A stretch of 64,000 nucleotides of DNA from a phage. The notes under the pieces are model-generated. The model did not search any database. It had not been told where the DNA came from and was given only the letters and a program-made list of their open reading frames with translations. Both the position numbers and the translations under genes were made by a program. Of the stretch, positions 1-64,000 are shown in pieces. Numbering within the stretch: the stretch's first letter is position 1; each line of letters opens with the position of its first letter. The stretch lies in assembly GCA_037431425.1 (NCBI GenBank), contig GCA_037431425.1_4129.1. One strand, written 5' to 3'.

Positions 1-31
1 TTATGTATTATATGCATATTGAGGACTGATT

Positions 32-862
32 ATGTCATTGGAAAAATTAATCATTTCCGAATTCCGAAAGTACATCATGGATTGTGATAGAGATATCCAG
101 CGTAAATTCAATGAGTATCTTGACAAATATCCATATTTGATGTTTAATCCATTTGAAACTCAAACCGATGTCAAACTTGGATTTTACATTGGGTTTACTC
201 AACGAATTCTACAACAATATGAGATGAAACAAGCAGAGGTTTGGGTAGAAACTGATTCGAATGAGACGAATGTTTTTTACCTGTACTCTTATTATGCGGA
301 AATTGTTAGTTCAATGACACTAGAAGGGTATCTATTCGTCAAAACATCTGATATTGAAAAAATATACATAGAACCTGTATCTTTGGATATGGTTGCCCAG
401 CTTCCAACTATCCAGCAAATGGATGCGAATGAATTAACATATTCAGTATTTGAGTACCTTAATAGAGATGATTTAACTCAAGAAATTGAGAATATGGTTG
501 CATCATATACTTCAACTCTTATATCTAATGGTTCACTTAGAATAGAACTGATTTACGACGATACTAGTACTAATGCAGTACGAGGTACTCGAATTGGAAA
601 AGTTACTATACGTGTTGTCCACAATGATGTAGTACTTGGTTATATTTCGAAACGTGGTCATGACTTGTGTATGATTAACGCATATGTTATTGACCGAAAA
701 GAATGGAACGATTTAATGCAAAAAATCGTAGACGGAAGTGGAATTCGTGATATAATGAGTAATGAAACAGTGATAATTAATCCTGATATTGACTGTGATG
801 TATATTTTCCAGTTCCTGGATTTACACTACGTAATTTTGGTAAATTAAAGGATACAAAATGA
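32..862 (+). CDS. hypothetical protein, 276 aa
   Basis: ATG preceded by GAGGA; long ORF in AT-rich DNA; stop overlaps next start (ATGA). Confidence 0.8.
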   Translation: MSLEKLIISEFRKYIMDCDRDIQRKFNEYLDKYPYLMFNPFETQTDVKLGFYIGFTQRILQQYEMKQAEVWVETDSNETNVFYLYSYYAEIVSSMTLEGYLFVKTSDIEKIYIEPVSLDMVAQLPTIQQMDANELTYSVFEYLNRDDLTQEIENMVASYTSTLISNGSLRIELIYDDTSTNAVRGTRIGKVTIRVVHNDVVLGYISKRGHDLCMINAYVIDRKEWNDLMQKIVDGSGIRDIMSNETVIINPDIDCDVYFPVPGFTLRNFGKLKDTK

Positions 863-1149
863 AAATTTTAGAAGTTTTACTTGAAAAAGATGCATCTGGT
901 ACTCTTTATGTTGGTAATGATTTCAGTCCTGATCCAATTGATATGATGCAGCGTATTCAATCACTGACCCAATCAATTTCAGTTAAACAACCTTTCCTAA
1001 AAGAATTGGAAATTCATTGCGATAAAGACATGGAGCAGCATGATAATGTTATTTCTGATATCAAAAATCTGTTGACAAAGAACGGATATGTGGAGTATAA
1101 TCCTCCTATCGTAATCGTTATCCCTGGCTTCATGAGAGGAACATTGTAA
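859..1149 (+). CDS. hypothetical protein, 96 aa
   Basis: ATGA start/stop overlap with upstream gene. Confidence 0.7.
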   Translation: MKILEVLLEKDASGTLYVGNDFSPDPIDMMQRIQSLTQSISVKQPFLKELEIHCDKDMEQHDNVISDIKNLLTKNGYVEYNPPIVIVIPGFMRGTL

Positions 1150-1418
1150 TGACGAAAGAAGAAATGAAATCTCGCTTAAGCGAACTGAAGAAAGAACGCA
1201 AACTAGTCCGTTTGGACTGGGACATTCTTAACAAAAAAGATGAGCAATCATATGCTAATTGGAGTTCTGATAAAGTTCGCAATGAACGTAGTAAAGAAGA
1301 CAACAAACAGTTTATGGCACTGTCCAAGCGTTTATCTGCATTAAATAGTGAAATTACAGGTCTACAGAAAGAAATTATTTCGATTTTACGAGATGAGATT
1401 AAATCACTATATGAATAA
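1149..1418 (+). CDS. K/E-rich coiled-coil-like protein, 89 aa
   Basis: TAATG overlap with upstream stop; highly charged heptad-like sequence. Confidence 0.7.
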   Translation: MTKEEMKSRLSELKKERKLVRLDWDILNKKDEQSYANWSSDKVRNERSKEDNKQFMALSKRLSALNSEITGLQKEIISILRDEIKSLYE

Positions 1419-1707
1419 ACATGAAGTATTAGTATTAGATAATAAATTCTATGTACCAAATAATGATAGTACTGAAACATATTATCTAATTAATAAAATT
1501 ATGACTGAAACTAATACTTGTTGTCGTCAAATCCCAGGAAAATATGAGTTCAGTCAGTCTATTGGCTATTATCGTTATAATCCATTGGAATCATTTACAA
1601 TTGACGTGTTGAAAGTTATTGACATTCTTGTACAGAATGGGTATAATGAAAAACATGTAAATAACTCAGAATTACCAGTTTCAAAAATCGTTATTTCTAA
1701 TAATTAG
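1411..1707 (+). CDS. hypothetical protein, 98 aa
   Basis: track ORF 1348 trimmed to ATG 1411, which overlaps the upstream stop (ATGAATAA). Confidence 0.65.
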   Translation: MNKHEVLVLDNKFYVPNNDSTETYYLINKIMTETNTCCRQIPGKYEFSQSIGYYRYNPLESFTIDVLKVIDILVQNGYNEKHVNNSELPVSKIVISNN

Positions 1708-1710
1708 AGT

Positions 1711-1738
1711 TGGATAATAACAGATGATGTGATATAAT
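1711..1738 (+). promoter_or_regulatory. sigma70-like promoter TGGATA-N16-TATAAT
   Basis: hexamers read directly; followed by weak hairpin CCTCA/TGAGG plus T-run at 1773-1792, then gene 1821. Confidence 0.4.
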
Positions 1739-1820
1739 GTTTTTATCGGCAGATGTTAAAATGCAAACCATTCCTCAATGATGAGGGTTTTTCATTAAAA
1801 AGAAATAAAAGGGTATTAAA

Positions 1821-2030
1821 ATGGCTAAAGAAATTCACGCACAAGTACTAGATATCACCGACTTCGACCGCACTGTGAACTACATTCAATTCCAGATTCA
1901 TCAAGCTGAAGAAGCTCTTGCTGCATTCCATGGTACTGGTGCAAGGCCAATCCGTTTTGCTCACCTAGTTGCATGGAAGAAAAGTCTACAAGAAGAACTG
2001 TCTGAAATGCGTAAAGCAAATCGTAAGTAA
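1821..2030 (+). CDS. hypothetical protein, 69 aa
   Basis: AAGGG SD; followed by clear terminator. Confidence 0.7.
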   Translation: MAKEIHAQVLDITDFDRTVNYIQFQIHQAEEALAAFHGTGARPIRFAHLVAWKKSLQEELSEMRKANRK

Positions 2031-2039
2031 TCTGTTTTC

Positions 2040-2066
2040 GCCCCATCAATTCTGGTGGGGCATTTT
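2040..2066 (+). terminator. rho-independent terminator
   Basis: GCCCCA...TGGGGC stem followed by ATTTT. Confidence 0.7.
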
Positions 2067-2093
2067 AATCACATAAATCAAGAGGATTAACAC

Positions 2094-2600
2094 ATGAGTA
2101 TCGAGTATTGGTTTTTGTTTGTGTGTATTGGAACACTTGCATTAATTACAATTGGATTAATTTTTAATACAATGATTACTGGAAGTAAGTACTTTAAAAC
2201 ATTCCAGCTTTTAATGTCAGCTATGCCATATAGTGCAGAAGCCGAAAAAACAATTTCTCTAATTTTAGATAAGTTCGATGCAAATCTGTTAGTTGCGAAA
2301 ATTTCGGATTGTGATACAAATATGGTATTTTATTCTACCGTCGATGAATCAGGTTCAAAATATGACAAATGTACATCTCCTATAGTTGCTGAAATTTTTA
2401 TTGGTTCAAAATATTATGCTTACGGGTATGTAAGAAAATATTATTCCGAAGCAAAAGCTGAGTTGACGAAGAAACGCCCATCGGTAAAAACATTAAAACG
2501 TATCATTGCGTTGGAAAATAAACTTCGTGGAGAAATTAATACAAATGAACCACCATCAGTAATTAAATCAAAAAATAATATTGTCGTGGAGTTAGAATGA
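2094..2600 (+). CDS. membrane-anchored protein, 168 aa
   Basis: AGAGGA SD; N-terminal hydrophobic helix (YWFLFVCIGTLALITIGLIF). Confidence 0.75.
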   Translation: MSIEYWFLFVCIGTLALITIGLIFNTMITGSKYFKTFQLLMSAMPYSAEAEKTISLILDKFDANLLVAKISDCDTNMVFYSTVDESGSKYDKCTSPIVAEIFIGSKYYAYGYVRKYYSEAKAELTKKRPSVKTLKRIIALENKLRGEINTNEPPSVIKSKNNIVVELE

Positions 2601-2601
2601 G

Positions 2602-2889
2602 ATGCAGCCTGAAAAATCAAAACAGATCCTTATTGATGTACAAGCTAAATTATTAGATGTTATGAAAATCATCGATGAGTTACCACAGGGTTATAAGTTC
2701 AAAGTTCGTGAGATGTTATCGTGTGCCGAAACTGTTGTTTCTATGTATGATGATGTGCAGAACGGAGTTATTCCTGATATTTTAAACGATGATGTAAATA
2801 ATACCGAAGTGGAAGAGACGATCTCAGAAACAGAAAATGTATCTAATAAAAAAGTACTTGATATTAGTGGTATAAAAATTAATATCTAA
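2602..2889 (+). CDS. acidic hypothetical protein, 95 aa
   Basis: starts 2 nt after upstream stop. Confidence 0.7.
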   Translation: MQPEKSKQILIDVQAKLLDVMKIIDELPQGYKFKVREMLSCAETVVSMYDDVQNGVIPDILNDDVNNTEVEETISETENVSNKKVLDISGIKINI

Positions 2890-2977
2890 AATATTCAATA
2901 AGAGAATTAATGAGTTATTAAATAGTTAGAGATCAAAACACATACATTCGCAGTTACGTCAAAAATCACTTTATATT

Positions 2978-3004
2978 ACCCAGTACTAGTACTGGGTATT
3001 TTTA
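2978..3004 (+). terminator. rho-independent terminator built from two AGTACT copies
   Basis: ACCCAGTACT/AGTACTGGGT perfect palindrome followed by ATTTTT. Confidence 0.75.
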
Positions 3005-3016
3005 TAAGGATATAAA

Positions 3017-3409
3017 ATGACTAAATCTGAACTATATGAAATGATAGATTTCATTTATGAAATGGTACAGGATGAAAAACACATCAATACTATTGGATCA
3101 GGTCCAAGACAAATTGGTAACCAAATGACATATTCTTTGTCCTTATGGTTACACCAACAATTCAATGTTGATTGTTTGTATTTCCGTCCTGATATTGGTG
3201 CATATTATTTTGTCAATTATGATGCACTAATGAAACAAAGCAAGCGACCAGTTGATGAATCATTTGTTACATACCCATTTTACCTTGCTGAATCAGAGGA
3301 AGATGAATTTCAAAAAGAAACCGTTTTAAGCAAAGGCGAAATTTGTATCCCTTACGCACTTAAAGATAAAATGATTTACATCACAGAAGTTATGAAAACA
3401 TGCTGGTAA
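3017..3409 (+). CDS. EE-x-FQ-x-ST motif family protein, 130 aa
   Basis: AAGGA SD; C-terminal SEEDEFQKETV motif shared with paralogues. Confidence 0.75.
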   Translation: MTKSELYEMIDFIYEMVQDEKHINTIGSGPRQIGNQMTYSLSLWLHQQFNVDCLYFRPDIGAYYFVNYDALMKQSKRPVDESFVTYPFYLAESEEDEFQKETVLSKGEICIPYALKDKMIYITEVMKTCW

Positions 3410-3456
3410 GTGCAATGAAACTCAGATATAATACTATGACTTACTAAGGAGAACAT

Positions 3457-4026
3457 ATGAACTTTATTAAATTCAACACATCTGAGTCAGAAGCATACTT
3501 TAATACAAATAATAAATTTAATATTATTCTTAAAGACGGAACGGTTGTTATCGGAGTATCATTGCTTTCATTTGATGGCGAAAAACTCGAAACTGTTTAT
3601 AAATTCACCAATCTTGATGGTGATTATTGGGATACATCAGATGTATCTAAAATTTGCACACATTATGTATTTGAATCTATTGAAGTTGGTGATGGCTGGG
3701 CATTGACCTGCAATGGTAATAAAGTATTTTCTGGTAACATATTTGGGGTAATTTCCAGTAAAGAAATAGTAGACCATCATCTTCATGTTCTCAATAATAA
3801 CGCCAACACTTATACACCTGATAATATCAAAATTCACGATATTGTAACATATATTGATTATAATGGTTTCAGACATAAAGCAATTGTAACTGAAATTAAA
3901 AAACCAAAAAATTATTTCGATCACGGTTTGATTGAAGTATATATGGTAGGTGGCGAAAAACAATACTTTGAACATTTCACTTATACTGGTTGGGATAGAT
4001 TCCTAACCGTTATTGAGGAATACTAA
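3457..4026 (+). CDS. hypothetical protein, 189 aa
   Basis: AAGGAGA SD; long ORF. Confidence 0.8.
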   Translation: MNFIKFNTSESEAYFNTNNKFNIILKDGTVVIGVSLLSFDGEKLETVYKFTNLDGDYWDTSDVSKICTHYVFESIEVGDGWALTCNGNKVFSGNIFGVISSKEIVDHHLHVLNNNANTYTPDNIKIHDIVTYIDYNGFRHKAIVTEIKKPKNYFDHGLIEVYMVGGEKQYFEHFTYTGWDRFLTVIEEY

Positions 4027-4027
4027 C

Positions 4028-4516
4028 ATGCCGATTCGTGGTGTACCAGACCCAATACGTGAAATTCTTAAGCACATTCGCATTGAAACACTAGAAGTTA
4101 ACATGCGTCGTTATAATATATATTACTTTAAAACTTCCGAAATGAGTTCTGTACAGATTGTCATTGGTACATCTATTAAGATTACTCGTGTACTTGATGG
4201 CAGTACTGACTTTGTTGAATACAACGTACTTACTAATAAAGTAACACATACATATAAATGGAGTGGATATAAAACTATTAAATATGAGTTTGACTTAGCT
4301 AGAACCGAAGAAGAACGATTCATGTTGAGTACTATAAATCCAGAAAACTATCCTGACATTGATACATTTTTGCTAATTTTAAAATTGTATAATAAAGCAA
4401 ATGAGAAAGCTAAAGAGTACAATAGAATCATGTATGAACGCAAAAAAGAACGTGTACAAAAAAGTTATGATCTGTATGATAACCCATACGTGAAATATAG
4501 TAAGGGAAAGAAATGA
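4028..4516 (+). CDS. EE-x-F-x-ST motif family protein, 162 aa
   Basis: track ORF trimmed to ATG 4028 after upstream stop, GAGGA SD; motif TEEERFMLSTI. Confidence 0.7.
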   Translation: MPIRGVPDPIREILKHIRIETLEVNMRRYNIYYFKTSEMSSVQIVIGTSIKITRVLDGSTDFVEYNVLTNKVTHTYKWSGYKTIKYEFDLARTEEERFMLSTINPENYPDIDTFLLILKLYNKANEKAKEYNRIMYERKKERVQKSYDLYDNPYVKYSKGKK

Positions 4517-4917
4517 ATAATGAAGTTCAAATTATCATTACTCCACCTATACAAAGTCTGGATGTAACCATTAGTGATTTTTTGGAAAAATACTATGAAT
4601 GGTTTAATGAAGATTCAGTCATTTATAACCATTCATTACCTGATGGTTTCGTTGAGCTTATTGAATTAAATGCCAAATCACTATACTTCTGTGTTGAATA
4701 CAATGATTATATGACAGATGAAGCATATCGTTTTCGTTGTACATTGTATCCTAACCATTTTTCCATTGGTTATAAAGACTATCAGTACTGCACCACAAAC
4801 TATAGTGTAGAGGAAGAATTTCAGTACAATTTACTTTATCCTGATTTAGATTATACGATTGCAGTACTGTTGACTAAAATCATGGATTTTTATAAAGATA
4901 AATATAATGCAGCCTAA
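4513..4917 (+). CDS. EE-x-FQ motif family protein, 134 aa
   Basis: ATGA overlap; motif VEEEFQYNLL. Confidence 0.7.
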   Translation: MNNEVQIIITPPIQSLDVTISDFLEKYYEWFNEDSVIYNHSLPDGFVELIELNAKSLYFCVEYNDYMTDEAYRFRCTLYPNHFSIGYKDYQYCTTNYSVEEEFQYNLLYPDLDYTIAVLLTKIMDFYKDKYNAA

Positions 4918-5092
4918 GACATTCGATGAGTGGTATCAAATACATTACAATATAAATGCAGCAGATATATACTATTTTAAGCTTGAATTGTATATATCAT
5001 TGCGTGACCCAGTTGAGTACTATAACAACATTATCAATTGTGATGATTTTGGTACATATTTTAGTATTGCAGTTATGGATAAAATAAGATGA
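4907..5092 (+). CDS. hypothetical protein, 61 aa
   Basis: overlaps upstream end; coupled to next gene (ATGA). Confidence 0.55.
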   Translation: MQPKTFDEWYQIHYNINAADIYYFKLELYISLRDPVEYYNNIINCDDFGTYFSIAVMDKIR

Positions 5093-5259
5093 CACACAAA
5101 GAATGGTTAGATGAACTAAAGTTCAAACATGATCATTTTGGCCTTGGTATACGCCAGAGTCATTATGATGTGTTAAAAGATAAACAACTTTTCAAATCAT
5201 TAGTACTTGATGAGGATAGTAATCACTGGTACATCTATGAGCTTGCGGTTAGAGATTAG
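5089..5259 (+). CDS. MTHxEW mini-protein family member, 56 aa
   Basis: translated by hand (MTHKEWLDELKF...); below track cut-off; N-terminus matches three paralogues at 6345-6831. Confidence 0.55.
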   Translation: MTHKEWLDELKFKHDHFGLGIRQSHYDVLKDKQLFKSLVLDEDSNHWYIYELAVRD

Positions 5260-5269
5260 AAGATATAGT

Positions 5270-5562
<293 letters not shown>

Positions 5563-5569
5563 TTTTTCA

Positions 5570-5597
5570 TTGACAACCTCAGTATATTTGCTATAAT
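5570..5597 (+). promoter_or_regulatory. sigma70-like promoter TTGACA-N16-TATAAT
   Basis: consensus hexamers read directly upstream of gene 5632. Confidence 0.6.
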
Positions 5598-5631
5598 CAC
5601 TTCAGATGAATAAATCCACGAGGTATCCAAA

Positions 5632-5832
5632 ATGACAAAAGCAGAACTTGTTGCATTATTGGAATCATACCCTGATGATGCATGTATTGAAATTGTACAT
5701 ACTACACGACATTTTGACATTGAAGATGTAGTACGTTATAATGATAAAGGTGTACTAATCATGGAACTGTGTATTGGTGAAGTGAAAACTGTACCTGAAT
5801 CAGAAAAACGTAAAAAAATTAATCAGGAGTAA
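5632..5832 (+). CDS. hypothetical protein, 66 aa
   Basis: GAGGT SD. Confidence 0.65.
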   Translation: MTKAELVALLESYPDDACIEIVHTTRHFDIEDVVRYNDKGVLIMELCIGEVKTVPESEKRKKINQE

Positions 5833-5836
5833 TATT

Positions 5837-6109
5837 ATGCATTTTGAAAAATTCAACACAAGTCGTGACACACGCATTGATGCTCTTTATGAAACCCAAG
5901 ACTCAATTAGTATTCGTACACGTAGTGGTGATGTATATCATGACTGTACTATTGGTTGGGAACAGGGAAGAACACGTAGTGCAGAATTCGATAACTATCG
6001 CTTCTACCAAGGGGACATCACAATCTGGCCTGAAGACGTAGAAGATATTGCAATTGAAGATGAACATAAAGATGAATTTATCAAATTTAATCCCGAAACC
6101 GAATCATAA
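5837..6109 (+). CDS. hypothetical protein, 90 aa
   Basis: AGGAG SD. Confidence 0.7.
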   Translation: MHFEKFNTSRDTRIDALYETQDSISIRTRSGDVYHDCTIGWEQGRTRSAEFDNYRFYQGDITIWPEDVEDIAIEDEHKDEFIKFNPETES

Positions 6110-6114
6110 ATAAC

Positions 6115-6239
<125 letters not shown>

Positions 6240-6246
6240 CAAAAGA

Positions 6247-6320
6247 CGGGGTATAGCACAATTGGATAGTGCAAGAGAATTCTAATCTCTAGGTTGGGGG
6301 TTCAAGTCCCTCTACCTCGG
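6247..6320 (+). tRNA. tRNA-Arg(UCU)
   Basis: hand-folded: acceptor CGGGGTA/TACCTCG (one G-U), D-stem GCAC/GTGC, anticodon loop ATTCTAA, T-loop TTCAAGT. Confidence 0.9.
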
Positions 6321-6344
6321 CCTACTTCAATTAAAGGTTAAACC

Positions 6345-6509
6345 ATGACGCATGAAGAATGGATGAATGACATTAATTTTAGATATGCAGGTATCGGTAA
6401 CTGGAGAAAGTATCATTGGGAAATCATATCAGACCCAGCAGAATACGATAAACTTATGAATCATGAAGTGTATCCGTGGTTCTTTATTGAAATAATGGTA
6501 CGATTATGA
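6345..6509 (+). CDS. MTHEEWM mini-protein, 54 aa
   Basis: translated by hand; ATGA coupling to next paralogue. Confidence 0.6.
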   Translation: MTHEEWMNDINFRYAGIGNWRKYHWEIISDPAEYDKLMNHEVYPWFFIEIMVRL

Positions 6510-6666
6510 CACATGAAGAATGGATGAATGACATTAATTTTAGATATTCGGGTATCGGTAAATGGCTAAAGTATCATTGGGAATTCATTTCAGAGCCACA
6601 TCTGTATGATAAACTTATCAACGATTCTGCATATAAAATGTACTTAATTGAACTACTGGTACGAAC

Positions 6667-6670
<4 letters not shown>
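6506..6670 (+). CDS. MTHEEWM mini-protein, 54 aa
   Basis: near-identical N-terminal half to 6345 copy; ATGA coupling. Confidence 0.6.
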
Positions 6671-6839
<169 letters not shown>

Positions 6840-6843
6840 AATC

Positions 6844-7284
<441 letters not shown>

Positions 7285-7312
7285 GTATCTTAACAACAGA
7301 AGGTATATTGAA

Positions 7313-7552
7313 ATGGGTAAGTATTTTGTGAGTTATAGTTATAATGTATCACGAAAGATTCCACGCGGTGACGGAATGGGATGGTCTTATGATGCATATA
7401 CTTTAAATGAGTCATGTATCATCGAATTACAAGAAAAAGACCTTGACATTTTAAAAATCAAACAATATATTCTTGATGTTGAATTGGCACATCGTACTGA
7501 TACCTATCCAGATGTAAACAACATCAGCATCTTAGTACTAACCAAAGTATAA
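7313..7552 (+). CDS. hypothetical protein, 79 aa
   Basis: track ORF trimmed to ATG 7313 with AGAAGG SD. Confidence 0.6.
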   Translation: MGKYFVSYSYNVSRKIPRGDGMGWSYDAYTLNESCIIELQEKDLDILKIKQYILDVELAHRTDTYPDVNNISILVLTKV

Positions 7553-7622
7553 GATAAAAAGAACTTTACTAAATAATTCCACTGGAGATTAATATGTTTA
7601 AAGATGAACGTCCAGATTTGTA

Positions 7623-7661
<39 letters not shown>

Positions 7662-7667
7662 GAATTC

Positions 7668-8006
7668 CACAATCAGACGTATATGGTGTAAGTTACGTCG
7701 ATGCTATCCAGAACAAGATCTCTGGTACTCTAGGAAGTGGTGAATGTTAACCTAGACGGGTTTGATAATTGGACGATAGGCAATTATTACTTGACTAGCA
7801 GGTTGAAACTAGAGGTGACAGTCCTTCACCAAACTGGAAAGCCGGATGGACTTTTATTTAAAAGGGTAAGGCGTGGAAATATGTTTACTGTAGTTGCTTT
7901 TAGTAGCCTGTACGCCCCACGTCAAGGTAGTCGAAAGGCAAGTTAAAACGGGTGGTTATAAAGCTGAATTAACAGCGGCGTTTAAAAGCGTCACCATCCA
8001 TTTTTT
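7668..8006 (+). ncRNA. candidate structured RNA of about 340 nt, class unknown
   Basis: strong promoter, no SD-led ORF, visibly higher GC than flanks, local hairpins (GGTGA-CAGTCCT-TCACC; CTAG..CTAG), ends in weak hairpin plus T7 run. Confidence 0.4.
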
Positions 8007-8023
8007 TAATTAAAGTTGGCTAT

Positions 8024-8391
<368 letters not shown>

Positions 8392-8401
<10 letters not shown>

Positions 8402-8420
8402 TATTCAGTACTGATATAAT
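8392..8420 (+). promoter_or_regulatory. promoter TGGACA-N17-TATAAT with AGTACT in spacer
   Basis: -10 ends 6 nt before tRNA-Ser(GCU) 5' end. Confidence 0.55.
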
Positions 8421-8426
8421 TAATTT

Positions 8427-8513
<87 letters not shown>

Positions 8514-8525
8514 TAAATTGTTCCA

Positions 8526-8612
<87 letters not shown>

Positions 8613-8662
8613 CTGATATTGTTATTATATGAGTTCTAACGATAATGAAACACTAGGAACAT

Positions 8663-8833
<171 letters not shown>

Positions 8834-8857
8834 ACGAAATTACAATAGGAAATTAAA

Positions 8858-9043
8858 ATGCAACTTTTAATTCTTTCAATATTGTATATTATTATAATGG
8901 TTCCGATATCAATACGTTTAATTACAGTTGAACGATTTTTATCGAAACATGGAAATAGATCTATGATATTTGTACCAATCGGGTTGATATTGTTTGGTAT
9001 ATTTTCATTTATAATGGGAATTAACGCTACATTCATTTCATAG
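8858..9043 (+). CDS. small membrane protein, 61 aa (2 TM)
   Basis: two hydrophobic helices; the antisense track ORF overlaps the tRNA and is rejected. Confidence 0.6.
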   Translation: MQLLILSILYIIIMVPISIRLITVERFLSKHGNRSMIFVPIGLILFGIFSFIMGINATFIS

Positions 9044-9052
9044 GAAACAAAT

Positions 9053-9310
<258 letters not shown>

Positions 9311-9324
9311 ATAAAAAGAACGAA

Positions 9325-9647
<323 letters not shown>

Positions 9648-9649
9648 TA

Positions 9650-9833
<184 letters not shown>

Positions 9834-9913
9834 TAAATAATACAGTAAGATGGCCTCCCCTCCATATCATGAGAGTATAGAGACTTGTTGGTTATCTTAC
9901 TTTTAAACAAACT

Positions 9914-9987
9914 GCCTCAATAGCAAAATTGGTAATGCACACGTTTTGTAAGCGTGAGATTTTTCCGTTCGAGTCGGAATTGGGGCA
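9914..9987 (+). tRNA. tRNA-Thr(UGU)
   Basis: acceptor GCCTCAA/TTGGGGC (one U-G), anticodon stem CACGT/GCGTG, loop TTTGTAA, T-arm TTCCG-TTCGAGT-CGGAA. Confidence 0.88.
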
Positions 9988-10004
9988 CAAAATAAAGGCA
10001 CACT

Positions 10005-10421
10005 ATGACATACAATATTGTTAAAATGGTGAACTATGTATTAAAAAACAACTCATGGTCACTGCATGATGTACAATTAGAAGATATTGGTGAAGTTAGA
10101 GTATTTTGCTATGATGACGATTTGAACGAAACCACTGATTTGAGTAAATGTTTTAATATTTTTCTTGGTTATGAAATCAATAATCATTTTTATTCATTTG
10201 ATGTGTATTTTGAACGAGTTAAAATCAGAATTGCTAATGTAAATAGTGATTATTATGACACTAGAATTGAATTGAATTTTGATGATATAGATACTGAAGA
10301 AAAATTCTTTCAGTACTGTCTCGTAAACGATCTAAATGGATTGACATTTGAGGACATTAAAGCTATACTTAAAGTTCAAAGATTGATACCAGAAGAGGTT
10401 CTAAATCCCTTTAATGACTAG
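10005..10421 (+). CDS. EE-x-FQ-x-ST motif family protein, 138 aa
   Basis: motif TEEKFFQYCLVNDLNGLTFEDI. Confidence 0.75.
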   Translation: MTYNIVKMVNYVLKNNSWSLHDVQLEDIGEVRVFCYDDDLNETTDLSKCFNIFLGYEINNHFYSFDVYFERVKIRIANVNSDYYDTRIELNFDDIDTEEKFFQYCLVNDLNGLTFEDIKAILKVQRLIPEEVLNPFND

Positions 10422-10779
10422 TTTAATAACTCGTATAATGCAAGATGTTCGTAAGAATCTTTATACTGGTAATTTTGATGATCCTAACATAAAAATATTA
10501 TGTTATGATGGATTCACACTGGTACATCCATCAGAATCTAATAATATATACATAGCATATACTTCTCCTAATCTTTTGTATCAATTTGATTTATATAGTA
10601 CATTAGCGAAAGTAATCTTAGATGTTTCAAAGGAGCCAATTTTTATAGCAGTACGTGATATTGAGTACACAGAAGAATCATTATTCCAGTACTCAACGAT
10701 AAATGACATTGGTGGGTTGACATTGGATGAGGTTAATGCTATAATAGCAGTCTCACGTTTGATTGATACTCACAATTAG
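10414..10779 (+). CDS. EE-x-FQ-x-ST motif family protein, 121 aa
   Basis: motif TEESLFQYSTINDIGGLTLDEV; overlaps upstream gene by 8 nt. Confidence 0.75.
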   Translation: MTSLITRIMQDVRKNLYTGNFDDPNIKILCYDGFTLVHPSESNNIYIAYTSPNLLYQFDLYSTLAKVILDVSKEPIFIAVRDIEYTEESLFQYSTINDIGGLTLDEVNAIIAVSRLIDTHN

Positions 10780-10788
10780 GAGATTCAT

Positions 10789-10980
10789 ATGTTCTGGAAT
10801 TTATTATGCTTGTTTGGTCGTACATTAGTTCTTGCAATTATTCATACACCTGGCATTCGTAATTATGTTTCTTATGAATTTAAGAAAAATTATCACAACA
10901 ATACTGAAGATCGTGCAACTAAGATGTGCAAAGACTTCAATGTAGATGTTCCACCATTCAAGAAGTACGAGGATGAATAA
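10789..10980 (+). CDS. hypothetical protein, 63 aa
   Basis: AGGAG SD; hydrophobic N-terminus. Confidence 0.6.
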   Translation: MFWNLLCLFGRTLVLAIIHTPGIRNYVSYEFKKNYHNNTEDRATKMCKDFNVDVPPFKKYEDE

Positions 10981-11264
10981 TGGAATTTATTGTTGCACCT
11001 GATGAACTAAAAACATTCACGTTCCGAGACAATAACAATTATCCTTATACAAATCATTCATTGAATTCATTACATGTTATTTCAATCATTGCATCTGAAT
11101 ACAGAGACAATCCATGTATTGATTTTAAAACCACTGATGGTGAATATACATGGGTGATCCCAAAAGATAAATATAGTTATCAAGGGGCAGTAGAAATTCG
11201 CGACTCGATTCTACAGCAAATTGAAGATGGACATACTCATCCTAAACTAAACATTCAGTACTGA
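10980..11264 (+). CDS. hypothetical protein, 94 aa
   Basis: TAATG coupling. Confidence 0.7.
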   Translation: MEFIVAPDELKTFTFRDNNNYPYTNHSLNSLHVISIIASEYRDNPCIDFKTTDGEYTWVIPKDKYSYQGAVEIRDSILQQIEDGHTHPKLNIQY

Positions 11265-11381
11265 AATCGCTTATCAGAATAACTTCTAATAATAATTATT
11301 TTTCTCTACTATCTAACAGTATTTTACAAGAATTCTGTATTTTTGAAGTTGATTTTTGAACTTCTTATATGTTATACTTAC

Positions 11382-11411
11382 GGCTGATTCAATTATGAAT
11401 CAGCCTTTTTT
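11382..11411 (+). terminator. rho-independent terminator
   Basis: GGCTGATTC..GAATCAGCC stem plus T6. Confidence 0.75.
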
Positions 11412-11429
11412 CTTATGAGGATTAATATA

Positions 11430-11846
11430 ATGAACAGAGAAGTTATTAGTTTAATGGATGAGTATATAAACCAAACGCATCGTTTGATATTTTTAAATGA
11501 ATTCGAGTCCAGAACAACGTATCATTCTGGAGAATATGAGATAACGACTGGATCATTTCTGAACGGATATATGGAGTTTTTTGAACAAAGCGATAATGTT
11601 TTTATTTCCATATCTGAAAAACATGGTGATGGTTGTGTTATTGATGTATGGCCCAATAAAGTAGAGATTGATACTTCACACAAAATTGTAATTGATGTAG
11701 ACGAATCATTATATGATTTAACTGAAGATATGTATATGCAGCTAAATTTTGTATATGACCTAACTAATATAAGTTATTGTAATTTAAGTAAATTATTTTA
11801 TATTTGTGGTGTATTACATAATAATACACAACAAAATAAAGGATAA
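11430..11846 (+). CDS. divergent member of EE-x-FQ family, 138 aa
   Basis: GAGGA SD favours ATG 11430; motif TEDMYMQLNFVYDLTNISY. Confidence 0.65.
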   Translation: MNREVISLMDEYINQTHRLIFLNEFESRTTYHSGEYEITTGSFLNGYMEFFEQSDNVFISISEKHGDGCVIDVWPNKVEIDTSHKIVIDVDESLYDLTEDMYMQLNFVYDLTNISYCNLSKLFYICGVLHNNTQQNKG

Positions 11847-11854
11847 ACATTTAA

Positions 11855-12259
11855 ATGTTGAAAATTCCACAACAGGCATTATCTATACTAATTGAAAATG
11901 GTGTAATATTTTCTGAAGGATGTAGTTCATTCTATACATGTGATGTGGACCAGTACACATTTGAATACCGTTCATTTAAAAATACATTGAGTGTTTCGTG
12001 TGAAGCTTCTGACAACATTGTACTTGTTGTTTCTTTCTATGGTGTACCAAAATTCTTCATTGATATATATTATGATTCTTTTAAGATACAAACATACGAC
12101 CATTTTCTTGGTGAAGTGCTCTTGCAAATGCCAATTGAACATGTTACTATAAATGAAGATATGTTCTTTCAGCTATCTACGGTATATGATATGTGTGGTT
12201 TGACATTTGACAACATTAATGGTATTTTTGAAATTGCCAGAACCCTACGAGGAAGATGA
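11855..12259 (+). CDS. EE-x-FQ-x-ST motif family protein, 134 aa
   Basis: motif NEDMFFQLSTVYDMCGLTFDNI. Confidence 0.75.
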   Translation: MLKIPQQALSILIENGVIFSEGCSSFYTCDVDQYTFEYRSFKNTLSVSCEASDNIVLVVSFYGVPKFFIDIYYDSFKIQTYDHFLGEVLLQMPIEHVTINEDMFFQLSTVYDMCGLTFDNINGIFEIARTLRGR

Positions 12260-12260
12260 T

Positions 12261-12668
12261 ATGGTCAAAATTTTAAGTGACAATACAGTTGATATTGTTA
12301 TTGATGTACTTGAAAACAGTAATACATTTGAGAAGAAACACAGTACTGTATACTTCGGTAAAGATTGTTGGCTGAACTATACATCTGATAGTTCATTTAT
12401 AATTCATGTTGAAAAGGGTGATATTGGATTAACGATACATGCTTCCTATAATAAAACAATCACTGTTATTGCCAACAAGCCAAGTTCTTCTGATTTCTGG
12501 GATATTATTGATGATTGTGATCATTTCATGTCAACATTCTATAAAACAGAAGAAGAACATTTCATGGATAGTACTGTTCGAGAATTACAAATTCCATTTA
12601 AATTAATGAAAGCGGCAAGGGATTTTATTTCAAAATACAAAAAAACAGGAGTATGTGATGCAATTTAA
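12261..12668 (+). CDS. EE-x-F-x-ST motif family protein, 135 aa
   Basis: track ORF trimmed to ATG 12261, 1 nt after upstream stop; motif TEEEHFMDSTV. Confidence 0.7.
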   Translation: MVKILSDNTVDIVIDVLENSNTFEKKHSTVYFGKDCWLNYTSDSSFIIHVEKGDIGLTIHASYNKTITVIANKPSSSDFWDIIDDCDHFMSTFYKTEEEHFMDSTVRELQIPFKLMKAARDFISKYKKTGVCDAI

Positions 12669-13119
12669 TGGTAATGTTTCTAAAGTTGCTTTAGTATTTG
12701 AAAATTGTGAGTGTGTGTATATTGATGTAAAGGATGTTTTATGGATGCATATTGGTGATGAGAAGACACTTTGTAGTCGTTTTTCGAATGGACTGACAAT
12801 TAGTACTGGTATTGGTGAGTTTGGAATTGCGTTACGTAGTAATACTCCAGCGGATTTTATGGACAATACCACACTGTTGGAACGTTTAAAAATGCGTGAC
12901 GTTACACATGTTTATCTATATGATAATCAAGACGTAGAACGTCATTATGTTGTTGAATGGGCTGATTATAACATGAATGGGCAATATTCCGTAAACCAGC
13001 GTGTACAAATTACACCAGGTGGTAATATTGTATTTGTTAGTACAACAGGTAAATTAATCAACGTAGATGATAAAAATATCGATCTATTTACGTCATACGA
13101 TAGTTATAATTTGAGGTGA
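12658..13119 (+). CDS. hypothetical protein, 153 aa
   Basis: AGGAG SD 6 nt upstream of ATG 12658 (track used GTG 12655). Confidence 0.75.
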   Translation: MQFNGNVSKVALVFENCECVYIDVKDVLWMHIGDEKTLCSRFSNGLTISTGIGEFGIALRSNTPADFMDNTTLLERLKMRDVTHVYLYDNQDVERHYVVEWADYNMNGQYSVNQRVQITPGGNIVFVSTTGKLINVDDKNIDLFTSYDSYNLR

Positions 13120-13123
13120 TATT

Positions 13124-13486
13124 ATGAACTTGTGGATATTTACACTTATTTGTTGTATTACTATTGTACTTTGTCGTCTAATTCATGTATACTCATATCA
13201 TAAAGCGTTACGTATTGAGCAAGAGACTTACTTAAAAAAACAGCCACCGAAGAAGTTACCATCACCGTATGGGTTGAAACGTGAAATGCACTCCAAAAGC
13301 AAAGAGTGGGGATATGCAATCACAAAAAATGGGTATATTTACACAGCGAGTAATGGTTATTTTCAAATTCACCACAAATTAGAGGTAGCAGTTAAGATTT
13401 TGTGGGAAATGGAGGATATTGGTGGTTATGAGCGTACTAAGTTTGAATACATATCAGATGATCCAGGAACTTCGCGAGAAACATGA
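13124..13486 (+). CDS. membrane-anchored protein, 120 aa
   Basis: GAGGTGA SD; N-terminal TM (LWIFTLICCITIVLC). Confidence 0.75.
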   Translation: MNLWIFTLICCITIVLCRLIHVYSYHKALRIEQETYLKKQPPKKLPSPYGLKREMHSKSKEWGYAITKNGYIYTASNGYFQIHHKLEVAVKILWEMEDIGGYERTKFEYISDDPGTSRET

Positions 13487-13520
13487 TATAATTATCGATG
13501 TTGAGAAGAAGGAAGTTGTT

Positions 13521-13631
13521 ATGAAAAAGCAAGAATATCGCATATTAGATAACTTCCGTCTAAAATCATTTATAATGAAGTTCTGTACAGATGAACATCT
13601 TACTGGACGAGCAATACGTAAGGAGTTGTAA
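13521..13631 (+). CDS. possible small protein, 36 aa
   Basis: AAGGAAG SD before ATG 13521; the longer track ORF overlaps the previous gene. Confidence 0.35.
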   Translation: MKKQEYRILDNFRLKSFIMKFCTDEHLTGRAIRKEL

Positions 13632-13632
13632 A

Positions 13633-13974
13633 ATGAACTTAAGTTCAACAATTCAGTTTTTGAGCAATAACTTTGATAGGATCATATCTCGCGGTGGGAT
13701 GATTGTACATCCAGATACAGACGAAATGTATATCATTGGATTTGATAAAAATTCTTATGATCAAGTGCTTGTAATTTCAAAGTTAGAAAGTTATAATGAA
13801 GTCGTTCAGTTTTGTTGTACCGAATTTGGTATATACATTAAAGATGCTGAAACAAATACGATTTCACATTATTTTTATCACACACTGATGGGTACTAAAG
13901 ACTTCGGATTAAAGTTTGATGATTTAGTACAATGTCATTATATGTTTAAAACCTTCCCTGTTAGTGGACACTAA
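13633..13974 (+). CDS. hypothetical protein, 113 aa (distant EE-FQ family?)
   Basis: AAGGAG SD before ATG 13633; C-terminal GLKFDDL resembles the family tail. Confidence 0.65.
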   Translation: MNLSSTIQFLSNNFDRIISRGGMIVHPDTDEMYIIGFDKNSYDQVLVISKLESYNEVVQFCCTEFGIYIKDAETNTISHYFYHTLMGTKDFGLKFDDLVQCHYMFKTFPVSGH

Positions 13975-13988
13975 GGAGTGTATCAAAT

Positions 13989-14774
13989 ATGAACAACATT
14001 TTCTTCAAAACTATTTCTTTCAAAAAAGAATCTTACTCATATTCCTATGTTGATGGTAATGTGCTTAATATTGTTCTGAATGGGGTAGATGTTCCTGTGA
14101 AATTCGACTCACATGAAGAAGCAGTCGATGGGGCAAAAGAATTGAATTCAATTCTCAATGGTGAAGATAGTCAAAAACAAAAGGTAAAATCCGATTTAGA
14201 TGCACTTTTGGAAAAAATCAAAAGTGGTGAAGTTCTTGAAATTTTAGAAAACTGTAATGAAAAACTACGTAAAGTAGTCAATGATGTTCATGACCAGATT
14301 CAAGAAAAAGCACTAGACCAAGCCTTTAAACATGTATCTAAAAAAGCTGAATCACGTATTGATAATATGGTCAAAAACATTGATGATGTACTTTCACATC
14401 TCTTTACCAAAGAATACGAATGTAACACAGACGAGCCAGTTACTGAATCTAAAAAAGAAAAACGCAACTTTGGTTCAAGTGATGATGTATTTGGTTTTTC
14501 TAATGTACGAACAAGTGCAGATGAACCAAAGGAAATCAGTGAGATGCTCATTGGTGACATGACAACAAAACAACTTCGTAATGAAATTGACAAGTTTGTT
14601 ACTACATCTATCAAATCTGAACGTGCACAAAATATGTTCAAAAGTATCAGTGCTAATTTTGGTACTGAAGCCACCGAACAAGCACTAAATGCATTTAAAG
14701 AATTGATTTATAATGTTGCCATTCGCAATCCAGAAAAAACACTCGAAGAAGTCCTACGAGAAAATTTCAAATAA
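13989..14774 (+). CDS. charged helical protein, 261 aa
   Basis: AAGGAG SD; K/E/D-rich; followed by bidirectional terminator. Confidence 0.8.
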   Translation: MNNIFFKTISFKKESYSYSYVDGNVLNIVLNGVDVPVKFDSHEEAVDGAKELNSILNGEDSQKQKVKSDLDALLEKIKSGEVLEILENCNEKLRKVVNDVHDQIQEKALDQAFKHVSKKAESRIDNMVKNIDDVLSHLFTKEYECNTDEPVTESKKEKRNFGSSDDVFGFSNVRTSADEPKEISEMLIGDMTTKQLRNEIDKFVTTSIKSERAQNMFKSISANFGTEATEQALNAFKELIYNVAIRNPEKTLEEVLRENFK

Positions 14775-14787
14775 TTAGATAAAAGTA

Positions 14788-14816
14788 AAGCCACTACTTT
14801 CGTAGTGGCTTTTTTA
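14788..14816. terminator. bidirectional rho-independent terminator between convergent genes
   Basis: AAAGCCACTAC-TTTC-GTAGTGGCTTT flanked by an A-run and a T-run. Confidence 0.8.
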
Positions 14817-15971
14817 TTATGCGTTATAACCAACAATAACGACAGTACAATCAATTGGATTTACTACTTTAACAGTTACGTTATCATCTTCATCAAACTG
14901 TATTTCGCTATGAACTACCTGTTTGGTTGAAGAATACAATTGAACTTGTGGTAATACTTTACCATGTTCAGTAACTGGAATAGATAGTGAATACATAGAG
15001 TCTTCATCTTCTACCCAATCACTCTCCACATATTCCTTATGGAATGGGGTGGTGTGTAGTGTTTTGCCCATAATACGCAAAGACACAGGCGAATTATCGC
15101 TTTGGTTCACTGTAATATCACCTTTATCATCAACAGACATATCAACACCTATTTGGTGTAAATCATCGCTATATGCTTGGAGAACTAATTTATTACCACG
15201 TTTATGAACATCATATGGTACGACCGCAGAAAAAACTCCATCACCTGATGGTTGGAATTGCGTCAATTGAACCGGAGTAACATAATCAACATCCTCGCCG
15301 TGTTCTTGAACATCAAATTCAACAACTTTAGTGTTATAATATGGGGAAGTTAATGTGGCAGTACCTTTGCCTTTTTGTTGAATAGCATCTACTTGAATCG
15401 TAAACTCATCATCAACAATTTGTTTAGTGACGTATTCTTTCCCTTCTGGTAATACAAATTTAATTTCCATGCCATTGGTATCAATTTCAGAACCAGCATT
15501 GAATAGTTTACCACTAATTGATTTATCACCAACAAATACTGGTGAAATAATAATATTATCAATATCCCTATCAATAATACTACATTCTGGGGTATACATA
15601 TTATAAAGAGATTTTGAATTTCCTAAAATAGTTTTGTGTAGTAGGAATTTATAAACAAATCCAGTATCTGCCTCTTGCTGCTCATTAGTGTGTCCACGAA
15701 CAAAGAAACTGTTTCTATTAATTTCACTTAATAGTTCATCATTAGATTTACTATAATTTAGCAGATAACCTTTATTATCTTTAGTTGTTAGTTGGACTTT
15801 ACGGTAAATTATATTAGTTCTTGGGTCAACCAAATCATATAATTTGTGACTTCTCTGACGATAGATTCTAATATTTTTAAGTTTAGTTCCGTCATTAAGT
15901 ATCGCTCCATCAACGACATAACCACATTCGCCAAACTTGTATCTACCTGCTGACGCTATAGACCTTGACAT
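14817..15971 (-). CDS. hypothetical protein, 384 aa (beta-rich, possibly structural)
   Basis: lone minus-strand gene in a plus-strand block; AAGGAAGG SD; own upstream TATAAT. Confidence 0.8.
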   Translation of the reverse strand: MSRSIASAGRYKFGECGYVVDGAILNDGTKLKNIRIYRQRSHKLYDLVDPRTNIIYRKVQLTTKDNKGYLLNYSKSNDELLSEINRNSFFVRGHTNEQQEADTGFVYKFLLHKTILGNSKSLYNMYTPECSIIDRDIDNIIISPVFVGDKSISGKLFNAGSEIDTNGMEIKFVLPEGKEYVTKQIVDDEFTIQVDAIQQKGKGTATLTSPYYNTKVVEFDVQEHGEDVDYVTPVQLTQFQPSGDGVFSAVVPYDVHKRGNKLVLQAYSDDLHQIGVDMSVDDKGDITVNQSDNSPVSLRIMGKTLHTTPFHKEYVESDWVEDEDSMYSLSIPVTEHGKVLPQVQLYSSTKQVVHSEIQFDEDDNVTVKVVNPIDCTVVIVGYNA

Positions 15972-16029
15972 TTATCCTTCCTTTGTTATAATTATTATAA
16001 CATATTTATTGTATAGATTAAAAAAATGA

Positions 16030-16058
16030 TTGACACGTGTAAGAAAAACTGATACTAT
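16030..16058 (+). promoter_or_regulatory. promoter TTGACA-N17-TACTAT
   Basis: read directly in divergent intergenic region. Confidence 0.55.
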
Positions 16059-16088
16059 AACATTTAATTATTAAGTGAGGATTTTTGT

Positions 16089-16673
16089 ATGAATGTTATT
16101 GAAGATAGATTAGTACTGAAAAATGGAAAAATGACTGTTAAGTTATATAAAGACGAAGCTGATTCATTCATGGCAAAAGCTATTGAAAAATCAGAACGAT
16201 ATAAATTATTAGCACCTGCTAGTAAATCACCGTATGGTTTTAATCATGCCCATAGTCATTTTGTAGGAATGGTTTGTGAACATGCATCTTTAGTTCTTTT
16301 TAATGAAATTGAAAATAATACTGGTATTAAACTTAATATTGATCCTGCATTTCAAAATGATGCACGCGATGGGGAGTGTGATATTAAGGTAAACAACCTT
16401 CGTATAGAAGTAAAAGGTATTAAGTATAAATCATGGACCGACTTTGGACCGTGTGTCAGCACTCGACAGTTGAAAAATATCCAAAAAAAAGCTGACGTAA
16501 TACTATGGGTATTGTATAATGAGAAAAAACAAGAGTTCACGTTTGAGGGTTTCAACTATGTGAAAGATATTAGTTCTATCCCAGTTGTGCTCACGGGTGT
16601 CCCAGGGCGACCAATGATTGAAAATCATCCAGTACTGAGTATTATCAAACCACTTCAGGAGTTACCGTTATGA
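16089..16673 (+). CDS. PD-(D/E)XK-type nuclease-like protein, 194 aa
   Basis: GECDIKVNNLRIEVKG matches the D..(D/E)xK restriction-endonuclease-fold signature; motif level only. Confidence 0.55.
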   Translation: MNVIEDRLVLKNGKMTVKLYKDEADSFMAKAIEKSERYKLLAPASKSPYGFNHAHSHFVGMVCEHASLVLFNEIENNTGIKLNIDPAFQNDARDGECDIKVNNLRIEVKGIKYKSWTDFGPCVSTRQLKNIQKKADVILWVLYNEKKQEFTFEGFNYVKDISSIPVVLTGVPGRPMIENHPVLSIIKPLQELPL

Positions 16674-16897
16674 TTACAGCCACTGTATACCAAGATATCA
16701 ATGAAGAGTTTAATTCCAAAATTGCATTTTTACAATTCCCAGTTATCCCACCAGTTGGGGCAACATTAAATCTAACCATTTGTGGGTTTGAAAAATATTA
16801 CGAAATTCTAGATATTGAGTACTGTGCTGATGTGTATTCATGTAATAGTGAATTTGCCATTCCGGTATCAATCGATATTATCGTTAAAGAGGTTTAA
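16670..16897 (+). CDS. hypothetical protein, 75 aa
   Basis: ATGA coupling. Confidence 0.65.
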   Translation: MITATVYQDINEEFNSKIAFLQFPVIPPVGATLNLTICGFEKYYEILDIEYCADVYSCNSEFAIPVSIDIIVKEV

Positions 16898-16900
16898 AAT

Positions 16901-17356
16901 ATGTTTAAAAATTTTATTGTTATTGTAGCAGTACTGTTTGGTGCATCATGTTTTATTACACCAGTACATGCAGAAGAACAACGTCAAACTATTAAAACTA
17001 TTGGTACTGGTAAAACACCACCTAAACGTACTGCGGAAGAATACATGCCGGAAATCCGTGAGCGTTATCGCCAGACATACAGGGAAAAACATGCAAATGA
17101 CAAACCAATCAAAAAGCACAAATGGGAAGTAGTTAAATCCCCTTCATTTTGTGCTGGTTATGCGAAGGTAAAGGTTGAACAACACAACAACCAGTACTAT
17201 AAGGATATGTATTACTTCTATGACTCCAGAATTTCTGACACTGATTTGATGGCAGGGAAGGTTGATAAAGAAGAATTTCTTCAAGGTTATGATATGATGG
17301 ACGATGCTAAGATCATGGAGTGTGTAGATGTGTATGAAAAATATAGAGGGTTCTAA
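16901..17356 (+). CDS. secreted protein, 151 aa
   Basis: signal-peptide-like N-terminus (FIVIVAVLFGASCFITPVHA/EE). Confidence 0.75.
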   Translation: MFKNFIVIVAVLFGASCFITPVHAEEQRQTIKTIGTGKTPPKRTAEEYMPEIRERYRQTYREKHANDKPIKKHKWEVVKSPSFCAGYAKVKVEQHNNQYYKDMYYFYDSRISDTDLMAGKVDKEEFLQGYDMMDDAKIMECVDVYEKYRGF

Positions 17357-17817
17357 TGATACTACTAGTATTATTATCAAGCCCGTTTGCTTATTTTATT
17401 CTGTATAATATTTTTAGTAATGCTCATCATTTTAAATACGCACAAACAATTGCAAAACATGAAGGATGGTGGCATTTTTTTCCAGCACTACTGTGTTCAT
17501 ATATGTTCAATGAACGCTATTTTATTTTTCCAGAATATACAAAGTACTATTATGATACTAAAATAAATGGCATAATTGAGTACTGTCTACGTAATTATCT
17601 GAACAATACAGATAATGTTAAAGTGAATTTATTAAATGGAAATTCACCAAGAATAGTCTTTACATCTTACATAGAAGACCCCATTTACTTATATCTATAT
17701 GATTATAGTATTTCGGTTCGTTGTTCTATGCGTAGTAGTTGTGAGTACTTTATCTTACTACCTACACAAATAAGATTAATAGAAAAATACTTGAAATTGA
17801 TTGACAAAAAAGATTAG
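17356..17817 (+). CDS. membrane-anchored protein, 153 aa
   Basis: TAATG coupling; N-terminal TM. Confidence 0.7.
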   Translation: MILLVLLSSPFAYFILYNIFSNAHHFKYAQTIAKHEGWWHFFPALLCSYMFNERYFIFPEYTKYYYDTKINGIIEYCLRNYLNNTDNVKVNLLNGNSPRIVFTSYIEDPIYLYLYDYSISVRCSMRSSCEYFILLPTQIRLIEKYLKLIDKKD

Positions 17818-17829
17818 TAGGGTTATAAT
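17801..17829 (+). promoter_or_regulatory. promoter TTGACA-N17-TATAAT
   Basis: consensus hexamers overlapping the end of the upstream CDS. Confidence 0.6.
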
Positions 17830-17861
17830 CATAAGACTAACCGACAAAAGAGGAACTGAAA

Positions 17862-18320
17862 ATGGACGTATTGGCTACCAATTTCAAACGTAACACAGAA
17901 GAGCGTGAAGGATACCTTAGTATTAGCGATGTAGTTGATGATAACTTCAAACAATACATTTTTAATAGTGCGATTAAGTTAAAATGCACAAAGGATGCAC
18001 CAGACCGTAGTTTTACTAAATGGATTGCATATTGGGAAGATTCACCAATTGCAATTGAAATGACAGTTATTACAACAGTTCTGGAAACGGGATATATCAA
18101 AGCTATTGTAGTTGATAAGAAAGTCAGATCTCTTGATGAAATTAACCCATATCCAGCCCGAAATTCTAAAGTTTTTGGGTTTTTGGTTGAAGGTAAGTTT
18201 ATGATTGAAAAAGATGCAAAAGAATATGTAATTAATATGCTACAAACACCAACCGAGAAAAAAAAGGTCGTTGACCAGAATGCTATTGATTCCATCAAGA
18301 AAGCATGGGGACTTAAGTAA
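17862..18320 (+). CDS. hypothetical protein, 152 aa
   Basis: AGAGGA SD; the mirror ORF on the minus strand is rejected. Confidence 0.75.
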   Translation: MDVLATNFKRNTEEREGYLSISDVVDDNFKQYIFNSAIKLKCTKDAPDRSFTKWIAYWEDSPIAIEMTVITTVLETGYIKAIVVDKKVRSLDEINPYPARNSKVFGFLVEGKFMIEKDAKEYVINMLQTPTEKKKVVDQNAIDSIKKAWGLK

Positions 18321-18321
18321 C

Positions 18322-18744
18322 ATGTTCACACTAAGTAATACAAAATATCTTTTTCTTATTAGTATTATTGGTTGGGTTATGGCTCCAGTGCTTAATGCAC
18401 TGGGGATTCCAGAGGAACACAAACTTGTCAATATTTCAGGTTTAATCCAAGCTATTTCGTGGTATTCATTAATCATATTTTTTGTGTGTATTAACACATT
18501 TGCACGCGAGTATCGACGCTTACTTTATTTTAAAGTTTTCGGAACCACATACTATAGTTTTCTTTATACATTTATTTTAGTTCCATGTGTAGTATATGCC
18601 TTTGTTTTTGATTACTATACATATATGTGGGTGTGTAGTACAATGTTTGTTATGTTAGAATATACAAGAACTATTCAAAACTCATATGCAGAAGAGTTTC
18701 ATGATCAAGAAGTCAAACGCAAATTAACGGAGCTAAACAAATGA
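18322..18744 (+). CDS. polytopic membrane protein, 140 aa
   Basis: track ORF trimmed to ATG 18322; several hydrophobic helices. Confidence 0.7.
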   Translation: MFTLSNTKYLFLISIIGWVMAPVLNALGIPEEHKLVNISGLIQAISWYSLIIFFVCINTFAREYRRLLYFKVFGTTYYSFLYTFILVPCVVYAFVFDYYTYMWVCSTMFVMLEYTRTIQNSYAEEFHDQEVKRKLTELNK

Positions 18745-19166
18745 GAGTATATAATAAAATTTGTATTTTTGTATTTTTAGTTTGTGCGTTCAATTCCTTT
18801 GGCTACTACTGCAACGAAAACAATATTTCATATGGATTAAATCCTTTGTGGTTTTCAATTTCAAATGTAGCTCAAACTGGTATTGCTATTATGTCTGCCC
18901 TTATGTTCTTTCCAATAGTTACGATGGATACTGATTATGAAAGGCTTGGATTTATCCGTGATACTGGTGACGAACCTTACAGTAGATTGATTGTGTTGTA
19001 TCCATTTATTGTTATATTAGGTACTAATATCCAACTTGGGTCTTTATCTAATAGTCTTACTTCAGCAGTCATTACCATCTTTGCATTCATATTTTTTATG
19101 GTACACAAATCAGTACTTAAATGGCACATCACTCAATTGGCAGAGAAGGGTACAGAAATCAGTTGA
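18741..19166 (+). CDS. polytopic membrane protein, 141 aa
   Basis: ATGA coupling; hydrophobic helices. Confidence 0.7.
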   Translation: MRVYNKICIFVFLVCAFNSFGYYCNENNISYGLNPLWFSISNVAQTGIAIMSALMFFPIVTMDTDYERLGFIRDTGDEPYSRLIVLYPFIVILGTNIQLGSLSNSLTSAVITIFAFIFFMVHKSVLKWHITQLAEKGTEIS

Positions 19167-19191
19167 CGTGATGTATCGAGTCATATATAAT
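19163..19191 (+). promoter_or_regulatory. promoter TTGACG-N17-TATAAT
   Basis: upstream stop TGA sits inside the -35. Confidence 0.6.
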
Positions 19192-19225
19192 TATTACATC
19201 AAAACGATCAAATGGTAAGGAACTT

Positions 19226-19477
19226 ATGAACATTGATAAGGTCAAAGAACTTAGTGCAGCACTAATTAAGAACGAAGAAGTATGTGAAGAACTTCGCAGT
19301 ACTATCAAAGTGGAGTATGCACGTCTTCAAGCTATGCTTCAGGAGTCAGAATGGGTTGTAACGAAATCTATCGAATCCATCTATAAGGATATCGAATCTC
19401 TTTTTAACAAGAAAAGTAAAATCGAATCTGATTCATATAACAAACGCAAAGAATTAAATTCAGTACTTGGAATCTAA
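19226..19477 (+). CDS. coiled-coil-like protein, 83 aa
   Basis: AAGGA SD. Confidence 0.7.
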   Translation: MNIDKVKELSAALIKNEEVCEELRSTIKVEYARLQAMLQESEWVVTKSIESIYKDIESLFNKKSKIESDSYNKRKELNSVLGI

Positions 19478-19487
19478 AAAAAAGTAT

Positions 19488-19516
19488 TTGACATAAAACA
19501 AAATATGGAGTACAGT
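19488..19516 (+). promoter_or_regulatory. promoter TTGACA-N17-TACAGT
   Basis: overlaps hairpin ATATGGAG..CTCCATAT. Confidence 0.4.
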
Positions 19517-19554
19517 GTGCTCCATATTTAATTATAAGATAAAAGGAAACCGTT

Positions 19555-19824
19555 ATGAAATCTATTCTCGTTGCAGTTAACCAGATTGCTTCTCCATCTT
19601 TCAACTTCAAACAAGCTGTTGCTGATAAATTGAAGAAAATCTGCCCCAACGCTGAATTAACGTTCTGTGTGTTTGATTCTGAAAAAGTATCAACGGTTGA
19701 TCTAAACTATATCATCAACGACATTAAAAGCATTTCAGGCGAAAGTAATTTAAACTTACTAAATGAGATTGCTGATGATTATGATCATACACTAGTAATT
19801 TCGGAGAAATATTCAATCAAATGA
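19555..19824 (+). CDS. hypothetical protein, 89 aa
   Basis: AAGGA SD. Confidence 0.7.
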   Translation: MKSILVAVNQIASPSFNFKQAVADKLKKICPNAELTFCVFDSEKVSTVDLNYIINDIKSISGESNLNLLNEIADDYDHTLVISEKYSIK

Positions 19825-20240
19825 TTAGATTACTTCAGTACTTAATCATTAAATTTTTTGGCTGTCATACAATTGAAGGAAAAGCTACACTTGCACATAA
19901 AATTTTTGTAGCATTGTGTACAGGTGATTATGACGTATTGAATAAGTACTGTAAATCTCAAGCATGTATTGATATAATGGCACTTCGTATCTATGAGTGT
20001 CAATTCAATAGATATAATTTTTACCAGTACAGATATGATAAACAAGAATTTGATAGTTTTGGAATGTTAAAAAATTTATGCAACAATAAAAAGAATATGC
20101 ATATATCTGAATTTATTGCTTTGTATTTTTATTTAAAAAGTTCATTGTTCATGAACACGAGTCAACTTTTTGATACTAGATTTAATGCATTCAAAGGTGA
20201 AGAATTTTACATATATAATAAATTCTTAGATAAGGTTTAA
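19821..20240 (+). CDS. hypothetical protein, 139 aa
   Basis: ATGA coupling. Confidence 0.7.
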   Translation: MIRLLQYLIIKFFGCHTIEGKATLAHKIFVALCTGDYDVLNKYCKSQACIDIMALRIYECQFNRYNFYQYRYDKQEFDSFGMLKNLCNNKKNMHISEFIALYFYLKSSLFMNTSQLFDTRFNAFKGEEFYIYNKFLDKV

Positions 20241-20241
20241 T

Positions 20242-20739
20242 ATGACAACAGTTTACATTGATAAACGATTAAATTTATTGATTACTGATTCTAGAGTTAC
20301 ATTAACCATACCACGAAACTTATTTGGTATTTTCCCACTAAAACCAAAATATCAATATGAAGTTGTTAATCAAAAAACTTTATATGTACATGACCGTTTA
20401 TTCAGTGCTAGTGGGACAATAAGTGAAATTGATAAAGTACTGAATTGGTTAATTAACAAAGAACCTGTTATACCGCACAAAAAACTAGGTTGTCATTGTG
20501 TTCTACTATCCAAAGATTATATCATTCACATGAATATATCTAATGGTAAGTTCACTAAGAAACTTCAATATCTTCATGAAGACTATACATTCTTTATGGG
20601 AAGTGGTGGAGAGTATATGGTAGATGCAGCAATACATGAAGACACTACGACTTTATGTAATAAAGTTTTTAGTACATTCATGGACGTTCATAACCATGAT
20701 TCTTTTACAGATAGTAATATTAATGTGTATAAATTTTAA
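20242..20739 (+). CDS. HslV/proteasome-beta-like Ntn-hydrolase (Thr protease), 165 aa
   Basis: MTT N-terminus (Thr nucleophile after Met removal); KTLYVHDRLFSASGT aligns with HslV KVRRLYNDKVIAGFAGGT; FMGSGGEYMVDAA aligns with IGSGGPYAQAAA. Confidence 0.6.
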   Translation: MTTVYIDKRLNLLITDSRVTLTIPRNLFGIFPLKPKYQYEVVNQKTLYVHDRLFSASGTISEIDKVLNWLINKEPVIPHKKLGCHCVLLSKDYIIHMNISNGKFTKKLQYLHEDYTFFMGSGGEYMVDAAIHEDTTTLCNKVFSTFMDVHNHDSFTDSNINVYKF

Positions 20740-20760
20740 TTTCGTCAATAGGAGAAGTAG

Positions 20761-21726
20761 GTGAAAAAACTTGATTTGAATACAATTGCAGATGAAGTTC
20801 TGGATGAATGCTTTGGTAATGAAGAAGTGAATACGCTGGATGCGTTAGAACCAGTTCAAGAAAAAGATAACATTGACGAGAAAAATAATGGTAATTTCAA
20901 GTTTAATATTAGTCTTAAGCGACCAGCAAATGTAACAAATGAAGATATTATTCGTGATATTCAAGCAGGTATTAACGTAAAGAAAAATACTGAACTATTA
21001 GTTCGTTATAATTACGGTTTGATTATTGATGTTGCAAGTAAATGCACGTGTTATATTCCATTTGAAGATAAGATTTCATATGGCATTGAGGGATTCATGC
21101 GAGCATTAAAAACATTTGACCTTAGTAAGAATGTAAAGTTCGCTACGTATGCATCGTCAAGTATCTATATGACTGTATACAATGAAAGCTCAGATGCTAA
21201 TCATCTGGTCCACTTCCCTCGTTACATGAGTGTTAATAAGATACAAGTGAAACGCTTCTGTCATAATTATGAGCGTCAGCATGGTTGTCGTCCTACACCT
21301 GAAATTATTTCTGAAGAGACTGGTATTGAAATCCAGCACGTTAAGAATTGTTTATTATTCCAAAGTGAATATACTTCACTGGATGCACCATTGGATGGTG
21401 TTTCTGATGGGACGATGAGTGATATTCTGCATTCATCTGAAGGTGATTATAATCTTAATGTTGACAGTATTCGTGCACCGTTGCGTTATACCATCAACGA
21501 ACTAACTAATGAGTTGAGTGCTAAGGAATGTGAGATTATTCAACGTGTTCATGGATTAGGTGAATTTAATCCTGAAACACTACGTGAAATTGCTGATAGT
21601 GGTTTTATTGATGACAATGGTAAGTGTGTAAAATCCAGATCTTCGGTTCATCGTAAATACAGTGATGCTCTTAAGAAACTCAAGAAATTAGTGCTCGCTA
21701 AAGGGTACGAATACGAAGATTTCTAA
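20761..21726 (+). CDS. sigma-70 family RNA polymerase sigma factor, 321 aa
   Basis: GTG start with GGAGA SD; region 2 (YGIEGFMRALKTFDLSKNVKFATYASSSIYMTV), region 3 and region 4 (TLREIAD..VHRKYSDALKKLK) recognisable. Confidence 0.8.
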   Translation: MKKLDLNTIADEVLDECFGNEEVNTLDALEPVQEKDNIDEKNNGNFKFNISLKRPANVTNEDIIRDIQAGINVKKNTELLVRYNYGLIIDVASKCTCYIPFEDKISYGIEGFMRALKTFDLSKNVKFATYASSSIYMTVYNESSDANHLVHFPRYMSVNKIQVKRFCHNYERQHGCRPTPEIISEETGIEIQHVKNCLLFQSEYTSLDAPLDGVSDGTMSDILHSSEGDYNLNVDSIRAPLRYTINELTNELSAKECEIIQRVHGLGEFNPETLREIADSGFIDDNGKCVKSRSSVHRKYSDALKKLKKLVLAKGYEYEDF

Positions 21727-21731
21727 ATTGT

Positions 21732-21758
21732 AAAGGTTGGCATATGCCAACCTTTTTT
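21732..21758 (+). terminator. rho-independent terminator
   Basis: GGTTGGCA-TA-TGCCAACC plus T6. Confidence 0.8.
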
Positions 21759-21761
21759 ATT

Positions 21762-21789
21762 GGGACACAGAATAAATATATGATATAAT
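21762..21789 (+). promoter_or_regulatory. promoter GGGACA-N16-TATAAT (same architecture as tRNA promoter at 6115)
   Basis: read directly; ..TGATATAAT as at 6131-6142. Confidence 0.5.
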
Positions 21790-21795
21790 AATTAT

Positions 21796-22248
21796 GTACA
21801 ATCCTGTTGAATGCAGAAATGCATATAAATTAGAACCTGATCCTATCGAAAACGTAGATGGCAGATGAGCAGTTCAGCAGTGCGATGAGCAGAAGAAACC
21901 CGTCAGAAGTGGGCATAGTTTGAACCCCTCACGGCAATGCGGCTCAATAAAGAACTCCGATAAGCATACAGAGAGTTCCTAGATAGACATATAAGGAATC
22001 ACACCTTACCAGATTTGCTAAGGGAGTCTTGAAATAAGACAGCTTGAGCTTTGATTGTATAGAGTTTCAAGTGAGTGCTGGGATGAAAAGACCAGTGACC
22101 GTTGCATATGACCGTGATAGGGAGAAACAGAGCAACCCGCTTCCGTTTGTGATTGATCATTTTAACAATATAGATCCGTCCAAAATTCACGATACAATAA
22201 TATCCGATGCCATCAGCGTCAAGAAGAGACTTAATTGTCTCTTTTTTA
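21796..22248 (+). ncRNA. candidate large structured RNA of about 450 nt, class unknown
   Basis: promoter-to-terminator unit (AGAGAC-TTAATT-GTCTCT plus T6 at 22225-22248); higher GC than flanks; only two mutually antisense, alt-start, SD-less ORFs. Confidence 0.4.
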
Positions 22249-22314
22249 TTACTTTCATTCCCCTGTGGGGGGATGAAATAGTCCTCAACAAATCCCGTCA
22301 AGTATTAAAAGTCC

Positions 22315-22343
22315 TAGACAGTTATGAAACATTCGCGTATAAT
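22315..22343 (+). promoter_or_regulatory. promoter TAGACA-N17-TATAAT
   Basis: read directly upstream of gene 22408. Confidence 0.5.
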
Positions 22344-22407
22344 ACGTAGTATTAGAAGCGAACAGACATCTCGAAGAGATGGATGATTAACTATTAAGGA
22401 ATATCCA

Positions 22408-22617
22408 ATGAATTCAATCATATTTTTAGTAGTAGCTTTCTCTGTTAATTCCGGTGTACAAATAACCCCAATGAATTCCATGAATCAATGTATAGCAGTT
22501 CGTGATAGTACATACGAACAAGTAAACAAAAATATTAGAATGACAGTTAGTAAAGAACAAATGTGGTGTTACAATAGTAATACTAACGCAAAGCTTATTG
22601 TAGGACAAACTCAATGA
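22408..22617 (+). CDS. small secreted protein, 69 aa
   Basis: AAGGA SD; signal-like N-terminus. Confidence 0.6.
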   Translation: MNSIIFLVVAFSVNSGVQITPMNSMNQCIAVRDSTYEQVNKNIRMTVSKEQMWCYNSNTNAKLIVGQTQ

Positions 22618-22844
22618 GTTATGGTGTTCGTTTTGAGATTCGCTCTATTGTTATTAATGATGATAAGAAAGCATCGTTAGATAGTGATATACGTGAAATT
22701 TATCTATCATGTATCCGTGCAAAATCTGAAGCAGATGCATTAGCACAAATGTATAGTTTTAACTTTTCAAACGGATTTAATTTGGAACGAGTTATTGAAG
22801 TGAAAAAAGTACTTATAGGTTGTAGCATAGAAGGAATCATGTAA
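22614..22844 (+). CDS. hypothetical protein, 76 aa
   Basis: ATGA coupling. Confidence 0.65.
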   Translation: MSYGVRFEIRSIVINDDKKASLDSDIREIYLSCIRAKSEADALAQMYSFNFSNGFNLERVIEVKKVLIGCSIEGIM

Positions 22845-22845
22845 A

Positions 22846-23634
22846 ATGTGCACTATAGATGAACTGATTCGACGGAATTCAAAATATTACAAACCATCAG
22901 AAATTGTAGATAACATTACTAAATCAGAGTTCGGACCAAATACACGAAAACTAATTCATGTAATGTTACGTGATGGCTTTAAATGTGATTGTTGTGGTGA
23001 ATCCAATGTGGTATTCACTTTACATAAGCACAGTACTAAAGAACGTTATAAATTCAGACCTTATGTACTTAAAGGGAAACGCCTTGTACGCATGACGTTA
23101 GACCATAATGTACTGGACTGTCTTCAGGGCGGTAATGATAAAGAAAACATGACTGCACTGTGTGAGGATTGCAATGCATTACGCCAGCATAAATTTGCTG
23201 AGTACAGCGAGTTTAAGTTCTGGTATCATAATGCAGATCGTTCTATTGAACCTGACGTTAACTACTGCTTTATCGAGTACATTAAGAATGCAAAAGATAC
23301 ATACATTCTTAAATCTATGGAACCAATTACCGTGTTTCCAATGAACCTATACACTACATTAAAGAATAGTTTTATGGTAGGTGATATTGATGCATTCAAG
23401 TATTTTGACAAAGGTGCAAAACATTTTGAAGTTCAATGTCTTAGTACTGCACTATGTGAACTTATTAAAATTTACATAAAAGATTATTTGGGTATTGACA
23501 ATGTACGCGTACCAGAGTATACTTTTTCTATTGATTTCGATTGTGAATCAATCAAAGAGTTTGGGATTCTTTTCAATAAACAAATAGAACTTGCAATTCA
23601 AAACGAAATCAAGTACTATAATACTAACATTTAA
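22846..23634 (+). CDS. HNH endonuclease domain protein, 262 aa
   Basis: CDCCGES..LDHNVLDCLQGGNDKENMTALCEDCNALRQHKF is an HNH/His-Me finger with Cys pairs. Confidence 0.7.
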   Translation: MCTIDELIRRNSKYYKPSEIVDNITKSEFGPNTRKLIHVMLRDGFKCDCCGESNVVFTLHKHSTKERYKFRPYVLKGKRLVRMTLDHNVLDCLQGGNDKENMTALCEDCNALRQHKFAEYSEFKFWYHNADRSIEPDVNYCFIEYIKNAKDTYILKSMEPITVFPMNLYTTLKNSFMVGDIDAFKYFDKGAKHFEVQCLSTALCELIKIYIKDYLGIDNVRVPEYTFSIDFDCESIKEFGILFNKQIELAIQNEIKYYNTNI

Positions 23635-23649
23635 TCAGAGGAAATTATT

Positions 23650-23832
23650 ATGCAAATCATCATTCTTATCGTAGGTATCATTCTTGGTGTATATGGTCAC
23701 TCCTGGATGAACGAGAAGTTCCCTAATACCCGTCCTGAGTATTGCAGTACGAATGTATACCAGAATGGTGAGAAACCAAAGGAAAGTATTGGTAAAAAGC
23801 TGGACAAAGTACTTGACGTTATCAACGAATAA
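23650..23832 (+). CDS. membrane-anchored small protein, 60 aa
   Basis: AGAGGA SD; N-terminal TM. Confidence 0.6.
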   Translation: MQIIILIVGIILGVYGHSWMNEKFPNTRPEYCSTNVYQNGEKPKESIGKKLDKVLDVINE

Positions 23833-23841
23833 GGGTAAAGT

Positions 23842-24042
23842 ATGTTTAAATCAAATACAAATGTTGGTAAGAAGGTTAAATTACTTGAGGATGTATCCAC
23901 CTTGAGTGGAATTTTCCCAAGAGGTCACATCATGACTATTATTGCAGAAACATCCCGTGGGTGGGATTTGGAAGATGCTGATGGTAATCGCATCCTTGAG
24001 GCTGGATTCTATGGTCATCGTGAATATAAAATCATTGATTAA
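23842..24042 (+). CDS. hypothetical protein, 66 aa
   Basis: AAGGG SD. Confidence 0.6.
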   Translation: MFKSNTNVGKKVKLLEDVSTLSGIFPRGHIMTIIAETSRGWDLEDADGNRILEAGFYGHREYKIID

Positions 24043-24051
24043 GGATGTAAC

Positions 24052-24135
24052 ATGACTTTAGAGATTGTCTTTGGTATTGTTAGCTTAGTCGTCTGTGTGG
24101 GTTGGTTTGGGTATCTGATGATTTTTGGTGATTAA
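24052..24135 (+). CDS. possible 27-aa single-TM peptide
   Basis: hand-translated MTLEIVFGIVSLVVCVGWFGYLMIFGD; AAGGA SD. Confidence 0.4.
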   Translation: MTLEIVFGIVSLVVCVGWFGYLMIFGD

Positions 24136-24138
24136 TAC

Positions 24139-24166
24139 TTGACATAAGATATCAGTACTGTATAAT
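24139..24166 (+). promoter_or_regulatory. promoter TTGACA-N16-TATAAT with AGTACT in spacer
   Basis: read directly; followed by a structured 90-nt leader. Confidence 0.7.
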
Positions 24167-24259
24167 GTTTATATCAAAGGGAATGCAGTGAAAGGAAAGA
24201 CAGCATAATCGTACTCGTCACTGTGTTCCTTTACTTTTAAATTAAATGAGGAATTAACT

Positions 24260-24568
24260 ATGTTTCAAACTAACACTCAAGGTTTTGTAATCATTGATTT
24301 GAATCAAAACAGCGGTAATTGGATGAAACCTACTGACGCATGTATGCAGTTTGATTTCTTAGGTTACAGAATTAGTGTAAGCACTGGTGCTTCTGTACTG
24401 AGGGGTGGTTGTATTGTTGAACATCTGGTAACTGATCCAGAAGGTCGTGAGTATGAAATCGCAGGTTCAGTACAAGATGCCATTATGTTTGTATGTCAGC
24501 GTGAAATGAATGGTTCGAATTCAAATGCACTGACTCATGCTCTTTCTCAAGAAGTGGAGATTCGTTAA
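24260..24568 (+). CDS. hypothetical protein, 102 aa
   Basis: GAGGA SD. Confidence 0.75.
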   Translation: MFQTNTQGFVIIDLNQNSGNWMKPTDACMQFDFLGYRISVSTGASVLRGGCIVEHLVTDPEGREYEIAGSVQDAIMFVCQREMNGSNSNALTHALSQEVEIR

Positions 24569-24819
24569 TGAAATACATTGTAGCAGTACTCGTCGCATTT
24601 TTACTCACTGCATGTGATGCTTCAACCAAAGAACGCACAAGTGATTTTATTCTCCCGACTGAATTAAAAGAAGCCGGATGTAAGATTTATCGTATGCAAA
24701 AGGACGGTGCTGATGTAACCTTGTATACAGTTTATTGCCCTAATGCAAATACCAGTACTGGATACACTAGCGGTAAAACACGAGTCAATACTTCAGTGAT
24801 TAATGGAGTACAACAATGA
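24568..24819 (+). CDS. lipoprotein, 83 aa
   Basis: signal plus lipobox LLTAC. Confidence 0.75.
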   Translation: MKYIVAVLVAFLLTACDASTKERTSDFILPTELKEAGCKIYRMQKDGADVTLYTVYCPNANTSTGYTSGKTRVNTSVINGVQQ

Positions 24820-25184
24820 GCCTTGATACAACCCGTGCAACAGATTTATTAACTCGTCTGAATGATGAAGAATATCTTGCTGAAATAAAGTACAAGCTTG
24901 ACAAACTGGTTCGAAGTGCTGAAGTAATTGAAGTTGAAGGTCACTTACCAATGGATCAATTCCATACGTTCAACGAAGAGATGGTTTATTATCCTAATGA
25001 AATTTGGATTGAGTGGCAACATTGGACTGGTAAAACACTACGTATTGAAGGGTATTGTGTGAAGTATGAACGTGATCCTGGTTATGTGACAAAAACTTTG
25101 TCAATTTGGTGTACAAAAACACATGAACTCGTTGAGGTGAATTTGAATTATATGAATGGCTTCCGTTGGGGTGATGTTAAATGA
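24816..25184 (+). CDS. hypothetical protein, 122 aa
   Basis: ATGA coupling. Confidence 0.75.
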   Translation: MSLDTTRATDLLTRLNDEEYLAEIKYKLDKLVRSAEVIEVEGHLPMDQFHTFNEEMVYYPNEIWIEWQHWTGKTLRIEGYCVKYERDPGYVTKTLSIWCTKTHELVEVNLNYMNGFRWGDVK

Positions 25185-25456
25185 TTAAAAAACTCTTGAC
25201 GGTGTTCTTTGTATTCAGTACAATGTTTCTTACAGCATGTAACGATGACGGCAGGTTAAGTGCAAAAGACTTAGCTCGATTAGATTGTGCATACACAGGT
25301 AAGTCTTTTATTAACGAGTATGAGGTATGCACACAATCAGGTCGTATCTGTGGTGGTTGGGAGAAACGTCAGGAGCGATTGTATGTATATGAATGTCCTG
25401 GACAACTCAACAAAGTACTAAGCACACAAAAACTTGTTTATGATAAGGTTGAATAA
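25181..25456 (+). CDS. lipoprotein, 91 aa
   Basis: signal plus lipobox FLTAC. Confidence 0.75.
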   Translation: MIKKLLTVFFVFSTMFLTACNDDGRLSAKDLARLDCAYTGKSFINEYEVCTQSGRICGGWEKRQERLYVYECPGQLNKVLSTQKLVYDKVE

Positions 25457-25671
25457 TGACTACTAATGAAATGATGCAGGTTATTTGGGATAAAGGTTGT
25501 GATATTAAAATCACTAGTACTGATGTTCGTGTATTCAAAACTGAATACCTGGAGTACTTGGACCTTGATACTTATAATAATATTGTATCAATTGAACATA
25601 AAGGTGCAGTACTTGAAACTATTGATGTGGTTCTGAAGAAAGCAACAGACCTATTAGGTGCGTCAGTGTGA
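25456..25671 (+). CDS. hypothetical protein, 71 aa
   Basis: TAATG coupling. Confidence 0.65.
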   Translation: MTTNEMMQVIWDKGCDIKITSTDVRVFKTEYLEYLDLDTYNNIVSIEHKGAVLETIDVVLKKATDLLGASV

Positions 25672-25814
25672 ATAATAAAGAGTGGGAAGAATACCGAAAA
25701 AAATGCCGAGAGTTTGATAAAGAACTAACTGGTACTATTAATGCAGTAATGGGTGTATCTGTTTTTATTGCAGTTGTGTCATTATTTGCTGTTATTATTA
25801 ATAAATTTTTATAG
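25668..25814 (+). CDS. possible tail-anchored membrane peptide, 48 aa
   Basis: GTG overlapping upstream stop (GTGTGA); C-terminal TM; hand-translated. Confidence 0.4.
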   Translation: MNNKEWEEYRKKCREFDKELTGTINAVMGVSVFIAVVSLFAVIINKFL

Positions 25815-25822
25815 GAACTCCC

Positions 25823-26020
25823 ATGTTTACTTTATATCTCGCAGTGGTTCTTACTAATGGTGAAATCACTCGTACTATTGGTGAAGGTGTATATAAAACG
25901 CCTGAGCAATGTTACTCTGCTACACATTGGCCTCGTGATAGTGATGATACTCGTACCGAATTTAAATGCATGAAAGTAAAAGGTGATTTTGTTAACCTTA
26001 AAGTTATTGAGGATAAATGA
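25823..26020 (+). CDS. hypothetical protein, 65 aa
   Basis: AGGAA SD. Confidence 0.6.
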   Translation: MFTLYLAVVLTNGEITRTIGEGVYKTPEQCYSATHWPRDSDDTRTEFKCMKVKGDFVNLKVIEDK

Positions 26021-26535
26021 TGAATATTAATGAGTTGTTAATATTATTGTTTAATCGTGGAAATGATGTAAGACGTACTATCTATCAAGACAAAATACAC
26101 ATTGAAACTGATAAATGTTATGGTAAAACAACTCATGAGATTTTAAAACCGAACGGTAAACGATATGCCGACGTATGTTTTCATGAAAGAAGTGATGGTA
26201 GTGACATAATCAGTACTGATATTGTGTTTTATGCTAGATCATCGGCAGAATCGTATGAAATCGAACTTGTATATTGCCCTAGTTCAAAAGCACACAATAA
26301 GCGTCAGATATTGTATGATGTTTATTCACCACCAGGTGTAGCTGAACATTTTGTTATCGATTACAGTACTGAAGAAAGTGTGTTTCAACAGAGTTTGATT
26401 CATAACTTCCAGTTGAACGATCCAAATGTACCAAAGATGTTCAAACTACTCGATGTAATTGATGTTGATTTTGAATTTGTTATGTGCATCAGAACTTCTT
26501 TAATCGATGAATTTATGGAATTACTTAATATATGA
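26017..26535 (+). CDS. EE-x-FQ motif family protein, 172 aa
   Basis: ATGA coupling; motif TEESVFQQSLI. Confidence 0.7.
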   Translation: MMNINELLILLFNRGNDVRRTIYQDKIHIETDKCYGKTTHEILKPNGKRYADVCFHERSDGSDIISTDIVFYARSSAESYEIELVYCPSSKAHNKRQILYDVYSPPGVAEHFVIDYSTEESVFQQSLIHNFQLNDPNVPKMFKLLDVIDVDFEFVMCIRTSLIDEFMELLNI

Positions 26536-26753
26536 ATCGTTACTACATTGTTTATGAGCATGTATCTGAGTTTAATAATATACGTGGATATAAGAAAGAA
26601 GTTCAGAAGATTGATGTATTTGTACATGCTTTTAATCCTACTCATGCACTAATGAAACTGTTTGATGAAGTAACTAAGTACAACACACCAAAAACACAAC
26701 GCTATGTTGGAACTGTACATAGTGTAATGCTTACTGAATATGATGGAGAATGA
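26532..26753 (+). CDS. hypothetical protein, 73 aa
   Basis: ATGA coupling. Confidence 0.65.
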   Translation: MNRYYIVYEHVSEFNNIRGYKKEVQKIDVFVHAFNPTHALMKLFDEVTKYNTPKTQRYVGTVHSVMLTEYDGE

Positions 26754-26756
26754 CAA

Positions 26757-26975
26757 ATGAATTTATATCTTGTTGAAGGGTCAGTGCAAGTGTGCACCGT
26801 AGATGGTGAAGGTTATCGCTTTTCACATGTAGAAGATTTTAAGTACGTTGTACATGCGGAAGGTCAGTATGACGCAGAAATTCAGGTTAAAGAATCATTC
26901 CGTAATAAGAATGCCATTGGAAAATTCAAATACCAGAACTTACAATTCATTGTATGGCCCAGCATTAATGACTAA
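26757..26975 (+). CDS. hypothetical protein, 72 aa
   Basis: starts 4 nt after upstream stop. Confidence 0.65.
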   Translation: MNLYLVEGSVQVCTVDGEGYRFSHVEDFKYVVHAEGQYDAEIQVKESFRNKNAIGKFKYQNLQFIVWPSIND

Positions 26976-27183
26976 GATGTGGTGGTGTCATGGTGTCTAC
27001 AATGTCTATGAATATGGTAGATTCAAAATGAGCAGTACATATGCCAGACGTGTAAATGCGAAAAACCAAGTTGATGCTGCTTGTGAGATTGTAGAGTGGT
27101 ATGCAGAGTTCAATGCAATTGAATATATGTACGAAATAGTCACAATAAATGTTGTACAAATTGACACTTCTTTGATACAATAA
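26968..27183 (+). CDS. hypothetical protein, 71 aa
   Basis: track ORF 26848 trimmed to ATG 26968, which overlaps the upstream stop. Confidence 0.55.
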   Translation: MTKMWWCHGVYNVYEYGRFKMSSTYARRVNAKNQVDAACEIVEWYAEFNAIEYMYEIVTINVVQIDTSLIQ

Positions 27184-27214
27184 CTTTATCAAAACAACTT
27201 CATCTGAGGATTTT

Positions 27215-27877
27215 ATGTTAGTAAATCTCAACTTTATCACTTCTCCTGATTGGGCATTGCGTGGTGTTTCTTTGAACTTTAAAGAAACTCATTTTGAACA
27301 CATTGGTGATTGTACTTTAGTTAATGCTACATTTGATCCACATCATCCTTTTTGGGCTAAAATTCACGATCCAAATGTAAACAATAGTACATCAGTCATG
27401 ACTATTGTTCAAACGAAACATCCTGGTATTCTTGCAGGCTACCGTCCTGAACATGCAATTGAACACTTCACTGATTACGATGTGGTTGATGAATATCCAA
27501 TGATCCATAAAGATGGAAGTTTATACACATCTGAAGACGTTCGTGCTATCTTTAATAGTACTGATGATATTCTACCAAGTGGACGAGCACGTCCTAAGTC
27601 TTATCTTATGCATTCATCTTATGGTGTAGCAGACACACTTGAGCAGATTATGAAGAAGTTCAAGAACCTAATTGAAGGTCCAGAAGAAATTGTTTTATGC
27701 TATCATCCAGTACTGAAATCTGACCAACCAGAGAGTGGTGGGTGGCGTTGGCATAAGAATGGTGAGTACATCGGAACTAAGCGTAGTAAAGAACGCTTTG
27801 AGTACTTGTATGATGAGCCAGATGTTGATGTTGTTTTGTGTTATAATTTTCTTAAGGTGAAAAAGAAATGTATCTAG
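27215..27877 (+). CDS. hypothetical protein, 220 aa
   Basis: GAGGA SD; long ORF. Confidence 0.8.
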   Translation: MLVNLNFITSPDWALRGVSLNFKETHFEHIGDCTLVNATFDPHHPFWAKIHDPNVNNSTSVMTIVQTKHPGILAGYRPEHAIEHFTDYDVVDEYPMIHKDGSLYTSEDVRAIFNSTDDILPSGRARPKSYLMHSSYGVADTLEQIMKKFKNLIEGPEEIVLCYHPVLKSDQPESGGWRWHKNGEYIGTKRSKERFEYLYDEPDVDVVLCYNFLKVKKKCI

Positions 27878-28110
27878 TATTGAATTTTGTAGTTGTGTTT
27901 TTGTTTATGTTATATCCTACACTTGTAGCATTAGCCACTAAACGAACATGGACACACATTATTACTGTTTTCTTTCTTAACGTTGTTCTTGTATTTGTGT
28001 CTATTATTATTCCAATAAGCTTTACATATACTGACATTGTATTTGTATTACTCTTTGTGTTCAGTTATCTTATGCTCATTGATGAAAATAATATTGACAA
28101 ACGTTCTTAG
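27868..28110 (+). CDS. membrane protein, 80 aa
   Basis: hydrophobic throughout. Confidence 0.65.
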   Translation: MYLVLNFVVVFLFMLYPTLVALATKRTWTHIITVFFLNVVLVFVSIIIPISFTYTDIVFVLLFVFSYLMLIDENNIDKRS

Positions 28111-28121
28111 AACTGTATAAT
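28094..28121 (+). promoter_or_regulatory. promoter TTGACA-N16-TATAAT (spacer AGAACT variant)
   Basis: read directly. Confidence 0.6.
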
Positions 28122-28164
28122 AGTTACTGTAGTTTAAAAACACTTTATTTTGAGGATATGAAAT

Positions 28165-28485
28165 ATGTTATCAGTATTGTTTTCGATTCCATCCCTAGTT
28201 CTGATTTGGCTTATTGTTTACGAATTCTTTATCACTGATGTTAATGATAAAAAAGAGTTTGTACAGTTGTTTCTGCTAGATTCACCGATTGTCCGAATTT
28301 ATTATACTATCGTTTGTGTTTCAGTACTTGTATGGATTGTGAGTTTTATTTTTCCATTGGGATCATTAGTATATACATTGAATTTTATGGAAAATGTAGT
28401 GGCTATTCTATGGCTAATTGCAGCATGGTATGCAGGTAATGTTAGTATTTGGATTGATATTTTAAAATCTAAATTCACAAAATAA
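28165..28485 (+). CDS. polytopic membrane protein, 106 aa
   Basis: GAGGA SD; 3 hydrophobic helices. Confidence 0.7.
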   Translation: MLSVLFSIPSLVLIWLIVYEFFITDVNDKKEFVQLFLLDSPIVRIYYTIVCVSVLVWIVSFIFPLGSLVYTLNFMENVVAILWLIAAWYAGNVSIWIDILKSKFTK

Positions 28486-28568
28486 TATTTAATAGTAAAA
28501 AAATACCCCTATGATATTAAATACTTGTATACTATATGTACAAATGTATTTTTCTATAGGGGTTTGTT

Positions 28569-28928
28569 ATGGGTAGATATATAAAATTAATAGCATTTGC
28601 TTGCTTATTATTTTCATGTTTTAGTTATGGTTCGTCATCTGTAACACAATGTCGTAGTTCGAATGGAACTATATATTCATTGACAAACGATCCGAATAAT
28701 GGTAAAAACATTGTTATCAATGGTGTAACTTATCGTGTTAAAGCTCAGAGTACCATCGGTAATAAAAAGATAACGACTTATGTAAATGATTCTGGAACAA
28801 TTGCGAATGTTATATTAATCGTTAACCCAATAACAGGTAATGGTGATATCTATATTGTGATTTATTTGGATACAGCATTACAACGAGAACTAAATTTGGA
28901 TGAATTAAATCTGCACTGCAAAATATAG
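28569..28928 (+). CDS. lipoprotein/secreted protein, 119 aa
   Basis: signal plus LFSC lipobox-like; paralogue of 29319. Confidence 0.7.
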   Translation: MGRYIKLIAFACLLFSCFSYGSSSVTQCRSSNGTIYSLTNDPNNGKNIVINGVTYRVKAQSTIGNKKITTYVNDSGTIANVILIVNPITGNGDIYIVIYLDTALQRELNLDELNLHCKI

Positions 28929-28938
28929 GATATAATAT

Positions 28939-29316
28939 ATGCTCAATTCTATTGTGATTTGGTTTTTAAGTATTCCAATTATTTTATCTTTTGTAATTTC
29001 TATTTGTATGATTTTATATTTTATTTTTGCTGGGGTGTATTTTATTTTTACAAACAAAGATATTTTTATTTCTAAACTTGATTCTATATTTGCTTGTGAG
29101 TCGTTAGCTTATAATTTGTGGATAATTTGTTCTTGTATCATGGGTATGGCATTCCTACTACACGAATTTAATGTCATTGATGATAATGTTGTATATATTA
29201 GTACTGGGTTAGCATTATATCCAGCTACATGGTACTTGATTTATGTTGTCGATATATGGTATAGTACTTACAAAGAATACCAGTGTAAAAAGTCATCAAA
29301 AGTTGAGAGGAAATGA
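28939..29316 (+). CDS. polytopic membrane protein, 125 aa
   Basis: hydrophobic helices. Confidence 0.7.
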   Translation: MLNSIVIWFLSIPIILSFVISICMILYFIFAGVYFIFTNKDIFISKLDSIFACESLAYNLWIICSCIMGMAFLLHEFNVIDDNVVYISTGLALYPATWYLIYVVDIWYSTYKEYQCKKSSKVERK

Positions 29317-29318
29317 TT

Positions 29319-29669
29319 ATGAAAATTATCTTGTTTTTTGTATCTATGTTAGTTTGTGGTTTAGTGTCAGCAGAACCGTTGGAAGGTGTTGTTTGTACAG
29401 ATGGAAATACCAAACACACATATCAAGGTGATAGCTATGACCGCGATATCGTTTATATTGATGGTCAACAATACAGCTTTGTTAAAGAACATACCATTGG
29501 TGACATTAGTTTTACTGAGTTCGCGAAAGATGAGAATCCGAAGGAATTGGCATTTATTGAAGTTGATTTGTATGAAGACAGTAATGGCTCTCAATATGCT
29601 AAACTTGTATTGATGCGTCGTGGTGCAAAAGAAACAAGTTTTGGTGGTTTATGTAAATACAAGGACTAA
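29319..29669 (+). CDS. lipoprotein/secreted protein, 116 aa
   Basis: signal MKIILFFVSMLVCG; shares ..(I/V)DG..Y..K..TIG.. pattern with 28569. Confidence 0.7.
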   Translation: MKIILFFVSMLVCGLVSAEPLEGVVCTDGNTKHTYQGDSYDRDIVYIDGQQYSFVKEHTIGDISFTEFAKDENPKELAFIEVDLYEDSNGSQYAKLVLMRRGAKETSFGGLCKYKD

Positions 29670-29674
29670 ATTTT

Positions 29675-29866
29675 ATGTTGATTTATCAATGTGACGGTAT
29701 TCGTGTTCTACAACATCCTTATCTTCAAATCTTTCATGTTCAGATGTTTATGGAAGGTGATAATCCGAGAACTTATGAACGCACATATGATTATTTCACG
29801 GTCAAAGAGTGCGACAACATCGATGAAGTACGACGATTAGTACATGAACTCCAAAACAAAGGTTGA
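29675..29866 (+). CDS. hypothetical protein, 63 aa
   Basis: stop TGA lies inside cassette -35. Confidence 0.6.
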   Translation: MLIYQCDGIRVLQHPYLQIFHVQMFMEGDNPRTYERTYDYFTVKECDNIDEVRRLVHELQNKG

Positions 29867-29892
29867 CTTCGGTCAGCCTTTTTTGTTATAAT
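29861..29892 (+). promoter_or_regulatory. terminator-promoter cassette copy 1
   Basis: GGTTGAC-TTCG-GTCAGCC hairpin plus T6; TTGACT in the stem acts as -35, TATAAT 18 nt downstream. Confidence 0.75.
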
Positions 29893-29920
29893 TATTTTAT
29901 ATTCTAATGGAGTTTAAATT

Positions 29921-30361
29921 ATGTTAGTATATCGTTTTGAACTTAAATTTAGTTACATTGAACCTGATTTGAAACCAGCAACAAATGTTGGTCCATTTGC
30001 ACGGTATTCTTCAAAATATAGTACTAAAAATGGTTTTGACCGTTTGTATATGTCTACGCCTACGCAGTTCCAACCTGAACCAACTGATGATGGGATCTAT
30101 TCAATCAAATATGGATGGGCATTTGGCTGTCAAAGTTTGAATGATTTGTTTCGGTTCTTTACTATGGACTTGGGTAAATTACATCGTGCTGGGTTTGCTA
30201 TTTCCGTATATGACGTACCTGATAATCACGTTGATATTGGACGAAACCAGGTTCAGTTCCATTATAGGAGTGCAACTTTGGTTCGTATTATGTCTATTAA
30301 GGAAGCAAAGGATGAGTACCGCCATAGTAAAAGAATAATACATGAGGCTGTATATGGATAA
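29921..30361 (+). CDS. hypothetical protein, 146 aa
   Basis: GGAG SD. Confidence 0.75.
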   Translation: MLVYRFELKFSYIEPDLKPATNVGPFARYSSKYSTKNGFDRLYMSTPTQFQPEPTDDGIYSIKYGWAFGCQSLNDLFRFFTMDLGKLHRAGFAISVYDVPDNHVDIGRNQVQFHYRSATLVRIMSIKEAKDEYRHSKRIIHEAVYG

Positions 30362-30698
30362 GACTCAAATAGAATTAAAAAAATTTGTATCGTTCTATCT
30401 ACCAAATGATCCACGTAATTCACAAAAAGATTTTGAATATTATAATATCCTAAGTAAACAGTTAATGAGAAAGTTTCAACAGTGTTTAAGTATATTCAAT
30501 ACTGATGGTAGACGTAGATACCGAATCATTTCAATGAATGATGAAAACGCAAACTACTTTGATTATGATGTTGTTTTTAGAGCATATAATGATGACCGAA
30601 TTAAATTAAATTATGATCAAATAATATTTGATCTAAGTGCTATATCTGTTATAATTACTCACATCGCCGAGATTAATGGTTTTAAAGAGTGGTATTGA
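30354..30698 (+). CDS. hypothetical protein, 114 aa
   Basis: trimmed to ATG 30354, which overlaps the upstream stop (ATGGATAA). Confidence 0.65.
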   Translation: MDKTQIELKKFVSFYLPNDPRNSQKDFEYYNILSKQLMRKFQQCLSIFNTDGRRRYRIISMNDENANYFDYDVVFRAYNDDRIKLNYDQIIFDLSAISVIITHIAEINGFKEWY

Positions 30699-30712
30699 AT
30701 AGAGGACAATAT

Positions 30713-30979
30713 ATGAAGCTTAAATTGCAATATAATGGATTTACTTTACGTAATGATACTGAGTTTGTCAATCGTTCACCTGGTGCTGAACTTTTTTTGC
30801 GAGAGATGAACATTCCTTTCATCATCACTACTGTAGGAGATCGTGAAGTTTTACAATACGCAGAGCATCCTATTATTGATGTTCCTTGGTACTCTGAACA
30901 TATGTACATGGATATGGCACGTCGCTACAACTGTAAGTTCATAGTAGAAGGTGATAAAATTACAGTACAATTTAAATGA
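30713..30979 (+). CDS. hypothetical protein, 88 aa
   Basis: trimmed to ATG 30713 with AGAGGA SD. Confidence 0.65.
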   Translation: MKLKLQYNGFTLRNDTEFVNRSPGAELFLREMNIPFIITTVGDREVLQYAEHPIIDVPWYSEHMYMDMARRYNCKFIVEGDKITVQFK

Positions 30980-31046
30980 TGTGAATTGAAATGATCATTT
31001 AAGCATCATTGTAAATGTAGAAATGGTGTACATGAAGTATAATATA

Positions 31047-31080
31047 AAAAGGGAAATCATATATGGTTTCCCCTTTTTCT
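31047..31080 (+). terminator. rho-independent terminator
   Basis: AAAGGGAAA..TTTCCCCTTT plus T-run. Confidence 0.75.
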
Positions 31081-31120
31081 TATTACGTACAATTAAGGAC
31101 ATATATTAATTGAGGAAATT

Positions 31121-31693
31121 ATGAATCGTAAAGGTCGTTTTAAGGTATCAAAGAAGAACAAAAGTTCTAGATTTAAGCCTATAGTTTTAACCGTTAAAGC
31201 CAAAGCGGAATTAACTGCACTTAGTAAAAAGATCATTTCATCTAAGATTAAAGTATCATACGTAAATTCGGTAAAATATCGAAAGGTTAAACCACAAGAC
31301 CTACTCATTTCACTTATATTTGAACGTAATGATTTTGAGATATCAGTGGATGATTATAGAGCCTATAATGCTGGTTTCATTAATGTTACTTGTACTACAG
31401 AACTAACTGAATTAGAACATTTGTCATGTATAGTAAATCTCGATAAAGGTGTAGTGAAATACCACTTTGTACATTTTACTAATATTAATGATGGAAAGGG
31501 TGTACAATCCAGAACTATAGTACCTACATGTGATGTGACTAAATTATCAAAGCTCAATGACGAAGAATATTTTCAAGAAAGTACTGTAACTGAATATATA
31601 GATGAAATTATAGCAACTTACAAAGAATGTATATGGGTTTTAAATGCAATGAAGCCTAAATTATGTTTGATGAATATTGTACGTGATTTATGA
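31121..31693 (+). CDS. long-form EE-x-FQ-x-ST family protein, 190 aa
   Basis: basic N-terminus; motif NDEEYFQESTV. Confidence 0.75.
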   Translation: MNRKGRFKVSKKNKSSRFKPIVLTVKAKAELTALSKKIISSKIKVSYVNSVKYRKVKPQDLLISLIFERNDFEISVDDYRAYNAGFINVTCTTELTELEHLSCIVNLDKGVVKYHFVHFTNINDGKGVQSRTIVPTCDVTKLSKLNDEEYFQESTVTEYIDEIIATYKECIWVLNAMKPKLCLMNIVRDL

Positions 31694-31706
31694 ATAAGGA
31701 ATTGAA

Positions 31707-32150
31707 ATGTGTTGGGTAAATGTAAACAGTATTGAGCTTAATGAAAAAGATATTTTTGCATTTGTAAATTTAACAAATAATACAGTTCTAAAAGGTCGAT
31801 TGTTCAGTTCCAGCACTGGTGAAAAATGGATTTCATTGATGAATGATTGTGGTGAGATTTATAATGTGATGTCGTTACCACAATGGGTCTATAGTAACAC
31901 TGCGGATGATGTTCTTGCAGCAGTTATGCGTGAGTTTGAAAAACTTCCCGGTGGTGATATCAAAAACAAAGTTTTTAATGCCGAGCGTAAAAATTATACA
32001 GCACAGCAATTAGAATCACTCGCTATTGCTGCATATCAAGCTGCTATTAAGAAGCCAGAATGTGTTATTCTTAAGTATATTCCAGACTTAAAACTCACAT
32101 TGGAAGATATGGATGCATTCATTTTTACATCTGAACTTGAACAGTACTGA
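31707..32150 (+). CDS. hypothetical protein, 147 aa
   Basis: AAGGA SD. Confidence 0.75.
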   Translation: MCWVNVNSIELNEKDIFAFVNLTNNTVLKGRLFSSSTGEKWISLMNDCGEIYNVMSLPQWVYSNTADDVLAAVMREFEKLPGGDIKNKVFNAERKNYTAQQLESLAIAAYQAAIKKPECVILKYIPDLKLTLEDMDAFIFTSELEQY

Positions 32151-32263
32151 TTTAACTTTGGGACAAACCTTCCTATAATGATATAATTTTTTTGTCAGTT
32201 TATTTAAATGACATATGAAATATAAATATTATTGTAAAGTTTATCTCTTATAGGAGTTATAAA

Positions 32264-32647
32264 ATGGTTGATAAATGGAATAAGAAAGAACCATCTCATG
32301 ATGTGGATATTTCTGACCTAGATAATGAACATAAACACAAGTACCTAGATTCACTAGGACTACTAAAGCCGGACCAAAGTATTGCACATGATCGTCCTTC
32401 ACGTGAAAAAGCATTCAGTCTGGAATCTCTAGGTCATGAGCTAAATCGTGTGTTTGAAGAACACCCAATCTATGTACGTGATATTATTGAGAAACTTAAA
32501 GTAACTCCTAAAGAGCACTTTAAAGCAACTGTACACTCTGCATTCAATGCATTACATGAAGCACTTAAGAAAACTCACAACCTTCGTAAGATTCATGATG
32601 ATATTGTAAATGCAATTGAAAGTGAAAAGCATAAGTTCAAAAAGTAA
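32264..32647 (+). CDS. charged helical protein, 127 aa
   Basis: AGGAG SD; shares YLDSLGLL and VPKE modules with 32736 gene. Confidence 0.75.
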   Translation: MVDKWNKKEPSHDVDISDLDNEHKHKYLDSLGLLKPDQSIAHDRPSREKAFSLESLGHELNRVFEEHPIYVRDIIEKLKVTPKEHFKATVHSAFNALHEALKKTHNLRKIHDDIVNAIESEKHKFKK

Positions 32648-32654
32648 TAGAAAG

Positions 32655-32698
32655 GGTTGACTTCGGTCAGCCTTTTTTTATATACTATAAATATAATC
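32655..32698 (+). promoter_or_regulatory. terminator-promoter cassette copy 2
   Basis: GGTTGAC-TTCG-GTCAGCC plus T7; TATACT/TATAAT downstream. Confidence 0.7.
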
Positions 32699-32735
32699 AT
32701 AGAGAAAAAACATGAAATCTATGGAGAGAAATCAA

Positions 32736-33983
32736 ATGCCAAGTAATTTTACTGATAAAAATGGTGGTAACATGGCAGGTCACTCGGATAAATGGAGTGA
32801 ACGCAACCGCCGCCCAAATAGTTACCAAGCAGGCCAAGGTTCCCGTGGCTCCAGAAACCAAGGAACGGGACTTGCTGGCAAGGCAAACGCAGAAGCAGGT
32901 GAAGTTAAGAGTACTGAGAACATGACTGAGCTAGAAAAGCTACGTTATGTTAATTCATTAGGACTTCTTAATGCTACACAAAAACAACGTCTAGCTGATA
33001 TGGAACGCGAAGAAAAAGAAAAAACAACTACTAAAGAAGAATCAAAACAGGAAGCACCGAAGCCGTCTAACCCTGTCAAAGAACTGTCTGATAAGTTAGG
33101 TAAGATCTTTGCAAATAAACCCCAACTTATTCAAGGTATTGTCAAAGAATTACAATCTGTACCTAAAGAAGAATTAAAAGTCAAAGCACAAGCTGTTCTG
33201 GATGCAATGAAAGGAAATACCAGTACTGAACCAACTGAAGTGTTCAGTACTATTATGCGTGCACTGGAAGGTAAACAACAAGGTGAAGAACGTGGTGATG
33301 AAGTAAGTCTTGAACGTATTCTTAAAACATTTGATAGTATTGGGAAAGAAGATCGTGTTAATGCACAACAGGTTAAAAATGTTCTAGCAAAATTGGAAAA
33401 CCGTCTAGAAGGTAAAGATGATAAGATTAAATTGGTATCTGATGTAGTTGACAATGCACTTAAATCTTATGTACAAGGTGAAAAGAGTCGTTTTGTGACC
33501 GCGATGGATGCAGCATTCAATACTATGAAAAAGTACGAAGCTGACCATGGTGAGAAGGTTACACCTGATGGTTATCTGATGCGTGATGATGAAGAAGGTG
33601 CAGTAGAACAGAATGATGTTCATTCTGACGAAGATATTGATGACATGGAAGCTGAACTGTCACAAGATCGCCAAATGACTGAAAAATCACACAACGAACT
33701 AAAGAAATTAATGCAGTGGGTCGCTGATGTTGGAGAAAAAGCGGGTGCTGATAAGAAAAGTATAAACCGAAATCTTAGTTGGATTAAAGATAAAGTAGGT
33801 AACAACGCTCGCAAACTACAAAAAGCATGGACTGATGTAGTGAATGGTGCAGTAGATATTGACGTTGAATCTGGTGAAGCATATGATTATGCATTGACTA
33901 CACTTGATGATTCTTTTCGTGACTACGAAAAAGGAAACGTGACTCCTTGGGAAAAGGACATAATGAGCAAATACGGCAAATGA
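32736..33983 (+). CDS. large charged, low-complexity protein, about 415 aa
   Basis: GGAGA SD favours ATG 32736 over the track start 32712; paralogous modules with 32264. Confidence 0.75.
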   Translation: MPSNFTDKNGGNMAGHSDKWSERNRRPNSYQAGQGSRGSRNQGTGLAGKANAEAGEVKSTENMTELEKLRYVNSLGLLNATQKQRLADMEREEKEKTTTKEESKQEAPKPSNPVKELSDKLGKIFANKPQLIQGIVKELQSVPKEELKVKAQAVLDAMKGNTSTEPTEVFSTIMRALEGKQQGEERGDEVSLERILKTFDSIGKEDRVNAQQVKNVLAKLENRLEGKDDKIKLVSDVVDNALKSYVQGEKSRFVTAMDAAFNTMKKYEADHGEKVTPDGYLMRDDEEGAVEQNDVHSDEDIDDMEAELSQDRQMTEKSHNELKKLMQWVADVGEKAGADKKSINRNLSWIKDKVGNNARKLQKAWTDVVNGAVDIDVESGEAYDYALTTLDDSFRDYEKGNVTPWEKDIMSKYGK

Positions 33984-33992
33984 TAACAAAAA

Positions 33993-34024
33993 GGTTGACT
34001 TCGGTCAGCCTTTTTTGTTATGAT
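33993..34024 (+). promoter_or_regulatory. terminator-promoter cassette copy 3
   Basis: GGTTGAC-TTCG-GTCAGCC plus T6; -10 TATGAT. Confidence 0.7.
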
Positions 34025-34052
34025 AGTGCTATCCACTATTGAGGCCAGAGAG

Positions 34053-34694
34053 ATGACAAAGCAAGAAATATTCAAAACTTTAATTGACATATTACGTCCA
34101 TCTAAATTACGGTGTGCAATGGAGTTTGATATTCCTTATGCTGAACAGGTAATCTTTCCACAAGTGAAATCGGCAGGACTTACGTTACTTGGTATGGGAA
34201 TGTACTCTGTAGTAGTTGAACATAAAAACTATCCAGGTCGTGCATTTAAAGTAACCACGTCACGATGGGATGGTTTTCGTGCTTATGCAAAGTACTGCAT
34301 TGAAAACGCAGGAACTAAATTTCTTCCTGTTATATACAGTGCAAATGAGCAAGGAAACTTCGGCTGGTATGAGATGGATAAGTATTACCCTATAATTAAA
34401 CAAAAAAATAATTACGATGATTTTGTGAGTACTAAAATTGGTGATTTATATTCGTATGCACATGCTGGACAATATGCTTCATCAATATCTAATATGCGTG
34501 GTAGTCCAGAAGAAATTGCTATTGCAACAGTTGTTGCGAACATAATGAAAGAGTTTCATGGTCGTTTTGTACCAGACATTCATTCCAGAAATGTAATGAT
34601 GGACAAAGATGGTAACGTATATATCACAGATCCTATTTCATGTGATGTACGGAGAGAAATACCAATCACACAAGAAGACCCAGTTTTTTATTGA
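34053..34694 (+). CDS. protein-kinase-like (PKL fold) protein, 213 aa
   Basis: GMGMYSVV (Gly loop), RAFKV (AxK), PDIHSRNVMMDKDGNVYITDP (HxD/N catalytic loop plus metal-binding D); start moved off the cassette -10. Confidence 0.6.
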   Translation: MTKQEIFKTLIDILRPSKLRCAMEFDIPYAEQVIFPQVKSAGLTLLGMGMYSVVVEHKNYPGRAFKVTTSRWDGFRAYAKYCIENAGTKFLPVIYSANEQGNFGWYEMDKYYPIIKQKNNYDDFVSTKIGDLYSYAHAGQYASSISNMRGSPEEIAIATVVANIMKEFHGRFVPDIHSRNVMMDKDGNVYITDPISCDVRREIPITQEDPVFY

Positions 34695-34719
34695 CAGAAC
34701 TTTAATACTGTTATATTAT
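34691..34719 (+). promoter_or_regulatory. possible promoter TTGACA..TATATT
   Basis: -35 overlaps upstream stop; spacer 15-17 depending on -10 choice. Confidence 0.4.
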
Positions 34720-34757
34720 TTAAAAATGATAAACGAATTGCATCTAAGGGTAAAATC

Positions 34758-35039
34758 ATGCGTTCATTTGAAAACTTAATCGGAAAAAACCGTTTAGCAG
34801 AAATTGAAGCAGATGTAAAAGAATTGTCACAATCAAAAAGTTATATCCACTTAGATGAACTTTTTATTAAGTACGGTGAAATTGGATTTAAGACACTATT
34901 TGTTTTTACTTTGAAAGTACACAGTTTAAAGTACTTCGATTTAAGTTATAAAAATGGTCAACCGAATCTATATCATATGTATTATCTCAAGAATATAGAA
35001 GAAGCTCATTCCTTATTTTCTGAATATCTGAAGGTATAA
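34758..35039 (+). CDS. hypothetical protein, 93 aa
   Basis: AAGGG SD. Confidence 0.7.
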   Translation: MRSFENLIGKNRLAEIEADVKELSQSKSYIHLDELFIKYGEIGFKTLFVFTLKVHSLKYFDLSYKNGQPNLYHMYYLKNIEEAHSLFSEYLKV

Positions 35040-35040
35040 A

Positions 35041-35379
35041 ATGGAACAATATTTTGAATTAATTAATAAAGTGTCATTCTATGTAGTGTCATTGACGTGG
35101 GTTTATTTCATGTTTTGCTACATTATTGCATTCTTCCGATATACTACTTTATATGAACGTATCTATTATGATGCACCAATTTCATTCTTGGTGTTCTGTG
35201 CATGTACGTGGGGAATATTAGAAGTACTGATATGTGGATATAGAACTGATGAATTAAATCTGGTATCGGTATTGACTGGGTTATCACTTGGTGTTATGAT
35301 ATCTTTCTTTCCAGTATGGTTGTTCTTTGAACTGATCCATCGCATTGATGTATGGCGTTCTAATATCCCTGAAAAATAA
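35041..35379 (+). CDS. small polytopic membrane protein family, 112 aa
   Basis: 3 TM; C-terminal RSNIPEK tail shared with paralogues. Confidence 0.75.
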   Translation: MEQYFELINKVSFYVVSLTWVYFMFCYIIAFFRYTTLYERIYYDAPISFLVFCACTWGILEVLICGYRTDELNLVSVLTGLSLGVMISFFPVWLFFELIHRIDVWRSNIPEK

Positions 35380-35388
35380 GGATTGATA

Positions 35389-35730
35389 ATGATTTTCTAT
35401 ACTAATGCGTTTGCTTATGCTATTGCATCAATCTACATTGTGTACTTCTTATTTGGTGGAGTACTGTACTTCTTTAAGTACAAAACATTGTTTAACCGAA
35501 TGTATCCAAATCACCCAATTGTAGTAGTACTTTTGATAATTTCTGTTGCTCATATCATTGTAGAAACAATAATGGGTATCAGTGCAGTACATTACAGTCT
35601 AGGTACTATTGTAATTATTACTATGATCATAGCATACATTTTAGTAATGGGTTCTGGTTTATTTGGGAATGTAGCAATGAAAATGTATAATCGAATCAAA
35701 ACATTACGTGATAATCTACCGGAGCGTTGA
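35389..35730 (+). CDS. small polytopic membrane protein family, 113 aa
   Basis: ATG 35389 with AAGGA SD (track used TTG 35383); tail RDNLPER. Confidence 0.75.
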   Translation: MIFYTNAFAYAIASIYIVYFLFGGVLYFFKYKTLFNRMYPNHPIVVVLLIISVAHIIVETIMGISAVHYSLGTIVIITMIIAYILVMGSGLFGNVAMKMYNRIKTLRDNLPER

Positions 35731-35731
35731 G

Positions 35732-36076
35732 TTGTATAATTTAAATTTAATATCATATATCATAACAACAATGTTTACTTTCTATGCCTTTGTTGGTATA
35801 ATCCTACTGTACTTTAAATTTTATAAAGTCTTTGACCGTTTATTTCCATCATTGGAACATGAATTCTTAGTGGTGATGTACATATGTTTAACGTGTATGT
35901 CTACATTTTTCACTGTATTTGATGGTATCATCGGTATTAAAGCTGAAGATCCAAATGGAAGTACACTTGTTGCCTTTATCCTGGTAGGATTCTTCGGCAC
36001 TTATATCACTTTCATTTCAACATGGTCTGTGGTTGATTATCTCATTAGATTACGAGATAAAATGCCAAATCGATAG
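35732..36076 (+). CDS. small polytopic membrane protein family, about 114 aa
   Basis: start uncertain (TTG 35732 after GGAG, or GTG 35708); tail RDKMPNR. Confidence 0.65.
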   Translation: MYNLNLISYIITTMFTFYAFVGIILLYFKFYKVFDRLFPSLEHEFLVVMYICLTCMSTFFTVFDGIIGIKAEDPNGSTLVAFILVGFFGTYITFISTWSVVDYLIRLRDKMPNR

Positions 36077-36085
36077 GGGATTGCT

Positions 36086-36343
36086 ATGTTTGCATTGCGT
36101 AATAAAAATACAAAAGAGATTCTATGTATCTCAGCAGTATGGGATTGTGCAGGAAGTGAAATGATCCTCGAAGAAGGTTCAGGTGATTGTGTTTATGTTG
36201 TTCAGGATCGTCGTGAACTTGAATCATTACTTGATGAATTTAATGCTGGTGGTAATCCTAAAAGTACTGAATTCCCTGTGATTATTAATCCAGCACCACC
36301 TGGTTCTTATGAAATTCTACAACTGTGGGAGATGGATAAGTAA
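36086..36343 (+). CDS. hypothetical protein, 85 aa
   Basis: paralogue of 38215 (MFALRNK/MYALYNK; ..LESLLDEF/..LQRLLEN). Confidence 0.7.
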   Translation: MFALRNKNTKEILCISAVWDCAGSEMILEEGSGDCVYVVQDRRELESLLDEFNAGGNPKSTEFPVIINPAPPGSYEILQLWEMDK

Positions 36344-36723
36344 TGCGTCAAATGTACAAAGTAACCGAGCTAAACAAGCGTCTGATTAAACAATCAATGT
36401 TCGAGGACAAAGAGTCTTATTATAACTTTAAACGTGCTGTAGAGGCTGCTATCCATATCCAGAAGCTTAAAGATAGTGGTTGTATTATTCTCGAAAATGG
36501 TTCTGATGTTGTAACGGATGACTTTAGTGTAGCGTTTGATGTTTCACCAGATGGTATACTATCAATGCCACGATTAGGAACTGGAAACATGACTGTTTGG
36601 GTCGGCTTCACTATGGGTAATGTACCAGACACGGTGTATGTAGATGATATTGAGTTGAAAGAAAGCTTCAAAAACTTATCTTATCTTGAACCACAATACG
36701 CACATGAAATGAATTTATTTTGA
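36343..36723 (+). CDS. hypothetical protein, 126 aa
   Basis: TAATG coupling. Confidence 0.75.
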   Translation: MRQMYKVTELNKRLIKQSMFEDKESYYNFKRAVEAAIHIQKLKDSGCIILENGSDVVTDDFSVAFDVSPDGILSMPRLGTGNMTVWVGFTMGNVPDTVYVDDIELKESFKNLSYLEPQYAHEMNLF

Positions 36724-36724
36724 G

Positions 36725-36752
36725 TTGACAAACAGATTTAGTACTGTATAAT
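36725..36752 (+). promoter_or_regulatory. promoter TTGACA-N16-TATAAT with AGTACT in spacer
   Basis: read directly; leader hairpin GGGATG..CATCCC. Confidence 0.7.
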
Positions 36753-36799
36753 GTTTACCAACGGGATGAATTTCCCATCCCTACTATCGAGGAATTACC

Positions 36800-37354
36800 A
36801 TGATTACTTTTAAGAAAACAGCTAACCATATCCATGAAATTTACATTAACGGTCATAAAGCTGGGCTTCTTCGCTTACTGGCACATCATCCTAATGTAGA
36901 CGTATCTGATAATGAACCTAAAGATTGGCGTGTCTTTTTCTTTGGAAAGTACAGTGATTTTCAAGTATCAAATCTGAAGAAGATTCGTTCAGTATGCACG
37001 TTAACTGAAATTAAAGAAAAGTTAGCAGAAGCACTGAAAACCAATCCAGATGGAATCCTTCCTCCTGATAACTTTGTAGATAAAGGTTATGCTTTAGCTC
37101 ATTTCAAAGATGGTACTATTCAATCTATTAGTACTGAATATGAATATCAATGGACTGAGTACTTCACTTATGGCTCACCTAATACATTGATGGCTTCACG
37201 TAGTAAATTGGAAGAAGTACTGACACGTATTAATGAACGCGAGCGTCAGTTCTATGACAAACCAGAAATGTGGAGTTCAACTCACATTGACCGTATTGAC
37301 TATGTTATTATGACTCCAATCTTTAACACTGCTTACTATGATTCTTTGAAATAA
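36800..37354 (+). CDS. hypothetical protein, 184 aa
   Basis: GAGGA SD. Confidence 0.8.
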   Translation: MITFKKTANHIHEIYINGHKAGLLRLLAHHPNVDVSDNEPKDWRVFFFGKYSDFQVSNLKKIRSVCTLTEIKEKLAEALKTNPDGILPPDNFVDKGYALAHFKDGTIQSISTEYEYQWTEYFTYGSPNTLMASRSKLEEVLTRINERERQFYDKPEMWSSTHIDRIDYVIMTPIFNTAYYDSLK

Positions 37355-37365
37355 GGATAACTTAT

Positions 37366-37542
37366 ATGAAACTACGTACTCGTAATCGCCTGATGGATGC
37401 ACTGTACCATGAACAGTATTCATTAAATGAAGTAAAGAGACAGTTAATGTATACATATCAGTTACCTGCCCGTGCTGCGAAACAACGTGCTAAAGAATTA
37501 CTGAAAGAAGCTATCGAGTACTGGGAGTCTGATTCGTATTAA
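37366..37542 (+). CDS. small basic helical protein, 58 aa
   Basis: hand-translated MKLRTRNRLMDALYHEQ...; AAGGA SD; below track cut-off. Confidence 0.55.
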   Translation: MKLRTRNRLMDALYHEQYSLNEVKRQLMYTYQLPARAAKQRAKELLKEAIEYWESDSY

Positions 37543-37581
37543 TATTACGTGATATGTCACATTAATTAAGTGAGACGATAA

Positions 37582-37833
37582 ATGAAAATTTTATTAGTTC
37601 TAATACTACTAATTGTTTTACCATTTACTTTAGTATCTCCTGAACTTGCATGGAATGTGTTTGTGTACTTGGTATGTACTATTGCGGTAAATGGTATCTT
37701 GTTCTTAGTTCTATTCATAAATGGAATAGGACACGGTGGTGGATGGACCAGTACTGCTAATATTGTACATAAAACCACTATGTCTTTATTTGTAGTGTGG
37801 AATTTATTCTGGACTTGGTTTGTGTTCTTCTAA
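37582..37833 (+). CDS. membrane protein, 83 aa
   Basis: 3 hydrophobic helices. Confidence 0.7.
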   Translation: MKILLVLILLIVLPFTLVSPELAWNVFVYLVCTIAVNGILFLVLFINGIGHGGGWTSTANIVHKTTMSLFVVWNLFWTWFVFF

Positions 37834-37841
37834 TTAAAAAT

Positions 37842-38213
37842 ATGAATATAGATTTGAAAGGTTCAACACGAACTGTTATCCTTATTGGTGATTATGCTAT
37901 TAAGATTCCAACCTTTAAAAGTTGGAAGTTATTCCTAACTGGAATGATAGCGAACCTCAATGAACGTTCATGGATGCAGTACTCCAATCGTAGTGATAGT
38001 GGAATATCCCCTACGCTGTGGTCCTCTCGTACTGGTTTAATAACAATACAGAAACGTTGTAAACCTGTACAACATAGGGGTTTATTTTGGGTTGAGTTGT
38101 GTGCGTTGGCATCAAAATCAGAGTTGAATACTGACTTCTTCTATTCAGATGCGAAGCCAGAAAACTTTGGGTATCTGTGTGGTAAGTTGGTTAAACTTGA
38201 TTATGGAGATTAA
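37842..38213 (+). CDS. minimal protein-kinase-like protein, 123 aa
   Basis: YAIKIP (VAIK-like), SDAKPENFG (catalytic-loop-like), KLDYG (DFG-like); unusually short. Confidence 0.5.
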   Translation: MNIDLKGSTRTVILIGDYAIKIPTFKSWKLFLTGMIANLNERSWMQYSNRSDSGISPTLWSSRTGLITIQKRCKPVQHRGLFWVELCALASKSELNTDFFYSDAKPENFGYLCGKLVKLDYGD

Positions 38214-38214
38214 T

Positions 38215-38484
38215 ATGTACGCATTGTATAATAAAGAAAAGAAACGATTTGCTAAGGTTGAAATTTCGATTGATACATTTGACATGTTGGAGTACTGTAT
38301 TGTAACGGATTTATATGCTAACTTGTATTACGTTCTTGATGACGTATCAGTACTGCAACGATTGCTTGAGAATTCCAAAAGTCAATGCCAGGGCATCTAT
38401 GATGGTTCATCTTATGAAACACCTGAGTGTTCCTACGGCTATCTGGACGGGTATGAGATTGTGAAGTTGGGGATTGTTGAATAA
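38215..38484 (+). CDS. hypothetical protein, 89 aa
   Basis: trimmed to ATG 38215 with GGAGA SD. Confidence 0.65.
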   Translation: MYALYNKEKKRFAKVEISIDTFDMLEYCIVTDLYANLYYVLDDVSVLQRLLENSKSQCQGIYDGSSYETPECSYGYLDGYEIVKLGIVE

Positions 38485-38496
38485 ATGGATTAAACA

Positions 38497-38910
38497 ATGA
38501 AGAAGTGTATCACGTGTAATATTGAAAAAGACATTAGTGAATTTGGTATAAGAAAAGATACTGGGAAACATAGAAATACATGCAAAGGTTGTAGTAATAT
38601 TACCAGTAAGAAAACCAGAAATAAAAAAACTGATGTCAAAAAACTTGAAGAAATCAAAAGAAAAAATAAAGATTTCATGTCCAGAGTTAAATCATTTTAT
38701 GGTTGTAGTATTTGTATGATGAAGTATCCAGAATGTTTAGACTTTCATCATCTTGATCCGAATATCAAAGAACATACACCAAGTTCTATGTTCAGTAAAA
38801 GTCGAGATGCTATCAAAGATGAAATTCGAAAGTGTATGATTCTTTGTTCTAATCATCATCGCATGGTCCATTCTGGAAGACTATGCTTAATTGAAAGAAA
38901 AAAGGGTTGA
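38497..38910 (+). CDS. HNH homing-type endonuclease, 137 aa
   Basis: CxxC..CxxC zinc motifs; CLDFHHLDP...LCSNHHRMVH. Confidence 0.75.
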   Translation: MKKCITCNIEKDISEFGIRKDTGKHRNTCKGCSNITSKKTRNKKTDVKKLEEIKRKNKDFMSRVKSFYGCSICMMKYPECLDFHHLDPNIKEHTPSSMFSKSRDAIKDEIRKCMILCSNHHRMVHSGRLCLIERKKG

Positions 38911-38936
38911 CTTCTGTCAGCCCTTTTTGCTATAAT
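38904..38936 (+). promoter_or_regulatory. terminator-promoter cassette copy 4
   Basis: GGGTTGAC-TTCT-GTCAGCCC plus T-run; TATAAT 18 nt after -35. Confidence 0.75.
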
Positions 38937-38966
38937 CATTTCATCGAAGCTTGAGGATATTAAAAA

Positions 38967-39449
38967 ATGAACTACTTAGATTTGATTAACTCATATGTAA
39001 TTAGCCCATATATTAACGATGAAAGTATTAAATGTGTAGTATCAGTTGAGGATCACCCAACTGGTGCATTAAAACTATTTGGTGCAGGTCAAATTAACAA
39101 CCGCAACGGGTATACATTTGAATATTTACCATCAAGTGATAAGTTTGGATGTTATGACCACGAAACAAATAAGGGATATATTTGGGGAACACACTTAAGT
39201 ATTGCACAATCTTCGCTTTTCGAAGACCATAATGGGTATATGTGGCGATATTTAGGTGCAGTACTGCTTGATATCGCCCGTAGGTATAAGAAGTGTATAA
39301 CATTAACTTATACTCATACAAATGAATATAAAAACGAAGTTCAAGTTATTGATGAGGATTTTTTTAAAAATATTCCTTATATTGATTTTAACTGTCAAAA
39401 TGGTTATGCTACATACCCAGCAAGTTTTGAAGGTGAAAGATACTTTTAA
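38967..39449 (+). CDS. hypothetical protein, 160 aa
   Basis: GAGGA SD. Confidence 0.75.
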   Translation: MNYLDLINSYVISPYINDESIKCVVSVEDHPTGALKLFGAGQINNRNGYTFEYLPSSDKFGCYDHETNKGYIWGTHLSIAQSSLFEDHNGYMWRYLGAVLLDIARRYKKCITLTYTHTNEYKNEVQVIDEDFFKNIPYIDFNCQNGYATYPASFEGERYF

Positions 39450-39455
39450 AAAGAG

Positions 39456-39483
39456 TTGATTTAAAATGTATAAGTGATATACT
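39456..39483 (+). promoter_or_regulatory. possible promoter TTGATT-N16-TATACT
   Basis: read directly. Confidence 0.4.
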
Positions 39484-39541
39484 TATCATATCAAGACGAA
39501 ACAACAACCAACATGTAAACGCTACTAATTAGGAGACACAC

Positions 39542-39952
39542 ATGATCAACAAACATTTCGCAGTTTCCAAAACTGTAACCATCGATAATGAATGGGAAAT
39601 TACCATTCTAAATGATACGGCTCGTGGACTACTGGCAGAGAATATTCTCCAGAAGTATATTGACTGTGAATCTGAGTTGATCATTCATGAACGCACTAAA
39701 TTTCTTCTAATTGGTGGAAAGAAATGTAAAGTTCTGGTATTCACCGACAAAATGACTCGTGCAGATATCATTACTAAATTGGTTAGTTCTTCACGTCATC
39801 GTCCGGGTGTTAATAGATCAATTGATGAGATTAAAGAAATGAAGCCAGGTGATTTATTCATTGTTGCAGGGTTTGATTCAAAAACAAGAAAAATGAGTAT
39901 TTCAGAAATGTATACTAATGCTGAAATGCGTAACAAATTCTTTTCTAACTAA
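39542..39952 (+). CDS. hypothetical protein, 136 aa
   Basis: AGGAG SD. Confidence 0.75.
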   Translation: MINKHFAVSKTVTIDNEWEITILNDTARGLLAENILQKYIDCESELIIHERTKFLLIGGKKCKVLVFTDKMTRADIITKLVSSSRHRPGVNRSIDEIKEMKPGDLFIVAGFDSKTRKMSISEMYTNAEMRNKFFSN

Positions 39953-39987
39953 TCAACCCATGTAGTGTAATCTTATACACATTTTAG

Positions 39988-41205
39988 ATGGATAAAAATA
40001 TGATCTTCGAAACTGAAAAAACATTACTTGAAACTTACACTTTGGATAATCTAGTTAAACTTAACCTTGAACGACCAGATATCCAACGCAATTGGCAATG
40101 GAAAAATAATAACCAAAACAATCTTATTATTTCCATTCTAAAGAATTCTCCAATTGGTCAATTTTTAGTATGGAATGAAACTAGTTCAAATACGATGTAC
40201 ATCACTGATGGTCGTCATCGCTATACAGTAATTTCAAACTTCATGAACAATAAATTCCCAGTCACTGTTAGAACTGAAGATGGGACTAAGGATTATTATT
40301 ATGGTTCTGATGATCCAGTAGAAGAAGAAAGCATTTCACTGAAACTTGGTGGAAAGCGTAAAACATGGGATTTTTTATCTAAAGAAGAGCGTGATGCTTT
40401 TCGTGCAAAGGAAGTATCAGTAACATTCGTTCATACAGACGATGCTGAAAAGATTTCAGATATGTTTATTGCAATTAATACTGCATCATCTAATCTATGT
40501 AAAGTTGATTTGTTAGTATGTAAGCACCACACAAATACATATATGAAACGTATTGATAAGCTATTTTCAATTGAGTTTGGCAAAGATGAACCCATGGCAG
40601 CATTAGTGAGTGATTTTTACCGTGCAATCGGTCATTGTTGTGTTAATGGTAATCATGAGAAACACTTATCGAAGCTTAAAGCTAACCCTAAAGTACAGAA
40701 GCGTGAATTTTTTGAAATGTTCTTTATGGTCAAAGCGTTCGCGAAATTATGTGCTAGTGCACTAGATGGTAAGCTAAACTCATACCGTATGCCAAAGATG
40801 AACCAACAAATTGAAGAAGCAATTATTAGTACTGAATCTCTTAGTGAGAAACATGCTGATGCTGATTTTGTTCAGTTTGTTAATGCAGTTCGTGAGATGA
40901 ATTTGGTATCACCTGTAAAATCTGCACAAAAATTTCAATTTATCCATGAAGATATGAAGAATACCTTTAATAAGAGACTCTTTTGTATTTTGATGGGATT
41001 GTTTTATGCTTATGGTACAAGATTGCCATTACATTTTCGTGATGTATGGGGTGACATTTATAATGAAATGTCAGAAAAAAGTTCAGAACTACCTACTAAT
41101 GGAACCGATAGTCCTTCCGCAATTTTAGCTGGCATTGAAATGATTGAACCATACTTTAGTTCAGCATTTAATAATATTCCATTGAGTGCTTACGTGGGAA
41201 AGTGA
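39988..41205 (+). CDS. DUF262 / ParB-like nuclease superfamily protein (GmrS-like), 405 aa
   Basis: N-terminal DIQRNWQW...ITDGRHRYTVIS matches the DUF262 (F/Y)QRxYxW ... DGQQR signature. Confidence 0.65.
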   Translation: MDKNMIFETEKTLLETYTLDNLVKLNLERPDIQRNWQWKNNNQNNLIISILKNSPIGQFLVWNETSSNTMYITDGRHRYTVISNFMNNKFPVTVRTEDGTKDYYYGSDDPVEEESISLKLGGKRKTWDFLSKEERDAFRAKEVSVTFVHTDDAEKISDMFIAINTASSNLCKVDLLVCKHHTNTYMKRIDKLFSIEFGKDEPMAALVSDFYRAIGHCCVNGNHEKHLSKLKANPKVQKREFFEMFFMVKAFAKLCASALDGKLNSYRMPKMNQQIEEAIISTESLSEKHADADFVQFVNAVREMNLVSPVKSAQKFQFIHEDMKNTFNKRLFCILMGLFYAYGTRLPLHFRDVWGDIYNEMSEKSSELPTNGTDSPSAILAGIEMIEPYFSSAFNNIPLSAYVGK

Positions 41206-41414
41206 AAAAACGTGGTGTACTAAATACACCACAAAAACAATATCTTTTGAAAAGATATTCTTTGTGTTATCTTTGTGGACAGAAGATATCGGATTCAGAT
41301 ATACTACATTTTGACCATGTTCAATCATTAAAAGATGGTGGTAGTAATGAATTAAGTAATATACGACCAACGCACTCCATTTGTAATTTACGTAAAGGTG
41401 CTAAGAGTATGTAA
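41202..41414 (+). CDS. small HNH endonuclease (GmrD-like partner), 70 aa
   Basis: GTGA overlap with DUF262 stop; HFDHVQSLKDGGSNELSNIRPTHSICNLRKG is a classic H-N-H. Confidence 0.7.
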   Translation: MKKRGVLNTPQKQYLLKRYSLCYLCGQKISDSDILHFDHVQSLKDGGSNELSNIRPTHSICNLRKGAKSM

Positions 41415-41463
41415 AGCTAATACTCCCCAAAGATGGGGAGTATATATAATTAAAGGGATTTAT

Positions 41464-42300
41464 ATGAGTATTAAAAATAAATTAGATCAGTATTATACAA
41501 ATCCAGAGTATGCTAAAAAATGTTATACTAAATCATTAGAGTTTATTTCGTCTCGAATGGACATTAATTCATCTTATTATATGGAGCCTTGTGTTGGGAC
41601 TGGTTCGTTTTATCTACAGTTTCCTGAATCCCGTCGATTTGGGTGTGACATTGATCCGGTACATCTTGATGAAAATGTTATCCATTCCGATTTTTTACTT
41701 GAATTTGGTATCAATGCAAGAAGTAAAGGTGAACCAATACTTGTTATAAGTAATCCACCTTTTGGGAAAATTTCTTCTTTAGCCATTAAGTTTTTTAATA
41801 AATGTGCATCAATGCCTGAAGTGAAATATATTTGTTTTATTGTCCCTATGACATTTCGAAAAGCAGCAACACAAAATAAACTCAATGAGATGTTTCACCT
41901 GGTATTAGATGAAGATTCACCAAATGACGCTTTTATACTGCACGGAGAACCACATCATGTACCATGCGTATTTCAGATATGGGAACGTAGGGATACAGTT
42001 CGTGAGAAACATGAGATTAAGAACAAATCAGACTATTTCGACTATTGTACTAAGGAAGAGGCTGATGTTTTTATAAAACGTGTAGGAACCAAAGCAGGTG
42101 AGTATGCCGAGCCAGGGAAAGAACACAAAGATGCAAGTATGTACTACATTAAAACTAAGTATGTTGATGAAATCATTAAGGTTTTGAAAAGTAAAGATTA
42201 CCTTGATGAGATAAAACGTATACGTAAAACCACAGCAGGGGTATACTGTGTGTCCAAATCTGAAATCGTTCTTAATATTGAAAAACGTTTGAATCTTTGA
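41464..42300 (+). CDS. DNA methyltransferase, NPPF (N6-A or N4-C) gamma-type, 278 aa
   Basis: motif I EPCVGTGSF, then motif IV SNPPFGK; start moved to ATG 41464 after hairpin ACTCCCC..GGGGAGT and AAGGGA SD. Confidence 0.75.
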   Translation: MSIKNKLDQYYTNPEYAKKCYTKSLEFISSRMDINSSYYMEPCVGTGSFYLQFPESRRFGCDIDPVHLDENVIHSDFLLEFGINARSKGEPILVISNPPFGKISSLAIKFFNKCASMPEVKYICFIVPMTFRKAATQNKLNEMFHLVLDEDSPNDAFILHGEPHHVPCVFQIWERRDTVREKHEIKNKSDYFDYCTKEEADVFIKRVGTKAGEYAEPGKEHKDASMYYIKTKYVDEIIKVLKSKDYLDEIKRIRKTTAGVYCVSKSEIVLNIEKRLNL

Positions 42301-42308
42301 AAATTATA

Positions 42309-42340
42309 GGTTGACTTCGGTCAGCCTTTATTGTTATAAT
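42309..42340 (+). promoter_or_regulatory. terminator-promoter cassette copy 5
   Basis: GGTTGAC-TTCG-GTCAGCC; TATAAT 18 nt after -35. Confidence 0.75.
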
Positions 42341-42368
42341 CATTTTATATAACCAAGAGGATGATTAC

Positions 42369-42872
42369 ATGACACGCATTAATTTAGTACACGTTAAAGA
42401 ACTTGCTGACCAACATTTGATGGCTGAATATCGTGAACTTCCACGGGTGTTCGGTGCTGTACAAAAACACGTTCAAGCACGTAAGCGTGTCCGTGATTTT
42501 AAAATTAACAGTACTTATCTGTTAGGTTCAGGCCATGTGACATTCTTCTACGACAAGTTACTGTACTTACAAAAGCGTCATGTTGAGATTGTTAACGAAT
42601 GTTTGCGTCGTGGTATGAAGATTCAAAACACGGAAGTAAACGACATCAGCGGCTTCCCTGATGAGTTTTGTAATGACTACGTACCATCGGAGTCAGAGAT
42701 TAAAATGTCTCGTGACCGTTTGATTGAGAAGCTCCAGATGAAGCCTAAGTGGTATAAGTTTACTGCTGTTGAAATTCCACAGTACGTTAAAGATATGCAG
42801 AACGTAAAATCTAGTACTGATATGTTCGAAGAAATTGAAGAGCAAATCAAAGATGAAATGAATAATTATTAA
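42369..42872 (+). CDS. denV: pyrimidine-dimer DNA glycosylase (T4 endonuclease V family), 167 aa
   Basis: [41 protein letters not shown] is near-identical in pattern to T4 EndoV; C-terminal extension of about 30 aa. Confidence 0.9.
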
Positions 42873-42878
42873 AGGTAA

Positions 42879-42911
42879 GGGTTGACTTCGGTCAACCCTT
42901 TTTGCTATAAT
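42879..42911 (+). promoter_or_regulatory. terminator-promoter cassette copy 6
   Basis: GGGTTGAC-TTCG-GTCAACCC plus T-run; TATAAT 18 nt after -35. Confidence 0.75.
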
Positions 42912-42939
42912 CATTTCATCAACTACAGAGGGTAACGAA

Positions 42940-43713
42940 ATGAACCGTACAGAAAAAGCACTTCAAATCGAAAAAAACTTCAACTCCATGATGGCAGCAC
43001 TGGAATGTCTTCTGGATACGCAAACTAACTCCATCAATTCTTTGATTGTATCAGGAAAAGGTGGTGTTGGTAAAACTTACAACGTTGACCAGCGTTTACG
43101 GAAAGCGGATGATAACTTTGAAATTGACTACAAAAAAATCAGTGGTAAAGTAACTACTGTGGGTCTGTACGAAGCACTGTATCGTTCACGTCATGCTGCT
43201 TCTGTACTGTTGCTGGATGATGTTGATATCTTCTCTGATGAGACTAACATTGACTTACTCAAAGCTGTATTGGATACATCTGAAAAGCGTGTAGTATCAT
43301 ATGCAACATCTGCTAAGTACCTTGAACAGCAGGGTATTCCTAAGCAGTTTGAATTCCGTGGTAAGGTTATTTTCCTGACGAACAAAAACCTGTCACAGAT
43401 TGCTAAAGGTAAAAGTAGTTTAGCACCACACATCGATGCACTGATTACTCGTAGCATCTTTGTTGATCTGCAACTGTTTACAAATGAAGAAGTAATGATT
43501 CACATTGAAAATATTATGAACAAAACAAACATCCTTGAAAACAATGGTGTTAACAAAAATGGTTGCAAAGCAATTCTGAATTGGATGCTGAACAATGAAG
43601 ATCGTCTGCGTAGCCCATCACTGCGTATGCCAGTACTGATCGCTGGTTTGTATAATAAATTTCCATACGACTGGGAGTCTATGGCAGAGAATATGTTCCT
43701 TGAGAAAATTTAA
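42940..43713 (+). CDS. P-loop (AAA-like) ATPase, 257 aa
   Basis: Walker A SGKGGVGKT; Walker B VLLLDDVD. Confidence 0.7.
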   Translation: MNRTEKALQIEKNFNSMMAALECLLDTQTNSINSLIVSGKGGVGKTYNVDQRLRKADDNFEIDYKKISGKVTTVGLYEALYRSRHAASVLLLDDVDIFSDETNIDLLKAVLDTSEKRVVSYATSAKYLEQQGIPKQFEFRGKVIFLTNKNLSQIAKGKSSLAPHIDALITRSIFVDLQLFTNEEVMIHIENIMNKTNILENNGVNKNGCKAILNWMLNNEDRLRSPSLRMPVLIAGLYNKFPYDWESMAENMFLEKI

Positions 43714-43775
43714 TTATATGTGTTGACGATTCTACTATAGTGTAGTTCTATAATACTTCATACTGGAGATACGAT

Positions 43776-44117
43776 ATGCTTGAGTTTTTTAATTCAAATA
43801 CAATGCTTGGTATTACTTTAATTTACATGTTTGTATTTTTGTTTTATCATTCAATTGTAATTAGTCTGTGGTATTTTAAAAGGAAAGTTGTTTTTAAATT
43901 GTATTCGTATGATAATGTATTCTTAGTTGTATATAGTATTGTACAAGGTGGGTTTATTTTATTTGGTATTATGACTTATTTCATTTATCGATTGGAAATT
44001 GATAATACACCACACATTACACAATATGTTGTGTTTTCGGGACTAATCGTGTGGTTGTTGACATGTGTCGTGTACTTTATTATTAAAGCTCGTGACAAAA
44101 TTAAAGGGGAATTCTAA
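43776..44117 (+). CDS. small polytopic membrane protein family, 113 aa
   Basis: GGAGA SD; 3 TM; tail RDKIKGEF. Confidence 0.75.
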   Translation: MLEFFNSNTMLGITLIYMFVFLFYHSIVISLWYFKRKVVFKLYSYDNVFLVVYSIVQGGFILFGIMTYFIYRLEIDNTPHITQYVVFSGLIVWLLTCVVYFIIKARDKIKGEF

Positions 44118-44455
44118 TGTTAACATTTTTTCAGTCAGATACAATGATTAGTATTACGTTGATTTATCTGTTTGGATTTTTCTTTTATCATGCACTAGTT
44201 GTAGTACTATGGTATTTTAAAAAGAATATAGTTTTCAAACTGTATCCTAAAGGAAACGTTTCATTACTTCTTTTCACTATTATCCAAGGTATCTTTGCAA
44301 TTTTTGGTATTACTGCACATTTAATTTATTGTGCTAATCCACATTTGAACTCAATATCACAATACATTGTATTTTTTGGATTACTAATTTGGGTACTAAT
44401 ATACGTAACTAATCTCATCATTAATGGTAGAGCTAAAATTCACGGGGACTTTTAA
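44117..44455 (+). CDS. small polytopic membrane protein family, 112 aa
   Basis: TAATG coupling; close paralogue of 43776. Confidence 0.75.
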   Translation: MLTFFQSDTMISITLIYLFGFFFYHALVVVLWYFKKNIVFKLYPKGNVSLLLFTIIQGIFAIFGITAHLIYCANPHLNSISQYIVFFGLLIWVLIYVTNLIINGRAKIHGDF

Positions 44456-44802
44456 TGTTTGAATCTTATCTTGACTTTTTAAGGAATAGTCCAGTAGCAC
44501 ACTCACTTGCTGGGATTGTTCTATCAGGCTATATCACATTTTGGGTAGTTATGTTTCTAGGATGGTATTTTAAACGACAATTCTATAAGCGTAACGGTGA
44601 AGATTTTATGAATTCTGCTATTAATCAATCGTTGTTTGCATCAACATTGATAGCATCAATTGTAGCAACACTCACTGGTGCAGTTCTACCAGCATTCGCC
44701 GCAGTTTACGGCACACTTGGAGTGGTATGTTTATCTTTTATATTGATCATTAAACTTTGTTGTGTTATGATTGAACTTCGAAATAAGATACCGGAGGAAT
44801 GA
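44455..44802 (+). CDS. small polytopic membrane protein family, 115 aa
   Basis: TAATG coupling; tail RNKIPEE. Confidence 0.75.
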   Translation: MFESYLDFLRNSPVAHSLAGIVLSGYITFWVVMFLGWYFKRQFYKRNGEDFMNSAINQSLFASTLIASIVATLTGAVLPAFAAVYGTLGVVCLSFILIIKLCCVMIELRNKIPEE

Positions 44803-45137
44803 TGGAGTATTTTATTGATTTACTGCCGTGGTATATGAAAGTGAGTATTTTATACTATATTATTAGTACTGGATTCTACTTCCTGATGTGGTTTTTTAAA
44901 CGACCAATTTCAGTGTACATCGCTGATAACATGCTGCAATTAAAATTACAAGCATGGTTTTATATGGCGATGTTTATGCCTATTATTCACTACTCAATGA
45001 TTAGTCTAGGTTTACGTTCTAATGGTGAACCAATTGTATTAGTATTCTATTGGGCTTCAACTCTAGTATATGTCGGTTTGTTGTTATACCCAATCGTTCA
45101 TATATTACGTGCTAAAGTTCCTGATGCGAGGTACTAA
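44799..45137 (+). CDS. small polytopic membrane protein family, 112 aa
   Basis: ATGA coupling; tail RAKVPDARY. Confidence 0.75.
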   Translation: MMEYFIDLLPWYMKVSILYYIISTGFYFLMWFFKRPISVYIADNMLQLKLQAWFYMAMFMPIIHYSMISLGLRSNGEPIVLVFYWASTLVYVGLLLYPIVHILRAKVPDARY

Positions 45138-45451
45138 TGGATATAGTAACATTGATTTACACGTTGTATTCATTCTATTTTATTATGTGTTGGATTGGAT
45201 TTTTATTTGTACTGAAGACGTTTGATTATGTTGAAAGACAGATAAAAGAATTTTGTATTCCTTTTATTGGGTCAACCATAATTAGTATTACTTGTTTGTA
45301 TTATTTGGTATGTGATCCACCAGATAACACTGCAATGATTGACTTTATGTTAGCACCAACTACTGTTATTTTTTTATGTAGTCTGCTGCCACCTATTAGT
45401 CGTGGGTTAGCAGAATTTAGACGCAAACAAAAGCTTAAACGAGGGATGTAA
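45137..45451 (+). CDS. small polytopic membrane protein family, 104 aa
   Basis: TAATG coupling. Confidence 0.7.
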   Translation: MDIVTLIYTLYSFYFIMCWIGFLFVLKTFDYVERQIKEFCIPFIGSTIISITCLYYLVCDPPDNTAMIDFMLAPTTVIFLCSLLPPISRGLAEFRRKQKLKRGM

Positions 45452-45819
45452 TGGAAATCACACTTATTATATTAACTTCTATGTTGTTTATTAGTACAGT
45501 TGTTATTATTGGCAAGTTCTTCTGTGTATCCTTCTTGGAAACCGTATATGATGAAATTGCAGATGATTATGAATTAGAAGCAGGATTTTTTATTACGTAT
45601 TGGGTTAGTTTATTACTGCTTATCACAGTATGGGTTTTGCATATATTCCAATGGGGTATGGTTGGTGATGATCCATTACTGGGAATTATTTGTGCGACAT
45701 TTGGGCTACTGACTGGTGCTGCCCACAATCTGATAGTAATTGTGCAAACTATAAAATGCGTATTAGTTCCACATTTTCAGAGAATGCACCAAAACATTAA
45801 ACGCCGCAAACGAGGTTAA
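45451..45819 (+). CDS. small polytopic membrane protein family, 122 aa
   Basis: TAATG coupling. Confidence 0.7.
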   Translation: MEITLIILTSMLFISTVVIIGKFFCVSFLETVYDEIADDYELEAGFFITYWVSLLLLITVWVLHIFQWGMVGDDPLLGIICATFGLLTGAAHNLIVIVQTIKCVLVPHFQRMHQNIKRRKRG

Positions 45820-45820
45820 T

Positions 45821-46183
45821 ATGAACGGGATAGAGTTATCTGTGTTTGGTCAATCGCTAATAATTATTAATACTTTCTTTTTCTCACTTAATGCATTTAT
45901 GTGTATTGGGAAGTATTTTCATAAACGACCATTATCAAATATATATGATGTAATTCAAACGAGATATAGTCCAGCATATACTATAGTTATTAGCAGTTTC
46001 AATTTTGGTTTTGTTTTATTAGTAATTGGAATGTTAACATCAACGTTGAATATCATCACATTCGGTCTTATGATATGTTCATTGGCATTAACATTAGTTA
46101 TATGTTGTTTAGTACTACACCTTATGGTTCTATTATATTTAAAGATATATGCAATTCACCACCGCTTAGGTACGAGGAAATGA
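45821..46183 (+). CDS. small polytopic membrane protein family, 120 aa
   Basis: adjacent start; 3 TM; basic tail. Confidence 0.7.
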   Translation: MNGIELSVFGQSLIIINTFFFSLNAFMCIGKYFHKRPLSNIYDVIQTRYSPAYTIVISSFNFGFVLLVIGMLTSTLNIITFGLMICSLALTLVICCLVLHLMVLLYLKIYAIHHRLGTRK

Positions 46184-46184
46184 T

Positions 46185-46556
46185 ATGAGTTATCGTGAAG
46201 TATTTTCTATAATTTCAATTATTATGTTCAGTGCTGGGACATTGATTTGGTTATTATACTTTTTCTGTATTAATCCAGTGTATAATATGTTATGCAATAT
46301 TAAATCAAGTACTGGCTATATGACCTTTATGATCTTTATGGGATATTATTGTCTAAGCATTTTAGGTGTTTTTTTGGTTGTTATATTTGATCTAGGACCA
46401 AACAGGGACGGTCTGCAAATGTATGAGTTAATAACTATGTTTGGGTGTATGATACCAACTGCACTAATGTTTGTAGCTATTGGTGCTGGATGTATAAAGT
46501 TATACAATTATTTAAAATCCATTCATCATTACATTCATAATAAACGTATGTCCTAA
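46185..46556 (+). CDS. small polytopic membrane protein family, 123 aa
   Basis: adjacent start; 3 TM; basic tail. Confidence 0.7.
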   Translation: MSYREVFSIISIIMFSAGTLIWLLYFFCINPVYNMLCNIKSSTGYMTFMIFMGYYCLSILGVFLVVIFDLGPNRDGLQMYELITMFGCMIPTALMFVAIGAGCIKLYNYLKSIHHYIHNKRMS

Positions 46557-46560
46557 TAAA

Positions 46561-46590
46561 AATCCAGTACTATTAAGTACTGGATTATTT
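46561..46590 (+). terminator. terminator hairpin built from two AGTACT copies
   Basis: AATCCAGTACT-ATTA-AGTACTGGATT then ATTT. Confidence 0.6.
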
Positions 46591-46601
46591 GAGGTAGAGC
46601 A

Positions 46602-47249
46602 ATGAAATCGAAATTAGGTTTGTTTTACAGTAATTATTTTGTTAAGCAGCGTAAATTTATAAAGAAATACTTCTCTACAGAGAAGTCCGGTCCTATAATT
46701 TTTAAAAGATCAAAATATTATACTTACTTAGCTGGTGTTAAACAGTCTAAAAAATTTATTGCTCTATTAAATAAAAATAAAGTGAAAGCTTCTTATGTTG
46801 AAACCAGAAAAAATTCCCCTATAACTCCTAGTGATTTTATTGAGTACGGGTGTTTTTATATTGAGAATAATGGTAACACCTATTTTATGGATATTGATTG
46901 TAATACATCGAATCTTTTTAACATTGTAATAAAACCATCAAAACAATATAATGTTTATGGTGATGCTAATATAAAATTGATCAAAAACAAAGATTGGTTT
47001 GATTTTGAAATAAATGTTTTAGATGAAAATTTTGATGAAGTGCCCAGTAAACCTGAAATATGTGATATTCTAAATAGTTTAAAAGGTAGTAGCTACAATA
47101 TACCATCTGATTTAATGTTTCAGTACTCTTTAATAGATAAAGATATTGAAGATTATATTGCGTGTGCTAAAATCTTGAATTATCTGTATGATGAATTTAA
47201 AAAGAGTTCTAAAATCACAGCATTCACACTTTATAATATTTCTATATAA
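46602..47249 (+). CDS. long-form EE-x-FQ family protein, 215 aa
   Basis: basic N-terminus; motif SDLMFQYSLIDKDIEDY. Confidence 0.7.
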   Translation: MKSKLGLFYSNYFVKQRKFIKKYFSTEKSGPIIFKRSKYYTYLAGVKQSKKFIALLNKNKVKASYVETRKNSPITPSDFIEYGCFYIENNGNTYFMDIDCNTSNLFNIVIKPSKQYNVYGDANIKLIKNKDWFDFEINVLDENFDEVPSKPEICDILNSLKGSSYNIPSDLMFQYSLIDKDIEDYIACAKILNYLYDEFKKSSKITAFTLYNISI

Positions 47250-47260
47250 TTTAAAATATT

Positions 47261-47287
47261 AAAGCCAGTTCTCTCGTACTGGCTTTA
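47261..47287. terminator. bidirectional terminator between convergent genes
   Basis: AAAGCCAGT..TACTGGCTTT. Confidence 0.7.
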
Positions 47288-47290
47288 ATA

Positions 47291-48436
47291 TTATTTTTTC
47301 CAAGGAAGTAACGAAGTTGGTATTTTGATAGGTATATTTGATGAAACAACATCAGGAAAATTTGCATCCCCACAAACATACAAATTATCGTCTTCGTCTA
47401 TCAATAATATATAGTTGTAACTTCTACAAAACCCATTTAAACCTCTTCCCTCTAATGCAGATAAATTTATTTCAGTGAATTGTGTTATATATGTTTCATT
47501 TGAACCAACACCACATTGACCATTAGCATTTATACCACAAGTAAGCAATTTATTATTGTTTTGAATTATACATGATGGTCCAGCAAGGTTTGTACCTAGT
47601 TCACCTACAACGTTGACCTCACCTTGTAATGATAAATTTGGAATCACTGTACTCATTGGGACACGAGATGTATTTCCAACACCTGCTTGTCCTGAACCAT
47701 TAGTGGATGCTACTTTAACAGTACCGTCATTAAGAAAAATATAAGATGTTTCGATTGTATTAACTGCTTGAGTAGCTGATGTTATTGACGTATCCTGTTT
47801 GAATTTGAGTACATTTGTTGTTGTCGAACCAGAGATATATGTAGCACCTGCGTACCAATATGTTCCATCCTGGAGTACTAAACCAGTACTTCTAATTGAA
47901 CACCCAGCACTTCGAACATTTTCTATATGACTATATGTAAAGGTTGATACAATTGAAGATTCACCATTACCAAATACCCCACCAGTACCTGCACCACAGA
48001 AAAACCATTTACCGTTTTTCAAAAATACACGCATACAAGCAGAAATAACCACACTATCAATATCACTTGCAGTTACACCAAAATCGGTAAAGAAATGAGT
48101 TATATCAATCCAATTGCCACCAGTATTTGATGGGAGATGTGGAATTACAACTCTAGTCCCTGTGTACCAGATTGTATCATCATCTTTAATAACAAGCGTA
48201 CCTTGAACACCCCCCCAATACCTGGTTACATTAGTATTAACAAGTGTCCACTCATTAGATGATTCCGTTGAGCCATTACCACCTTGACCATATGATGATG
48301 AACCGCACCAGTATAAATTGCCATTTTTATTTAAATAAAATTTTGCATCAGCCGAACATTGTAATCTGTATTTGAATACAGTTTTTGGTGCTGGTGCAAT
48401 ATTTGCATACTTAATCATTCTTCCAAAAGGTAACAT
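47291..48436 (-). CDS. RCC1-like repeat beta-propeller protein, 381 aa
   Basis: MLPFGRMIKYANIAP N-terminus; repeats such as LYWCGSSSYGQGGNG, LLTCGINANGQCGVG. Confidence 0.8.
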   Translation of the reverse strand: MLPFGRMIKYANIAPAPKTVFKYRLQCSADAKFYLNKNGNLYWCGSSSYGQGGNGSTESSNEWTLVNTNVTRYWGGVQGTLVIKDDDTIWYTGTRVVIPHLPSNTGGNWIDITHFFTDFGVTASDIDSVVISACMRVFLKNGKWFFCGAGTGGVFGNGESSIVSTFTYSHIENVRSAGCSIRSTGLVLQDGTYWYAGATYISGSTTTNVLKFKQDTSITSATQAVNTIETSYIFLNDGTVKVASTNGSGQAGVGNTSRVPMSTVIPNLSLQGEVNVVGELGTNLAGPSCIIQNNNKLLTCGINANGQCGVGSNETYITQFTEINLSALEGRGLNGFCRSYNYILLIDEDDNLYVCGDANFPDVVSSNIPIKIPTSLLPWKK

Positions 48437-48478
48437 AATTTCTCTCCCTCATTCATTATACTGTATTTAACCCAATTA
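48437..48478 (-). promoter_or_regulatory. conserved leader/promoter box of RCC1-like genes
   Basis: minus strand reads ..AAATACAGTATAATGAATGAGGGAGAGAAATTATG. Confidence 0.5.
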
Positions 48479-48480
48479 AG

Positions 48481-48503
48481 AAAAGCCAGTATCAAGTACT
48501 GGT
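48481..48503 (-). terminator. rho-independent terminator
   Basis: minus strand ACCAGTACTTGATACTGGC plus TTTT. Confidence 0.7.
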
Positions 48504-48509
48504 ATTTTA

Positions 48510-49859
48510 TTATTGTAATGGAATTTCAGTGAGTGTTTTATATGTACTTCCGTTATACACCCCTCTCCAATATACTTTACCATCAGTACTAACCACTAAT
48601 AATCCATATGTTGTAAACCCAAGAGTACCACCAACATACATAGCATCTTTGATTCTAATACCAATGTCTTCATATGTAAATGACGCGACTGCACCCGCTT
48701 GCCATGAAGGACTAGCGTAGTAATCACTATAAACACCATGTGCTTTATATATTGATGTTGTTCCTGGTTCAAAAATGACAGTTCCACAGTAGTTCATTCG
48801 TATTTTAGTACTGGATGAAGTTGGTACATTTATACCTACATCATCTTTTATCCCTGTGGTTAGGACGTTAAAACCACCCGCCACACGGTTGACGTCATTC
48901 GCACCGATTAAATACATACCAACGTTGTAGCCCATATAAAACACACTAGAGCTTCCATTCCAGAAAGAAAAACCACCACCATTCCCACAGCGATATAGTT
49001 GTGAATTTGAGCAGTACATCATACCTTCGTTTGTCGCATCAAATTCATCTGCTTTTCCTATTGTAGCTACAGTAGTCCAAGTTTTAATTACTTGGTTTGT
49101 ACTAGCTGGTGTTTGTATACCATATCGTATATTATACCCTTTACCGACTATTGTACCATCTTCTAATTTGGCATAAAGTACAGGTCTATTACCAACAAAA
49201 TACATATTATTGTGTGACATGTCTATTGTGCATCTTAATGAAACTACTTTTTGTTTCAATTGATTATCTTTAGTAAAAGAAGTAAAGTAGTAATCTGATG
49301 TTGAGTTGTTTATTAAACCTTGTATTGACAACCCCATATACCAGATTTCTCCCTTACTATTCAAAGCTGCCAAAATACAACTATATTTTGAAGTGTATGT
49401 TGGGTTTACTGAAGTTGCTGGTCCTTTGTCATATCCACCACAGAATACCATCTCCACAACTTCACCTACGTTAGCAAAATAAGAAGATACATTGATAAAA
49501 CCATTTGTTATAAAAGGTGCTGTATTTATACTTGAATGTGTGAATATCCCATTTGCATATACACCACAAAAATGATATGAACCATCATTATCTTGGACTA
49601 TTATTCCATTTGATAGTAACCAAAAATTGTTTACATTTTTTCTTACTAATTCGATTCCTGCCCCATTAGTTGGCGTTATACCAAAAGAAACATATTTTGT
49701 TTGACCAATTCCATATAAATTTCCATTTGATGCTAATATTGCACCAAACCAATTACCACCACCATTCTTGTTATGACCCATACCTATAGAATCAAATTTC
49801 TTAACAGTAGGAGCTTGTACTTTGTTCCCATAATTCACCATTCTTCCAAAAGGTAACAT
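48510..49859 (-). CDS. divergent RCC1-like repeat protein, 449 aa
   Basis: same MLPFGRMVNYGN N-terminus; degenerate G-rich blade repeats. Confidence 0.75.
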   Translation of the reverse strand: MLPFGRMVNYGNKVQAPTVKKFDSIGMGHNKNGGGNWFGAILASNGNLYGIGQTKYVSFGITPTNGAGIELVRKNVNNFWLLSNGIIVQDNDGSYHFCGVYANGIFTHSSINTAPFITNGFINVSSYFANVGEVVEMVFCGGYDKGPATSVNPTYTSKYSCILAALNSKGEIWYMGLSIQGLINNSTSDYYFTSFTKDNQLKQKVVSLRCTIDMSHNNMYFVGNRPVLYAKLEDGTIVGKGYNIRYGIQTPASTNQVIKTWTTVATIGKADEFDATNEGMMYCSNSQLYRCGNGGGFSFWNGSSSVFYMGYNVGMYLIGANDVNRVAGGFNVLTTGIKDDVGINVPTSSSTKIRMNYCGTVIFEPGTTSIYKAHGVYSDYYASPSWQAGAVASFTYEDIGIRIKDAMYVGGTLGFTTYGLLVVSTDGKVYWRGVYNGSTYKTLTEIPLQ

Positions 49860-49900
49860 ATTTCCCTCCTTTATTCATTATACTATATTTAATACTAAAA
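49860..49900 (-). promoter_or_regulatory. conserved leader/promoter box
   Basis: minus strand GTATTAAATATAGTATAATGAATAAAGGAGGGAAATATG; TATAAT at 49877-49882; no -35. Confidence 0.55.
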
Positions 49901-49925
49901 GAAAAAGCCAGTACAGAGTACTGGC
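49901..49925 (-). terminator. rho-independent terminator
   Basis: GCCAGTAC..AGTACTGGC plus T-run on minus strand. Confidence 0.75.
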
Positions 49926-49931
49926 ATTATT

Positions 49932-51083
49932 TTAAATTGGTGAATCTTCAACAAATATAGTACTAGCAGTACCACCTGATACTGGGTTAGTACCACTTGA
50001 ATATATTTTGTTTCCATCTGTCATATATGTTTTACCATAGCAACTTTGGATTTTAACATCTTTGAAATTCAAATCAGGAGTAATAGATTTAGTGTAAGTT
50101 AATACGTTAGTAGTTGAACCTGTACTTAATTGTCCATAGTATGAAGTTGCAGAGTTATTACCAGCAACGTATACGCCAGTATCAGTAATAACAAAGTTCG
50201 AGTAATATCCGTACCCATATCCTATATCTAATATATTTCCTTGTGGTTGATTTACCACTGCTGTTGTCAATATTTGGGTTGTAGCCCCAGTACCAGTCGC
50301 TGCCTGACCATATGTTTGGTCACCACCTGTGTACACTGAAACAACTGACGTGCTTTTGTTTCTTGCAATACCTTGCACCATTCCATTAATTGTACTTATA
50401 AATGCAATAGTGTTAACAGTTGCTGGTAATCTGGATGACAATGTGAAGAATTTATAAGAAGTAGGACCGTCAGTGTTCCCATAAACTTCACCTGTGTAAT
50501 ATAATCTACCACTTTCAGCAATAAATGAACACATGTTTATACCTGCAATAATCCTTTTCGGTATCGCACCAGTTGGTATAATTGATTGTACTAAAGTAGA
50601 AAAACTACTAGTATAAGAATAATTACCAAGCTGTCCTCTTGTGTTATAACCACCACACCAAATGGTCCCATTACTCATAAGTATTGAAATGAAGTTATTT
50701 CCTAGTGATATTTCTGTAATTGTTCCTTGTGATTTGACTTGGTTAATAACGGTTTGCATAGAAGTCCATGCATTAACAGATGACGTACCCATACACACAT
50801 TGTATTGTTGTCCTGTGTATTGATATGTCCCATCTGACTTGTGAATCATTGTAGCATACTGACCACACCATACATCAGTGACATCAGATGCAGTTACAGT
50901 CCATGATGATCTGGCTATATTGTCACCTAAACCCAACTGACCATTTGAATTGTTACCACGGGTGTATAACTTACCATTACTACCCAATACCATAACCCAG
51001 TTATACCCTGCAACTAATTTTTTAATGGCAGCAGGGGATGGTGCAACATTCCCATAATCAAACATTCTAACAAAAGGTAACAT
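49932..51083 (-). CDS. RCC1-like repeat beta-propeller protein, 383 aa
   Basis: LYTRGNNSNGQLGLGDN and IWCGGYNTRGQLGN are canonical RCC1 blade motifs. Confidence 0.85.
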   Translation of the reverse strand: MLPFVRMFDYGNVAPSPAAIKKLVAGYNWVMVLGSNGKLYTRGNNSNGQLGLGDNIARSSWTVTASDVTDVWCGQYATMIHKSDGTYQYTGQQYNVCMGTSSVNAWTSMQTVINQVKSQGTITEISLGNNFISILMSNGTIWCGGYNTRGQLGNYSYTSSFSTLVQSIIPTGAIPKRIIAGINMCSFIAESGRLYYTGEVYGNTDGPTSYKFFTLSSRLPATVNTIAFISTINGMVQGIARNKSTSVVSVYTGGDQTYGQAATGTGATTQILTTAVVNQPQGNILDIGYGYGYYSNFVITDTGVYVAGNNSATSYYGQLSTGSTTNVLTYTKSITPDLNFKDVKIQSCYGKTYMTDGNKIYSSGTNPVSGGTASTIFVEDSPI

Positions 51084-51124
51084 ATTTCCCTCCTTTATTC
51101 ATTATACTATATTTAATACTAAAA
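51084..51124 (-). promoter_or_regulatory. conserved leader/promoter box
   Basis: identical to the 49860 copy. Confidence 0.55.
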
Positions 51125-51125
51125 G

Positions 51126-51150
51126 AAAAAGCCAGTACTTGAGTACTGGC
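51126..51150 (-). terminator. rho-independent terminator
   Basis: GCCAGTACTTGAGTACTGGC (two AGTACT) with flanking A and T runs. Confidence 0.75.
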
Positions 51151-51157
51151 TTTCTTA

Positions 51158-52348
51158 TTACAATTTTCTAGGTGTATCCAGAACATATCTATTTGTTTTA
51201 GGGCCACCATCATCATAAGTTCCGGTTGAATATATATTTTTCATATCAGCAGTTAGGAAAGTACGCAACGAACCGCGATATATTTTTATTTTATCATACA
51301 TAGAATATGTTATTTCTGACGGCAATGGACATGCAGTAAATTTACCAATGGTAGCATCATAACCAACACCCAATGTACCAGCATAACTACTCGCATTTAA
51401 ACCAGTTGCATATACACCTGCACTCGTAACTAGTATACTAGATTGTGCTGGGTATCCAGTATGGATTGAATAATAAGTACCAGGTGGCAATGTGGCACTA
51501 TTATTTCCTAAAACTCCATTAACATTGCTAGATGTAGTTTTATTTCCCCATGCTCCATTATTAGCTAATCCACCAACTAGAAACTGACGTGCTCCTGTAC
51601 TTGGATTCTCTACTAAAGCACTGACAGCACCAAATGAACAAACAGTATATTGTAATGTTTTTGTATATGTGGTACTTGGCTGATATAAAGTATATTCATT
51701 AAATGGTGTCCATGTGGTACTAGTACTTATGCCAGATGTAATACCACCAATATATAAATTATTTTGTTTATCAAACAACATTACACAGTTATATGTTGAC
51801 ATTATTTGTGCAATATCAACATCTGGTGTTACAGCTTTAACAAATGAGCCATCGGTTATTTGTTGAGTTTTTCCAGTACCATCTGCGAATTGTCTAGCAC
51901 TATTCCACCCTGTACTCCATATTGTATTATTATCCATTAAGAAAGTAAACCACGTAGTACCTGCATACATTTGTTTAATTGAAGTACTTGAACTTTGTTT
52001 GTACAAATTTTCAATATATTGGTTATAACTTAAAAACGTAGTAGTACTAGTTTCTAAACCAATATGACTACCATATCCACAATAAAAATAATTTAAGTCA
52101 TTATCTTGAACTAACAAAGTTCCTTGTGTCATCCAGCAATCTTTGATATTTTCTCTAATTAATGTCCACGACCTTACTGCATTATTATTTCCTCTACCAA
52201 ACTTCCCCCAACTATTACTGCCTCGTGCGTATAGTTGACCGTCGGTATAAAGTACAACAACCTCAGTATCAGTTGGTATTATTTTCTTAATTTGAAGTGG
52301 GACGGGTACAATATTCCCGTACTTAACTATTCTTCCAAAAGGTAACAT
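51158..52348 (-). CDS. RCC1-like repeat beta-propeller protein, 396 aa
   Basis: MLPFGRIVKYGNIVP; LYARGSNSWGKFGRGNN. Confidence 0.8.
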   Translation of the reverse strand: MLPFGRIVKYGNIVPVPLQIKKIIPTDTEVVVLYTDGQLYARGSNSWGKFGRGNNNAVRSWTLIRENIKDCWMTQGTLLVQDNDLNYFYCGYGSHIGLETSTTTFLSYNQYIENLYKQSSSTSIKQMYAGTTWFTFLMDNNTIWSTGWNSARQFADGTGKTQQITDGSFVKAVTPDVDIAQIMSTYNCVMLFDKQNNLYIGGITSGISTSTTWTPFNEYTLYQPSTTYTKTLQYTVCSFGAVSALVENPSTGARQFLVGGLANNGAWGNKTTSSNVNGVLGNNSATLPPGTYYSIHTGYPAQSSILVTSAGVYATGLNASSYAGTLGVGYDATIGKFTACPLPSEITYSMYDKIKIYRGSLRTFLTADMKNIYSTGTYDDGGPKTNRYVLDTPRKL

Positions 52349-52386
52349 ATCCCCTCCTTATTCATTATACTATATTTAATCAAAAA
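52349..52386 (-). promoter_or_regulatory. conserved leader/promoter box
   Basis: minus strand ..AAATATAGTATAATGAATAAGGAGGGGATATG. Confidence 0.55.
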
Positions 52387-52387
52387 T

Positions 52388-52410
52388 AAAAGCCAGTATC
52401 AAGTACTGGC
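52388..52410 (-). terminator. rho-independent terminator
   Basis: GCCAGTATCAAGTACTGGC. Confidence 0.7.
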
Positions 52411-52424
52411 ATAGTTTTATAATA

Positions 52425-53531
52425 TTATTTCGGCATCGTAATTGCAGACCATGAATTTGTAGTAATTGGACCTGGTATGTACACTAAAGAACCACATGCA
52501 TAAATTTGTCTATTCCCATCATACACAACACTAAAGTTAGTACAAGTAAACAATGACGAATTTAATGGATTGTAAGTATCTAATGTTAGTGTATTCACCC
52601 ACTTATTTGAACCTAGACCACCTGACCTACCAAATGCACCAGTACTGTATATCTTACCTTCAGTTGTTGCATATATATTAACATATGAAGTTGAACTGGA
52701 TTTAGCTATTTTATGTATCTTACTATCAATAGCACTGGAGTTAAATGTAAAAGGATATATTTCTACGTTAGTTGATGAACCATTACCGAGTTGACCAGAA
52801 TACTGCAAGCCAGCGACGTATGTACCACCACCTGAATATGCTATAGTACTAGTACTGTTACCTCCCATTATTTTAACACTAGTTAAACGACTTACTAAAG
52901 TAGTGTACTGACCTTTACTAACACCTAGTGAACCATAACTACTAGTACCACATCCAATAAGGTTACCGTTGGATGTTAAGATTAATGTGTTGTTTTGTGT
53001 ACCATATATATCAGCAACTTCATTTGTACCAGTATTCAGTACTAACACAAAAGCACTCTGTGAATTAGGATATCCACCACCGAGTGAATAGTTACTGTTC
53101 ATGCCTCTTCCATAAACCTTTGTACCACTAGCATCTACGTAGTGCATCGTATCTGAACCAATTGATATCATTTTAATATTAGATATGTGTGGAAATGAAG
53201 AAGTAACATCTAAACCACCCAAGGGGATTGCAGTATTACCCGTACCTAACTGAGAAGTAACTCCGTGCATTCTGAACTCTTCTCCTTTGAGATACAGAAG
53301 ATTGTACCCACCAGCCCATGCATCAGAAACACCCTCTGCAACTAATATCCAATTATTTTTTTCCGCTGTACCAACGGCATTCAACTGCCAATATGAATTA
53401 TCTCCACATCCATATAATGTACCATCACTATATAGTACGTACAAATTATTGGTTCCACAAAATACTTTCTTGATCGTTATACCTTCTGGAGCTATATTTC
53501 CATAGGTCATTATTCTTGCAAAAGGTAACAT
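52425..53531 (-). CDS. RCC1-like repeat beta-propeller protein, 368 aa
   Basis: MLPFARIMTYGNIAP; LYGCGDNSYWQLN, LIGCGTSSYGSLGV. Confidence 0.8.
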   Translation of the reverse strand: MLPFARIMTYGNIAPEGITIKKVFCGTNNLYVLYSDGTLYGCGDNSYWQLNAVGTAEKNNWILVAEGVSDAWAGGYNLLYLKGEEFRMHGVTSQLGTGNTAIPLGGLDVTSSFPHISNIKMISIGSDTMHYVDASGTKVYGRGMNSNYSLGGGYPNSQSAFVLVLNTGTNEVADIYGTQNNTLILTSNGNLIGCGTSSYGSLGVSKGQYTTLVSRLTSVKIMGGNSTSTIAYSGGGTYVAGLQYSGQLGNGSSTNVEIYPFTFNSSAIDSKIHKIAKSSSTSYVNIYATTEGKIYSTGAFGRSGGLGSNKWVNTLTLDTYNPLNSSLFTCTNFSVVYDGNRQIYACGSLVYIPGPITTNSWSAITMPK

Positions 53532-53570
53532 ATCCCCTCCTTATTCATTATACTATATTTAATACAAATA
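53532..53570 (-). promoter_or_regulatory. conserved leader/promoter box
   Basis: same box as other copies. Confidence 0.55.
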
Positions 53571-53572
53571 AG

Positions 53573-53595
53573 AAAAGCCAGTATCAAGTACTGGC
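53573..53595 (-). terminator. rho-independent terminator
   Basis: GCCAGTATCAAGTACTGGC. Confidence 0.7.
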
Positions 53596-53601
53596 CTATA
53601 T

Positions 53602-54771
53602 TTAAACTGGCGAATCTAATATAAATTCTAAACTACTAATGCCACCATATGTGACATCTGTTCCCGTGCTATATACAAAATTACCATCAGTTATATAAGT
53701 TCGGTTATAACTACCTGCCATCTGTGACTTACTATAATCAAACCCATCAGGTACGATTGCTTTGGTATATACTAATGCATTAGTAGATGTACCAATACCT
53801 AACATACCAGCTTGTGTAGATTGATTGTAGCCGCAACAATATATACCATCTGTTGTAGCAATAACTTGGTTATAATATGAAGTATTGTTAGCAATGCTTA
53901 CTACATCACCAGGTGGCATTAGTGATGCTGTTTGTACCTCAAATGCTCTATAATCTTTGAGAGAACCATCTTTCCCATCTGCTTGTGCACCAAATATTCT
54001 TGAACCACCATTTGCGATGATAGTTTTACCAGTAGGATCAGTGCCTATTGCCATTGCCATTGAAGTACCATTATTCACATAGTACTTTATATTAATTGTA
54101 TTACTTAAGCTGGTAGGAGCACCATAATATATATTATATAACTTACTTCCTGAACTTGTAACTGCATTGACTCTTCCTGTATAAAATAACCATCCTTGGT
54201 TTGTAACATAACCGTGCATTAAATTACTTGCAAACAATTTAACAGGTAATTGATTTGCTACGGTAGGAACAGTACTTTTGACGAATCTACCAGAAACATA
54301 GTTAATTGTTGTTCCATCACCCAACTGACCATCCGACCCTACTCCAGTACTCCATATTGTTTGGTCTGATAGTAACACACTTGTAGTCTGATAACTAATG
54401 GCTATATCTAATATTGGTAATGTTAATGTATTGAATATAGGCATAGCAGATGTCCATATTGATACTCCTGACCCTTTCATACCAACAGTTGTTGAACTTC
54501 CACTGTACCATATTTCATTATTGCTTTTCTTAACAACTATCGACGTGGCTCCCATCCAAAAATCTTCAACACCAGAAGTACTAAAAGTCCATGTAGTAAC
54601 AGTATTTTTGTGACCTAAACCCAAAATACCATATGCATTATCACCACGCACATATAAATCACCACTGTTTGTTAAAACAGCAACATTATCGTTGTTAGCA
54701 AGTATTTTTTTAATATTTGGTTTAGCAGGTGCAATATTCCCGTACTTAACCATCCTCGCAAAAGGTAACAA
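53602..54771 (-). CDS. RCC1-like repeat beta-propeller protein, 389 aa
   Basis: TTG start with GGAGA SD and non-conserved leader; LYVRGDNAYGILGLGHK, IWSTGVGSDGQLGDG. Confidence 0.8.
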   Translation of the reverse strand: MLPFARMVKYGNIAPAKPNIKKILANNDNVAVLTNSGDLYVRGDNAYGILGLGHKNTVTTWTFSTSGVEDFWMGATSIVVKKSNNEIWYSGSSTTVGMKGSGVSIWTSAMPIFNTLTLPILDIAISYQTTSVLLSDQTIWSTGVGSDGQLGDGTTINYVSGRFVKSTVPTVANQLPVKLFASNLMHGYVTNQGWLFYTGRVNAVTSSGSKLYNIYYGAPTSLSNTINIKYYVNNGTSMAMAIGTDPTGKTIIANGGSRIFGAQADGKDGSLKDYRAFEVQTASLMPPGDVVSIANNTSYYNQVIATTDGIYCCGYNQSTQAGMLGIGTSTNALVYTKAIVPDGFDYSKSQMAGSYNRTYITDGNFVYSTGTDVTYGGISSLEFILDSPV

Positions 54772-54810
54772 AATTAAATCTCCAAAATTAAAATAATTAT
54801 ATAGTATTTA

Positions 54811-54843
54811 CAAAAATACCAGTACATATTTCAGTACTGGTAT
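54811..54843 (-). terminator. rho-independent terminator
   Basis: ACCAGTAC-ATATTTCA-GTACTGGT. Confidence 0.65.
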
Positions 54844-54847
54844 ATTA

Positions 54848-55969
54848 TTAAAAGGGCAACGGTAACTCAGTAAAAGAACTTACGTCCGGTAAACCATACA
54901 TTGAATTAGCATCACCACAGTAATACCACTTCGTAGAATCATGTACCACCGATAAACGCAGTGCACATAACACTTCCTGTATGTCATTAAACACCATCGG
55001 GACTAACTCATATGTATCTGCAAATGAAGATACACCACCACTCGCATGAAAAGTATTTGTCCCAGCATAAAATAACTGATTAGTGTTCTTACCCACAGCA
55101 AATGTAATCAAATTCCCATCATTCTCCCATAAAGAAGAAAACTTATCAACACTACCAGAAAGCTCTGTGTAAGTACTCGTAATGGCATTAACCGCCGCCG
55201 CATTACCCATCTGTTTATTCAAGTTCTGCCCAGCAATAAAATATCTCGTTCGTGCACTAGAATCAGTATATAATAACCCAGTGTTCGTGGTCATCATTCC
55301 AATGTCCTTAATCGTCATACCAGGCTGTGAATAACTTAGATACGAAGTTAAATTAACATTATTACCCAACGAACCGTTAGAACTCATGCCACAACGATGT
55401 AATATACCACTTGTATCAACGTAGATAGTACTAACACCACTCGTATACAACTCTTGTACATTATTCGCAATAAACACAGCAGTCGCCTTATTACTAACCC
55501 CACCAAATGATAGGTTATTATCAAATCCCTTAGCGTATAATTGATTATTAGTAGTCAATAATCCAATCGTGTAATAAGACATTTTCATATCCCTTACTGT
55601 ACTCAAATCTACTGCCCCAAATTGATACGTAACATCTGTCCATTTGAAAATCTGTGCACTACCAACACCACCCGTTTCAAACCATTTGTCACCACAGTAC
55701 AATATGCGATTATCCTTAGTAAAGATAACTGTTAACGCTCCACTACCACACGCAAACTTTACATCACTTCTAACCTTCGTCCAATCACGTACATAGGTAG
55801 TGGTGTTATTACCTATACCTAACTTGCCATAACGGTTATAACCACGCACCCATAAATCACCACTCTTAGTAATTAATAGTAATGCGTCTCCTGTACTTAT
55901 TATTCGAAATCCCGATCTAGGATCAGGTACAATATTCCCGTACTTAACCATTCTCCCAAAAGGTAACAT
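54848..55969 (-). CDS. RCC1-like repeat beta-propeller protein, 373 aa
   Basis: MLPFGRMVKYGNIVP; LWVRGYNRYGKLGIGNN. Confidence 0.8.
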   Translation of the reverse strand: MLPFGRMVKYGNIVPDPRSGFRIISTGDALLLITKSGDLWVRGYNRYGKLGIGNNTTTYVRDWTKVRSDVKFACGSGALTVIFTKDNRILYCGDKWFETGGVGSAQIFKWTDVTYQFGAVDLSTVRDMKMSYYTIGLLTTNNQLYAKGFDNNLSFGGVSNKATAVFIANNVQELYTSGVSTIYVDTSGILHRCGMSSNGSLGNNVNLTSYLSYSQPGMTIKDIGMMTTNTGLLYTDSSARTRYFIAGQNLNKQMGNAAAVNAITSTYTELSGSVDKFSSLWENDGNLITFAVGKNTNQLFYAGTNTFHASGGVSSFADTYELVPMVFNDIQEVLCALRLSVVHDSTKWYYCGDANSMYGLPDVSSFTELPLPF

Positions 55970-56008
55970 AATTCCCTCCTTTATTCATTATATCATATTT
56001 ACCCAAAA
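55970..56008 (-). promoter_or_regulatory. conserved leader/promoter box (first gene of array)
   Basis: minus strand ..AAATATGATATAATGAATAAAGGAGGGAATTATG. Confidence 0.55.
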
Positions 56009-56013
56009 AACAC

Positions 56014-56042
56014 TTGACACCCTTTCAGTACTGTTGTACGAT
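56014..56042 (+). promoter_or_regulatory. promoter TTGACA-N17-TACGAT with AGTACT in spacer
   Basis: divergent from the RCC1 array; drives the small-gene array. Confidence 0.6.
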
Positions 56043-56067
56043 AGAAGGAATATTAGGAGAACTACAC

Positions 56068-56295
56068 ATGACAAATACCCTTAAGTACTACCTCAATACT
56101 CTGCCCGACCTAGAGTACGGGAAGTTTCTCGCAGATAGTTCGTGGCTGATTGAGCTAAAAACACATAACAGCCCTGGATGCACCCTTATGATGAACAATG
56201 CTATTGATACCCTTATAGTGAGTATTTTACATAGCAATATCTACAAGGATAACAATAAACAATTAACAAAAATATTAGTACTGCTATCTCTATGA
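56068..56295 (+). CDS. small tandem-array protein, 75 aa
   Basis: trimmed to ATG 56068 with AGGAGA SD; KYYLNTLP N-terminal pattern. Confidence 0.65.
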   Translation: MTNTLKYYLNTLPDLEYGKFLADSSWLIELKTHNSPGCTLMMNNAIDTLIVSILHSNIYKDNNKQLTKILVLLSL

Positions 56296-56495
56296 ATATC
56301 GAACAGTTCTACATCAATGCACTACCAACTAAAAGTCTTCAAGAAAGCCTACTGTATACACAAAAGAATTTTAAAAACTTCAAACGTTGCCCTAAACTAC
56401 TGAACTCGTACATGAATAATATCATAAGAAATGTTTTACAAGGAGAAGAAAGTATGCAATACTATCACATCATTATCCTTATATTGGAGTACTAA
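56292..56495 (+). CDS. small tandem-array protein, 67 aa
   Basis: ATGA coupling; EQFYINALP; ends ..ILILEY. Confidence 0.65.
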   Translation: MNIEQFYINALPTKSLQESLLYTQKNFKNFKRCPKLLNSYMNNIIRNVLQGEESMQYYHIIILILEY

Positions 56496-56496
56496 T

Positions 56497-56706
56497 ATGA
56501 ATACCGAACATAAAGAATTCTACACCAAATACCTCAGCAACGAAGAACAATTGTTTCTAAGAAGTGTATCACCTTTACGTATAGATACACCACACGCCAG
56601 AGAATGCTTTAATAATTGTATACGTAGTACCCTAGAAGCAATCGAATATAATAACAAAAATATTATGTACTCCAGTTTAATCGGACTAATATACTTCTAT
56701 GAATAA
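56497..56706 (+). CDS. small tandem-array protein, 69 aa
   Basis: GTACTAATATG junction; HKEFYTKYLS; paralogue of 59716. Confidence 0.65.
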   Translation: MNTEHKEFYTKYLSNEEQLFLRSVSPLRIDTPHARECFNNCIRSTLEAIEYNNKNIMYSSLIGLIYFYE

Positions 56707-56890
56707 TCATAAAGATTTCTATTGCAGTAAACTACACAAACAATACAGAGATTCATTTCCCAATGAACCTATGGATATGAATAGTCCCTTTTATAACTTT
56801 GACTTCAGACTGGAGACACGTTATGCAATAGAACATCAATTTCCTGAAACTAAGTACTTATCTATCATGAACCTCATCTTTAAGTTCTAA
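56699..56890 (+). CDS. small tandem-array protein, 63 aa
   Basis: HKDFYCSKL; paralogue of 59918. Confidence 0.6.
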   Translation: MNNHKDFYCSKLHKQYRDSFPNEPMDMNSPFYNFDFRLETRYAIEHQFPETKYLSIMNLIFKF

Positions 56891-56942
56891 AAGGTGCACC
56901 AAGGACAGAGTATTTTAATATAGTAAGGCTAATTACACTACC

Positions 56943-57128
56943 ATGAATCACATAAGCTACTACTACCAACAACTATCCGACAGAGACAAGTACAGTCACA
57001 ACTCCCATGTGTGGTACTACAAACGCGGCAGTATAAGAGACAAACATCATTACTTCAGTGCTGCTATAACAGAAGTACTAACAACTAAGTACACGTACAG
57101 AGCAGTACTGAAACTTATCTCTATATAA
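56943..57128 (+). CDS. small tandem-array protein (LKLISI subtype), 61 aa
   Basis: ends AVLKLISI. Confidence 0.65.
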   Translation: MNHISYYYQQLSDRDKYSHNSHVWYYKRGSIRDKHHYFSAAITEVLTTKYTYRAVLKLISI

Positions 57129-57136
57129 GGTACTAT

Positions 57137-57322
57137 ATGAATACATTTGAGTACTATACCAATAAACTATCTATGCCTGAAAGATCTCATCTCTATGTGT
57201 GGAGAAATGCGTATAAAAACGGAAATAAACTTATACAAAGAAATTCCCTTACAGTGTGTACCAATTTAATTAACGCAGAGTACCGCACATATATTGAAGT
57301 ACTGAAACTCATCTCTATCTAA
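57137..57322 (+). CDS. small tandem-array protein (LKLISI subtype), 61 aa
   Basis: MNTFEYYTNKL..EVLKLISI. Confidence 0.65.
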   Translation: MNTFEYYTNKLSMPERSHLYVWRNAYKNGNKLIQRNSLTVCTNLINAEYRTYIEVLKLISI

Positions 57323-57330
57323 GGTACTCT

Positions 57331-57510
57331 ATGCAAGAATTCTATATCTATAATCTCCAGCACAAAGATAGATACAACTATAATCAATTCCAAAGGTACT
57401 ACACCGTCGGGAACATCAAAGATAAAAAACGATACCTACTATCATGTACTGTAGATGCACAAAACAAAAAGTACACGTACAGAGAAGTACTGAAACTAAT
57501 TTCTATTTGA
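57331..57510 (+). CDS. small tandem-array protein (LKLISI subtype), 59 aa
   Basis: hand-translated MQEFYIYNLQ..EVLKLISI; below track cut-off. Confidence 0.6.
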   Translation: MQEFYIYNLQHKDRYNYNQFQRYYTVGNIKDKKRYLLSCTVDAQNKKYTYREVLKLISI

Positions 57511-57518
57511 GGTAATAT

Positions 57519-57707
57519 ATGAATACTTTTGAGTACTACTTCAATAAACTAAATTCCATAGAACAAAATATGTACAATTCATATATTAAGTACTATCAAT
57601 CATCTGCACCTGGAATTAAAAATATATCAATAAAGATTATCACTAACCGTGTACTGACATCTGAACGTTATATGTATATGGATGCACTGAAACTCATCTC
57701 TATGTAA
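57519..57707 (+). CDS. small tandem-array protein (LKLISI subtype), 62 aa
   Basis: MNTFEYYFNKL..DALKLISM. Confidence 0.65.
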   Translation: MNTFEYYFNKLNSIEQNMYNSYIKYYQSSAPGIKNISIKIITNRVLTSERYMYMDALKLISM

Positions 57708-57717
57708 GGAATAAACT

Positions 57718-57897
57718 ATGAACAATTTCTATATAGAACACATAACCATAAAAGACCGTTTCATGTACGACACCTTCGTGAAGTACTACAACCTCGCAAC
57801 TAACAGTACTAAAAATATCAATCTCAATAGCTGCATACACCAAGCACTAACAAAAGAAAATCCCTTCAGGGAAATCCTTGCACTTGCATCTGTATAA
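57718..57897 (+). CDS. small tandem-array protein (LKLISI subtype), 59 aa
   Basis: hand-translated MNNFYIEHIT..EILALASV; below track cut-off. Confidence 0.55.
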   Translation: MNNFYIEHITIKDRFMYDTFVKYYNLATNSTKNINLNSCIHQALTKENPFREILALASV

Positions 57898-57907
57898 AGG
57901 AATTCAA

Positions 57908-58573
57908 ATGAAACTTAATCCACAAAGTAAACAATACCTTAAGCACTTTAAGTACCTCAACAGTATTCAAGCAGAATCTATTACATCTTCTTATACTTAT
58001 CACCCGAATATACTAAAGAAACGAAATAAAAAGAATAAATCCAGTACAGATCTAGTATCAAAGAACCTCAAATCGTACTTGAAGAAAAATAATATCTCTA
58101 TTCATTGTGCGAATATCTATAATACTGATTTAAAAGCATTGAGTACTAATACCAGCACAAAAACACTAAAGAATACATCTATCTATATCTATATGCACCT
58201 GGATAATATCCCGTGCACTATAATTCTATCTTTCGGGAATGTATACTTCTTCGGGAATTGTAATACCACCCATGATATCCGTACAGCACAATTCCAAATC
58301 GGAGATATGTACTGCATGGGTTCAGAAAAAATACACGATAACATGCATTTCTTCCAACAGCAACGTACAGAAGAAACTAATACAGTACTAGAATTCCTCA
58401 AAGAACTTCAAAACAAAGAATTATCTCAAGAAGAACTATTCATGTACAGCACCGTAATCAATAATCCAGAACTCTACAAAAACGCGTACAATCTAACAAA
58501 ACATGTGCAGGAACTTATTAGTACTAATAAGAAAATTCATCACCTCATGACATATATTGCAAACTATGCATAA
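57908..58573 (+). CDS. long-form EE-x-F-x-ST family protein, 221 aa
   Basis: trimmed to ATG 57908 with AAGGA SD; basic N-terminus; motif SQEELFMYSTV. Confidence 0.7.
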   Translation: MKLNPQSKQYLKHFKYLNSIQAESITSSYTYHPNILKKRNKKNKSSTDLVSKNLKSYLKKNNISIHCANIYNTDLKALSTNTSTKTLKNTSIYIYMHLDNIPCTIILSFGNVYFFGNCNTTHDIRTAQFQIGDMYCMGSEKIHDNMHFFQQQRTEETNTVLEFLKELQNKELSQEELFMYSTVINNPELYKNAYNLTKHVQELISTNKKIHHLMTYIANYA

Positions 58574-58751
58574 AGAATACTACCAAAATAAACTCCCAAT
58601 GCATCTACAACACCTTGTACCAACAGAACCATTGGGTATAGAAAAAGACTACGAAAAAGACTACTTCATTAAGTGCACCAAATCCTCAATAGATATTGAG
58701 GACTATAATCGAGTACTGTATCACATCCTTTTACTAATATATAAGTACTAA
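58566..58751 (+). CDS. small tandem-array protein (IYRY subtype), 61 aa
   Basis: MHKEYYQNKLPMHLQHL..LLLIYKY. Confidence 0.65.
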   Translation: MHKEYYQNKLPMHLQHLVPTEPLGIEKDYEKDYFIKCTKSSIDIEDYNRVLYHILLLIYKY

Positions 58752-58752
58752 T

Positions 58753-58947
58753 ATGAATAATGAATACTATAAAGAATACTACCAAAATAAACTCCCTATG
58801 TATCTACAACACCTTATACCAACAAAACCTATTGGCATAAAAGATCATGAAAAAATAATGTTCCAACAATGTTCTAAGTACATCCTAATAGACGATCACA
58901 ATCCATATATGCTGTACTATATAATAATGCTAACATTCAGGTACTAA
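58753..58947 (+). CDS. small tandem-array protein (IYRY subtype), 64 aa
   Basis: KEYYQNKLPMYLQHL..IMLTFRY. Confidence 0.65.
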   Translation: MNNEYYKEYYQNKLPMYLQHLIPTKPIGIKDHEKIMFQQCSKYILIDDHNPYMLYYIIMLTFRY

Positions 58948-58948
58948 T

Positions 58949-59131
58949 ATGCACAAAGAATACTACACACAATTTCTCCCCAGTATATTTGAACACTACG
59001 CCAGATATAAAGTCCCACTGGATAACGATTTGGCAGTACTCGGATTCAATAACTGCATAGAACGCAGTATAGAAAATAGTAGTTCATATGACCAACTATA
59101 TAACACTATCCTACTTATATTCAGGTACTAA
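58949..59131 (+). CDS. small tandem-array protein (IYRY subtype), 60 aa
   Basis: MHKEYYTQFLP..ILLIFRY. Confidence 0.65.
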   Translation: MHKEYYTQFLPSIFEHYARYKVPLDNDLAVLGFNNCIERSIENSSSYDQLYNTILLIFRY

Positions 59132-59132
59132 T

Positions 59133-59321
59133 ATGTTTAAAGAATACTACGCAAAATATTTCCCAATGTATCTCAGAACTAATCTATTAGATAAACCTCG
59201 CGATATCAATGCTCAAAACGATAAAGTGTACTTTATTATGTGCACTAAAGCATGTATACTAGATCATGACAGCTACCATCGAGTACTCTATCATACACTG
59301 TACCTAACATTCGTGTACTAA
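59133..59321 (+). CDS. small tandem-array protein (IYRY subtype), 62 aa
   Basis: trimmed to ATG 59133; MFKEYYAKYFPMYL..LYLTFVY. Confidence 0.65.
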   Translation: MFKEYYAKYFPMYLRTNLLDKPRDINAQNDKVYFIMCTKACILDHDSYHRVLYHTLYLTFVY

Positions 59322-59331
59322 AGAGAACATT

Positions 59332-59526
59332 ATGCAACACAAGTTCAAAGAATTCTACTTAAGCCGCCTGGAACTAAACTCCCAAATGCTTATACCACTA
59401 AAACCAATAGATATCAAGGATAAGAAAAATACCCAACAATTCATCTACCATACACAGTGTGCTATCTCCCCAGATTATAATACATATAAATTGTACTATA
59501 TCATCGCCCTAATACTCAGGTACTAA
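59332..59526 (+). CDS. small tandem-array protein (IYRY subtype), 64 aa
   Basis: FKEFYLSRL..IALILRY. Confidence 0.65.
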   Translation: MQHKFKEFYLSRLELNSQMLIPLKPIDIKDKKNTQQFIYHTQCAISPDYNTYKLYYIIALILRY

Positions 59527-59528
59527 TC

Positions 59529-59714
59529 ATGTATAAAGAATACTACACACAATTTGTTAAAGAAAACTACAAATATGCCGTCCCCATAAAACCCTTAAAT
59601 GCTAATGACCCAAATACTATATTCCTGTTTAATGACGCAATACGTACAGTACTCAATACTAAAGATGAACAAGTGCAGTACGTATTCTTACTTTTACTTA
59701 TATACAGACACTAA
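59529..59714 (+). CDS. small tandem-array protein (IYRY subtype), 61 aa
   Basis: MYKEYYTQFV..LLLLIYRH. Confidence 0.65.
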   Translation: MYKEYYTQFVKENYKYAVPIKPLNANDPNTIFLFNDAIRTVLNTKDEQVQYVFLLLLIYRH

Positions 59715-59715
59715 T

Positions 59716-59925
59716 ATGAATAAAGTACATAAAGAATTCTATTCCAGATACCTCAGCCTATCAGAACAAATGTTTATAAGATCTACACCACCATTAAGTA
59801 CTGATACTTACTTCGGTAGAGTATGCTACAATAAATGTGTACAAATGACTTTAAACGCAAACGACAATAATAACAGTACTAACCTGTACTCAGGCATCAT
59901 AGGTATACTATTTCTATATGATTAA
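59716..59925 (+). CDS. small tandem-array protein, 69 aa
   Basis: trimmed to ATG 59716; HKEFYSRYLS; paralogue of 56497. Confidence 0.65.
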   Translation: MNKVHKEFYSRYLSLSEQMFIRSTPPLSTDTYFGRVCYNKCVQMTLNANDNNNSTNLYSGIIGILFLYD

Positions 59926-60100
59926 AGAATATAAAGACTTCTACATAAGAAAACTAACATTCGTCCCCGTAAGAATATACAAAGAATGCGACCCAAGATT
60001 ATACCTATGGCACTTCAATGAGTGCATAAAAGATTCTATATACCCTAAGAACTATAAAGAACAATTGTGCTCAGTACTAACACTAGTACTATCATATTAA
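59918..60100 (+). CDS. small tandem-array protein, 60 aa
   Basis: YKDFYIRKL; paralogue of 56699. Confidence 0.6.
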   Translation: MIKEYKDFYIRKLTFVPVRIYKECDPRLYLWHFNECIKDSIYPKNYKEQLCSVLTLVLSY

Positions 60101-60113
60101 TAGAGATAATACT

Positions 60114-60326
60114 ATGAATAAAGAACATAAAAACTTCTATATAAGTAAACTAAAAGAAAATGAACAAGTATGGATTAGATCTATAATAGAACTGGCATTT
60201 AATAGATACGCACTGAATAGATGTACACAGATTGCTATAGACCCTTATCCCATTGAAGAGGATGAAAAGGATGTACAGTACAATCAGTACTACTATATCT
60301 TAATGCTTATATATAGACCTATATAG
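60114..60326 (+). CDS. small tandem-array protein, 70 aa
   Basis: HKNFYISKL..LMLIYRPI; last gene before the noncoding region. Confidence 0.65.
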   Translation: MNKEHKNFYISKLKENEQVWIRSIIELAFNRYALNRCTQIAIDPYPIEEDEKDVQYNQYYYILMLIYRPI

Positions 60327-60340
60327 GAAACTACACAGGC

Positions 60341-60423
60341 GAATTGCTAAAATTCAGCCTGCTATACGTCTGAATTGTTAAAATTCAGCCTGCTATACGT
60401 CTGAATTGTTAAAATTCAGCCTG
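60341..60423. repeat. 31-bp direct tandem repeat, 2.7 copies
   Basis: GAATTG(C/T)TAAAATTCAGCCTGCTATACGTCT at 60341, 60372, and partial at 60403; each unit contains the inverted repeat TGAATT..AATTCA. Confidence 0.9.
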
Positions 60424-60467
60424 GACAAATGCGATCACCAGGATTCTCTCCAGGCTAAACACCGTAG

Positions 60468-60534
60468 TCATAAGTAATCATAAGTAATCATATATAAACA
60501 TTTATATGAGCATTTATAAGCATTTATAAGCACC
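60468..60534. repeat. short tandem decamers
   Basis: CATAAGTAAT x2.5, then GCATTTATAA x2, each block flanked by ACCGTAG. Confidence 0.75.
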
Positions 60535-61027
60535 GTAGAATCACAGAATGATTATATATGATTCAGTACTGCCCCAAAAGTATTCAGTACTGAAGAATTA
60601 CCCCTGAATGATTCAGTACTGATATGCCACTAAGTAGGCAGAGGAAGTCTGCCGTACTTTGTAGTTTCCAAGCTCCTTTTCCATTTTGCAAATTACATCA
60701 AATGTAATCAAAAGTAATCACGTAATGATTAGTACTGAAATATTAGTTTCATCTTTTTTCAAATACCTTTTTACCCTTCGGGGTAAATGTATTTTTACCC
60801 ATTTACCTTTGGGGTAAAATCCCATTACCCCTTGAGGCTCCAGCAAAAAGTTGGAAAGTACTCCATCCTAAATCTCGATCCTAAAAATTTTGGAGTACCT
60901 ATGAAATAAAAGTTGGATCTTCGAAAGTTGAAATTTACGTTGGGACGTTTATGATTTGTGGGATATAATGATGTTTGTAGTCGGGTAGTTCTCAAGAATA
61001 TCAGTACTGAATGGTGAAAGAAAGTTA

Positions 61028-61055
61028 TTGACATTATGATTCAGTACTGTATAAT
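61028..61055 (+). promoter_or_regulatory. promoter TTGACA-N16-TATAAT with AGTACT in spacer, inside ORF-free region
   Basis: read directly; downstream has GNRA hairpin CTGTC-GTGA-GACAG and no ORF. Confidence 0.6.
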
Positions 61056-61435
61056 GTTCTACATAGAGAGATGAGTTGCTGCGAACAATTCATTTACTCT
61101 ACCTCCTGTCGTGAGACAGTACAGAAAAGATAGTTCCTCCTGTGGTGGTACATCTTTTTGAACCTCATATGAAAATCGTAATAACAGTACTGGTATTAAC
61201 AGAATGGTATCAGTACTGACTTTAATCTAATACATTATACCACCAGCTTGTGCTGGTGGATTCCCTCTAACAGTATTCAGTACTACATGATAGTCTTCAT
61301 CCTCCTAGGGTAACATAGTGAGGGCTATTGTGGGAGTACTGAATACTCCTTTCAAAAGATAGAATAATGGTATAGTACCGACGGATTTTGGGCGTAGTTA
61401 CCCTGGGTGTATTTTGGACGTAGATATGTCTAGCC

Positions 61436-61578
61436 CTCCAGAAGTCTGGAAGTAAAGATGGCTATCTATCTAGACGGCTAAACGGCTAGATTTCTAGATG
61501 GCTGTATGGCTAGACGTTTGGATGGCTAAACGGCTAAACGGCTAGATGGTTACACGTCTGGAAGTATAGACGGCTAAA
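61436..61578. repeat. iteron block: 8 GGCTA cores bracketed by direct repeats GTCTGGAAGTA
   Basis: GGCTA at 61460, 61476, 61484, 61508, 61524, 61532, 61540, 61572 (consensus ACGGCTAAA/ACGGCTAGA); GTCTGGAAGTA at 61444-61454 and 61556-61566. Confidence 0.85.
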
Positions 61579-61927
61579 TCAAAATTTTTATTTTGTTTTT
61601 CCAATAGTTCCCCTACCGCGTGAGGATATTTTTTCCCCGCAGTATCTGGAGTTAGATTTTTCTGAATCTGGAATCATTATCTAATAAACTGGGGGCAATG
61701 TCAACCGCCTGGATGAATATTTTTAAAAAATAATCTAGTACTAAATTTTGGGCGTAACTATGCACCCGGTGGGCTTGAGTCTTTCTCGACTTGATGAAAT
61801 AATTATATCAGTACTGAAAAAATAAAGCAATACCCTAAACGCAAAAAAAATTTAATTAATTTGCTTGCTATTCTGGGCCGTACTATGGTACTATTAATTC
61901 AGTACTGAGAAAGTGCTTTTACCTGCT

Positions 61928-61999
61928 AGGGTGCGGGAGTGTATCCTTTTTAAATTTTATGAATTTTGGGCAGATCTCCGCACCCTGTGGGTTAGTGCC
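61928..61999. repeat. GC-rich dyad element (long hairpin), copy A
   Basis: AGGGTGCGGGAG ... CTCCGCACCCT arms around an AT-rich 45-nt core; shares the 16-mer GGTGCGGGAGTGTATC with the 63898 copy. Confidence 0.7.
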
Positions 62000-62210
62000 T
62001 TGTGTCCGGCTTATGTAGTAATTATACGCTTTTTCAGTACTGAGTCAATACCTAAAAACAAAATAATTGAAAATAATTTAACGCGTTTAAACGGCCCGTA
62101 AAGCCCTGGAATGATTAGAATGGTGCAAATGTATAGCTTAGGTGTAATATCTCGTTAGAATGCGACTGAGGCCGTTTTACGGGGTATAGGGATGATTTAG
62201 TGGATTGATT

Positions 62211-62298
62211 CAGTACTGAATAATAGTACTCCTATATAGAAAGATAGTTCCCCTGGATGGTTGCAGTACTGAATAATAGTACTCCTATATAGAAAGAA
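62211..62298. repeat. 35-bp direct repeat x2
   Basis: CAGTACTGAATAATAGTACTCCTATATAGAAAGA at 62211 and 62264. Confidence 0.85.
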
Positions 62299-62329
62299 AA
62301 CTATTTTAAAAAGTATTTGTAGAAAGTAC

Positions 62330-62388
62330 TTGCACCGTACTGATAAAAGCGTATAATGTTTTACATCGAGAGCGGGAGCACTTCCCGC
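62330..62388 (+). promoter_or_regulatory. conserved promoter plus 5' hairpin cassette, copy 1
   Basis: TTGCAC-N16-TATAAT, then TTTTACATCGAGAGCGGGAGCACTTCCCGC (stem GCGGGA/TCCCGC). Confidence 0.7.
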
Positions 62389-62412
62389 TACACATTAAGA
62401 GAGATTAAAACG

Positions 62413-62775
62413 ATGGCGACTCAAATCAATAAAATTATTGCTAACCTGGTTAACTTCCGTGAAGAGATGAAAGGTCTTCCGGCTGAAACGGTAAAAATTC
62501 ACATTTCAGCTTATCGGGAACTTATTGCAATGTTACCGCTTAAGCGTGAACAATACGCCGCTACCGTGATGCTTGATGCGATGATCAATAAGATGATCGC
62601 CAGTGATTTAACGATGGTTTATCAGTACATGGGCGAAAATTTCGCGGTGTCTGGTAAGCCAGTACCAGGGATGGCAACTACTGAGGAATTGCACGGTTTA
62701 AATTTAAAACAAGATGCATGGGATAATATGCCTCGTTTCCTGGTATGGGCTGACAGTGGCAAAATTTACAAATAA
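62413..62775 (+). CDS. hypothetical protein, 120 aa
   Basis: trimmed to ATG 62413 (MATQINK) downstream of the cassette; higher GC than the rest of the window. Confidence 0.75.
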   Translation: MATQINKIIANLVNFREEMKGLPAETVKIHISAYRELIAMLPLKREQYAATVMLDAMINKMIASDLTMVYQYMGENFAVSGKPVPGMATTEELHGLNLKQDAWDNMPRFLVWADSGKIYK

Positions 62776-62789
62776 GTTTAATAAAGTAC

Positions 62790-62875
62790 TTGCCAACTAA
62801 GTTTAAAAGCGTATAATACTTTACATCAGGTGCAACGGGAAGTTTAAAAACTTCCCTATAGGGGAATAGTTCCCC
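62790..62875 (+). promoter_or_regulatory. promoter plus 5' hairpin cassette, copy 2 (variant)
   Basis: TTGCCA-N16-TATAAT; hairpins GGGAAG..CTTCCC and GGGGA-ATAGT-TCCCC. Confidence 0.65.
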
Positions 62876-62896
62876 ACTATATAAGAGGATTAAAAA

Positions 62897-63136
62897 ATGG
62901 CTAAATCAAAAATGTTCTTAGGTCACAAAAACAAAACTCATTGGAATGTAAGCCTTTGGATTAATAACGATGAATCATTATACCGGTTGGCCCTGGACTT
63001 TATTGCCGCTAATACTAATCGCAATGATGCGGCCCGTCATATGATGTTATTTTTAGAACAGACTGGACAAGATAAAACACCGGACGGATTCAAATATAGC
63101 ACTACTGCGATCCGTGCGGCGATGGTTGGAATGTAA
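62897..63136 (+). CDS. hypothetical protein, 79 aa
   Basis: AGAGGA SD. Confidence 0.75.
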   Translation: MAKSKMFLGHKNKTHWNVSLWINNDESLYRLALDFIAANTNRNDAARHMMLFLEQTGQDKTPDGFKYSTTAIRAAMVGM

Positions 63137-63149
63137 TAGAATTTATTTA

Positions 63150-63184
63150 AAGTACTATCGCAAAAAATGATAGTACTTTATAAT
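63150..63184 (+). promoter_or_regulatory. AGTACT-based hairpin abutting TATAAT
   Basis: AAGTACTATC..GATAGTACTT stem followed directly by TATAAT. Confidence 0.5.
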
Positions 63185-63221
63185 AGTGTTTTATTCATAC
63201 ACCAACGATAAGGGCAATAGC

Positions 63222-63488
63222 ATGAATATTAAGTATTTTGCGACGCGTGAACAAGCTCGGAAGGCGGCGAAAGTGGAAGGTGCAACGTTTAAAGATATGG
63301 GCATACAATCGGAACGTGGTAAACGTTGGGCCATTGTAAAGCGTAGTACAGCCAGATCATTACAGTACTGGTTAGCGGCTTTAAAAAGTCCTGCTAGTGT
63401 ATCGCGTCGAGTGGTAGAAATAAAGCTCGACCGTAAGGGGAATCGTGTTACCGTGTACCGTACTAAAAAGATAGCAGTACTTGAATAA
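63222..63488 (+). CDS. basic hypothetical protein, 88 aa
   Basis: trimmed to ATG 63222 with AAGGG SD. Confidence 0.7.
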   Translation: MNIKYFATREQARKAAKVEGATFKDMGIQSERGKRWAIVKRSTARSLQYWLAALKSPASVSRRVVEIKLDRKGNRVTVYRTKKIAVLE

Positions 63489-63495
63489 AAAGAAC

Positions 63496-63554
63496 TTGCA
63501 AACTATGTTTAATGGCGTATAATGTTTTACATCGAGAGCGGGAACACTTCCCGC
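63496..63554 (+). promoter_or_regulatory. conserved promoter plus 5' hairpin cassette, copy 3
   Basis: TTGCAA-N16-TATAAT, then TTTTACATCGAGAGCGGGAACACTTCCCGC; near-identical to copy 1. Confidence 0.7.
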
Positions 63555-63575
63555 CTATAAACTGGAGTAATAAAA

Positions 63576-63806
63576 ATGACTAATATGTATATGACTGAAG
63601 TTAAAACCGTAAAAGATACTACCACGAATAAAACTACTTACTTACAGCGGATCTGCGGTGTATGGCAACGTATCAGCAAATCAAAGTACTATAAATTAAC
63701 ATCATATGCCAATCGTTCGGATTCATTCAGTACTGAAATAAAAGGTAATAAAGTACACCAATACGGCACTTATTATTATTATAGCCTGGACGCGATTGCA
63801 GTATAA
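63576..63806 (+). CDS. hypothetical protein, 76 aa
   Basis: GGAG SD. Confidence 0.7.
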   Translation: MTNMYMTEVKTVKDTTTNKTTYLQRICGVWQRISKSKYYKLTSYANRSDSFSTEIKGNKVHQYGTYYYYSLDAIAV

Positions 63807-63836
63807 GTAGTTTACAAATCTTTACAATTGCCGGTA

Positions 63837-63865
63837 TTGACTTAAAATGTCAGTACTGGCATAAT
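63837..63865 (+). promoter_or_regulatory. promoter TTGACT-N17-CATAAT with AGTACT in spacer
   Basis: read directly; transcribes GC-rich dyad copy B. Confidence 0.55.
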
Positions 63866-63885
63866 GTATCTATTGAAACGAACAA

Positions 63886-63966
63886 TTTGGCCCACGGGGT
63901 GCGGGAGTGTATCTATAGCAAAATTAGTTTAGTATAATTACAATTGTGCACCCGGTGGGTTAGCTG
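63886..63966. repeat. GC-rich dyad element, copy B
   Basis: CCCACGGGGTGC (63891-63902) pairs with GCACCCGGTGGG (63948-63959), 11/12; same 16-mer as copy A. Confidence 0.7.
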
Positions 63967-64000
63967 TTGTCATGGGGTATATTATGCCAGTACTTGATAA

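What the first reader, a model, noticed from the sequence alone, without database searches (positions are those of the whole stretch)
28165..29669. Duplicated two-gene module: polytopic membrane protein plus small lipoprotein
The order is membrane protein (28165), lipoprotein-like protein (28569, LFSC), membrane protein (28939), lipoprotein-like protein (29319, MLVCG). The two secreted proteins share a C..NG/DG..(I/V)(N/D)G..Y..K..TIG pattern. The module is preceded by another membrane protein (27868) and has its own promoter (28094).

Paired inner-membrane and lipoprotein genes are reminiscent of spanins, or of receptor-blocking and superinfection-exclusion pairs such as T5 Llp-type lipoproteins.
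Basis: partly seen in the sequence, partly recalled or inferred. Interest (0 to 1): 0.5.

Follow-up and report, generated by a model that had tools for sequence, protein, structure and literature searches.

The report
Phage early operon exporting twin beta-barrel proteins
A jumbo E. coli phage carries a probably early-expressed operon encoding small membrane proteins and two related secreted beta-barrel proteins whose fold resembles bacterial lysozyme inhibitors; they may shield the infected cell's envelope, but they are not spanins and are not a lipoprotein family.

Summary
The window comes from an Asteriusvirus jumbo coliphage, 98% identical to ph0011.

**What held up**
- The two secreted proteins, B1 and B2, are true paralogs (hhalign E 1.4e-9; 6.2e-7 on mature parts only).
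- The promoter at 28094 matches the sigma-70 consensus at 12 of 12 positions and is conserved across two phage genera.

**What did not**
- The two membrane proteins, A1 and A2, show no detectable similarity (hhalign probability 0.5%).
- In distant relatives A1 is missing and B2 is separated from A2, so this is not a duplicated two-gene module.
- The lipoprotein reading largely fails. B2 has a classic signal peptidase I site (VSA|EP). The LFSC of B1 occurs in only 2 of about 7 lineages.

**What the B proteins look like**
- AlphaFold models predict eight-stranded beta-barrels with invariant cysteines in the first and last strands.

**Best guess (about 0.35)**
An early envelope-protection or superinfection-exclusion operon. 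The periplasmic barrels would block a peptidoglycan hydrolase, as T4 Spackle does with a different fold. Spanins and Llp-type lipoproteins are rejected.

The parts
27868..28110 (+). A0: 80-aa small inner-membrane protein, about 3 TM spans. It lies upstream of the operon promoter and overlaps the end of the 220-aa gene.
   Evidence: ORF; hydropathy; orthologues in all relatives including distant L012/L013; no similarity to A1 or A2; no Pfam hit above cut-off.
28094..28121 (+). Consensus sigma-70 promoter (TTGACA, 16-nt spacer, TATAAT). Presumed early promoter of the operon.
   Evidence: 12 of 12 matches; both hexamers conserved upstream of A1 in 7 phages of Asteriusvirus and Alcyoneusvirus. Its function and timing are inferred.
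28165..28485 (+). A1: 106-aa inner-membrane protein, about 3 TM spans, N-out/C-in, Lys-rich C-tail.
   Evidence: phrog_31401, unknown function; Muenster orthologue annotated by TMHMM as 3 TMDs N-out C-in; present in 45 phage records; absent in distant relatives L012/L013.
28519..28551 (+). Conserved 13-bp stem-loop in the A1-B1 spacer, just upstream of the B1 Shine-Dalgarno sequence. Possible attenuator, processing site or mRNA stabiliser.
   Evidence: 94.5% of cells paired across 7 phages, and 2 pairs with compensatory changes; folds with z = -2.5; alignment; the motif is not repeated elsewhere in the window.
28569..28928 (+). B1: 119-aa exported protein. It has a signal peptide and a predicted 8-stranded beta-barrel with invariant Cys28 and Cys117.
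28939..29316 (+). A2: 125-aa inner-membrane protein, about 3 TM spans (long first span), very basic C-tail. It lies 10 nt after B1 and 2 nt before B2.
   Evidence: phrog_31707; orthologues next to B1 even in distant relatives; no similarity to A1.
29319..29669 (+). B2: 116-aa exported, acidic protein (pI about 4.1-4.7). It has a VSA|EP signal peptidase I site and a predicted 8-stranded beta-barrel. Cys26 and Cys112 are invariant (C28 and C114 when numbered from the alternative ATG at 29313). It is a paralog of B1.
29675..29866 (+). 63-aa soluble protein, last gene of the transcription unit. Function unknown.
   Evidence: phrog_6957; conserved in Asteriusvirus relatives.
29858..29881 (+). Intrinsic terminator (10-bp stem followed by a T-run) closing the operon. 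It overlaps the -35 element of the next sigma-70 promoter (29863-29892).
   Evidence: a terminator is annotated at the same place in phage UE-S1.

Best explanation
**What it is (well supported)**
One transcription unit runs: promoter 28094, A1, conserved hairpin, B1, A2, B2, a 63-aa gene, terminator 29858. It belongs to an Asteriusvirus jumbo phage.
- A1 and A2 are unrelated small inner-membrane proteins with about 3 TM spans.
- B1 and B2 are anciently duplicated paralogs. Each is exported by Sec, cleaved mostly by signal peptidase I, and predicted to fold into a roughly 95-residue eight-stranded beta-barrel.
- Invariant cysteines sit in strands 1 and 8, placed to form the beta1-beta8 disulfide typical of PliC/MliC/ACP-type barrels.

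**How it most likely works (inferred)**
1. Host RNA polymerase transcribes the operon right after DNA entry.
2. The membrane proteins insert into the inner membrane. The barrels accumulate in the periplasm and are oxidised there.
3. The conserved loops 2, 4 and 6 lie at one end of the barrel. Loop 4 carries the shared TIG[DN] motif. Through this surface the barrels bind and neutralise a periplasmic enzyme.
4. The most plausible target is a T4-type lysozyme domain, such as the baseplate lysozyme of an incoming related phage. The result would be protection of the infected cell's wall and exclusion of superinfecting phages.
5. This would be the job T4 Spackle does with an unrelated helical fold. 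A0, A1 and A2 may add an Imm-like block at the membrane.
For: **Operon and timing**
- Consensus sigma-70 promoter, conserved across two genera, with a terminator after the 63-aa gene.
- The genes are tightly packed, with gaps of 10 nt and 2 nt.
- The surrounding region is a long same-strand array of small unknown genes, with no lysis genes annotated.

**Export and paralogy**
- AXA-type cleavage sites and no conserved lipobox.
- B1-B2 paralogy.
- The two cysteines are invariant in every family sequence aligned; the more distant homologues found also carry one Cys just after the signal peptide and one near the C-terminus.

**Fold**
- Predicted 8-strand barrels, pLDDT about 80.
- In this fold family the beta1-beta8 disulfide is conserved and loop 4 is the loop that inserts into lysozyme (PMC5507604, PMC2267010). 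In B1 and B2 the most conserved shared motif lies at the predicted loop 4.
- B2 is consistently acidic, pI 4.1-4.7, like PliC at pI 4.76 (PMC2267010).

**Biological precedent and context**
- T4 Spackle is an early, periplasmic, disulfide-bonded inhibitor of the gp5 tail lysozyme (PMC7677548).
- This phage clade carries a virion lysozyme: phAPEC6 gp241 and RaK2 gp078, plus two paralogous lysozyme-domain proteins in RaK2 (PMC3622015).
- The B2, A2, A1 and A0 orthologues (gp047-gp050) are not among phAPEC6's 62 virion proteins; the B1 gene is not annotated in that record.
Against: - The fold is a generic up-and-down 8-strand barrel. For B1, lipocalin-like, Cap15, avidin-type and designed barrels score as well as PliC or better.
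- The MliC/PliC recognition motifs SxSGAxY and YxxxTKG are absent, and the Pfam MliC model gives no hit at E <= 1.
- A PliC-fold protein without that motif, Brucella PhiA, failed to inhibit its proposed target in vitro (PMC8334348). Fold alone does not predict inhibition.
- No target has been identified, and nothing shows any interaction with a lysozyme or with A1/A2.
- Early timing is inferred from promoter sequence only.
- The models rest on a shallow alignment of 19 sequences. The disulfide geometry could not be inspected.
Confidence: 0.35

Rival explanations
1. The barrels are periplasmic binders of something other than a peptidoglycan hydrolase. Candidates include a host receptor, porin or Tol-Pal component seen from the periplasmic side, a host protease, an incoming toxin (immunity-like), or a small hydrophobic ligand. 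The aim would still be exclusion or host takeover.
For: - The lysozyme-recognition motifs are absent.
- The early promoter and periplasmic location fit any envelope-directed function.
Against: - No specific target is suggested by any search. The family is confined to this phage clade.
- For B2, the lowest-rmsd matches among the compact single-domain hits (PliC-St 2.3 A, MliC/YdhA 2.4 A) are PliC/MliC proteins, with PliC-St covering 76 of its 85 residues.
Confidence: 0.25
2. There is no joint mechanism. This is a cluster of independent small accessory envelope genes that share a promoter. B1 and B2 are an old paralog pair, and the alternating order is coincidental.
For: - A1, A2 and A0 are mutually unrelated.
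- In distant relatives A1 is absent and two unrelated genes separate A2 from B2.
- A4, RaK2 and Muenster carry an extra zinc-finger gene inside the cluster.
- The neighbourhood is a long array of small unknown genes.
Against: - B1, A2 and B2 co-occur, in the same order, in every relative examined whose sequence extends that far, including the most distant lineage (L012); the L013/L014 loci end before the expected B2 position.
- The spacers are 2-10 nt, which suggests translational coupling.
- The promoter and the intergenic hairpin are conserved.
Confidence: 0.2
3. Lysis-timing control. A1 and A2 are class-I-holin-like proteins (about 105-125 aa, 3 TM spans, N-out/C-in, charged C-tail). B1 and B2 are periplasmic antiholin-like regulators.
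For: - The size and predicted topology of A1 and A2 fit.
- No holin or antiholin has been identified in RaK2 (PMC3622015).
Against: - A consensus sigma-70 promoter implies early transcription.
- No endolysin is adjacent.
- No holin family is hit in Pfam or PHROGs.
- A1 and A2 expose only a few residues to the periplasm for the B proteins to bind.
Confidence: 0.1
4. Receptor-blocking outer-membrane lipoprotein of the T5 Llp or Cor type, for B1 only in this lineage.
For: B1 of this phage and of the 121Q type has LLFSC at Cys17, which passes the permissive PROSITE-style lipobox rule, followed by a Ser-rich linker.
Against: - The Cys is replaced by Phe in UE-S1 (82% identical). It is absent in five other B1 lineages, which have AXA sites.
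- The strict lipobox rule is not met.
- There is no sequence similarity to the Llp or Cor families.
- B2 cannot be a lipoprotein.
Confidence: 0.05
5. A spanin pair (i-spanin plus o-spanin), duplicated.
For: Only the superficial order of a membrane gene followed by a secreted gene.
Against: - A1 and A2 are polytopic and lack a periplasmic coiled-coil domain.
- B1 and B2 are 95-residue beta-barrels, not short proline-rich lipoproteins.
- No conserved lipobox is present.
- The promoter is of the early type, and no lysis cassette is nearby.
Confidence: 0.02

Closest known systems
MliC/PliC family of periplasmic or lipid-anchored lysozyme inhibitors (Pfam PF09864, COG3895), with the structurally related Neisseria ACP and Brucella PhiA
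   Same: - Small size, about 90-100 mature residues.
- Export to the periplasm.
- Eight-stranded antiparallel barrel.
- Cysteines in the first and last strands.
- Acidic character (B2).
- A conserved motif on loop 4.
- The mix of soluble forms with lipobox forms in some lineages echoes the PliC versus MliC split.
   Different: - The SxSGAxY and YxxxTKG motifs are absent.
- The proteins are encoded by a phage in an apparently early operon together with small membrane proteins.
- The target is unknown.
- For B1, other barrel families score equally well.
Bacteriophage T4 Spackle (gp61.3), acting with Imm
   Same: - Early gene product with a cleavable signal peptide.
- Small periplasmic protein with one disulfide.
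- The phage carries a baseplate lysozyme that would be the natural target.
- T4 also pairs a periplasmic factor (Sp) with a small membrane protein (Imm) for exclusion (PMC7677548).
   Different: - Spackle is an alpha-helical bundle, whereas B1 and B2 are beta-barrels.
- There is no sequence similarity.
- T4 sp and imm are not in one operon.
- No exclusion phenotype has been shown here.
T5 Llp and Cor-type superinfection-exclusion lipoproteins
   Same: Small phage-encoded exported proteins made early. B1 in this lineage carries a lipobox-like LFSC.
   Different: - The lipobox is not conserved in the family and is absent in B2.
- No sequence match.
- A better Cor-like candidate with a canonical LTAC lipobox lies elsewhere in the window, at 24568-24819.
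Two-component spanins
   Same: Adjacent genes for a membrane protein and an exported protein.
   Different: Topology, fold, lipidation, promoter class and genomic context all differ.

Membership tests
MliC/PliC lysozyme inhibitors (PF09864) | Eight-stranded antiparallel beta-barrel of about 90 residues | tested here: met
   [not shown]
MliC/PliC lysozyme inhibitors (PF09864) | Disulfide linking strands beta1 and beta8 | tested here: inconclusive
   Invariant Cys residues fall in predicted strands 1 and 8 in every aligned family sequence. The model coordinates could not be inspected, so the S-S distance is unverified.
MliC/PliC lysozyme inhibitors (PF09864) | SxSGAxY (SGxxY) motif on loop 4 | tested here: not met
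   Loop 4 reads STIGNKK in B1 and HTIGDIS in B2. The motif definition is taken from PMC5507604 and PMC8334348.
MliC/PliC lysozyme inhibitors (PF09864) | YxxxTKG motif on strand 6, and a match to the family HMM | tested here: not met
   No such motif appears in the alignments. No Pfam MliC hit at E <= 1. No PDB sequence hit to any inhibitor at E <= 10.
MliC/PliC lysozyme inhibitors (PF09864) | Binds and inhibits a lysozyme | not testable with these tools
   This needs enzyme assays or complex modelling.
Bacterial lipoproteins (signal peptidase II substrates) | Lipobox [LVI][ASTVI][GAS]C after a signal-peptide h-region | tested here: not met
   The strict rule matches none of 35 family sequences. 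A permissive PROSITE-style rule matches only B1 of the window/ph0011 type and the 121Q type, and no B2. Most sequences carry AXA signal peptidase I sites. SignalP and LipoP were not available.
Two-component spanins | i-spanin: a single N-terminal TM span with a large periplasmic coiled-coil domain | tested here: not met
   A1 and A2 have about 3 hydrophobic spans and periplasmic loops of only 4-8 residues; TMHMM notes in the Muenster record support this for its A1 counterpart.
Two-component spanins | o-spanin: a small outer-membrane lipoprotein; genes embedded, overlapped or adjacent within a late lysis cassette | tested here: not met
   No conserved lipobox. The proteins are beta-barrels. The promoter is of the sigma-70 early type, and no annotated lysis genes are nearby.
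T4 Spackle | Alpha-helical bundle fold and sequence homology to gp61.3 | tested here: not met
   The predicted structures are all-beta. No family hit was found. The analogy is functional only.
T4 Imm or known holin families (for A0, A1, A2) | Match to a family profile | tested here: not met
   No Pfam, NCBIfam or PADLOC hit above noise. The PHROG families matched have unknown function.

The most novel reading that the evidence does not exclude
B1 and B2 would be the first phage-encoded lysozyme inhibitors with a PliC/MliC fold. They would form an independently evolved beta-barrel counterpart of T4 Spackle. Made early and exported to the periplasm, they would block the T4-type lysozyme domain of the baseplate spike of superinfecting jumbo phages. 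The two paralogs might be tuned to different members of this clade's three lysozyme-domain proteins. The co-transcribed small membrane proteins would supply an Imm-like second barrier.
Probability: 0.2. Interest if true: 0.6.

Novelty: new variant of a known kind. Interest (0 to 1): 0.35.

Why it matters
More than 80% of jumbo-phage genes have no assigned function. None of the five proteins here has a functional annotation in any of the 45 phage genomes that carry them; apart from generic 'membrane protein' labels and one unsupported 'structural protein' call, they are listed as hypothetical.

Assigning B1 and B2 to a disulfide-stapled periplasmic barrel class gives a concrete, cheap hypothesis to test: do they inhibit the phage's own baseplate lysozyme, and do they exclude superinfecting phages?

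If that proves right, it would show convergent evolution of exclusion by lysozyme inhibition, with a beta-barrel here and a helical bundle in T4. It would also extend the PliC/MliC fold from bacterial defence against animal lysozymes into phage-phage competition.

If it proves wrong, the result is still a corrected annotation: these are not spanins and not a lipoprotein family.

Tried and rejected
1. Similarity of A1 to A2, and of each to A0. Tested by BLASTP, hhalign and HMM searches of all window ORFs. No similarity was found.
2. Family assignment through Pfam, PHROGs, NCBIfam and PADLOC. Only PHROG families of unknown function matched.
3. Wider homologues of B.
   - The word-seeded search of 5.8 billion proteins found 19 clusters, all in this phage clade.
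   - The full HMMER search of 1.84 billion representatives added only a few more small family members. It also returned spurious hits in large proteins with multiple matched stretches (the one retrieved, P0032, is a repeat protein).
   - IMG/VR returned only 121Q and RaK2.
   - The PDB sequence search found nothing relevant.
4. The AFDB fold library was unavailable. The BFVD viral library returned only family members and weak hits.
5. 'Structural protein' label on the B2 orthologue in phage CRJP21. The phAPEC6 virion proteome does not contain gp047-gp050, so the label is unsupported.
6. 'Phi92_gp226' note on A2 in ph0011. tblastn at E <= 1 finds A2 only in this clade.
7. Positive selection. 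dN/dS is 0.04-0.37, so selection is purifying. A0, A1, A2 and B1 do accumulate amino-acid changes 3-4 times faster than the neighbouring 220-aa gene.
8. The A1-B1 hairpin as a repeated regulatory motif. It is not repeated in the window. My first pairing register was off by two columns and was corrected.
9. A literature search for transcriptomic data on Asteriusvirus gave nothing useful.
Full report
**Source and gene content**

The region is 98% identical to Escherichia phage ph0011 and 78-82% identical to 121Q, PBECO4, phAPEC6 and UE-S1. These are jumbo myoviruses of the genus Asteriusvirus.

- A0, 27868-28110
- A1, 28165-28485
- B1, 28569-28928
- A2, 28939-29316
- B2, 29319-29669 (an alternative ATG lies at 29313)
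- a 63-aa gene, 29675-29866

All are annotated as hypothetical proteins in ph0011 and its relatives. Nei-Gojobori dN/dS against three relatives is 0.04-0.37, so these are real genes under purifying selection. A0, A1, A2 and B1 nevertheless change 3-4 times faster at the protein level than the upstream 220-aa gene.

**Transcription unit**

The promoter at 28094-28121 is TTGACA, 16 nt, TATAAT, a 12 of 12 match. Both hexamers are conserved upstream of A1 in seven phages, including the Klebsiella phage RaK2.

A 10-bp-stem terminator with a T-run lies at 29858-29881, after the 63-aa gene. It overlaps the -35 element of the next promoter. UE-S1 has a terminator annotated at the same place.

Gene spacing is 10 nt between B1 and A2 and 2 nt between A2 and B2. 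The 83-nt A1-B1 spacer holds a 13-bp hairpin at 28519-28551. It is 94.5% paired across seven phages, with compensatory changes at two pairs.

The neighbourhood is a long same-strand array of small unknown genes, tRNAs and the phage sigma factor. No lysis gene is annotated there. I infer early transcription by host RNA polymerase. This has not been shown.

**Is the module duplicated?**

Only half of it is.

B1 and B2 are homologous:
- Pairwise BLASTP gives E 7e-4.
- The PHROG of B2 weakly hits B1.
- Intermediate sequences link the two families.
- Profile-profile comparison gives probability 96.4%, E 1.4e-9. With the signal peptides removed it still gives 92%, E 6.2e-7.

A1 and A2 are not detectably related. 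BLASTP gives E 0.41, and hhalign gives probability 0.5%. Neither resembles A0. Their HMMs do not cross-hit any other ORF in the window.

The alternating order is not universal either. Two distant uncultured relatives were reached through the exhaustive HMMER search. Their order is: 220-aa-like gene, A0, a DksA/TraR zinc-finger gene, B1', A2', two unrelated genes, B2'. A1 is missing.

The conserved core is therefore B1-A2 plus B2, not two copies of a membrane-plus-secreted gene pair. The B duplication predates the split of Asteriusvirus and Alcyoneusvirus. Both paralogs occur in all 45 phage records that carry the family.

**Lipoproteins?**

B2 reads MKIILFFVSMLVCGLVSA|EP. The residue before its Cys is V (M, I or F in orthologues), which no lipobox rule allows. 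A textbook AXA site follows.

B1 orthologues in the Turkey3, JNE01, A4 and RaK2 lineages have no Cys in the signal peptide and carry AXA-type sites (STA|V, ANA|V, VEA|N, VSA|N). UE-S1, 82% identical to the window's B1, has Phe where the window has Cys17.

The strict lipobox rule matches no family member. The permissive PROSITE-style rule, recalled from my own knowledge of PS00013, matches only B1 of the window/ph0011 type and the 121Q type.

Lipidation is therefore at most a lineage-specific feature of B1. SignalP and LipoP were not available.

**Fold**

AlphaFold2 was run with a 19-sequence alignment. It gives eight-stranded all-beta models: B2 at pLDDT 79.8 and B1 at 81.6. The two invariant cysteines lie in strands 1 and 8.

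| Query | PliC/MliC-type matches | Other barrels |
|---|---|---|

According to PMC5507604 and PMC2267010, the MliC/PliC/ACP fold is an 8-strand barrel with a conserved beta1-beta8 disulfide. Loop 4 enters the lysozyme active site.

In B1 and B2 the best-conserved shared motif, TIG[DN], falls on predicted loop 4. The other invariant loop residues lie on loops 2 and 6. In an up-and-down barrel these are at the same end (my inference).

B2 is consistently acidic, pI 4.1-4.7.

Several points weigh against family membership:
- The SxSGAxY and YxxxTKG motifs are absent.
- Pfam MliC gives no hit.
- No PDB sequence match was found.
- PhiA, a PliC-fold protein lacking the motif, did not inhibit its proposed target in vitro (PMC8334348).

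**Function**

The descriptive conclusion is solid: an operon behind a probable early promoter that encodes small inner-membrane proteins and two exported disulfide barrels.

For mechanism I commit, at about 0.35, to envelope protection or superinfection exclusion by periplasmic inhibition of a peptidoglycan hydrolase.

- The precedent is T4 Spackle. It is an early periplasmic disulfide protein that blocks the gp5 tail lysozyme and works alongside the membrane protein Imm (PMC7677548).
- This clade has a virion lysozyme, phAPEC6 gp241.
- In RaK2 there are three paralogous lysozyme-domain proteins, including the 886-aa baseplate lysozyme (PMC3622015).
- The B2, A2, A1 and A0 orthologues are not in the phAPEC6 virion proteome, and the B1 gene is not annotated in that record. 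The 'structural protein' label on the B2 orthologue in CRJP21 is therefore unsupported.

The rivals are:
- binding of a different envelope target (0.25);
- no joint function (0.2);
- holin/antiholin-like lysis control (0.1). This is disfavoured by the promoter class and by the tiny periplasmic loops of A1 and A2;
- Llp/Cor-type lipoprotein, for B1 only (0.05);
- spanins (0.02).

**Novelty**

The family is confined to these jumbo phages and has no functional annotation anywhere. It is not a sequence member of MliC/PliC. It is a new, phage-borne variant of that structural class with unknown activity. Interest is moderate: the hypothesis is testable and would be a neat case of convergence with Spackle, but the present evidence is circumstantial.

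Noticed in passing
window 24568-24819 (+): An 83-aa ORF, MKYIVAVLVAFLLTAC|DAST, has a canonical lipobox (LTAC) with Asp at position +2. It hits phrog_902 (E 3e-14) and, weakly, phrog_1119 'Cor superinfection exclusion protein' (E 0.0015).
   Followed up: partly
window 25181-25456 (+): A 91-aa ORF, MIKKLLTVFFVFSTMFLTAC|NDDG, has a canonical lipobox and four further cysteines. It matches phrog_31263, of unknown function. This is a second genuine lipoprotein candidate.
   Followed up: partly
window 28519-28551 (+), between A1 and B1: A conserved 13-bp AU-rich stem-loop lies immediately upstream of the B1 ribosome-binding site. It is 94.5% paired in 7 phages, with compensatory changes in RaK2 and A4. 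In the window an extra outer stem (ACCCCTAT/ATAGGGGT) can sequester the Shine-Dalgarno sequence. It could be an attenuator, an RNase site or a translational control element.
   Followed up: partly
window 29858-29892 (+): The terminator hairpin contains the -35 hexamer (TTGACT) of the next sigma-70 promoter (11 of 12 matches, with an extended-10 TG). This compact terminator-promoter cassette recalls the promoter-early stem-loops described in T4-type phages (from my own knowledge; not tested).
   Followed up: no
L012 1964-2293 and L013 1240-1569 (uncultured relatives): A third, weakly B-like exported protein of about 109 aa, with a Cys just after the signal peptide and a Cys at the C-terminus (HMM E about 8e-4). 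The barrel family may have more paralogs in related phages.
   Followed up: partly
L005 2865-3029 (phage A4): A 41-54-aa fragment 64% identical to the C-terminal third of B2 lies just downstream of the intact B2 and is annotated as A4_205. It is a remnant of a recent partial tandem duplication.
   Followed up: no
L003, L005, L009, L012, L013: between A0 and A1/B1: Alcyoneusvirus phages, phage A4 and the uncultured relatives carry a DksA/TraR-type C4 zinc-finger gene (PF01258) inserted in the cluster. It is absent from the window.
   Followed up: no
window 16901-17356 (+): A 151-aa exported protein, MFKNFIVIVAVLFGASCFITPVHA|EEQ, has both a permissive lipobox match and an AXA site. It matches phrog_36332, of unknown function.
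   Followed up: no

Follow-up and report, generated by a model that had tools for sequence, protein, structure and literature searches.

The morons of lambdoid phages, which Juhala et al. are said to have described in 2000, are autonomous units made up of a promoter, a gene and a terminator, and Tuerk et al. reportedly described in 1988 C(UUCG)G hairpins in T4 intercistronic regions as elements of RNA stability or structure. The promoter-early stem-loops (PeSLs) of phages RB49 and phi1 are composites of a sigma-70 promoter and a stem-loop that lie among small early genes and have AT-rich upstream sequences; in one of the five described subclasses the stem-loop overlaps the -35 box (Arbiol et al. 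2010, PMC2839356). That study counted about 50 PeSLs per genome, demonstrated terminator and promoter activities and mini-circles experimentally, and used the topology of two flanking cassettes versus one hybrid to infer excision and insertion. PeSLs have also been published for Vibrio phage nt-1 (Comeau, Arbiol and Krisch 2014, PMC4122927). Here we report that cassettes of this type, familiar from T4-like phages, are a genuine feature of a second phage group. They were found in DNA of an Asteriusvirus jumbo phage, with 98% identity to its closest record, Escherichia phage ph0011; the window, which is the whole stretch of DNA analysed, is 64 kb long.

We searched the window for the motif GGTTGACTTCGGTCARCC with up to two mismatches and used 100 dinucleotide-preserving shuffles as background. 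Six matches were found, all on the + strand, at 29861, 32655, 33993, 38905, 42309, and 42880, and the motif was absent from all shuffled windows (0/100), so that 0 matches were expected against 6 found. These are the six copies listed by the initial annotation, whose 38904 and 42879 include an optional leading G. The six copies lie within 13 kb, and the remaining 51 kb of the window contain none. They are arranged as follows.

29855-29892, + strand: cassette 1, A-tract and hairpin 29858-29881, -35 box TTGACT 29863-29868, T-run, TGT and -10 box TATAAT 29887-29892; next ATG at 29921; RNA fold -13.4 kcal/mol (z -4.9).
32649-32686, + strand: cassette 2, hairpin 32650-32677, -35 box 32657-32662, T-run, -10 box TATACT 32681-32686 without TG; next ATG at 32712; RNA fold -15.4 kcal/mol.
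33988-34024, + strand: cassette 3, hairpin 33988-34015, -35 box 33995-34000, T-run, TGT and -10 box TATGAT 34019-34024; kinase ATG at 34053; RNA fold -15.2 kcal/mol.
38899-38936, + strand: cassette 4, extended 13-bp hairpin with a TTCT loop, -35 box 38907-38912, T-run, TGC and -10 box TATAAT 38931-38936; next ATG at 38967; RNA fold -18.8 kcal/mol.
42308-42340, + strand: cassette 5, hairpin 42308-42327, -35 box 42311-42316, interrupted T-run TTTATTG, TGT and -10 box TATAAT 42335-42340; denV ATG at 42369; RNA fold -11.6 kcal/mol, the weakest of the six.
42877-42911, + strand: cassette 6, hairpin 42877-42900 with the 3' arm GTCAACC (U-A replacing U-G), -35 box 42882-42887, T-run, TGC and -10 box TATAAT 42906-42911; ATPase ATG at 42940; RNA fold -15.7 kcal/mol.

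The order of elements is an A-tract, a GC-clamped hairpin of 7-8 bp, a T-run, a -10 box, a Shine-Dalgarno sequence, and an ATG. The signal is ~45 nt long, and ~45-55 nt can be counted as a near-identical direct repeat; the intergenic gaps holding the cassettes measure 54-69 nt. The A-tract consists of 3-7 A immediately 5' of GG(G), both in the window copies and in a consensus of 51 copies. The stop codon of the upstream gene lies 0-10 nt 5' of the hairpin or within it, and every window copy is followed by a GAGG-type Shine-Dalgarno sequence and an ATG ~27-33 nt past the -10 box. This sequence anatomy and the clustering of the copies are established. The TTCG loop previously given for all copies is present in five of the six and is replaced by TTCT at 38905, whereas the G/A alternative in the 3' arm was described correctly: five copies have GTCAGCC, with a U-G wobble, and the copy at 42880 has GTCAACC. 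The TATAAT said to follow is exact in four copies and reads TATACT at 32681 and TATGAT at 34019. No Rfam family was found to overlap the cassettes. A MITE- or REP-type repeat was rejected, since the copies lack flanking target-site duplications and REP-type clusters on a host chromosome were not encountered; searches of E. coli genomes gave only weak single-copy matches to the cassette (86% identity over 29 nt, E = 4).

The six copies were folded as + strand RNA. They formed hairpins of 7-13 bp with energies of -11.6 to -18.8 kcal/mol (z -4.7 to -6.7), and none of the 200 shuffles per copy was as stable. A GC-rich hairpin followed by a U-run, the sequence hallmark of an intrinsic terminator, is thus found in the cassettes, with the U-run interrupted in cassette 5. 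In GenBank, the entries for phages G17 and UE-S1 carry independent ARNold terminator annotations on the orthologous hairpins, with energies of -13.5 to -17 kcal/mol for those of G17. In an alignment of 39 distinct copies, 95.5% of the cells were standard pairs; stem pairs 3 and 4 were exclusively U-G or U-A, and the eighth pair covaried (GC in 23 copies, AU in 11, GU in 5, unpaired in 0), and no change in the 3' arm disrupted the pairing. Since these copies share ancestry, the counts of conserved features do not represent independent events. The predicted folding energies and the pairing-preserving variation are established and, together with the ARNold calls, support at the sequence level the earlier reading of the hairpin and T-run as a terminator.

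The core of the cassette is also an inverted repeat, as would be expected of an element acting on DNA, for example an operator palindrome bound by a dimeric protein or a cruciform recombination site. A different palindrome, CAGTACTG, is vastly over-represented in this genome, a clear sign that DNA-binding palindromes are important to the phage. However, 34 of the 39 distinct copies carry a T-G wobble, tolerated as a pair in RNA but mismatched in DNA and turned into C-A on the opposite strand, and the minus-strand fold of a wobble-containing copy was weaker (-8.7 versus -13.4 kcal/mol on the + strand). In Alcyoneusvirus RaK2, where cassettes also occur, as they do in Mimasvirus GAP32, the stem is retained but the loop is either UUCG or GAAA, both of them stable RNA tetraloops. 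Moreover, every copy is oriented with the genes and has a T-run after it. It is therefore highly improbable that the cassette works as a DNA element instead of an RNA hairpin.

The RNA hairpin shares its 5' arm with a promoter-like sequence. In all six copies TTGACT lies in this arm, separated from a -10 box by a spacer of 18 nt; the layout that led the initial annotation to propose that the arm doubles as a -35 box was thus found throughout. The -10 box is extended by an abutting TGn in five of the six. Rak2-like phage CBB has predicted RpoD-like promoters in its early region (PMC5259590), and in PA5oct, a related jumbo phage that depends on the host polymerase, the mapped transcription start sites have TTGAC/TATAATA promoters (PMC7318152). 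Between 1 and 46 kb, the strand that carries the cassettes has about 30 further sigma-70 promoters close to consensus. The spacer exceeds the optimum by one nucleotide, which counts against a promoter role; the interrupted T-run of cassette 5 and the weaker -10 boxes of cassettes 2 and 3 count against a dual role.

The cassettes might instead be terminators only, their TTGACT and TATAAT-like boxes being incidental in an AT-rich genome or inactive. Promoter-like matches at 9 or more of the 12 positions are not commoner across the region than in shuffles (113 versus 110 expected), GenBank annotators marked just terminators at these sites, and some orthologous copies have a poor -10 box (for example 121Q, L003 8325, ...TTTTTTTGTAAATA); such copies may act as terminators only. 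On the other hand, the -35 hexamer, which includes the first loop base T, was invariant in a mismatch-tolerant search, with TTGATT in RaK2 as the sole exception. The 18-nt spacing is fixed in the window, the copies of relatives align without gaps, and RaK2 has 17 nt. Matches at 11 of 12 promoter positions with an added TG number four in the region, each of them a cassette, and the TGn extension and the downstream Shine-Dalgarno sequence and ATG likewise speak for a promoter. In addition, the equivalent PeSLs of RB49 and phi1 gave strong lacZ expression (PMC2839356). It is thus unlikely that the cassettes in general are terminators without promoter activity.

The genes that bear on the modules bracketed by these putative terminator-promoters are the following.

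29675-29866, + strand: 63-aa gene with a full-length phrog_6957 match (E 5e-32); its stop TGA is the TGA of the cassette 1 -35 box.
32712-33983, + strand: virion structural protein (phrog_20398, E 2.8e-176), the sole gene between cassettes 2 and 3; the ph0011 counterpart is annotated as a structural protein.
38497-38910, + strand: HNH endonuclease gene (phrog_2255, E 1.9e-31); its stop TGA lies inside the cassette 4 hairpin.
38967-42300, + strand: four-gene module between cassettes 4 and 5, encoding proteins of 160 aa and 136 aa, a DUF262/GmrSD_N protein (405 aa), and a DNA methyltransferase (300 aa).
42369-42872, + strand: denV, pyrimidine-dimer glycosylase (Pfam Pyr_excise, E 1.8e-15), the sole gene between cassettes 5 and 6.

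As the initial annotation noted, two upstream genes, the 63-aa gene and the HNH gene, stop on the TGA of TTGACT. Its description of the flanked modules needs correction. Cassettes 4 and 5 bracket the four-gene DUF262/methyltransferase block, and cassettes 5 and 6 bracket denV. The HNH gene is directly 5' of cassette 4 and not between two cassettes, the ATPase has a cassette upstream only, and the single gene between cassettes 2 and 3 encodes a virion structural protein. Among 41 related records, only ph0011 has the four-gene DUF262/methyltransferase module.

We then compared the region with its relatives, where apart from ph0011 the orthologous region amounts to only 53-75% query coverage. The same ~20 kb of ten relatives contains 5-8 copies each. 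Blastn places number 7-12 per whole genome, mostly within this block; they amount to 7-8 in the full 348-kb ph0011 genome and to 10 in 121Q, whose orthologous 20 kb holds eight intact cassettes and one half cassette. In alignments with nine relatives, the edges of the blocks fell between -25 and +62 nt from the cassettes, and neighbouring blocks overlapped on the cassettes; breakpoints at cassettes, the outcome sought in a synteny check set beforehand, were thus found. Roughly six of nine whole-gene indels fall at the 6 of ~42 gene junctions that bear cassettes (rough binomial P ~5e-4). Indels without a cassette in the same region occur at 30997/31104, 37545/37839, 33634/33673, and 43988/44126. 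The clustering of breakpoints could, in part, also arise if only unit boundaries tolerate insertions or if endonuclease genes are located there.

Four differences in gene content take the form of one hybrid cassette in one genome versus two cassettes around 1-4 genes in another, and the single cassettes are left/right hybrids of the pairs present in other genomes. The counterpart of cassette 2 is two cassettes around a 37-aa gene in 121Q, G17, JP4 and others, and that of cassette 3 is two cassettes around three genes in G17, JP4, and phAPEC6. Conversely, cassettes 4 and 5 correspond to one cassette in JP4 and PBECO4. In BF17 two cassettes stand in the place of cassette 6, and in 121Q, G17 and others an intact cassette is accompanied there by a half cassette. 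Downstream of denV, 121Q, CRJP21, and G17 have the half cassette GGGTTGACTTCGGT|tacac, of which UE-S1 and JP4 have a 1-nt variant; in the half cassettes of several relatives the break falls inside the hairpin. Cronobacter phage GAP32, of another genus, has the same order of HNH gene, cassette, ORF-DUF262-methyltransferase and cassette. The breakpoints and hybrid cassettes in relatives are established.

Free-standing homing endonucleases offer another explanation for the link between indels and cassettes: HNH and similar genes would insert just 5' of the cassettes and may cut at or near the conserved cassette, and repair of the break would move neighbouring genes, with no need for homologous recombination between cassettes. 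Homing-endonuclease genes do lie directly 5' of several cassettes. The window HNH gene, which terminates within cassette 4, is missing from 121Q, G17, and PBECO4, where the preceding gene stops 9 nt before the cassette; the presence/absence breakpoint is at 38485, 9 nt off the cassette in the relatives. In GAP32 the homologous HNH gene is directly 5' of a cassette, and its annotated ORF runs through degenerate cassette-like sequence. The variable genes 5' of the ATPase-side cassette in G17, CRJP21, 121Q, and phAPEC6 match PHROGs 559, 9084, and 681, which are HNH, homing-endonuclease or endonuclease families, and the half cassettes broken in the hairpin resemble products of imprecise repair. 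However, the events involving the 37-aa gene and the three-gene block include no recognisable endonuclease gene and left clean hybrid cassettes, as expected of repeat-mediated recombination. Homing endonucleases may contribute to the indels, the two processes not being mutually exclusive, but they are rather unlikely to be the main cause. The breakpoints, the hybrid cassettes, and the nt-1 layout described below support the PeSL-like modular shuffling suggested initially, with homing endonucleases possibly sharing some of the indels.

The following features described for PeSLs are present in the cassettes: a sigma-70-like promoter sequence (boxes about 17 nt apart in PeSLs, 18 nt here), a stem-loop at the -35 box, AT-rich upstream sequence, an intergenic position, multiple copies in a hyperplastic region, and indels of the two-versus-one-cassette kind between close relatives. 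The host, a ~350-kb Rak2-like Asteriusvirus and not a member of Straboviridae, falls outside the T4-type range described for PeSLs; this is a matter of taxonomic range and not of structure. The PeSLs of nt-1 and KVP40 (PMC4122927) have the same A-tract, GGG, TTG-initial -35 box in the 5' arm, loop, 3' arm ending CAG-CCC with a T-G wobble, and T-run, followed by a -10 box 17-18 nt past the -35 box, a Shine-Dalgarno sequence and a start codon, and the proposed resemblance to T4-type PeSLs is borne out by this layout in nt-1 (AAAGGG-TTGxx-loop-xxCAG-CCC-T-run, then -10), for example AAAAAGGGTTGACAGATGTCAGCCCTTTTTTGTATCAT at 44.64 kb and related variants. In both systems the copies cluster in a hyperplastic region beside indels, and degraded half copies occur, whereas the Asteriusvirus copies are far more uniform and nearly all lie in one ~15-20 kb block. 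The RB49/phi1 elements share the composite structure, the subclass and the two-versus-one topology, but they are far more numerous than the 7-12 blastn places per genome here, and their terminator and promoter activities and mini-circles were shown by experiment, whereas the activities of the Asteriusvirus cassettes are predicted from sequence (PMC2839356).

The core is nearly identical across Rak2-like jumbo phages, T4-type phages of Vibrio and Aeromonas, and ~150-kb phages of Pectobacterium and Cronobacter. T4-type Vibrio phage 1.081.O contains AAAGGGTTGACTTCGGTCAGCCCTTTT, a 27-mer identical to the Asteriusvirus consensus. We lean towards convergence under stacked constraints, and not transfer of cassettes between groups, as the origin of this near-identity. 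TTGAC in the 5' arm dictates the 3' arm, its last C is in the closing pair of the C(UUCG)G tetraloop, and a 17-18 nt spacer accommodates nothing beyond the loop, the arm, a GC clamp of 2-3 nt, ~5 T, and TGn. The similarity between the window and 1.081.O ends at the -10 box and does not include the leader, and nt-1 has several different stems in one layout. Against convergence, the different groups have in common a non-obvious U-G wobble (CAGCCC), and PeSL-bounded segments form encapsidated mini-circles, a possible vehicle of transfer (PMC2839356).

From these observations the following mechanism can be proposed. The A-tract, the GC-clamped hairpin of 7-8 bp, usually closed as C(UUCG)G, and the U-run would form an intrinsic terminator on the + transcript and halt transcription arriving from the upstream gene block. 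On the DNA, the 5' arm would serve as the sigma-70 -35 box (TTGACT); with a -10 box, mostly of the extended TGn type, 18 nt downstream of it, host RNA polymerase would be expected to restart ~7 nt beyond the -10 box and to produce a short leader with its own Shine-Dalgarno sequence. Each gene block between cassettes would be an insulated transcription unit. Homologous recombination between the direct-repeat cassettes would delete or insert the bracketed blocks and leave one hybrid cassette, and breakage at the hairpin may yield the half cassettes as well. The T4 C(UUCG)G hairpins are similar in their very stable, C-G-closed UUCG tetraloop and their position between phage genes, but they are not known to have been described as carrying a -35 box within the stem or as serving in recombination. 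As with lambdoid morons, accessory genes would be inserted between neighbours as self-contained transcription units; morons, however, have separate, non-repeated promoters and terminators, whereas here one repeated cassette would end one unit, start the next, and provide homology for exchange.

The cassettes are probably PeSL-type composite regulatory elements of the early hyperplastic region of an Asteriusvirus jumbo phage. We infer their terminator and promoter activities from the consensus and from analogy with other systems, and the same degree of inference applies to actual termination and initiation, to the part played by host sigma-70, and to the route of recombination. A kind of cassette known from T4-like phages here separates the early gene blocks of a giant E. 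coli phage.

The motif GGTTGACTTCGGTCARCC was detected at six sites in the window, all on the + strand, when up to two mismatches were allowed, and in none of 100 dinucleotide-preserving shuffles of the window. The six copies claimed by the initial annotation were thus recovered, and a looser motif search revealed nothing comparable elsewhere in the 64 kb.

Cassettes of the window and genes beside them
29675-29866: open reading frame (ORF) running into cassette 1, matching phrog_6957 over its full length
29861, + strand: cassette 1
32655, + strand: cassette 2
Between cassettes 2 and 3: one gene, a virion structural protein
33993, + strand: cassette 3
38497-38910: HNH gene (phrog_2255, 1.9e-31), running into cassette 4
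38905, + strand: cassette 4
Between cassettes 4 and 5: four genes, including a DUF262/GmrSD_N protein and a methyltransferase
42309, + strand: cassette 5
42369..42872: denV, between cassettes 5 and 6
42880, + strand: cassette 6, followed by the ATPase gene

Flank reading and a consensus scan revealed the same order of parts at all six sites: the stop codon of the upstream gene at the 5′ edge, an A-tract, GG or GGG, TTGAC, a four-base loop (TTCG in five of the six copies, TTCT at 38905), GTCAG (GTCAA at 42880), CC or CCC, a run of five to seven T, a -10 box, and a GAGG-type ribosome-binding site followed by the next ATG. The intergenic gaps that hold these parts are only 54-69 nt. The -10 box had been described as a TATAAT 18 nt after TTGACT; the spacing is exact at every site, whereas TATAAT itself is present at four, the others having TATACT and TATGAT. 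TGn precedes the -10 box in five of the six cassettes. Two upstream genes, the ORF at 29675-29866 and the HNH gene, indeed end on the TGA of TTGACT. Among the genes said to be flanked by cassettes, denV and the DUF262-methyltransferase block are bracketed, whereas the HNH gene lies upstream of cassette 4 and is not. A Pfam search of the ORFs around the cassettes gave GmrSD_N and Pyr_excise only, and the HNH identification comes from PHROGs. The A-tract and GGG presumably resemble the proximal UP-element consensus AAAAAARNR, which reportedly goes back to Estrem et al. in 1999. If this likeness holds, these bases would have three roles, as the A-tract of the terminator, as a stem clamp and as a contact for the alpha subunit.

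The + strand RNA of the six cassettes folded at -11.6 to -18.8 kcal/mol (z -4.7 to -6.7), and none of the shuffled sequences folded as well. Orthologous hairpins were independently annotated as terminators by the authors of the G17 and UE-S1 records, the former citing ARNold with -13.5 to -17 kcal/mol. To follow base pairing, cassettes were collected by searches tolerating four and two mismatches, which gave 39 distinct sequences from the window, ten Asteriusvirus loci and one Vibrio phage. Standard pairs occupied 95.5% of the cells in these 39 copies, and pairs 3 and 4 were U-G or U-A with no other state. The invariance of core columns chosen by the search is by itself weak proof, the sequences are also related by descent, and in a regular-expression tally that forces TTGAC and GTC[AG][AG] the invariance of those columns is circular. 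Our reading therefore leans mainly on the eighth pair, which the search pattern does not include and which is thus unbiased; it was GC in 23 copies, AU in 11, GU in 5 and unpaired in none. UUCG and GAAA, both classic stable RNA tetraloops, were found on the same stem in RaK2. The common T-G wobble is paired in RNA and unpaired in DNA, and the opposite strand has C-A in its place; when a copy with the wobble was folded as its complement, the hairpin was weaker (-8.7 versus -13.4 kcal/mol). Since the wobble pairs in RNA but not in DNA, it argues for a strand-specific RNA hairpin rather than a DNA palindrome. We infer only that the wobble may also weaken the -35 box mirrored on the minus strand, where CTGAC takes the place of TTGAC, and lower the risk of cruciform formation or replication slippage. 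No Rfam families were found at the cassettes. Fold energies, pairing variation and the spacing of the -35 and -10 boxes support the proposal that each cassette would act as both terminator and promoter.

Escherichia phage ph0011 shares 98% identity with the window region. For about 40 other Asteriusvirus genomes (121Q, PBECO4, G17, phAPEC6 and others), which are ~350-kb Rak2-like jumbo phages, the identity is 86-90% and the coverage only 53-75%; this low coverage indicates that the region is hyperplastic. About 30 near-consensus sigma-70 promoters lie on the + strand from 1 to 46 kb. The related jumbo phages PA5oct (PMC7318152) and CBB (PMC5259590) are reported to employ the host polymerase, with TTGAC/TATAAT promoters serving their early regions. 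For CBB, RpoD-like promoters and 74 terminators were predicted, and composite cassettes or PeSLs (promoter-early stem-loops) go unmentioned in that paper (PMC5259590). Taken together, the numerous sigma-70 promoters and the use of host polymerase by relatives suggest that the six cassettes are a special subclass of early promoters fused with a hairpin.

Several other repeated elements were observed in the window. The palindromic 8-mer CAGTACTG occurs 43 times in the whole window (about 0.7 expected; maximum of 4 in 100 shuffles). Many sigma-70-like promoters have it in their spacer, immediately ahead of the -10 box, an arrangement seen as TTCAGTACTGTATAAT at 6844, 7253, 7633, 24139, 36725 and 61028; one half of the 8-mer also makes up terminator stems. 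It is densest at 60564-63858, with fourteen copies in the last 3.4 kb, and looks like a putative regulator-binding site. Six tRNA genes (Ser-tga, Arg-tct, Ser-gct, Met-cat, Asn-gtt, Thr-tgt) at 6153-9988 are interspersed with CAGTACTG-type promoters. Three tandem 31-nt units (60341-60433) lie within a repeat-rich, apparently non-coding stretch; about 15 units repeating every 8 nt (ACGGCTAA/ATGGCTAG) form an array at 61458-61577, and promoter-like blocks GCGTATAATGTTTTACATCGAGAGCGGGA are repeated at 62320, 62780 and 63486. This stretch may be an origin or regulatory hub.

The PeSL is a composite of a sigma-70 promoter and a stem-loop, with an AT-rich stretch upstream; the stem-loop can be placed in five ways, one of which overlaps the -35 box. 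PeSLs are concentrated in hyperplastic regions, are associated with indels between sister phages and can form mini-circles (PMC2839356; PMC4122927). When the genome of the T4-type phage nt-1 was read directly, its PeSL between ORF109 and ORF110 (AAAAAGGGTTGACAGATGTCAGCCCTTTTTTGTATCAT) and further PeSLs (GGGTTGCTTCGGCAGCCC and GGGTTGCACTATGCAGCCC) were laid out like the window cassettes, down to the T-G wobble ahead of CCC. The Vibrio Schizotequatrovirus 1.081.O carries AAAGGGTTGACTTCGGTCAGCCCTTTT, which is identical to the Asteriusvirus consensus. Layout, the nt-1 comparison and indels at the cassettes agree with the likeness to PeSLs that had been suggested, and every structural and comparative PeSL feature that sequence could address was found. 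The sole exception is the taxonomic range: the T4-type hosts of PeSLs are Straboviridae, whereas the cassette-bearing phages here are not. Within the library searched, no literature applying the PeSL concept to Rak2-like phages was found, nor any linking Asteriusvirus with promoters and terminators. The cassettes are best filed, on their sequence features, as a putative PeSL-type terminator-promoter family in a phage group where it was previously undescribed.

A second composite cassette was observed on the minus strand at 47291-55969, where seven tandem paralogous genes (368-449 aa) all start with MLPF; the three that were scanned matched phrog_4219, 'regulator of chromosome condensation' (RCC1-like). 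Most of these genes are preceded by a hairpin GCCAGTACT-loop-AGTACTGGC, a T-run, a conserved block TTAAATATAGTATAATGAATAAAGGAGGG and ATG. The logic is the same as that of cassettes 1-6, whereas the stem and the promoter-like box are different.

Five to eight cassette copies were present in the orthologous ~20 kb of every Asteriusvirus locus examined, and whole genomes gave 7-12 blastn places: 7-8 in the 348 kb of ph0011, six of them in the window region, and 10 in 121Q, whose orthologous region has eight intact copies and one half copy. When the window (26.5-46.5 kb) was compared with each locus by local blastn, collinear blocks started or ended at cassettes and overlapped there by about 40-55 nt, as had been expected if synteny breaks at these sites. 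Base-level comparison revealed four clean cases in which one cassette corresponds to two.

One-versus-two-cassette cases
Case (a): cassette 2 in the window; two cassettes around a 37-aa gene in 121Q and others
Case (b): cassette 3 in the window; two cassettes around three genes in G17, JP4 and phAPEC6
Case (c): cassettes 4 and 5 around the four-gene DUF262-methyltransferase module in the window; one cassette in JP4 and PBECO4
Case (d): cassette 6 in the window; two cassettes around three genes in BF17

In all four cases, the left flank of the single cassette matches that of the left copy and its right flank that of the right copy, and the switch falls within the shared cassette. Such a hybrid is the signature predicted for direct-repeat recombination, or for its reverse, insertion of a one-cassette circle. 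A half cassette GGGTTGACTTCGGT followed by unrelated sequence was found directly after denV in 121Q, CRJP21 and G17, and a 1-nt variant of it in UE-S1 and JP4 (loci L003 14486, which is 121Q, L004 14488, L005 14519, L006 15871 and L002 12076). The hairpin is broken off within its 3′ arm, at a site where the window has the intact cassette 6. The degraded PeSLs of the 2014 paper are the same kind of object (PMC4122927).

About six of nine whole-gene differences fall at the six cassette-bearing junctions among roughly 42 (P about 5e-4 by a rough, post-hoc binomial). Indels at 30997/31104, 37545/37839, 33634/33673 and 43988/44126 in the same region have no cassette; change favours the cassettes and is not confined to them. 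Beside the first of these indels, an unrelated terminator-like hairpin GGGAAATCATATATGGTTTCCC with CTTTTTC (31051-31072) sits in a 106-nt window-specific segment (30998-31103) in place of two genes that relatives have (gp195-196 in 121Q). The breakpoints 43988/44126 lie in a run of seven small genes (43776-46183; 104-122 aa) whose copy number differs among relatives. The first matches phrog_19454 over its full length, and 43776-44117 and 44117-44455 cross-align, so that at least the first two are paralogous. The genes downstream of the ATPase in Cronobacter phage GAP32 are annotated as 3-TM membrane proteins.

The DUF262-methyltransferase module is carried by ph0011 alone among Asteriusviruses. 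GAP32 (Mimasvirus) shares its arrangement, with the order HNH gene, cassette, small ORF, DUF262, methyltransferase, cassette, GAP32_520 and nrdC.10-like ATPase, with protein identities to the window of 48% (HNH), 22% (DUF262), 69% (methyltransferase) and 51% (ATPase). When 50,697 phage records were searched by blastn, the 3.3-kb module matched only ph0011 and GAP32, and the GAP32 match covered the methyltransferase at 70% identity. On these matches and on the range of the GAP32 protein identities, we rejected a recent transfer from a sequenced donor. The depth of divergence from GAP32 points to an old arrangement that would have been lost in most Asteriusviruses by exchange between the two cassettes, and an old resident lost elsewhere fits better than a recent import. 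The annotated 259-aa HNH ORF GAP32_516 (2235-3014 of the GAP32 locus, L014) was matched by the 137-aa HNH protein of the window only to nt 2633, past which the ORF runs through a degenerate cassette-like sequence GGTTGACTTGGGTCAGCCATTTTGCTATTGT at 2650. This suggests an HNH-plus-cassette unit with a decayed terminator.

Free-standing endonuclease genes are located directly upstream of cassettes. The presence or absence of the window HNH gene, which runs into the hairpin of cassette 4, is itself a breakpoint, and GAP32 has a homologous gene at the same place. Ahead of their ATPase-side cassette, G17, CRJP21, 121Q and phAPEC6 have variable genes that matched HNH, homing-endonuclease or endonuclease PHROGs; a Pfam search gave no match for most of them. 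Because such genes lie beside cassettes, homing and break repair may explain some events, including the half cassettes. No endonuclease gene is involved in cases (a) and (b).

A query of 36-45 nt of the cassette core detected it in Asteriusvirus, RaK2 and K64-1, CBB, the GAP32 locus (whose cassettes were read directly), Erwinia and Serratia jumbo phages, Salmonella phage Munch, Vibrio and Aeromonas T4-type phages, and ~150-kb Pectobacterium, Cronobacter and Enterobacter phages. A core of 26-27 nt is common to at least three sampled genera of Rak2-like jumbo phages and to these T4-type and ~150-kb phages. A host origin was rejected, as 5,426 E. coli genomes contained no close match. The same core in Rak2-like, T4-type and ~150-kb phages, and the HNH or homing-endonuclease genes whose stop codons lie within the hairpin, would fit a landing pad that is recognised by endonucleases and through which modules, DUF262 plus methyltransferase for example, would be carried between families by break repair or PeSL mini-circles. 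We consider this improbable. Between groups, the similarity stops at the -10 box and does not include the leader, and the design is heavily constrained: the -35 box in one arm dictates the other arm, the C of TTGAC closes the C(UUCG)G loop, and the 17-18 nt spacer fits only loop, arm, GC clamp, T-run and TGn. We therefore judge a recent transfer from family to family less likely than convergence or a very old common ancestry under constraint.

A mechanism in which upstream transcripts would end at the cassette, the host polymerase would re-initiate there and gene blocks would be exchanged through recombination between cassettes is well supported by the sequence features and by the comparisons of these genomes. 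PeSLs have reportedly been proposed to drive modular gene shuffling in T4-like phages, in which alone the literature searched describes them. The presence of nearly base-for-base the same cassette in 350-kb Rak2-like phages suggests that large virulent phages which use the host RNA polymerase early in infection have a general solution in this design. These phages also offer an unusually clean natural system, with few and nearly identical copies, one-versus-two-cassette alleles distributed over about 40 sequenced relatives, and GAP32 as an outgroup by which events can be polarised. In practical terms, the cassettes would mark points in therapeutic jumbo phages at which accessory genes, including anti-defence candidates such as the DUF262-methyltransferase pair, may be swapped with neighbouring expression undisturbed.

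What the first reader, a model, noticed from the sequence alone, without database searches (positions are those of the whole stretch)
39988..42300. Phage-borne split GmrS/GmrD-like pair (DUF262 plus HNH, translationally coupled) followed by an NPPF DNA methyltransferase
The 405-aa protein has the DUF262/ParB-like signature (DIQRNWQW ... ITDGRHRYTVIS). Its stop overlaps (GTGA) the start of a 70-aa canonical HNH nuclease. DUF262 combined with a His-Me finger nuclease is the architecture of GmrSD-type type IV (modification-dependent) restriction enzymes, which were originally described as two separate proteins.

Directly downstream, after a hairpin, lies a gamma-type methyltransferase (EPCVGTGSF ... 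SNPPFGK). In a virulent phage this trio could be an inter-phage exclusion weapon plus a self-protecting or counter-restriction methylase. The module is bracketed by the mobile-looking terminator-promoter cassettes at 38904 and 42309.
Basis: partly seen in the sequence, partly recalled or inferred. Interest (0 to 1): 0.7.

Follow-up and report, generated by a model that had tools for sequence, protein, structure and literature searches.

The report
Frameshift-fused phage DUF262–HNH nuclease gene
The "split" nuclease pair in this giant E. coli phage is most likely one gene: ribosomes slip back one base at a conserved GGGAAAG site to add an HNH DNA-cutting domain to a GmrSD-like sensor protein, a form of gene recoding I found no report of for restriction-like enzymes.

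Summary
The described ORFs are all present. They are a 405-aa DUF262/ParB-like protein (39988-41205), a 70-aa HNH ORF overlapping its stop (41202-41414), and an N6-adenine-type methyltransferase (41464-42300). The window comes from an Asteriusvirus jumbo phage, 98.5% identical to phage ph0011.

The "two translationally coupled proteins" reading is probably wrong. The DUF262 ORF ends in G_GGA_AAG, a heptamer reviewed as highly shift-prone in E. coli. This heptamer is identical in nine sequenced homologous loci (six deep lineages), down to 21-22% protein identity and including Cronobacter phage GAP32. The HNH ORF always lies in the -1 frame. In most lineages it has no usable start codon: none in L013, and only near the end in L012. 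More distant relatives are in-frame DUF262-HNH fusions of the same length.

The best explanation is therefore a programmed -1 ribosomal frameshift giving two products. One is an NsnA-like sensor without a nuclease. The other is a roughly 475-aa GmrSD/BrxU-like sensor-nuclease fusion.

A conserved small upstream protein (39542-39952) and the methyltransferase complete the cassette. The cassette is present or absent as a unit in two phage genera. The nuclease target is inferred, not shown. I favour methylation-gated discrimination of self from non-self.

I found no report of this recoding.

The parts
39542..39952 (+). Conserved small partner protein (136 aa) of unknown function, always immediately upstream of the DUF262 gene
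39988..41205 (+). Zero-frame ORF of 405 aa (401 aa if it starts at 40000): a ParB/Srx-like DUF262 NTP-binding domain plus a helical ParBDB-like middle domain. This is the short, nuclease-less product.
   Evidence: Pfam GmrSD_N scores 65.6 bits. The best PADLOC hit is NsnA over the full length, E = 2.6e-15. Q33, R34, D74 and R78 are invariant, and G75, F160 and N164 are >=90% conserved, across 31 relatives.
41196..41202 (+). Slippery heptamer G_GGA_AAG (zero-frame codons GGA and AAG), the proposed -1 frameshift site, followed directly by the zero-frame stop TGA at 41203-41205
   Evidence: It is identical in nine homologous loci, down to 21-22% protein identity. Given Gly-Lys and each gene's codon usage, the chance is 0.002-0.02 per lineage. 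G_GGA_AAG is reviewed as highly shift-prone in E. coli (PMC5009743).
41212..41232 (+). An 8-bp stem-loop 9 nt downstream of the heptamer (GUGGUGUA-CUAAA-UACACCAC), a possible frameshift stimulator. A second hairpin lies at 41239-41259.
   Evidence: Fold z = -4.5. The stem is kept with a G-U pair in ph0011 and with two compensatory pairs in L009. Non-homologous hairpins sit at a similar position in L012 and L013. None is found in L004, L006, L011, L014 or GAP32.
41202..41414 (+). HNH nuclease segment (70 codons) in the -1 frame. It is the C-terminal part of the ~475-aa frameshift product. In this clade it also has a GTG at 41202.
   Evidence: Pfam HNH scores 45.2 bits. C427, C430, H444, N458 and C466 are invariant, and R409, D443, H463 and N467 are >=90% conserved, when aligned colinearly with in-frame DUF262-HNH fusions. 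The AF2 fusion model has pLDDT 87.7.
41420..41443 (+). 10-bp hairpin between the HNH stop and the methyltransferase start
   Evidence: z = -2.7. No T-run follows it, and the scan did not call it a terminator.
41464..42300 (+). N6-adenine-type, gamma-order DNA methyltransferase (278 aa), the cassette partner
   Evidence: PADLOC MTase_II, E = 5.7e-34. Motifs EPCVGTGSF and NPPF. It is 69-72% identical to the GAP32/L015 copies although the neighbouring DUF262 is only 21-22% identical. The family occurs in 230 phage records, mostly without a DUF262 gene.
38905..38941 (+). Left terminator-promoter cassette (a hairpin containing the TTGACT -35 element, then TATAAT)
   Evidence: The WPEC3 junction is a chimera of this copy and the one at 42309.
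42309..42345 (+). Right terminator-promoter cassette

Best explanation
Positions 39988-41414 form one recoded gene, not two.

Most ribosomes terminate at the TGA at 41203. This gives a 405-aa product with a ParB/DUF262 NTP-binding domain and a helical DNA-binding middle domain. It is NsnA-like and has no nuclease.

A fraction of ribosomes slip back one base on G_GGA_AAG (41196-41202). They continue into the HNH frame and make a ~475-aa protein with the three-part layout of GmrSD/BrxU/SspE-type NTP-dependent nucleases (inferred from comparative sequence evidence; not shown by experiment).

Frameshifting would fix a low ratio of nuclease-bearing to nuclease-less subunits. This is analogous to lambda G/GT, dnaX tau/gamma and IS3 OrfA/OrfAB. 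Because ParB-like proteins act as dimers, mixed assemblies could limit or regulate cutting (inference).

The gene works in a cassette with a fast-evolving small partner protein (39542-39952) and a slowly evolving N6-adenine methyltransferase (41464-42300). My favoured reading is that the methyltransferase marks phage DNA as self, and the nuclease attacks unmarked host DNA or the DNA of co-infecting phages (inference, about 40% likely).
For: Evidence for the frameshift:
- The heptamer is identical in the window, ph0011, L009, L004, L006, L011, L012, L013, L014 and GAP32, although the DUF262 proteins fall to 21-22% identity and GC content ranges from 25 to 45%.
- Gly-Lys is the invariant C-terminus.
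- The HNH ORF is always in the -1 frame. L013 has no ATG, GTG or TTG at all. L012 has only a TTG six codons before the stop. L004, L006, L011, L014 and GAP32 first have a start 12-19 codons in.
- Those start-less codons are conserved. R409 is >=90% conserved across 31 sequences. dN/dS is 0.2-0.46 between clades.
- A zero-frame stop directly follows the heptamer in 7 of the 9 loci whose junction is shown.
- Gene callers left a 220-340-nt "gap" at this position in every contig and in the GAP32 and ph0011 records.
- In 9 of 10 distant relatives scanned, GmrSD_N and HNH are fused in frame, at 405-471 aa. They align colinearly across the junction.

Evidence for the protein family:
- The AF2 fusion model has pLDDT 87.7, with low confidence only at the linker 405-407.

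Evidence for the cassette:
- The small protein is homologous across lineages.
- The methyltransferase is adjacent in 5 of 7 lineages.
- The cassette is absent as a whole from 121Q and WPEC3. In CBB, the literature reports that the methyltransferase is absent, and tblastn finds no DUF262 gene.
- A cellular in-frame relative overlaps by 8 nt an N6_Mtase gene and is followed by an S-subunit gene, forming an operon.
Against: - There is no experimental evidence for either product.
- In the window clade a GTG at 41202 permits independent or coupled initiation.
- L006 and L014 have an ATG, and L004 and GAP32 a TTG, shortly before the CxxC motif. These could in principle give a truncated 55-aa HNH.
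- A downstream stimulatory hairpin is significant in only three lineages (window/ph0011, L012, L013), with a weaker homologous stem in L009, and none in five others.
- There is no Rfam frameshift-element match.
- Arguments against the methylation-gated model: the methyltransferase family is widespread as an orphan gene in phage replication modules. It is 69-72% identical where the nuclease is 21-22% identical, so the two do not co-evolve in the manner of a specificity-matched restriction-modification pair. It is not adjacent in L011 or L013.
Confidence: 0.65

Rival explanations
1. This is a true two-protein system. The 405-aa DUF262 protein and a free 70-aa HNH protein are made separately. The HNH is started by termination-reinitiation at the GTGA overlap, and the two associate non-covalently like GmrS and GmrD.
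For: GTG at 41202 overlaps the TGA stop in the window, ph0011 and L009. One gene caller called the 70-aa ORF in L010. GmrSD of E. coli CT596 was described as two subunits (PMC4619093).
Against: The start codon is not conserved. GTA, GCC or nothing stands at that position in seven other loci, while the heptamer is invariant. There is no Shine-Dalgarno sequence at a usable distance. Residues upstream of the alternative internal starts are conserved, including R409. Related proteins are single-chain.
Confidence: 0.1
2. The cassette is a selfish mobile element. The DUF262-HNH protein is a homing-type endonuclease that cuts cassette-less phage genomes near the endonuclease V locus and spreads by recombinational repair. 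The methyltransferase is carried along, or it protects the target site.
For: The cassette is polymorphic among near-identical Asteriusvirus genomes and sits exactly between two repeated regulatory cassettes. The region also holds free-standing HNH genes: 38497-38910, GAP32_516 and GAP32_520.
Against: The DUF262 + ParBDB + HNH layout is that of defence-type nucleases, not of known homing enzymes. The cassette occupies a syntenic position in two genera whose flanking genes are ~50% identical, which suggests old residence with losses. The putative "host gene" (the methyltransferase) is missing together with the nuclease in cassette-less relatives.
Confidence: 0.15
3. The gene is recoded in the same way, but the nuclease is a classical type IV (modification-dependent) enzyme. 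It would destroy hypermodified DNA of competing phages such as T-even phages. The methyltransferase would be an unrelated anti-restriction orphan that happens to lie nearby.
For: The structurally closest characterised proteins (BrxU, GmrSD, SspE) sense modified DNA (PMC12065111). The methyltransferase family is a common orphan in other phages. The sensor and the small partner diverge fast, as expected in an arms race.
Against: The methyltransferase is repeatedly linked and is gained or lost with the nuclease in two genera. A cellular relative is operon-fused to an N6-methyltransferase plus S-subunit genes. The defining DUF1524 domain is absent.
Confidence: 0.25
4. The HNH ORF is a dead remnant. 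An old frameshift mutation disrupted a once-fused gene, and only the DUF262 part is functional.
For: The two parts are in different frames, and annotators ignored the HNH ORF.
Against: The HNH frame stays open. All catalytic and zinc-binding residues are kept in lineages whose synonymous sites are saturated. The exact slippery heptamer is kept where codon usage predicts a probability of 0.002-0.02 per lineage.
Confidence: 0.03

Closest known systems
GmrSD / BrxU / SspE family (DUF262 + DUF1524 NTP-dependent nucleases; type IV restriction and phosphorothioate-sensing defence)
   Same: All share an N-terminal ParB/Srx-like DUF262 domain with motifs I-III, a helical middle domain and a C-terminal His-Me-finger nuclease. 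BrxU is the best PDB fold match, and SspE is close behind.
   Different: The nuclease here is PF01844 HNH with a CxxC zinc finger, not DUF1524. Motif II is DGRHR (DndB-like), not DGQQR. The gene is phage-encoded and sits next to a methyltransferase. The nuclease domain is joined by a frameshift. The substrate is unknown.
Menshen NsnA (ParB-DUF262 + ParBDB sensor)
   Same: The zero-frame 405-aa product matches the NsnA profile over its whole length (E = 2.6e-15). Both are two-domain sensors without a nuclease (PMC12065111).
   Different: There are no NsnB ATPase or NsnC effector genes nearby. Here the effector is appended by recoding.
Programmed -1 frameshift genes of bacteria and phages (lambda G/GT, dnaX tau/gamma, IS3 OrfA/OrfAB)
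   Same: All have an X_XXY_YYZ heptamer. G_GGA_AAG is reviewed as highly shift-prone in E. coli (PMC5009743) and, from my own knowledge, is the lambda G/GT site. All yield a short product and a C-terminally extended product at a fixed ratio, and the site is conserved across divergent homologues.
   Different: The gene class is different: a restriction-like nuclease. No stimulatory element is conserved. Most lineages have a stop codon directly after the heptamer. Nothing has been verified experimentally.
In-frame DUF262-HNH proteins of bacteria and other phages (uncharacterised), e.g. P0179 in an operon with N6_Mtase + Methylase_S
   Same: They have the same domain order and length (405-471 aa) and the same invariant catalytic residues. 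One is linked to an N6-adenine methyltransferase.
   Different: They are single open reading frames with a DGQQR motif and only 17-23% identity to the window protein.
T4-type promoter-early stem-loop (PeSL) cassettes. This comparison rests on my own knowledge of the T4 literature and was not checked here.
   Same: Both are repeated terminator-hairpin plus sigma-70 promoter units that flank accessory genes and can mediate their gain or loss by recombination. The WPEC3 junction is a chimera of the two flanking copies.
   Different: The phage group (Asteriusvirus) and the sequence are different. A role in recombination is inferred from one comparison only.

Membership tests
GmrSD-family type IV restriction enzymes | N-terminal DUF262 (ParB/Srx fold) with motifs QRxxxW, DGxQR and FxxxN | tested here: met
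GmrSD-family type IV restriction enzymes | C-terminal DUF1524 (PF07510) nuclease domain with the (D/E)H...N...N motif | tested here: not met
   There is no PF07510 hit. The nuclease is PF01844 HNH (45.2 bits) with CxxC...DH...N...HxxCN. It belongs to the same His-Me-finger superfamily but to a different family.
GmrSD-family type IV restriction enzymes | Cleavage depends on modified bases (e.g. glc-5hmC) and is stimulated by NTP | not testable with these tools
   This needs enzyme assays.
Menshen (NsnABC) | NsnA architecture: ParB-DUF262 + ParBDB | tested here: met
   PADLOC NsnA, E = 2.6e-15, covering residues 29-390 of the protein and 68-379 of 385 profile positions.
Menshen (NsnABC) | Adjacent NsnB ATPase and NsnC effector genes | tested here: not met
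   The neighbours are a 136-aa protein, the HNH segment and a methyltransferase, in the window and in all related loci.
Programmed -1 ribosomal frameshift genes | X_XXY_YYZ slippery heptamer in the zero frame at the end of the upstream ORF | tested here: met
   G_GGA_AAG at 41196-41202, in register.
Programmed -1 ribosomal frameshift genes | Heptamer conserved at the nucleotide level across divergent homologues | tested here: met
   It is identical in 9 loci representing 6 deep lineages. The product of chance probabilities is 5e-20.
Programmed -1 ribosomal frameshift genes | Downstream -1-frame ORF under selection but lacking its own initiation site | tested here: met
   L013 has no start codon. 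L012 has one only at the end. Others have starts 12-19 codons in. Conserved residues lie upstream of those starts. The window clade is the exception, with a GTG.
Programmed -1 ribosomal frameshift genes | Stimulatory element (downstream structure, upstream SD-like sequence, or adjacent stop) | tested here: inconclusive
   Significant hairpins occur in the window/ph0011, L012 and L013 only, with a weaker homologous stem in L009. An adjacent stop occurs in 7 of the 9 loci whose junction is shown. There is no Rfam match.
Programmed -1 ribosomal frameshift genes | Both protein products detected | not testable with these tools
   This needs expression and mass spectrometry.
Restriction-modification system (nuclease + cognate methyltransferase) | SAM-dependent DNA methyltransferase with motifs I and IV next to the nuclease gene | tested here: met
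   It is adjacent in 5 of 7 lineages.
Restriction-modification system (nuclease + cognate methyltransferase) | Nuclease blocked by the partner's methylation; shared specificity | not testable with these tools
   There is only indirect evidence. The cassette is gained or lost as a unit, but divergence is very unequal: 69-72% versus 21-22% identity.
Free-standing HNH homing endonucleases | Autonomous HNH protein with its own DNA-binding module and start codon | tested here: not met
   The 70-aa ORF consists of the HNH core only and lacks a start codon in most relatives.

The most novel reading that the evidence does not exclude
A deeply conserved programmed -1 frameshift acts as a built-in dosage or safety control for a phage-encoded, methylation-gated nuclease that discriminates self from non-self. 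The abundant nuclease-less DUF262 form and the rare HNH-bearing form would co-assemble. The phage could then degrade unmethylated host or rival-phage DNA while its own genome is marked by the cassette methyltransferase. This would be the first restriction-like enzyme whose activity is set by translational recoding, and an offensive restriction-modification module in jumbo phages.
Probability: 0.3. Interest if true: 0.85.

Novelty: new variant of a known kind. Interest (0 to 1): 0.72.

Why it matters
- **A new class of recoded gene.** In the cases known to me and in the sources checked, programmed frameshifting in phages and bacteria concerns mainly tail chaperones, capsid proteins, dnaX and transposases. 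A conserved frameshift inside a GmrSD-like nuclease gene would add a new gene class. It would also suggest that the ratio of sensor-only to sensor-nuclease subunits matters for this enzyme family.
- **An annotation gap.** Gene callers and curators missed the HNH domain in ph0011, in GAP32 and in every metagenomic contig examined. Similar "DUF262 only" genes elsewhere may therefore be mis-annotated.
- **A testable phage cassette.** The cassette (small partner, recoded nuclease, methyltransferase) is a candidate phage-borne tool for destroying host or rival DNA, and it can be tested directly in E. coli.

Tried and rejected
- **PDB sequence searches.** The DUF262 protein, the methyltransferase and a profile of the small protein gave nothing useful.
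- **Viral-contig scans.** The scan with alignment A1 found nothing. Single-protein scans added only one near-identical jumbo-phage contig.
- **Profile search of the 5.8-billion-protein set.** It added no new members of the frameshift clade.
- **Rfam.** There is no known frameshift element.
- **Explanations considered and rejected.** A sequencing error is excluded because the same frame arrangement appears in 10 independent assemblies. Transcriptional slippage is unlikely because the conserved element contains only A3. A pseudogene is unlikely because the catalytic residues and the heptamer are conserved.
- **Context of other in-frame relatives.** The contigs were too short to be informative.
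Full report
**1. Observation**

- 39988-41205 encodes 405 aa. It matches Pfam GmrSD_N/DUF262 at 65.6 bits, against a cut-off of 33.2.
- It carries the three DUF262 motifs listed in PMC12065111: QRNWQW, DGRHR and FIAIN.
- 41202-41414 encodes 70 aa. It starts with a GTG that overlaps the TGA stop and matches Pfam HNH at 45.2 bits.
- A 10-bp hairpin follows at 41420-41443.
- 41464-42300 encodes 278 aa with motif I (EPCVGTGSF) before motif IV (NPPF). It hits PADLOC MTase_II at 5.7e-34 and phrog_5172 at 1.7e-89.
- The window is 98.5% identical to Escherichia phage ph0011, an Asteriusvirus jumbo phage.

**2. Genomic setting**

- In phage 121Q the gp216 homologue is followed directly by endonuclease V.
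- In WPEC3 only the 137-aa HNH gene intervenes.
- The window and ph0011 therefore carry an extra ~3.4 kb: a 160-aa ORF, a 136-aa ORF, the DUF262 gene, the HNH segment and the methyltransferase.
- This insert lies between two copies of a terminator-promoter unit, at 38905 and 42309.
- The single WPEC3 copy is a chimera of the two window copies.
- The unit itself is a general regulatory repeat, with further copies at 29861 and 42880.

**3. The junction is a conserved -1 frameshift site**

The DUF262 ORF ends GTG GGA AAG TGA. It therefore contains the X_XXY_YYZ heptamer G_GGA_AAG in register. A review lists this heptamer as highly shift-prone in E. coli (PMC5009743).

I collected homologous loci from several sources.
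- Metagenomic contigs L004-L010, with 74-87% identical proteins.
- L011, L012, L013 and L014/L015, the contigs of the nearest remote relatives P0005, P0007, P0008 and P0009. These are 22-34% identical by phmmer and 21-32% by tblastn. They were found by an exhaustive phmmer search with the hypothetical fusion.
- Cronobacter phage GAP32, found by tblastn.

Every locus has the identical heptamer, and the HNH ORF is always in the -1 frame.

Start codons in the HNH frame vary by lineage.

| Locus | First ATG/GTG/TTG in the HNH frame |
|---|---|
| Window, ph0011, L009 | GTG at the junction |
| L013 | none |
| L012 | a TTG six codons before the stop |
| L004, L006, L011, L014, GAP32 | 12-19 codons downstream of the heptamer |

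In L004 the -1 frame is closed by a TAG one codon (CGT) before the heptamer. Translation can therefore enter that frame only at or after the slip site.

Further points support recoding.
- The predicted zero-frame products of the remote relatives all end in Gly-Lys, and G404 and K405 are invariant.
- Given Gly-Lys and each gene's own codon usage, the exact heptamer has probability 0.002-0.02 per lineage. The product over nine loci is 5e-20. The heptamer occurs nowhere else in any of these genes.
- The zero-frame stop directly follows the heptamer in 7 of the 9 loci whose junction is shown. In L006 it is one codon later, and in L004 six codons later.
- Gene callers, and the depositors of ph0011 and GAP32, left the HNH segment unannotated.

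**4. The start-less segment is coding**

- I aligned the eight deduced frameshift products with 23 in-frame relatives. The junction aligns colinearly.
- R409, four residues after the slip site, is >=90% conserved.
- C427, C430, H444, G451, G452, N458 and C466 are invariant.
- dN/dS for the 16 codons between the heptamer and the alternative internal start is 0.2-0.46 between clades. The other two frames contain stops.
- Nine of ten more distant relatives scanned are single ORFs with GmrSD_N at the N-terminus and HNH at the C-terminus, at 405-471 aa. The fused architecture is thus the family norm, and the jumbo-phage clade reaches it by recoding.

**5. Stimulators**

- The window has an 8-bp hairpin 9 nt after the heptamer (z = -4.5).
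- ph0011 keeps it with a G-U pair, and L009 keeps it with two compensatory pairs.
- L012 and L013 have unrelated hairpins 7 and 4 nt downstream (z = -3.4 and -2.75).
- L004, L006, L011, L014 and GAP32 have none.
- No Rfam family matches.
- The conserved signals are therefore the heptamer and, usually, an adjacent stop.

**6. Structure**

- AlphaFold2 on the 475-aa fusion with a 48-sequence alignment gave pLDDT 87.7 and pTM 0.78. Low confidence is confined to residues 1-7 and the linker 405-407.
- Foldseek's best PDB match is BrxU, a GmrSD-family enzyme (E = 3.4e-4, full length).
- The zero-frame product alone best matches the Menshen sensor NsnA over its full length.

**7. Cassette partners**

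*Small protein.* The 136-aa protein (39542-39952) lies immediately upstream in every lineage where upstream sequence is available.
- It is homologous across lineages (E = 2e-14 and 8e-9).
- It has no family hit.

*Methyltransferase.*
- It is adjacent in the window clade, L004, L006, L012 (upstream there), L015/L017 and GAP32. It is not adjacent in L011 or L013.
- The GAP32 relative CBB is reported to lack GAP32_519 (PMC5259590). No DUF262 hit occurs in any phage record other than ph0011 and GAP32. The cassette is therefore present or absent as a unit in two genera.

*Divergence between the window and GAP32, which share a syntenic locus.*

| Gene | Identity |
|---|---|
| Flanking genes | 48-51% |
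| Methyltransferase | 69% |
| HNH segment | 46% |
| DUF262 | 22% |
| Small protein | 19% |

The sensor and its small partner evolve fast, and the methyltransferase evolves slowly.

*Distribution of the methyltransferase family.*
- It occurs in 230 phage records. In the two records inspected, one phAPEC8-like (tuntematon) and one rV5-like (JES2013), it sits as an orphan inside a replication module.
- One cellular in-frame relative (P0179) overlaps by 8 nt an HSDR_N_2/N6_Mtase/Eco57I gene and is followed by a Methylase_S gene.
- Another relative stands alone in a prophage-like region.

**8. Mechanism**

*Shown by sequence comparison.* There is one gene with a conserved slip site, and its two reading frames together encode a GmrSD-like three-part nuclease.

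*Inferred.*
- Two products are made at a fixed ratio.
- The short form regulates or dilutes the nuclease form in ParB-like dimers.
- NTP-dependent DNA engagement precedes HNH cutting.
- The methyltransferase marks phage DNA as self (my favoured reading, about 40%). The alternative is that the enzyme is modification-dependent and the methyltransferase is independent (about 25%).
- A homing role is possible but less likely. A dead remnant is very unlikely.

**9. Comparison and novelty**

- The protein works like GmrSD, BrxU and SspE. It fails the defining DUF1524 test, so I do not file it as a GmrSD member.
- It is also not a Menshen system, because NsnB and NsnC are absent.
- Full-text searches found no paper that links ribosomal frameshifting with DUF262, GmrSD or HNH nucleases. 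Neither the 2016 recoding review nor the PRFect paper lists such a case.
- I rate it a new variant of a known kind: a known nuclease architecture that is assembled by programmed frameshifting and embedded in a phage cassette with a small partner and a methyltransferase.

**10. Confidence**

- Recoding: about 0.85.
- GmrSD-like nuclease activity of the fusion: about 0.7.
- Methylation-gated self/non-self role: about 0.4.

Noticed in passing
window 38497-38910 (+): A free-standing 137-aa HNH endonuclease (phrog_2255, E = 1.9e-31) lies just upstream of the cassette. It is present in WPEC3 and, at 48% identity, in GAP32 (GAP32_516), but it is absent from 121Q. It is probably a separate homing-type element.
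   Followed up: partly
window 29861-29897, 38905-38941, 42309-42345, 42880-42916 (+): Four copies of a ~37-nt unit. Each combines a GC-rich terminator hairpin that contains a TTGACT -35 box, a T-run and a TATAAT -10 box. The WPEC3 junction is a chimera of two copies, which suggests that these units mediate gain or loss of gene cassettes.
   Followed up: partly
window 43776-44802 (+) and onward: A tandem array of paralogous ~112-115-aa predicted membrane proteins with abutting or overlapping stop and start codons. In ph0011 the run continues for about eight genes.
   Followed up: no
window 38967-39449 (+): A 160-aa ORF lies inside the inserted block. It is conserved only in the window clade (81% identity in L009) and is absent from the other cassette-bearing lineages. 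It has no family hit.
   Followed up: partly
window 42369-42872 (+): A T4 endonuclease V (DenV)-type pyrimidine-dimer glycosylase of 167 aa. The family profiles cover only its N-terminal part (residues 1-133 for phrog_1183), so the C-terminal ~30 residues are an unmatched extension. Homologues lie close to the DUF262 gene in L009 and L013 as well.
   Followed up: no
L016 (GAP32 NC_019401) 4631-4864; L001 (ph0011) 5797-6015: The public records of GAP32 and ph0011 leave the HNH segment unannotated. GAP32_518 and vBEcoMphAPEC6_02790 are listed as plain hypothetical or DUF262 proteins.
   Followed up: yes
L024 7001-12079 (metagenomic contig): An in-frame DUF262-HNH gene overlaps by 8 nt a 609-aa HSDR_N_2 + N6_Mtase + Eco57I gene. 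A Methylase_S gene follows. The DUF262-HNH protein may therefore replace the restriction subunit in a type I/IIG-like system.
   Followed up: no
window versus L016/L015/L017: Divergence within one syntenic cassette is strikingly unequal. The methyltransferase is 69-72% identical, the flanking genes ~50%, the HNH segment ~46%, the DUF262 protein 21-22% and the small partner ~19%.
   Followed up: partly
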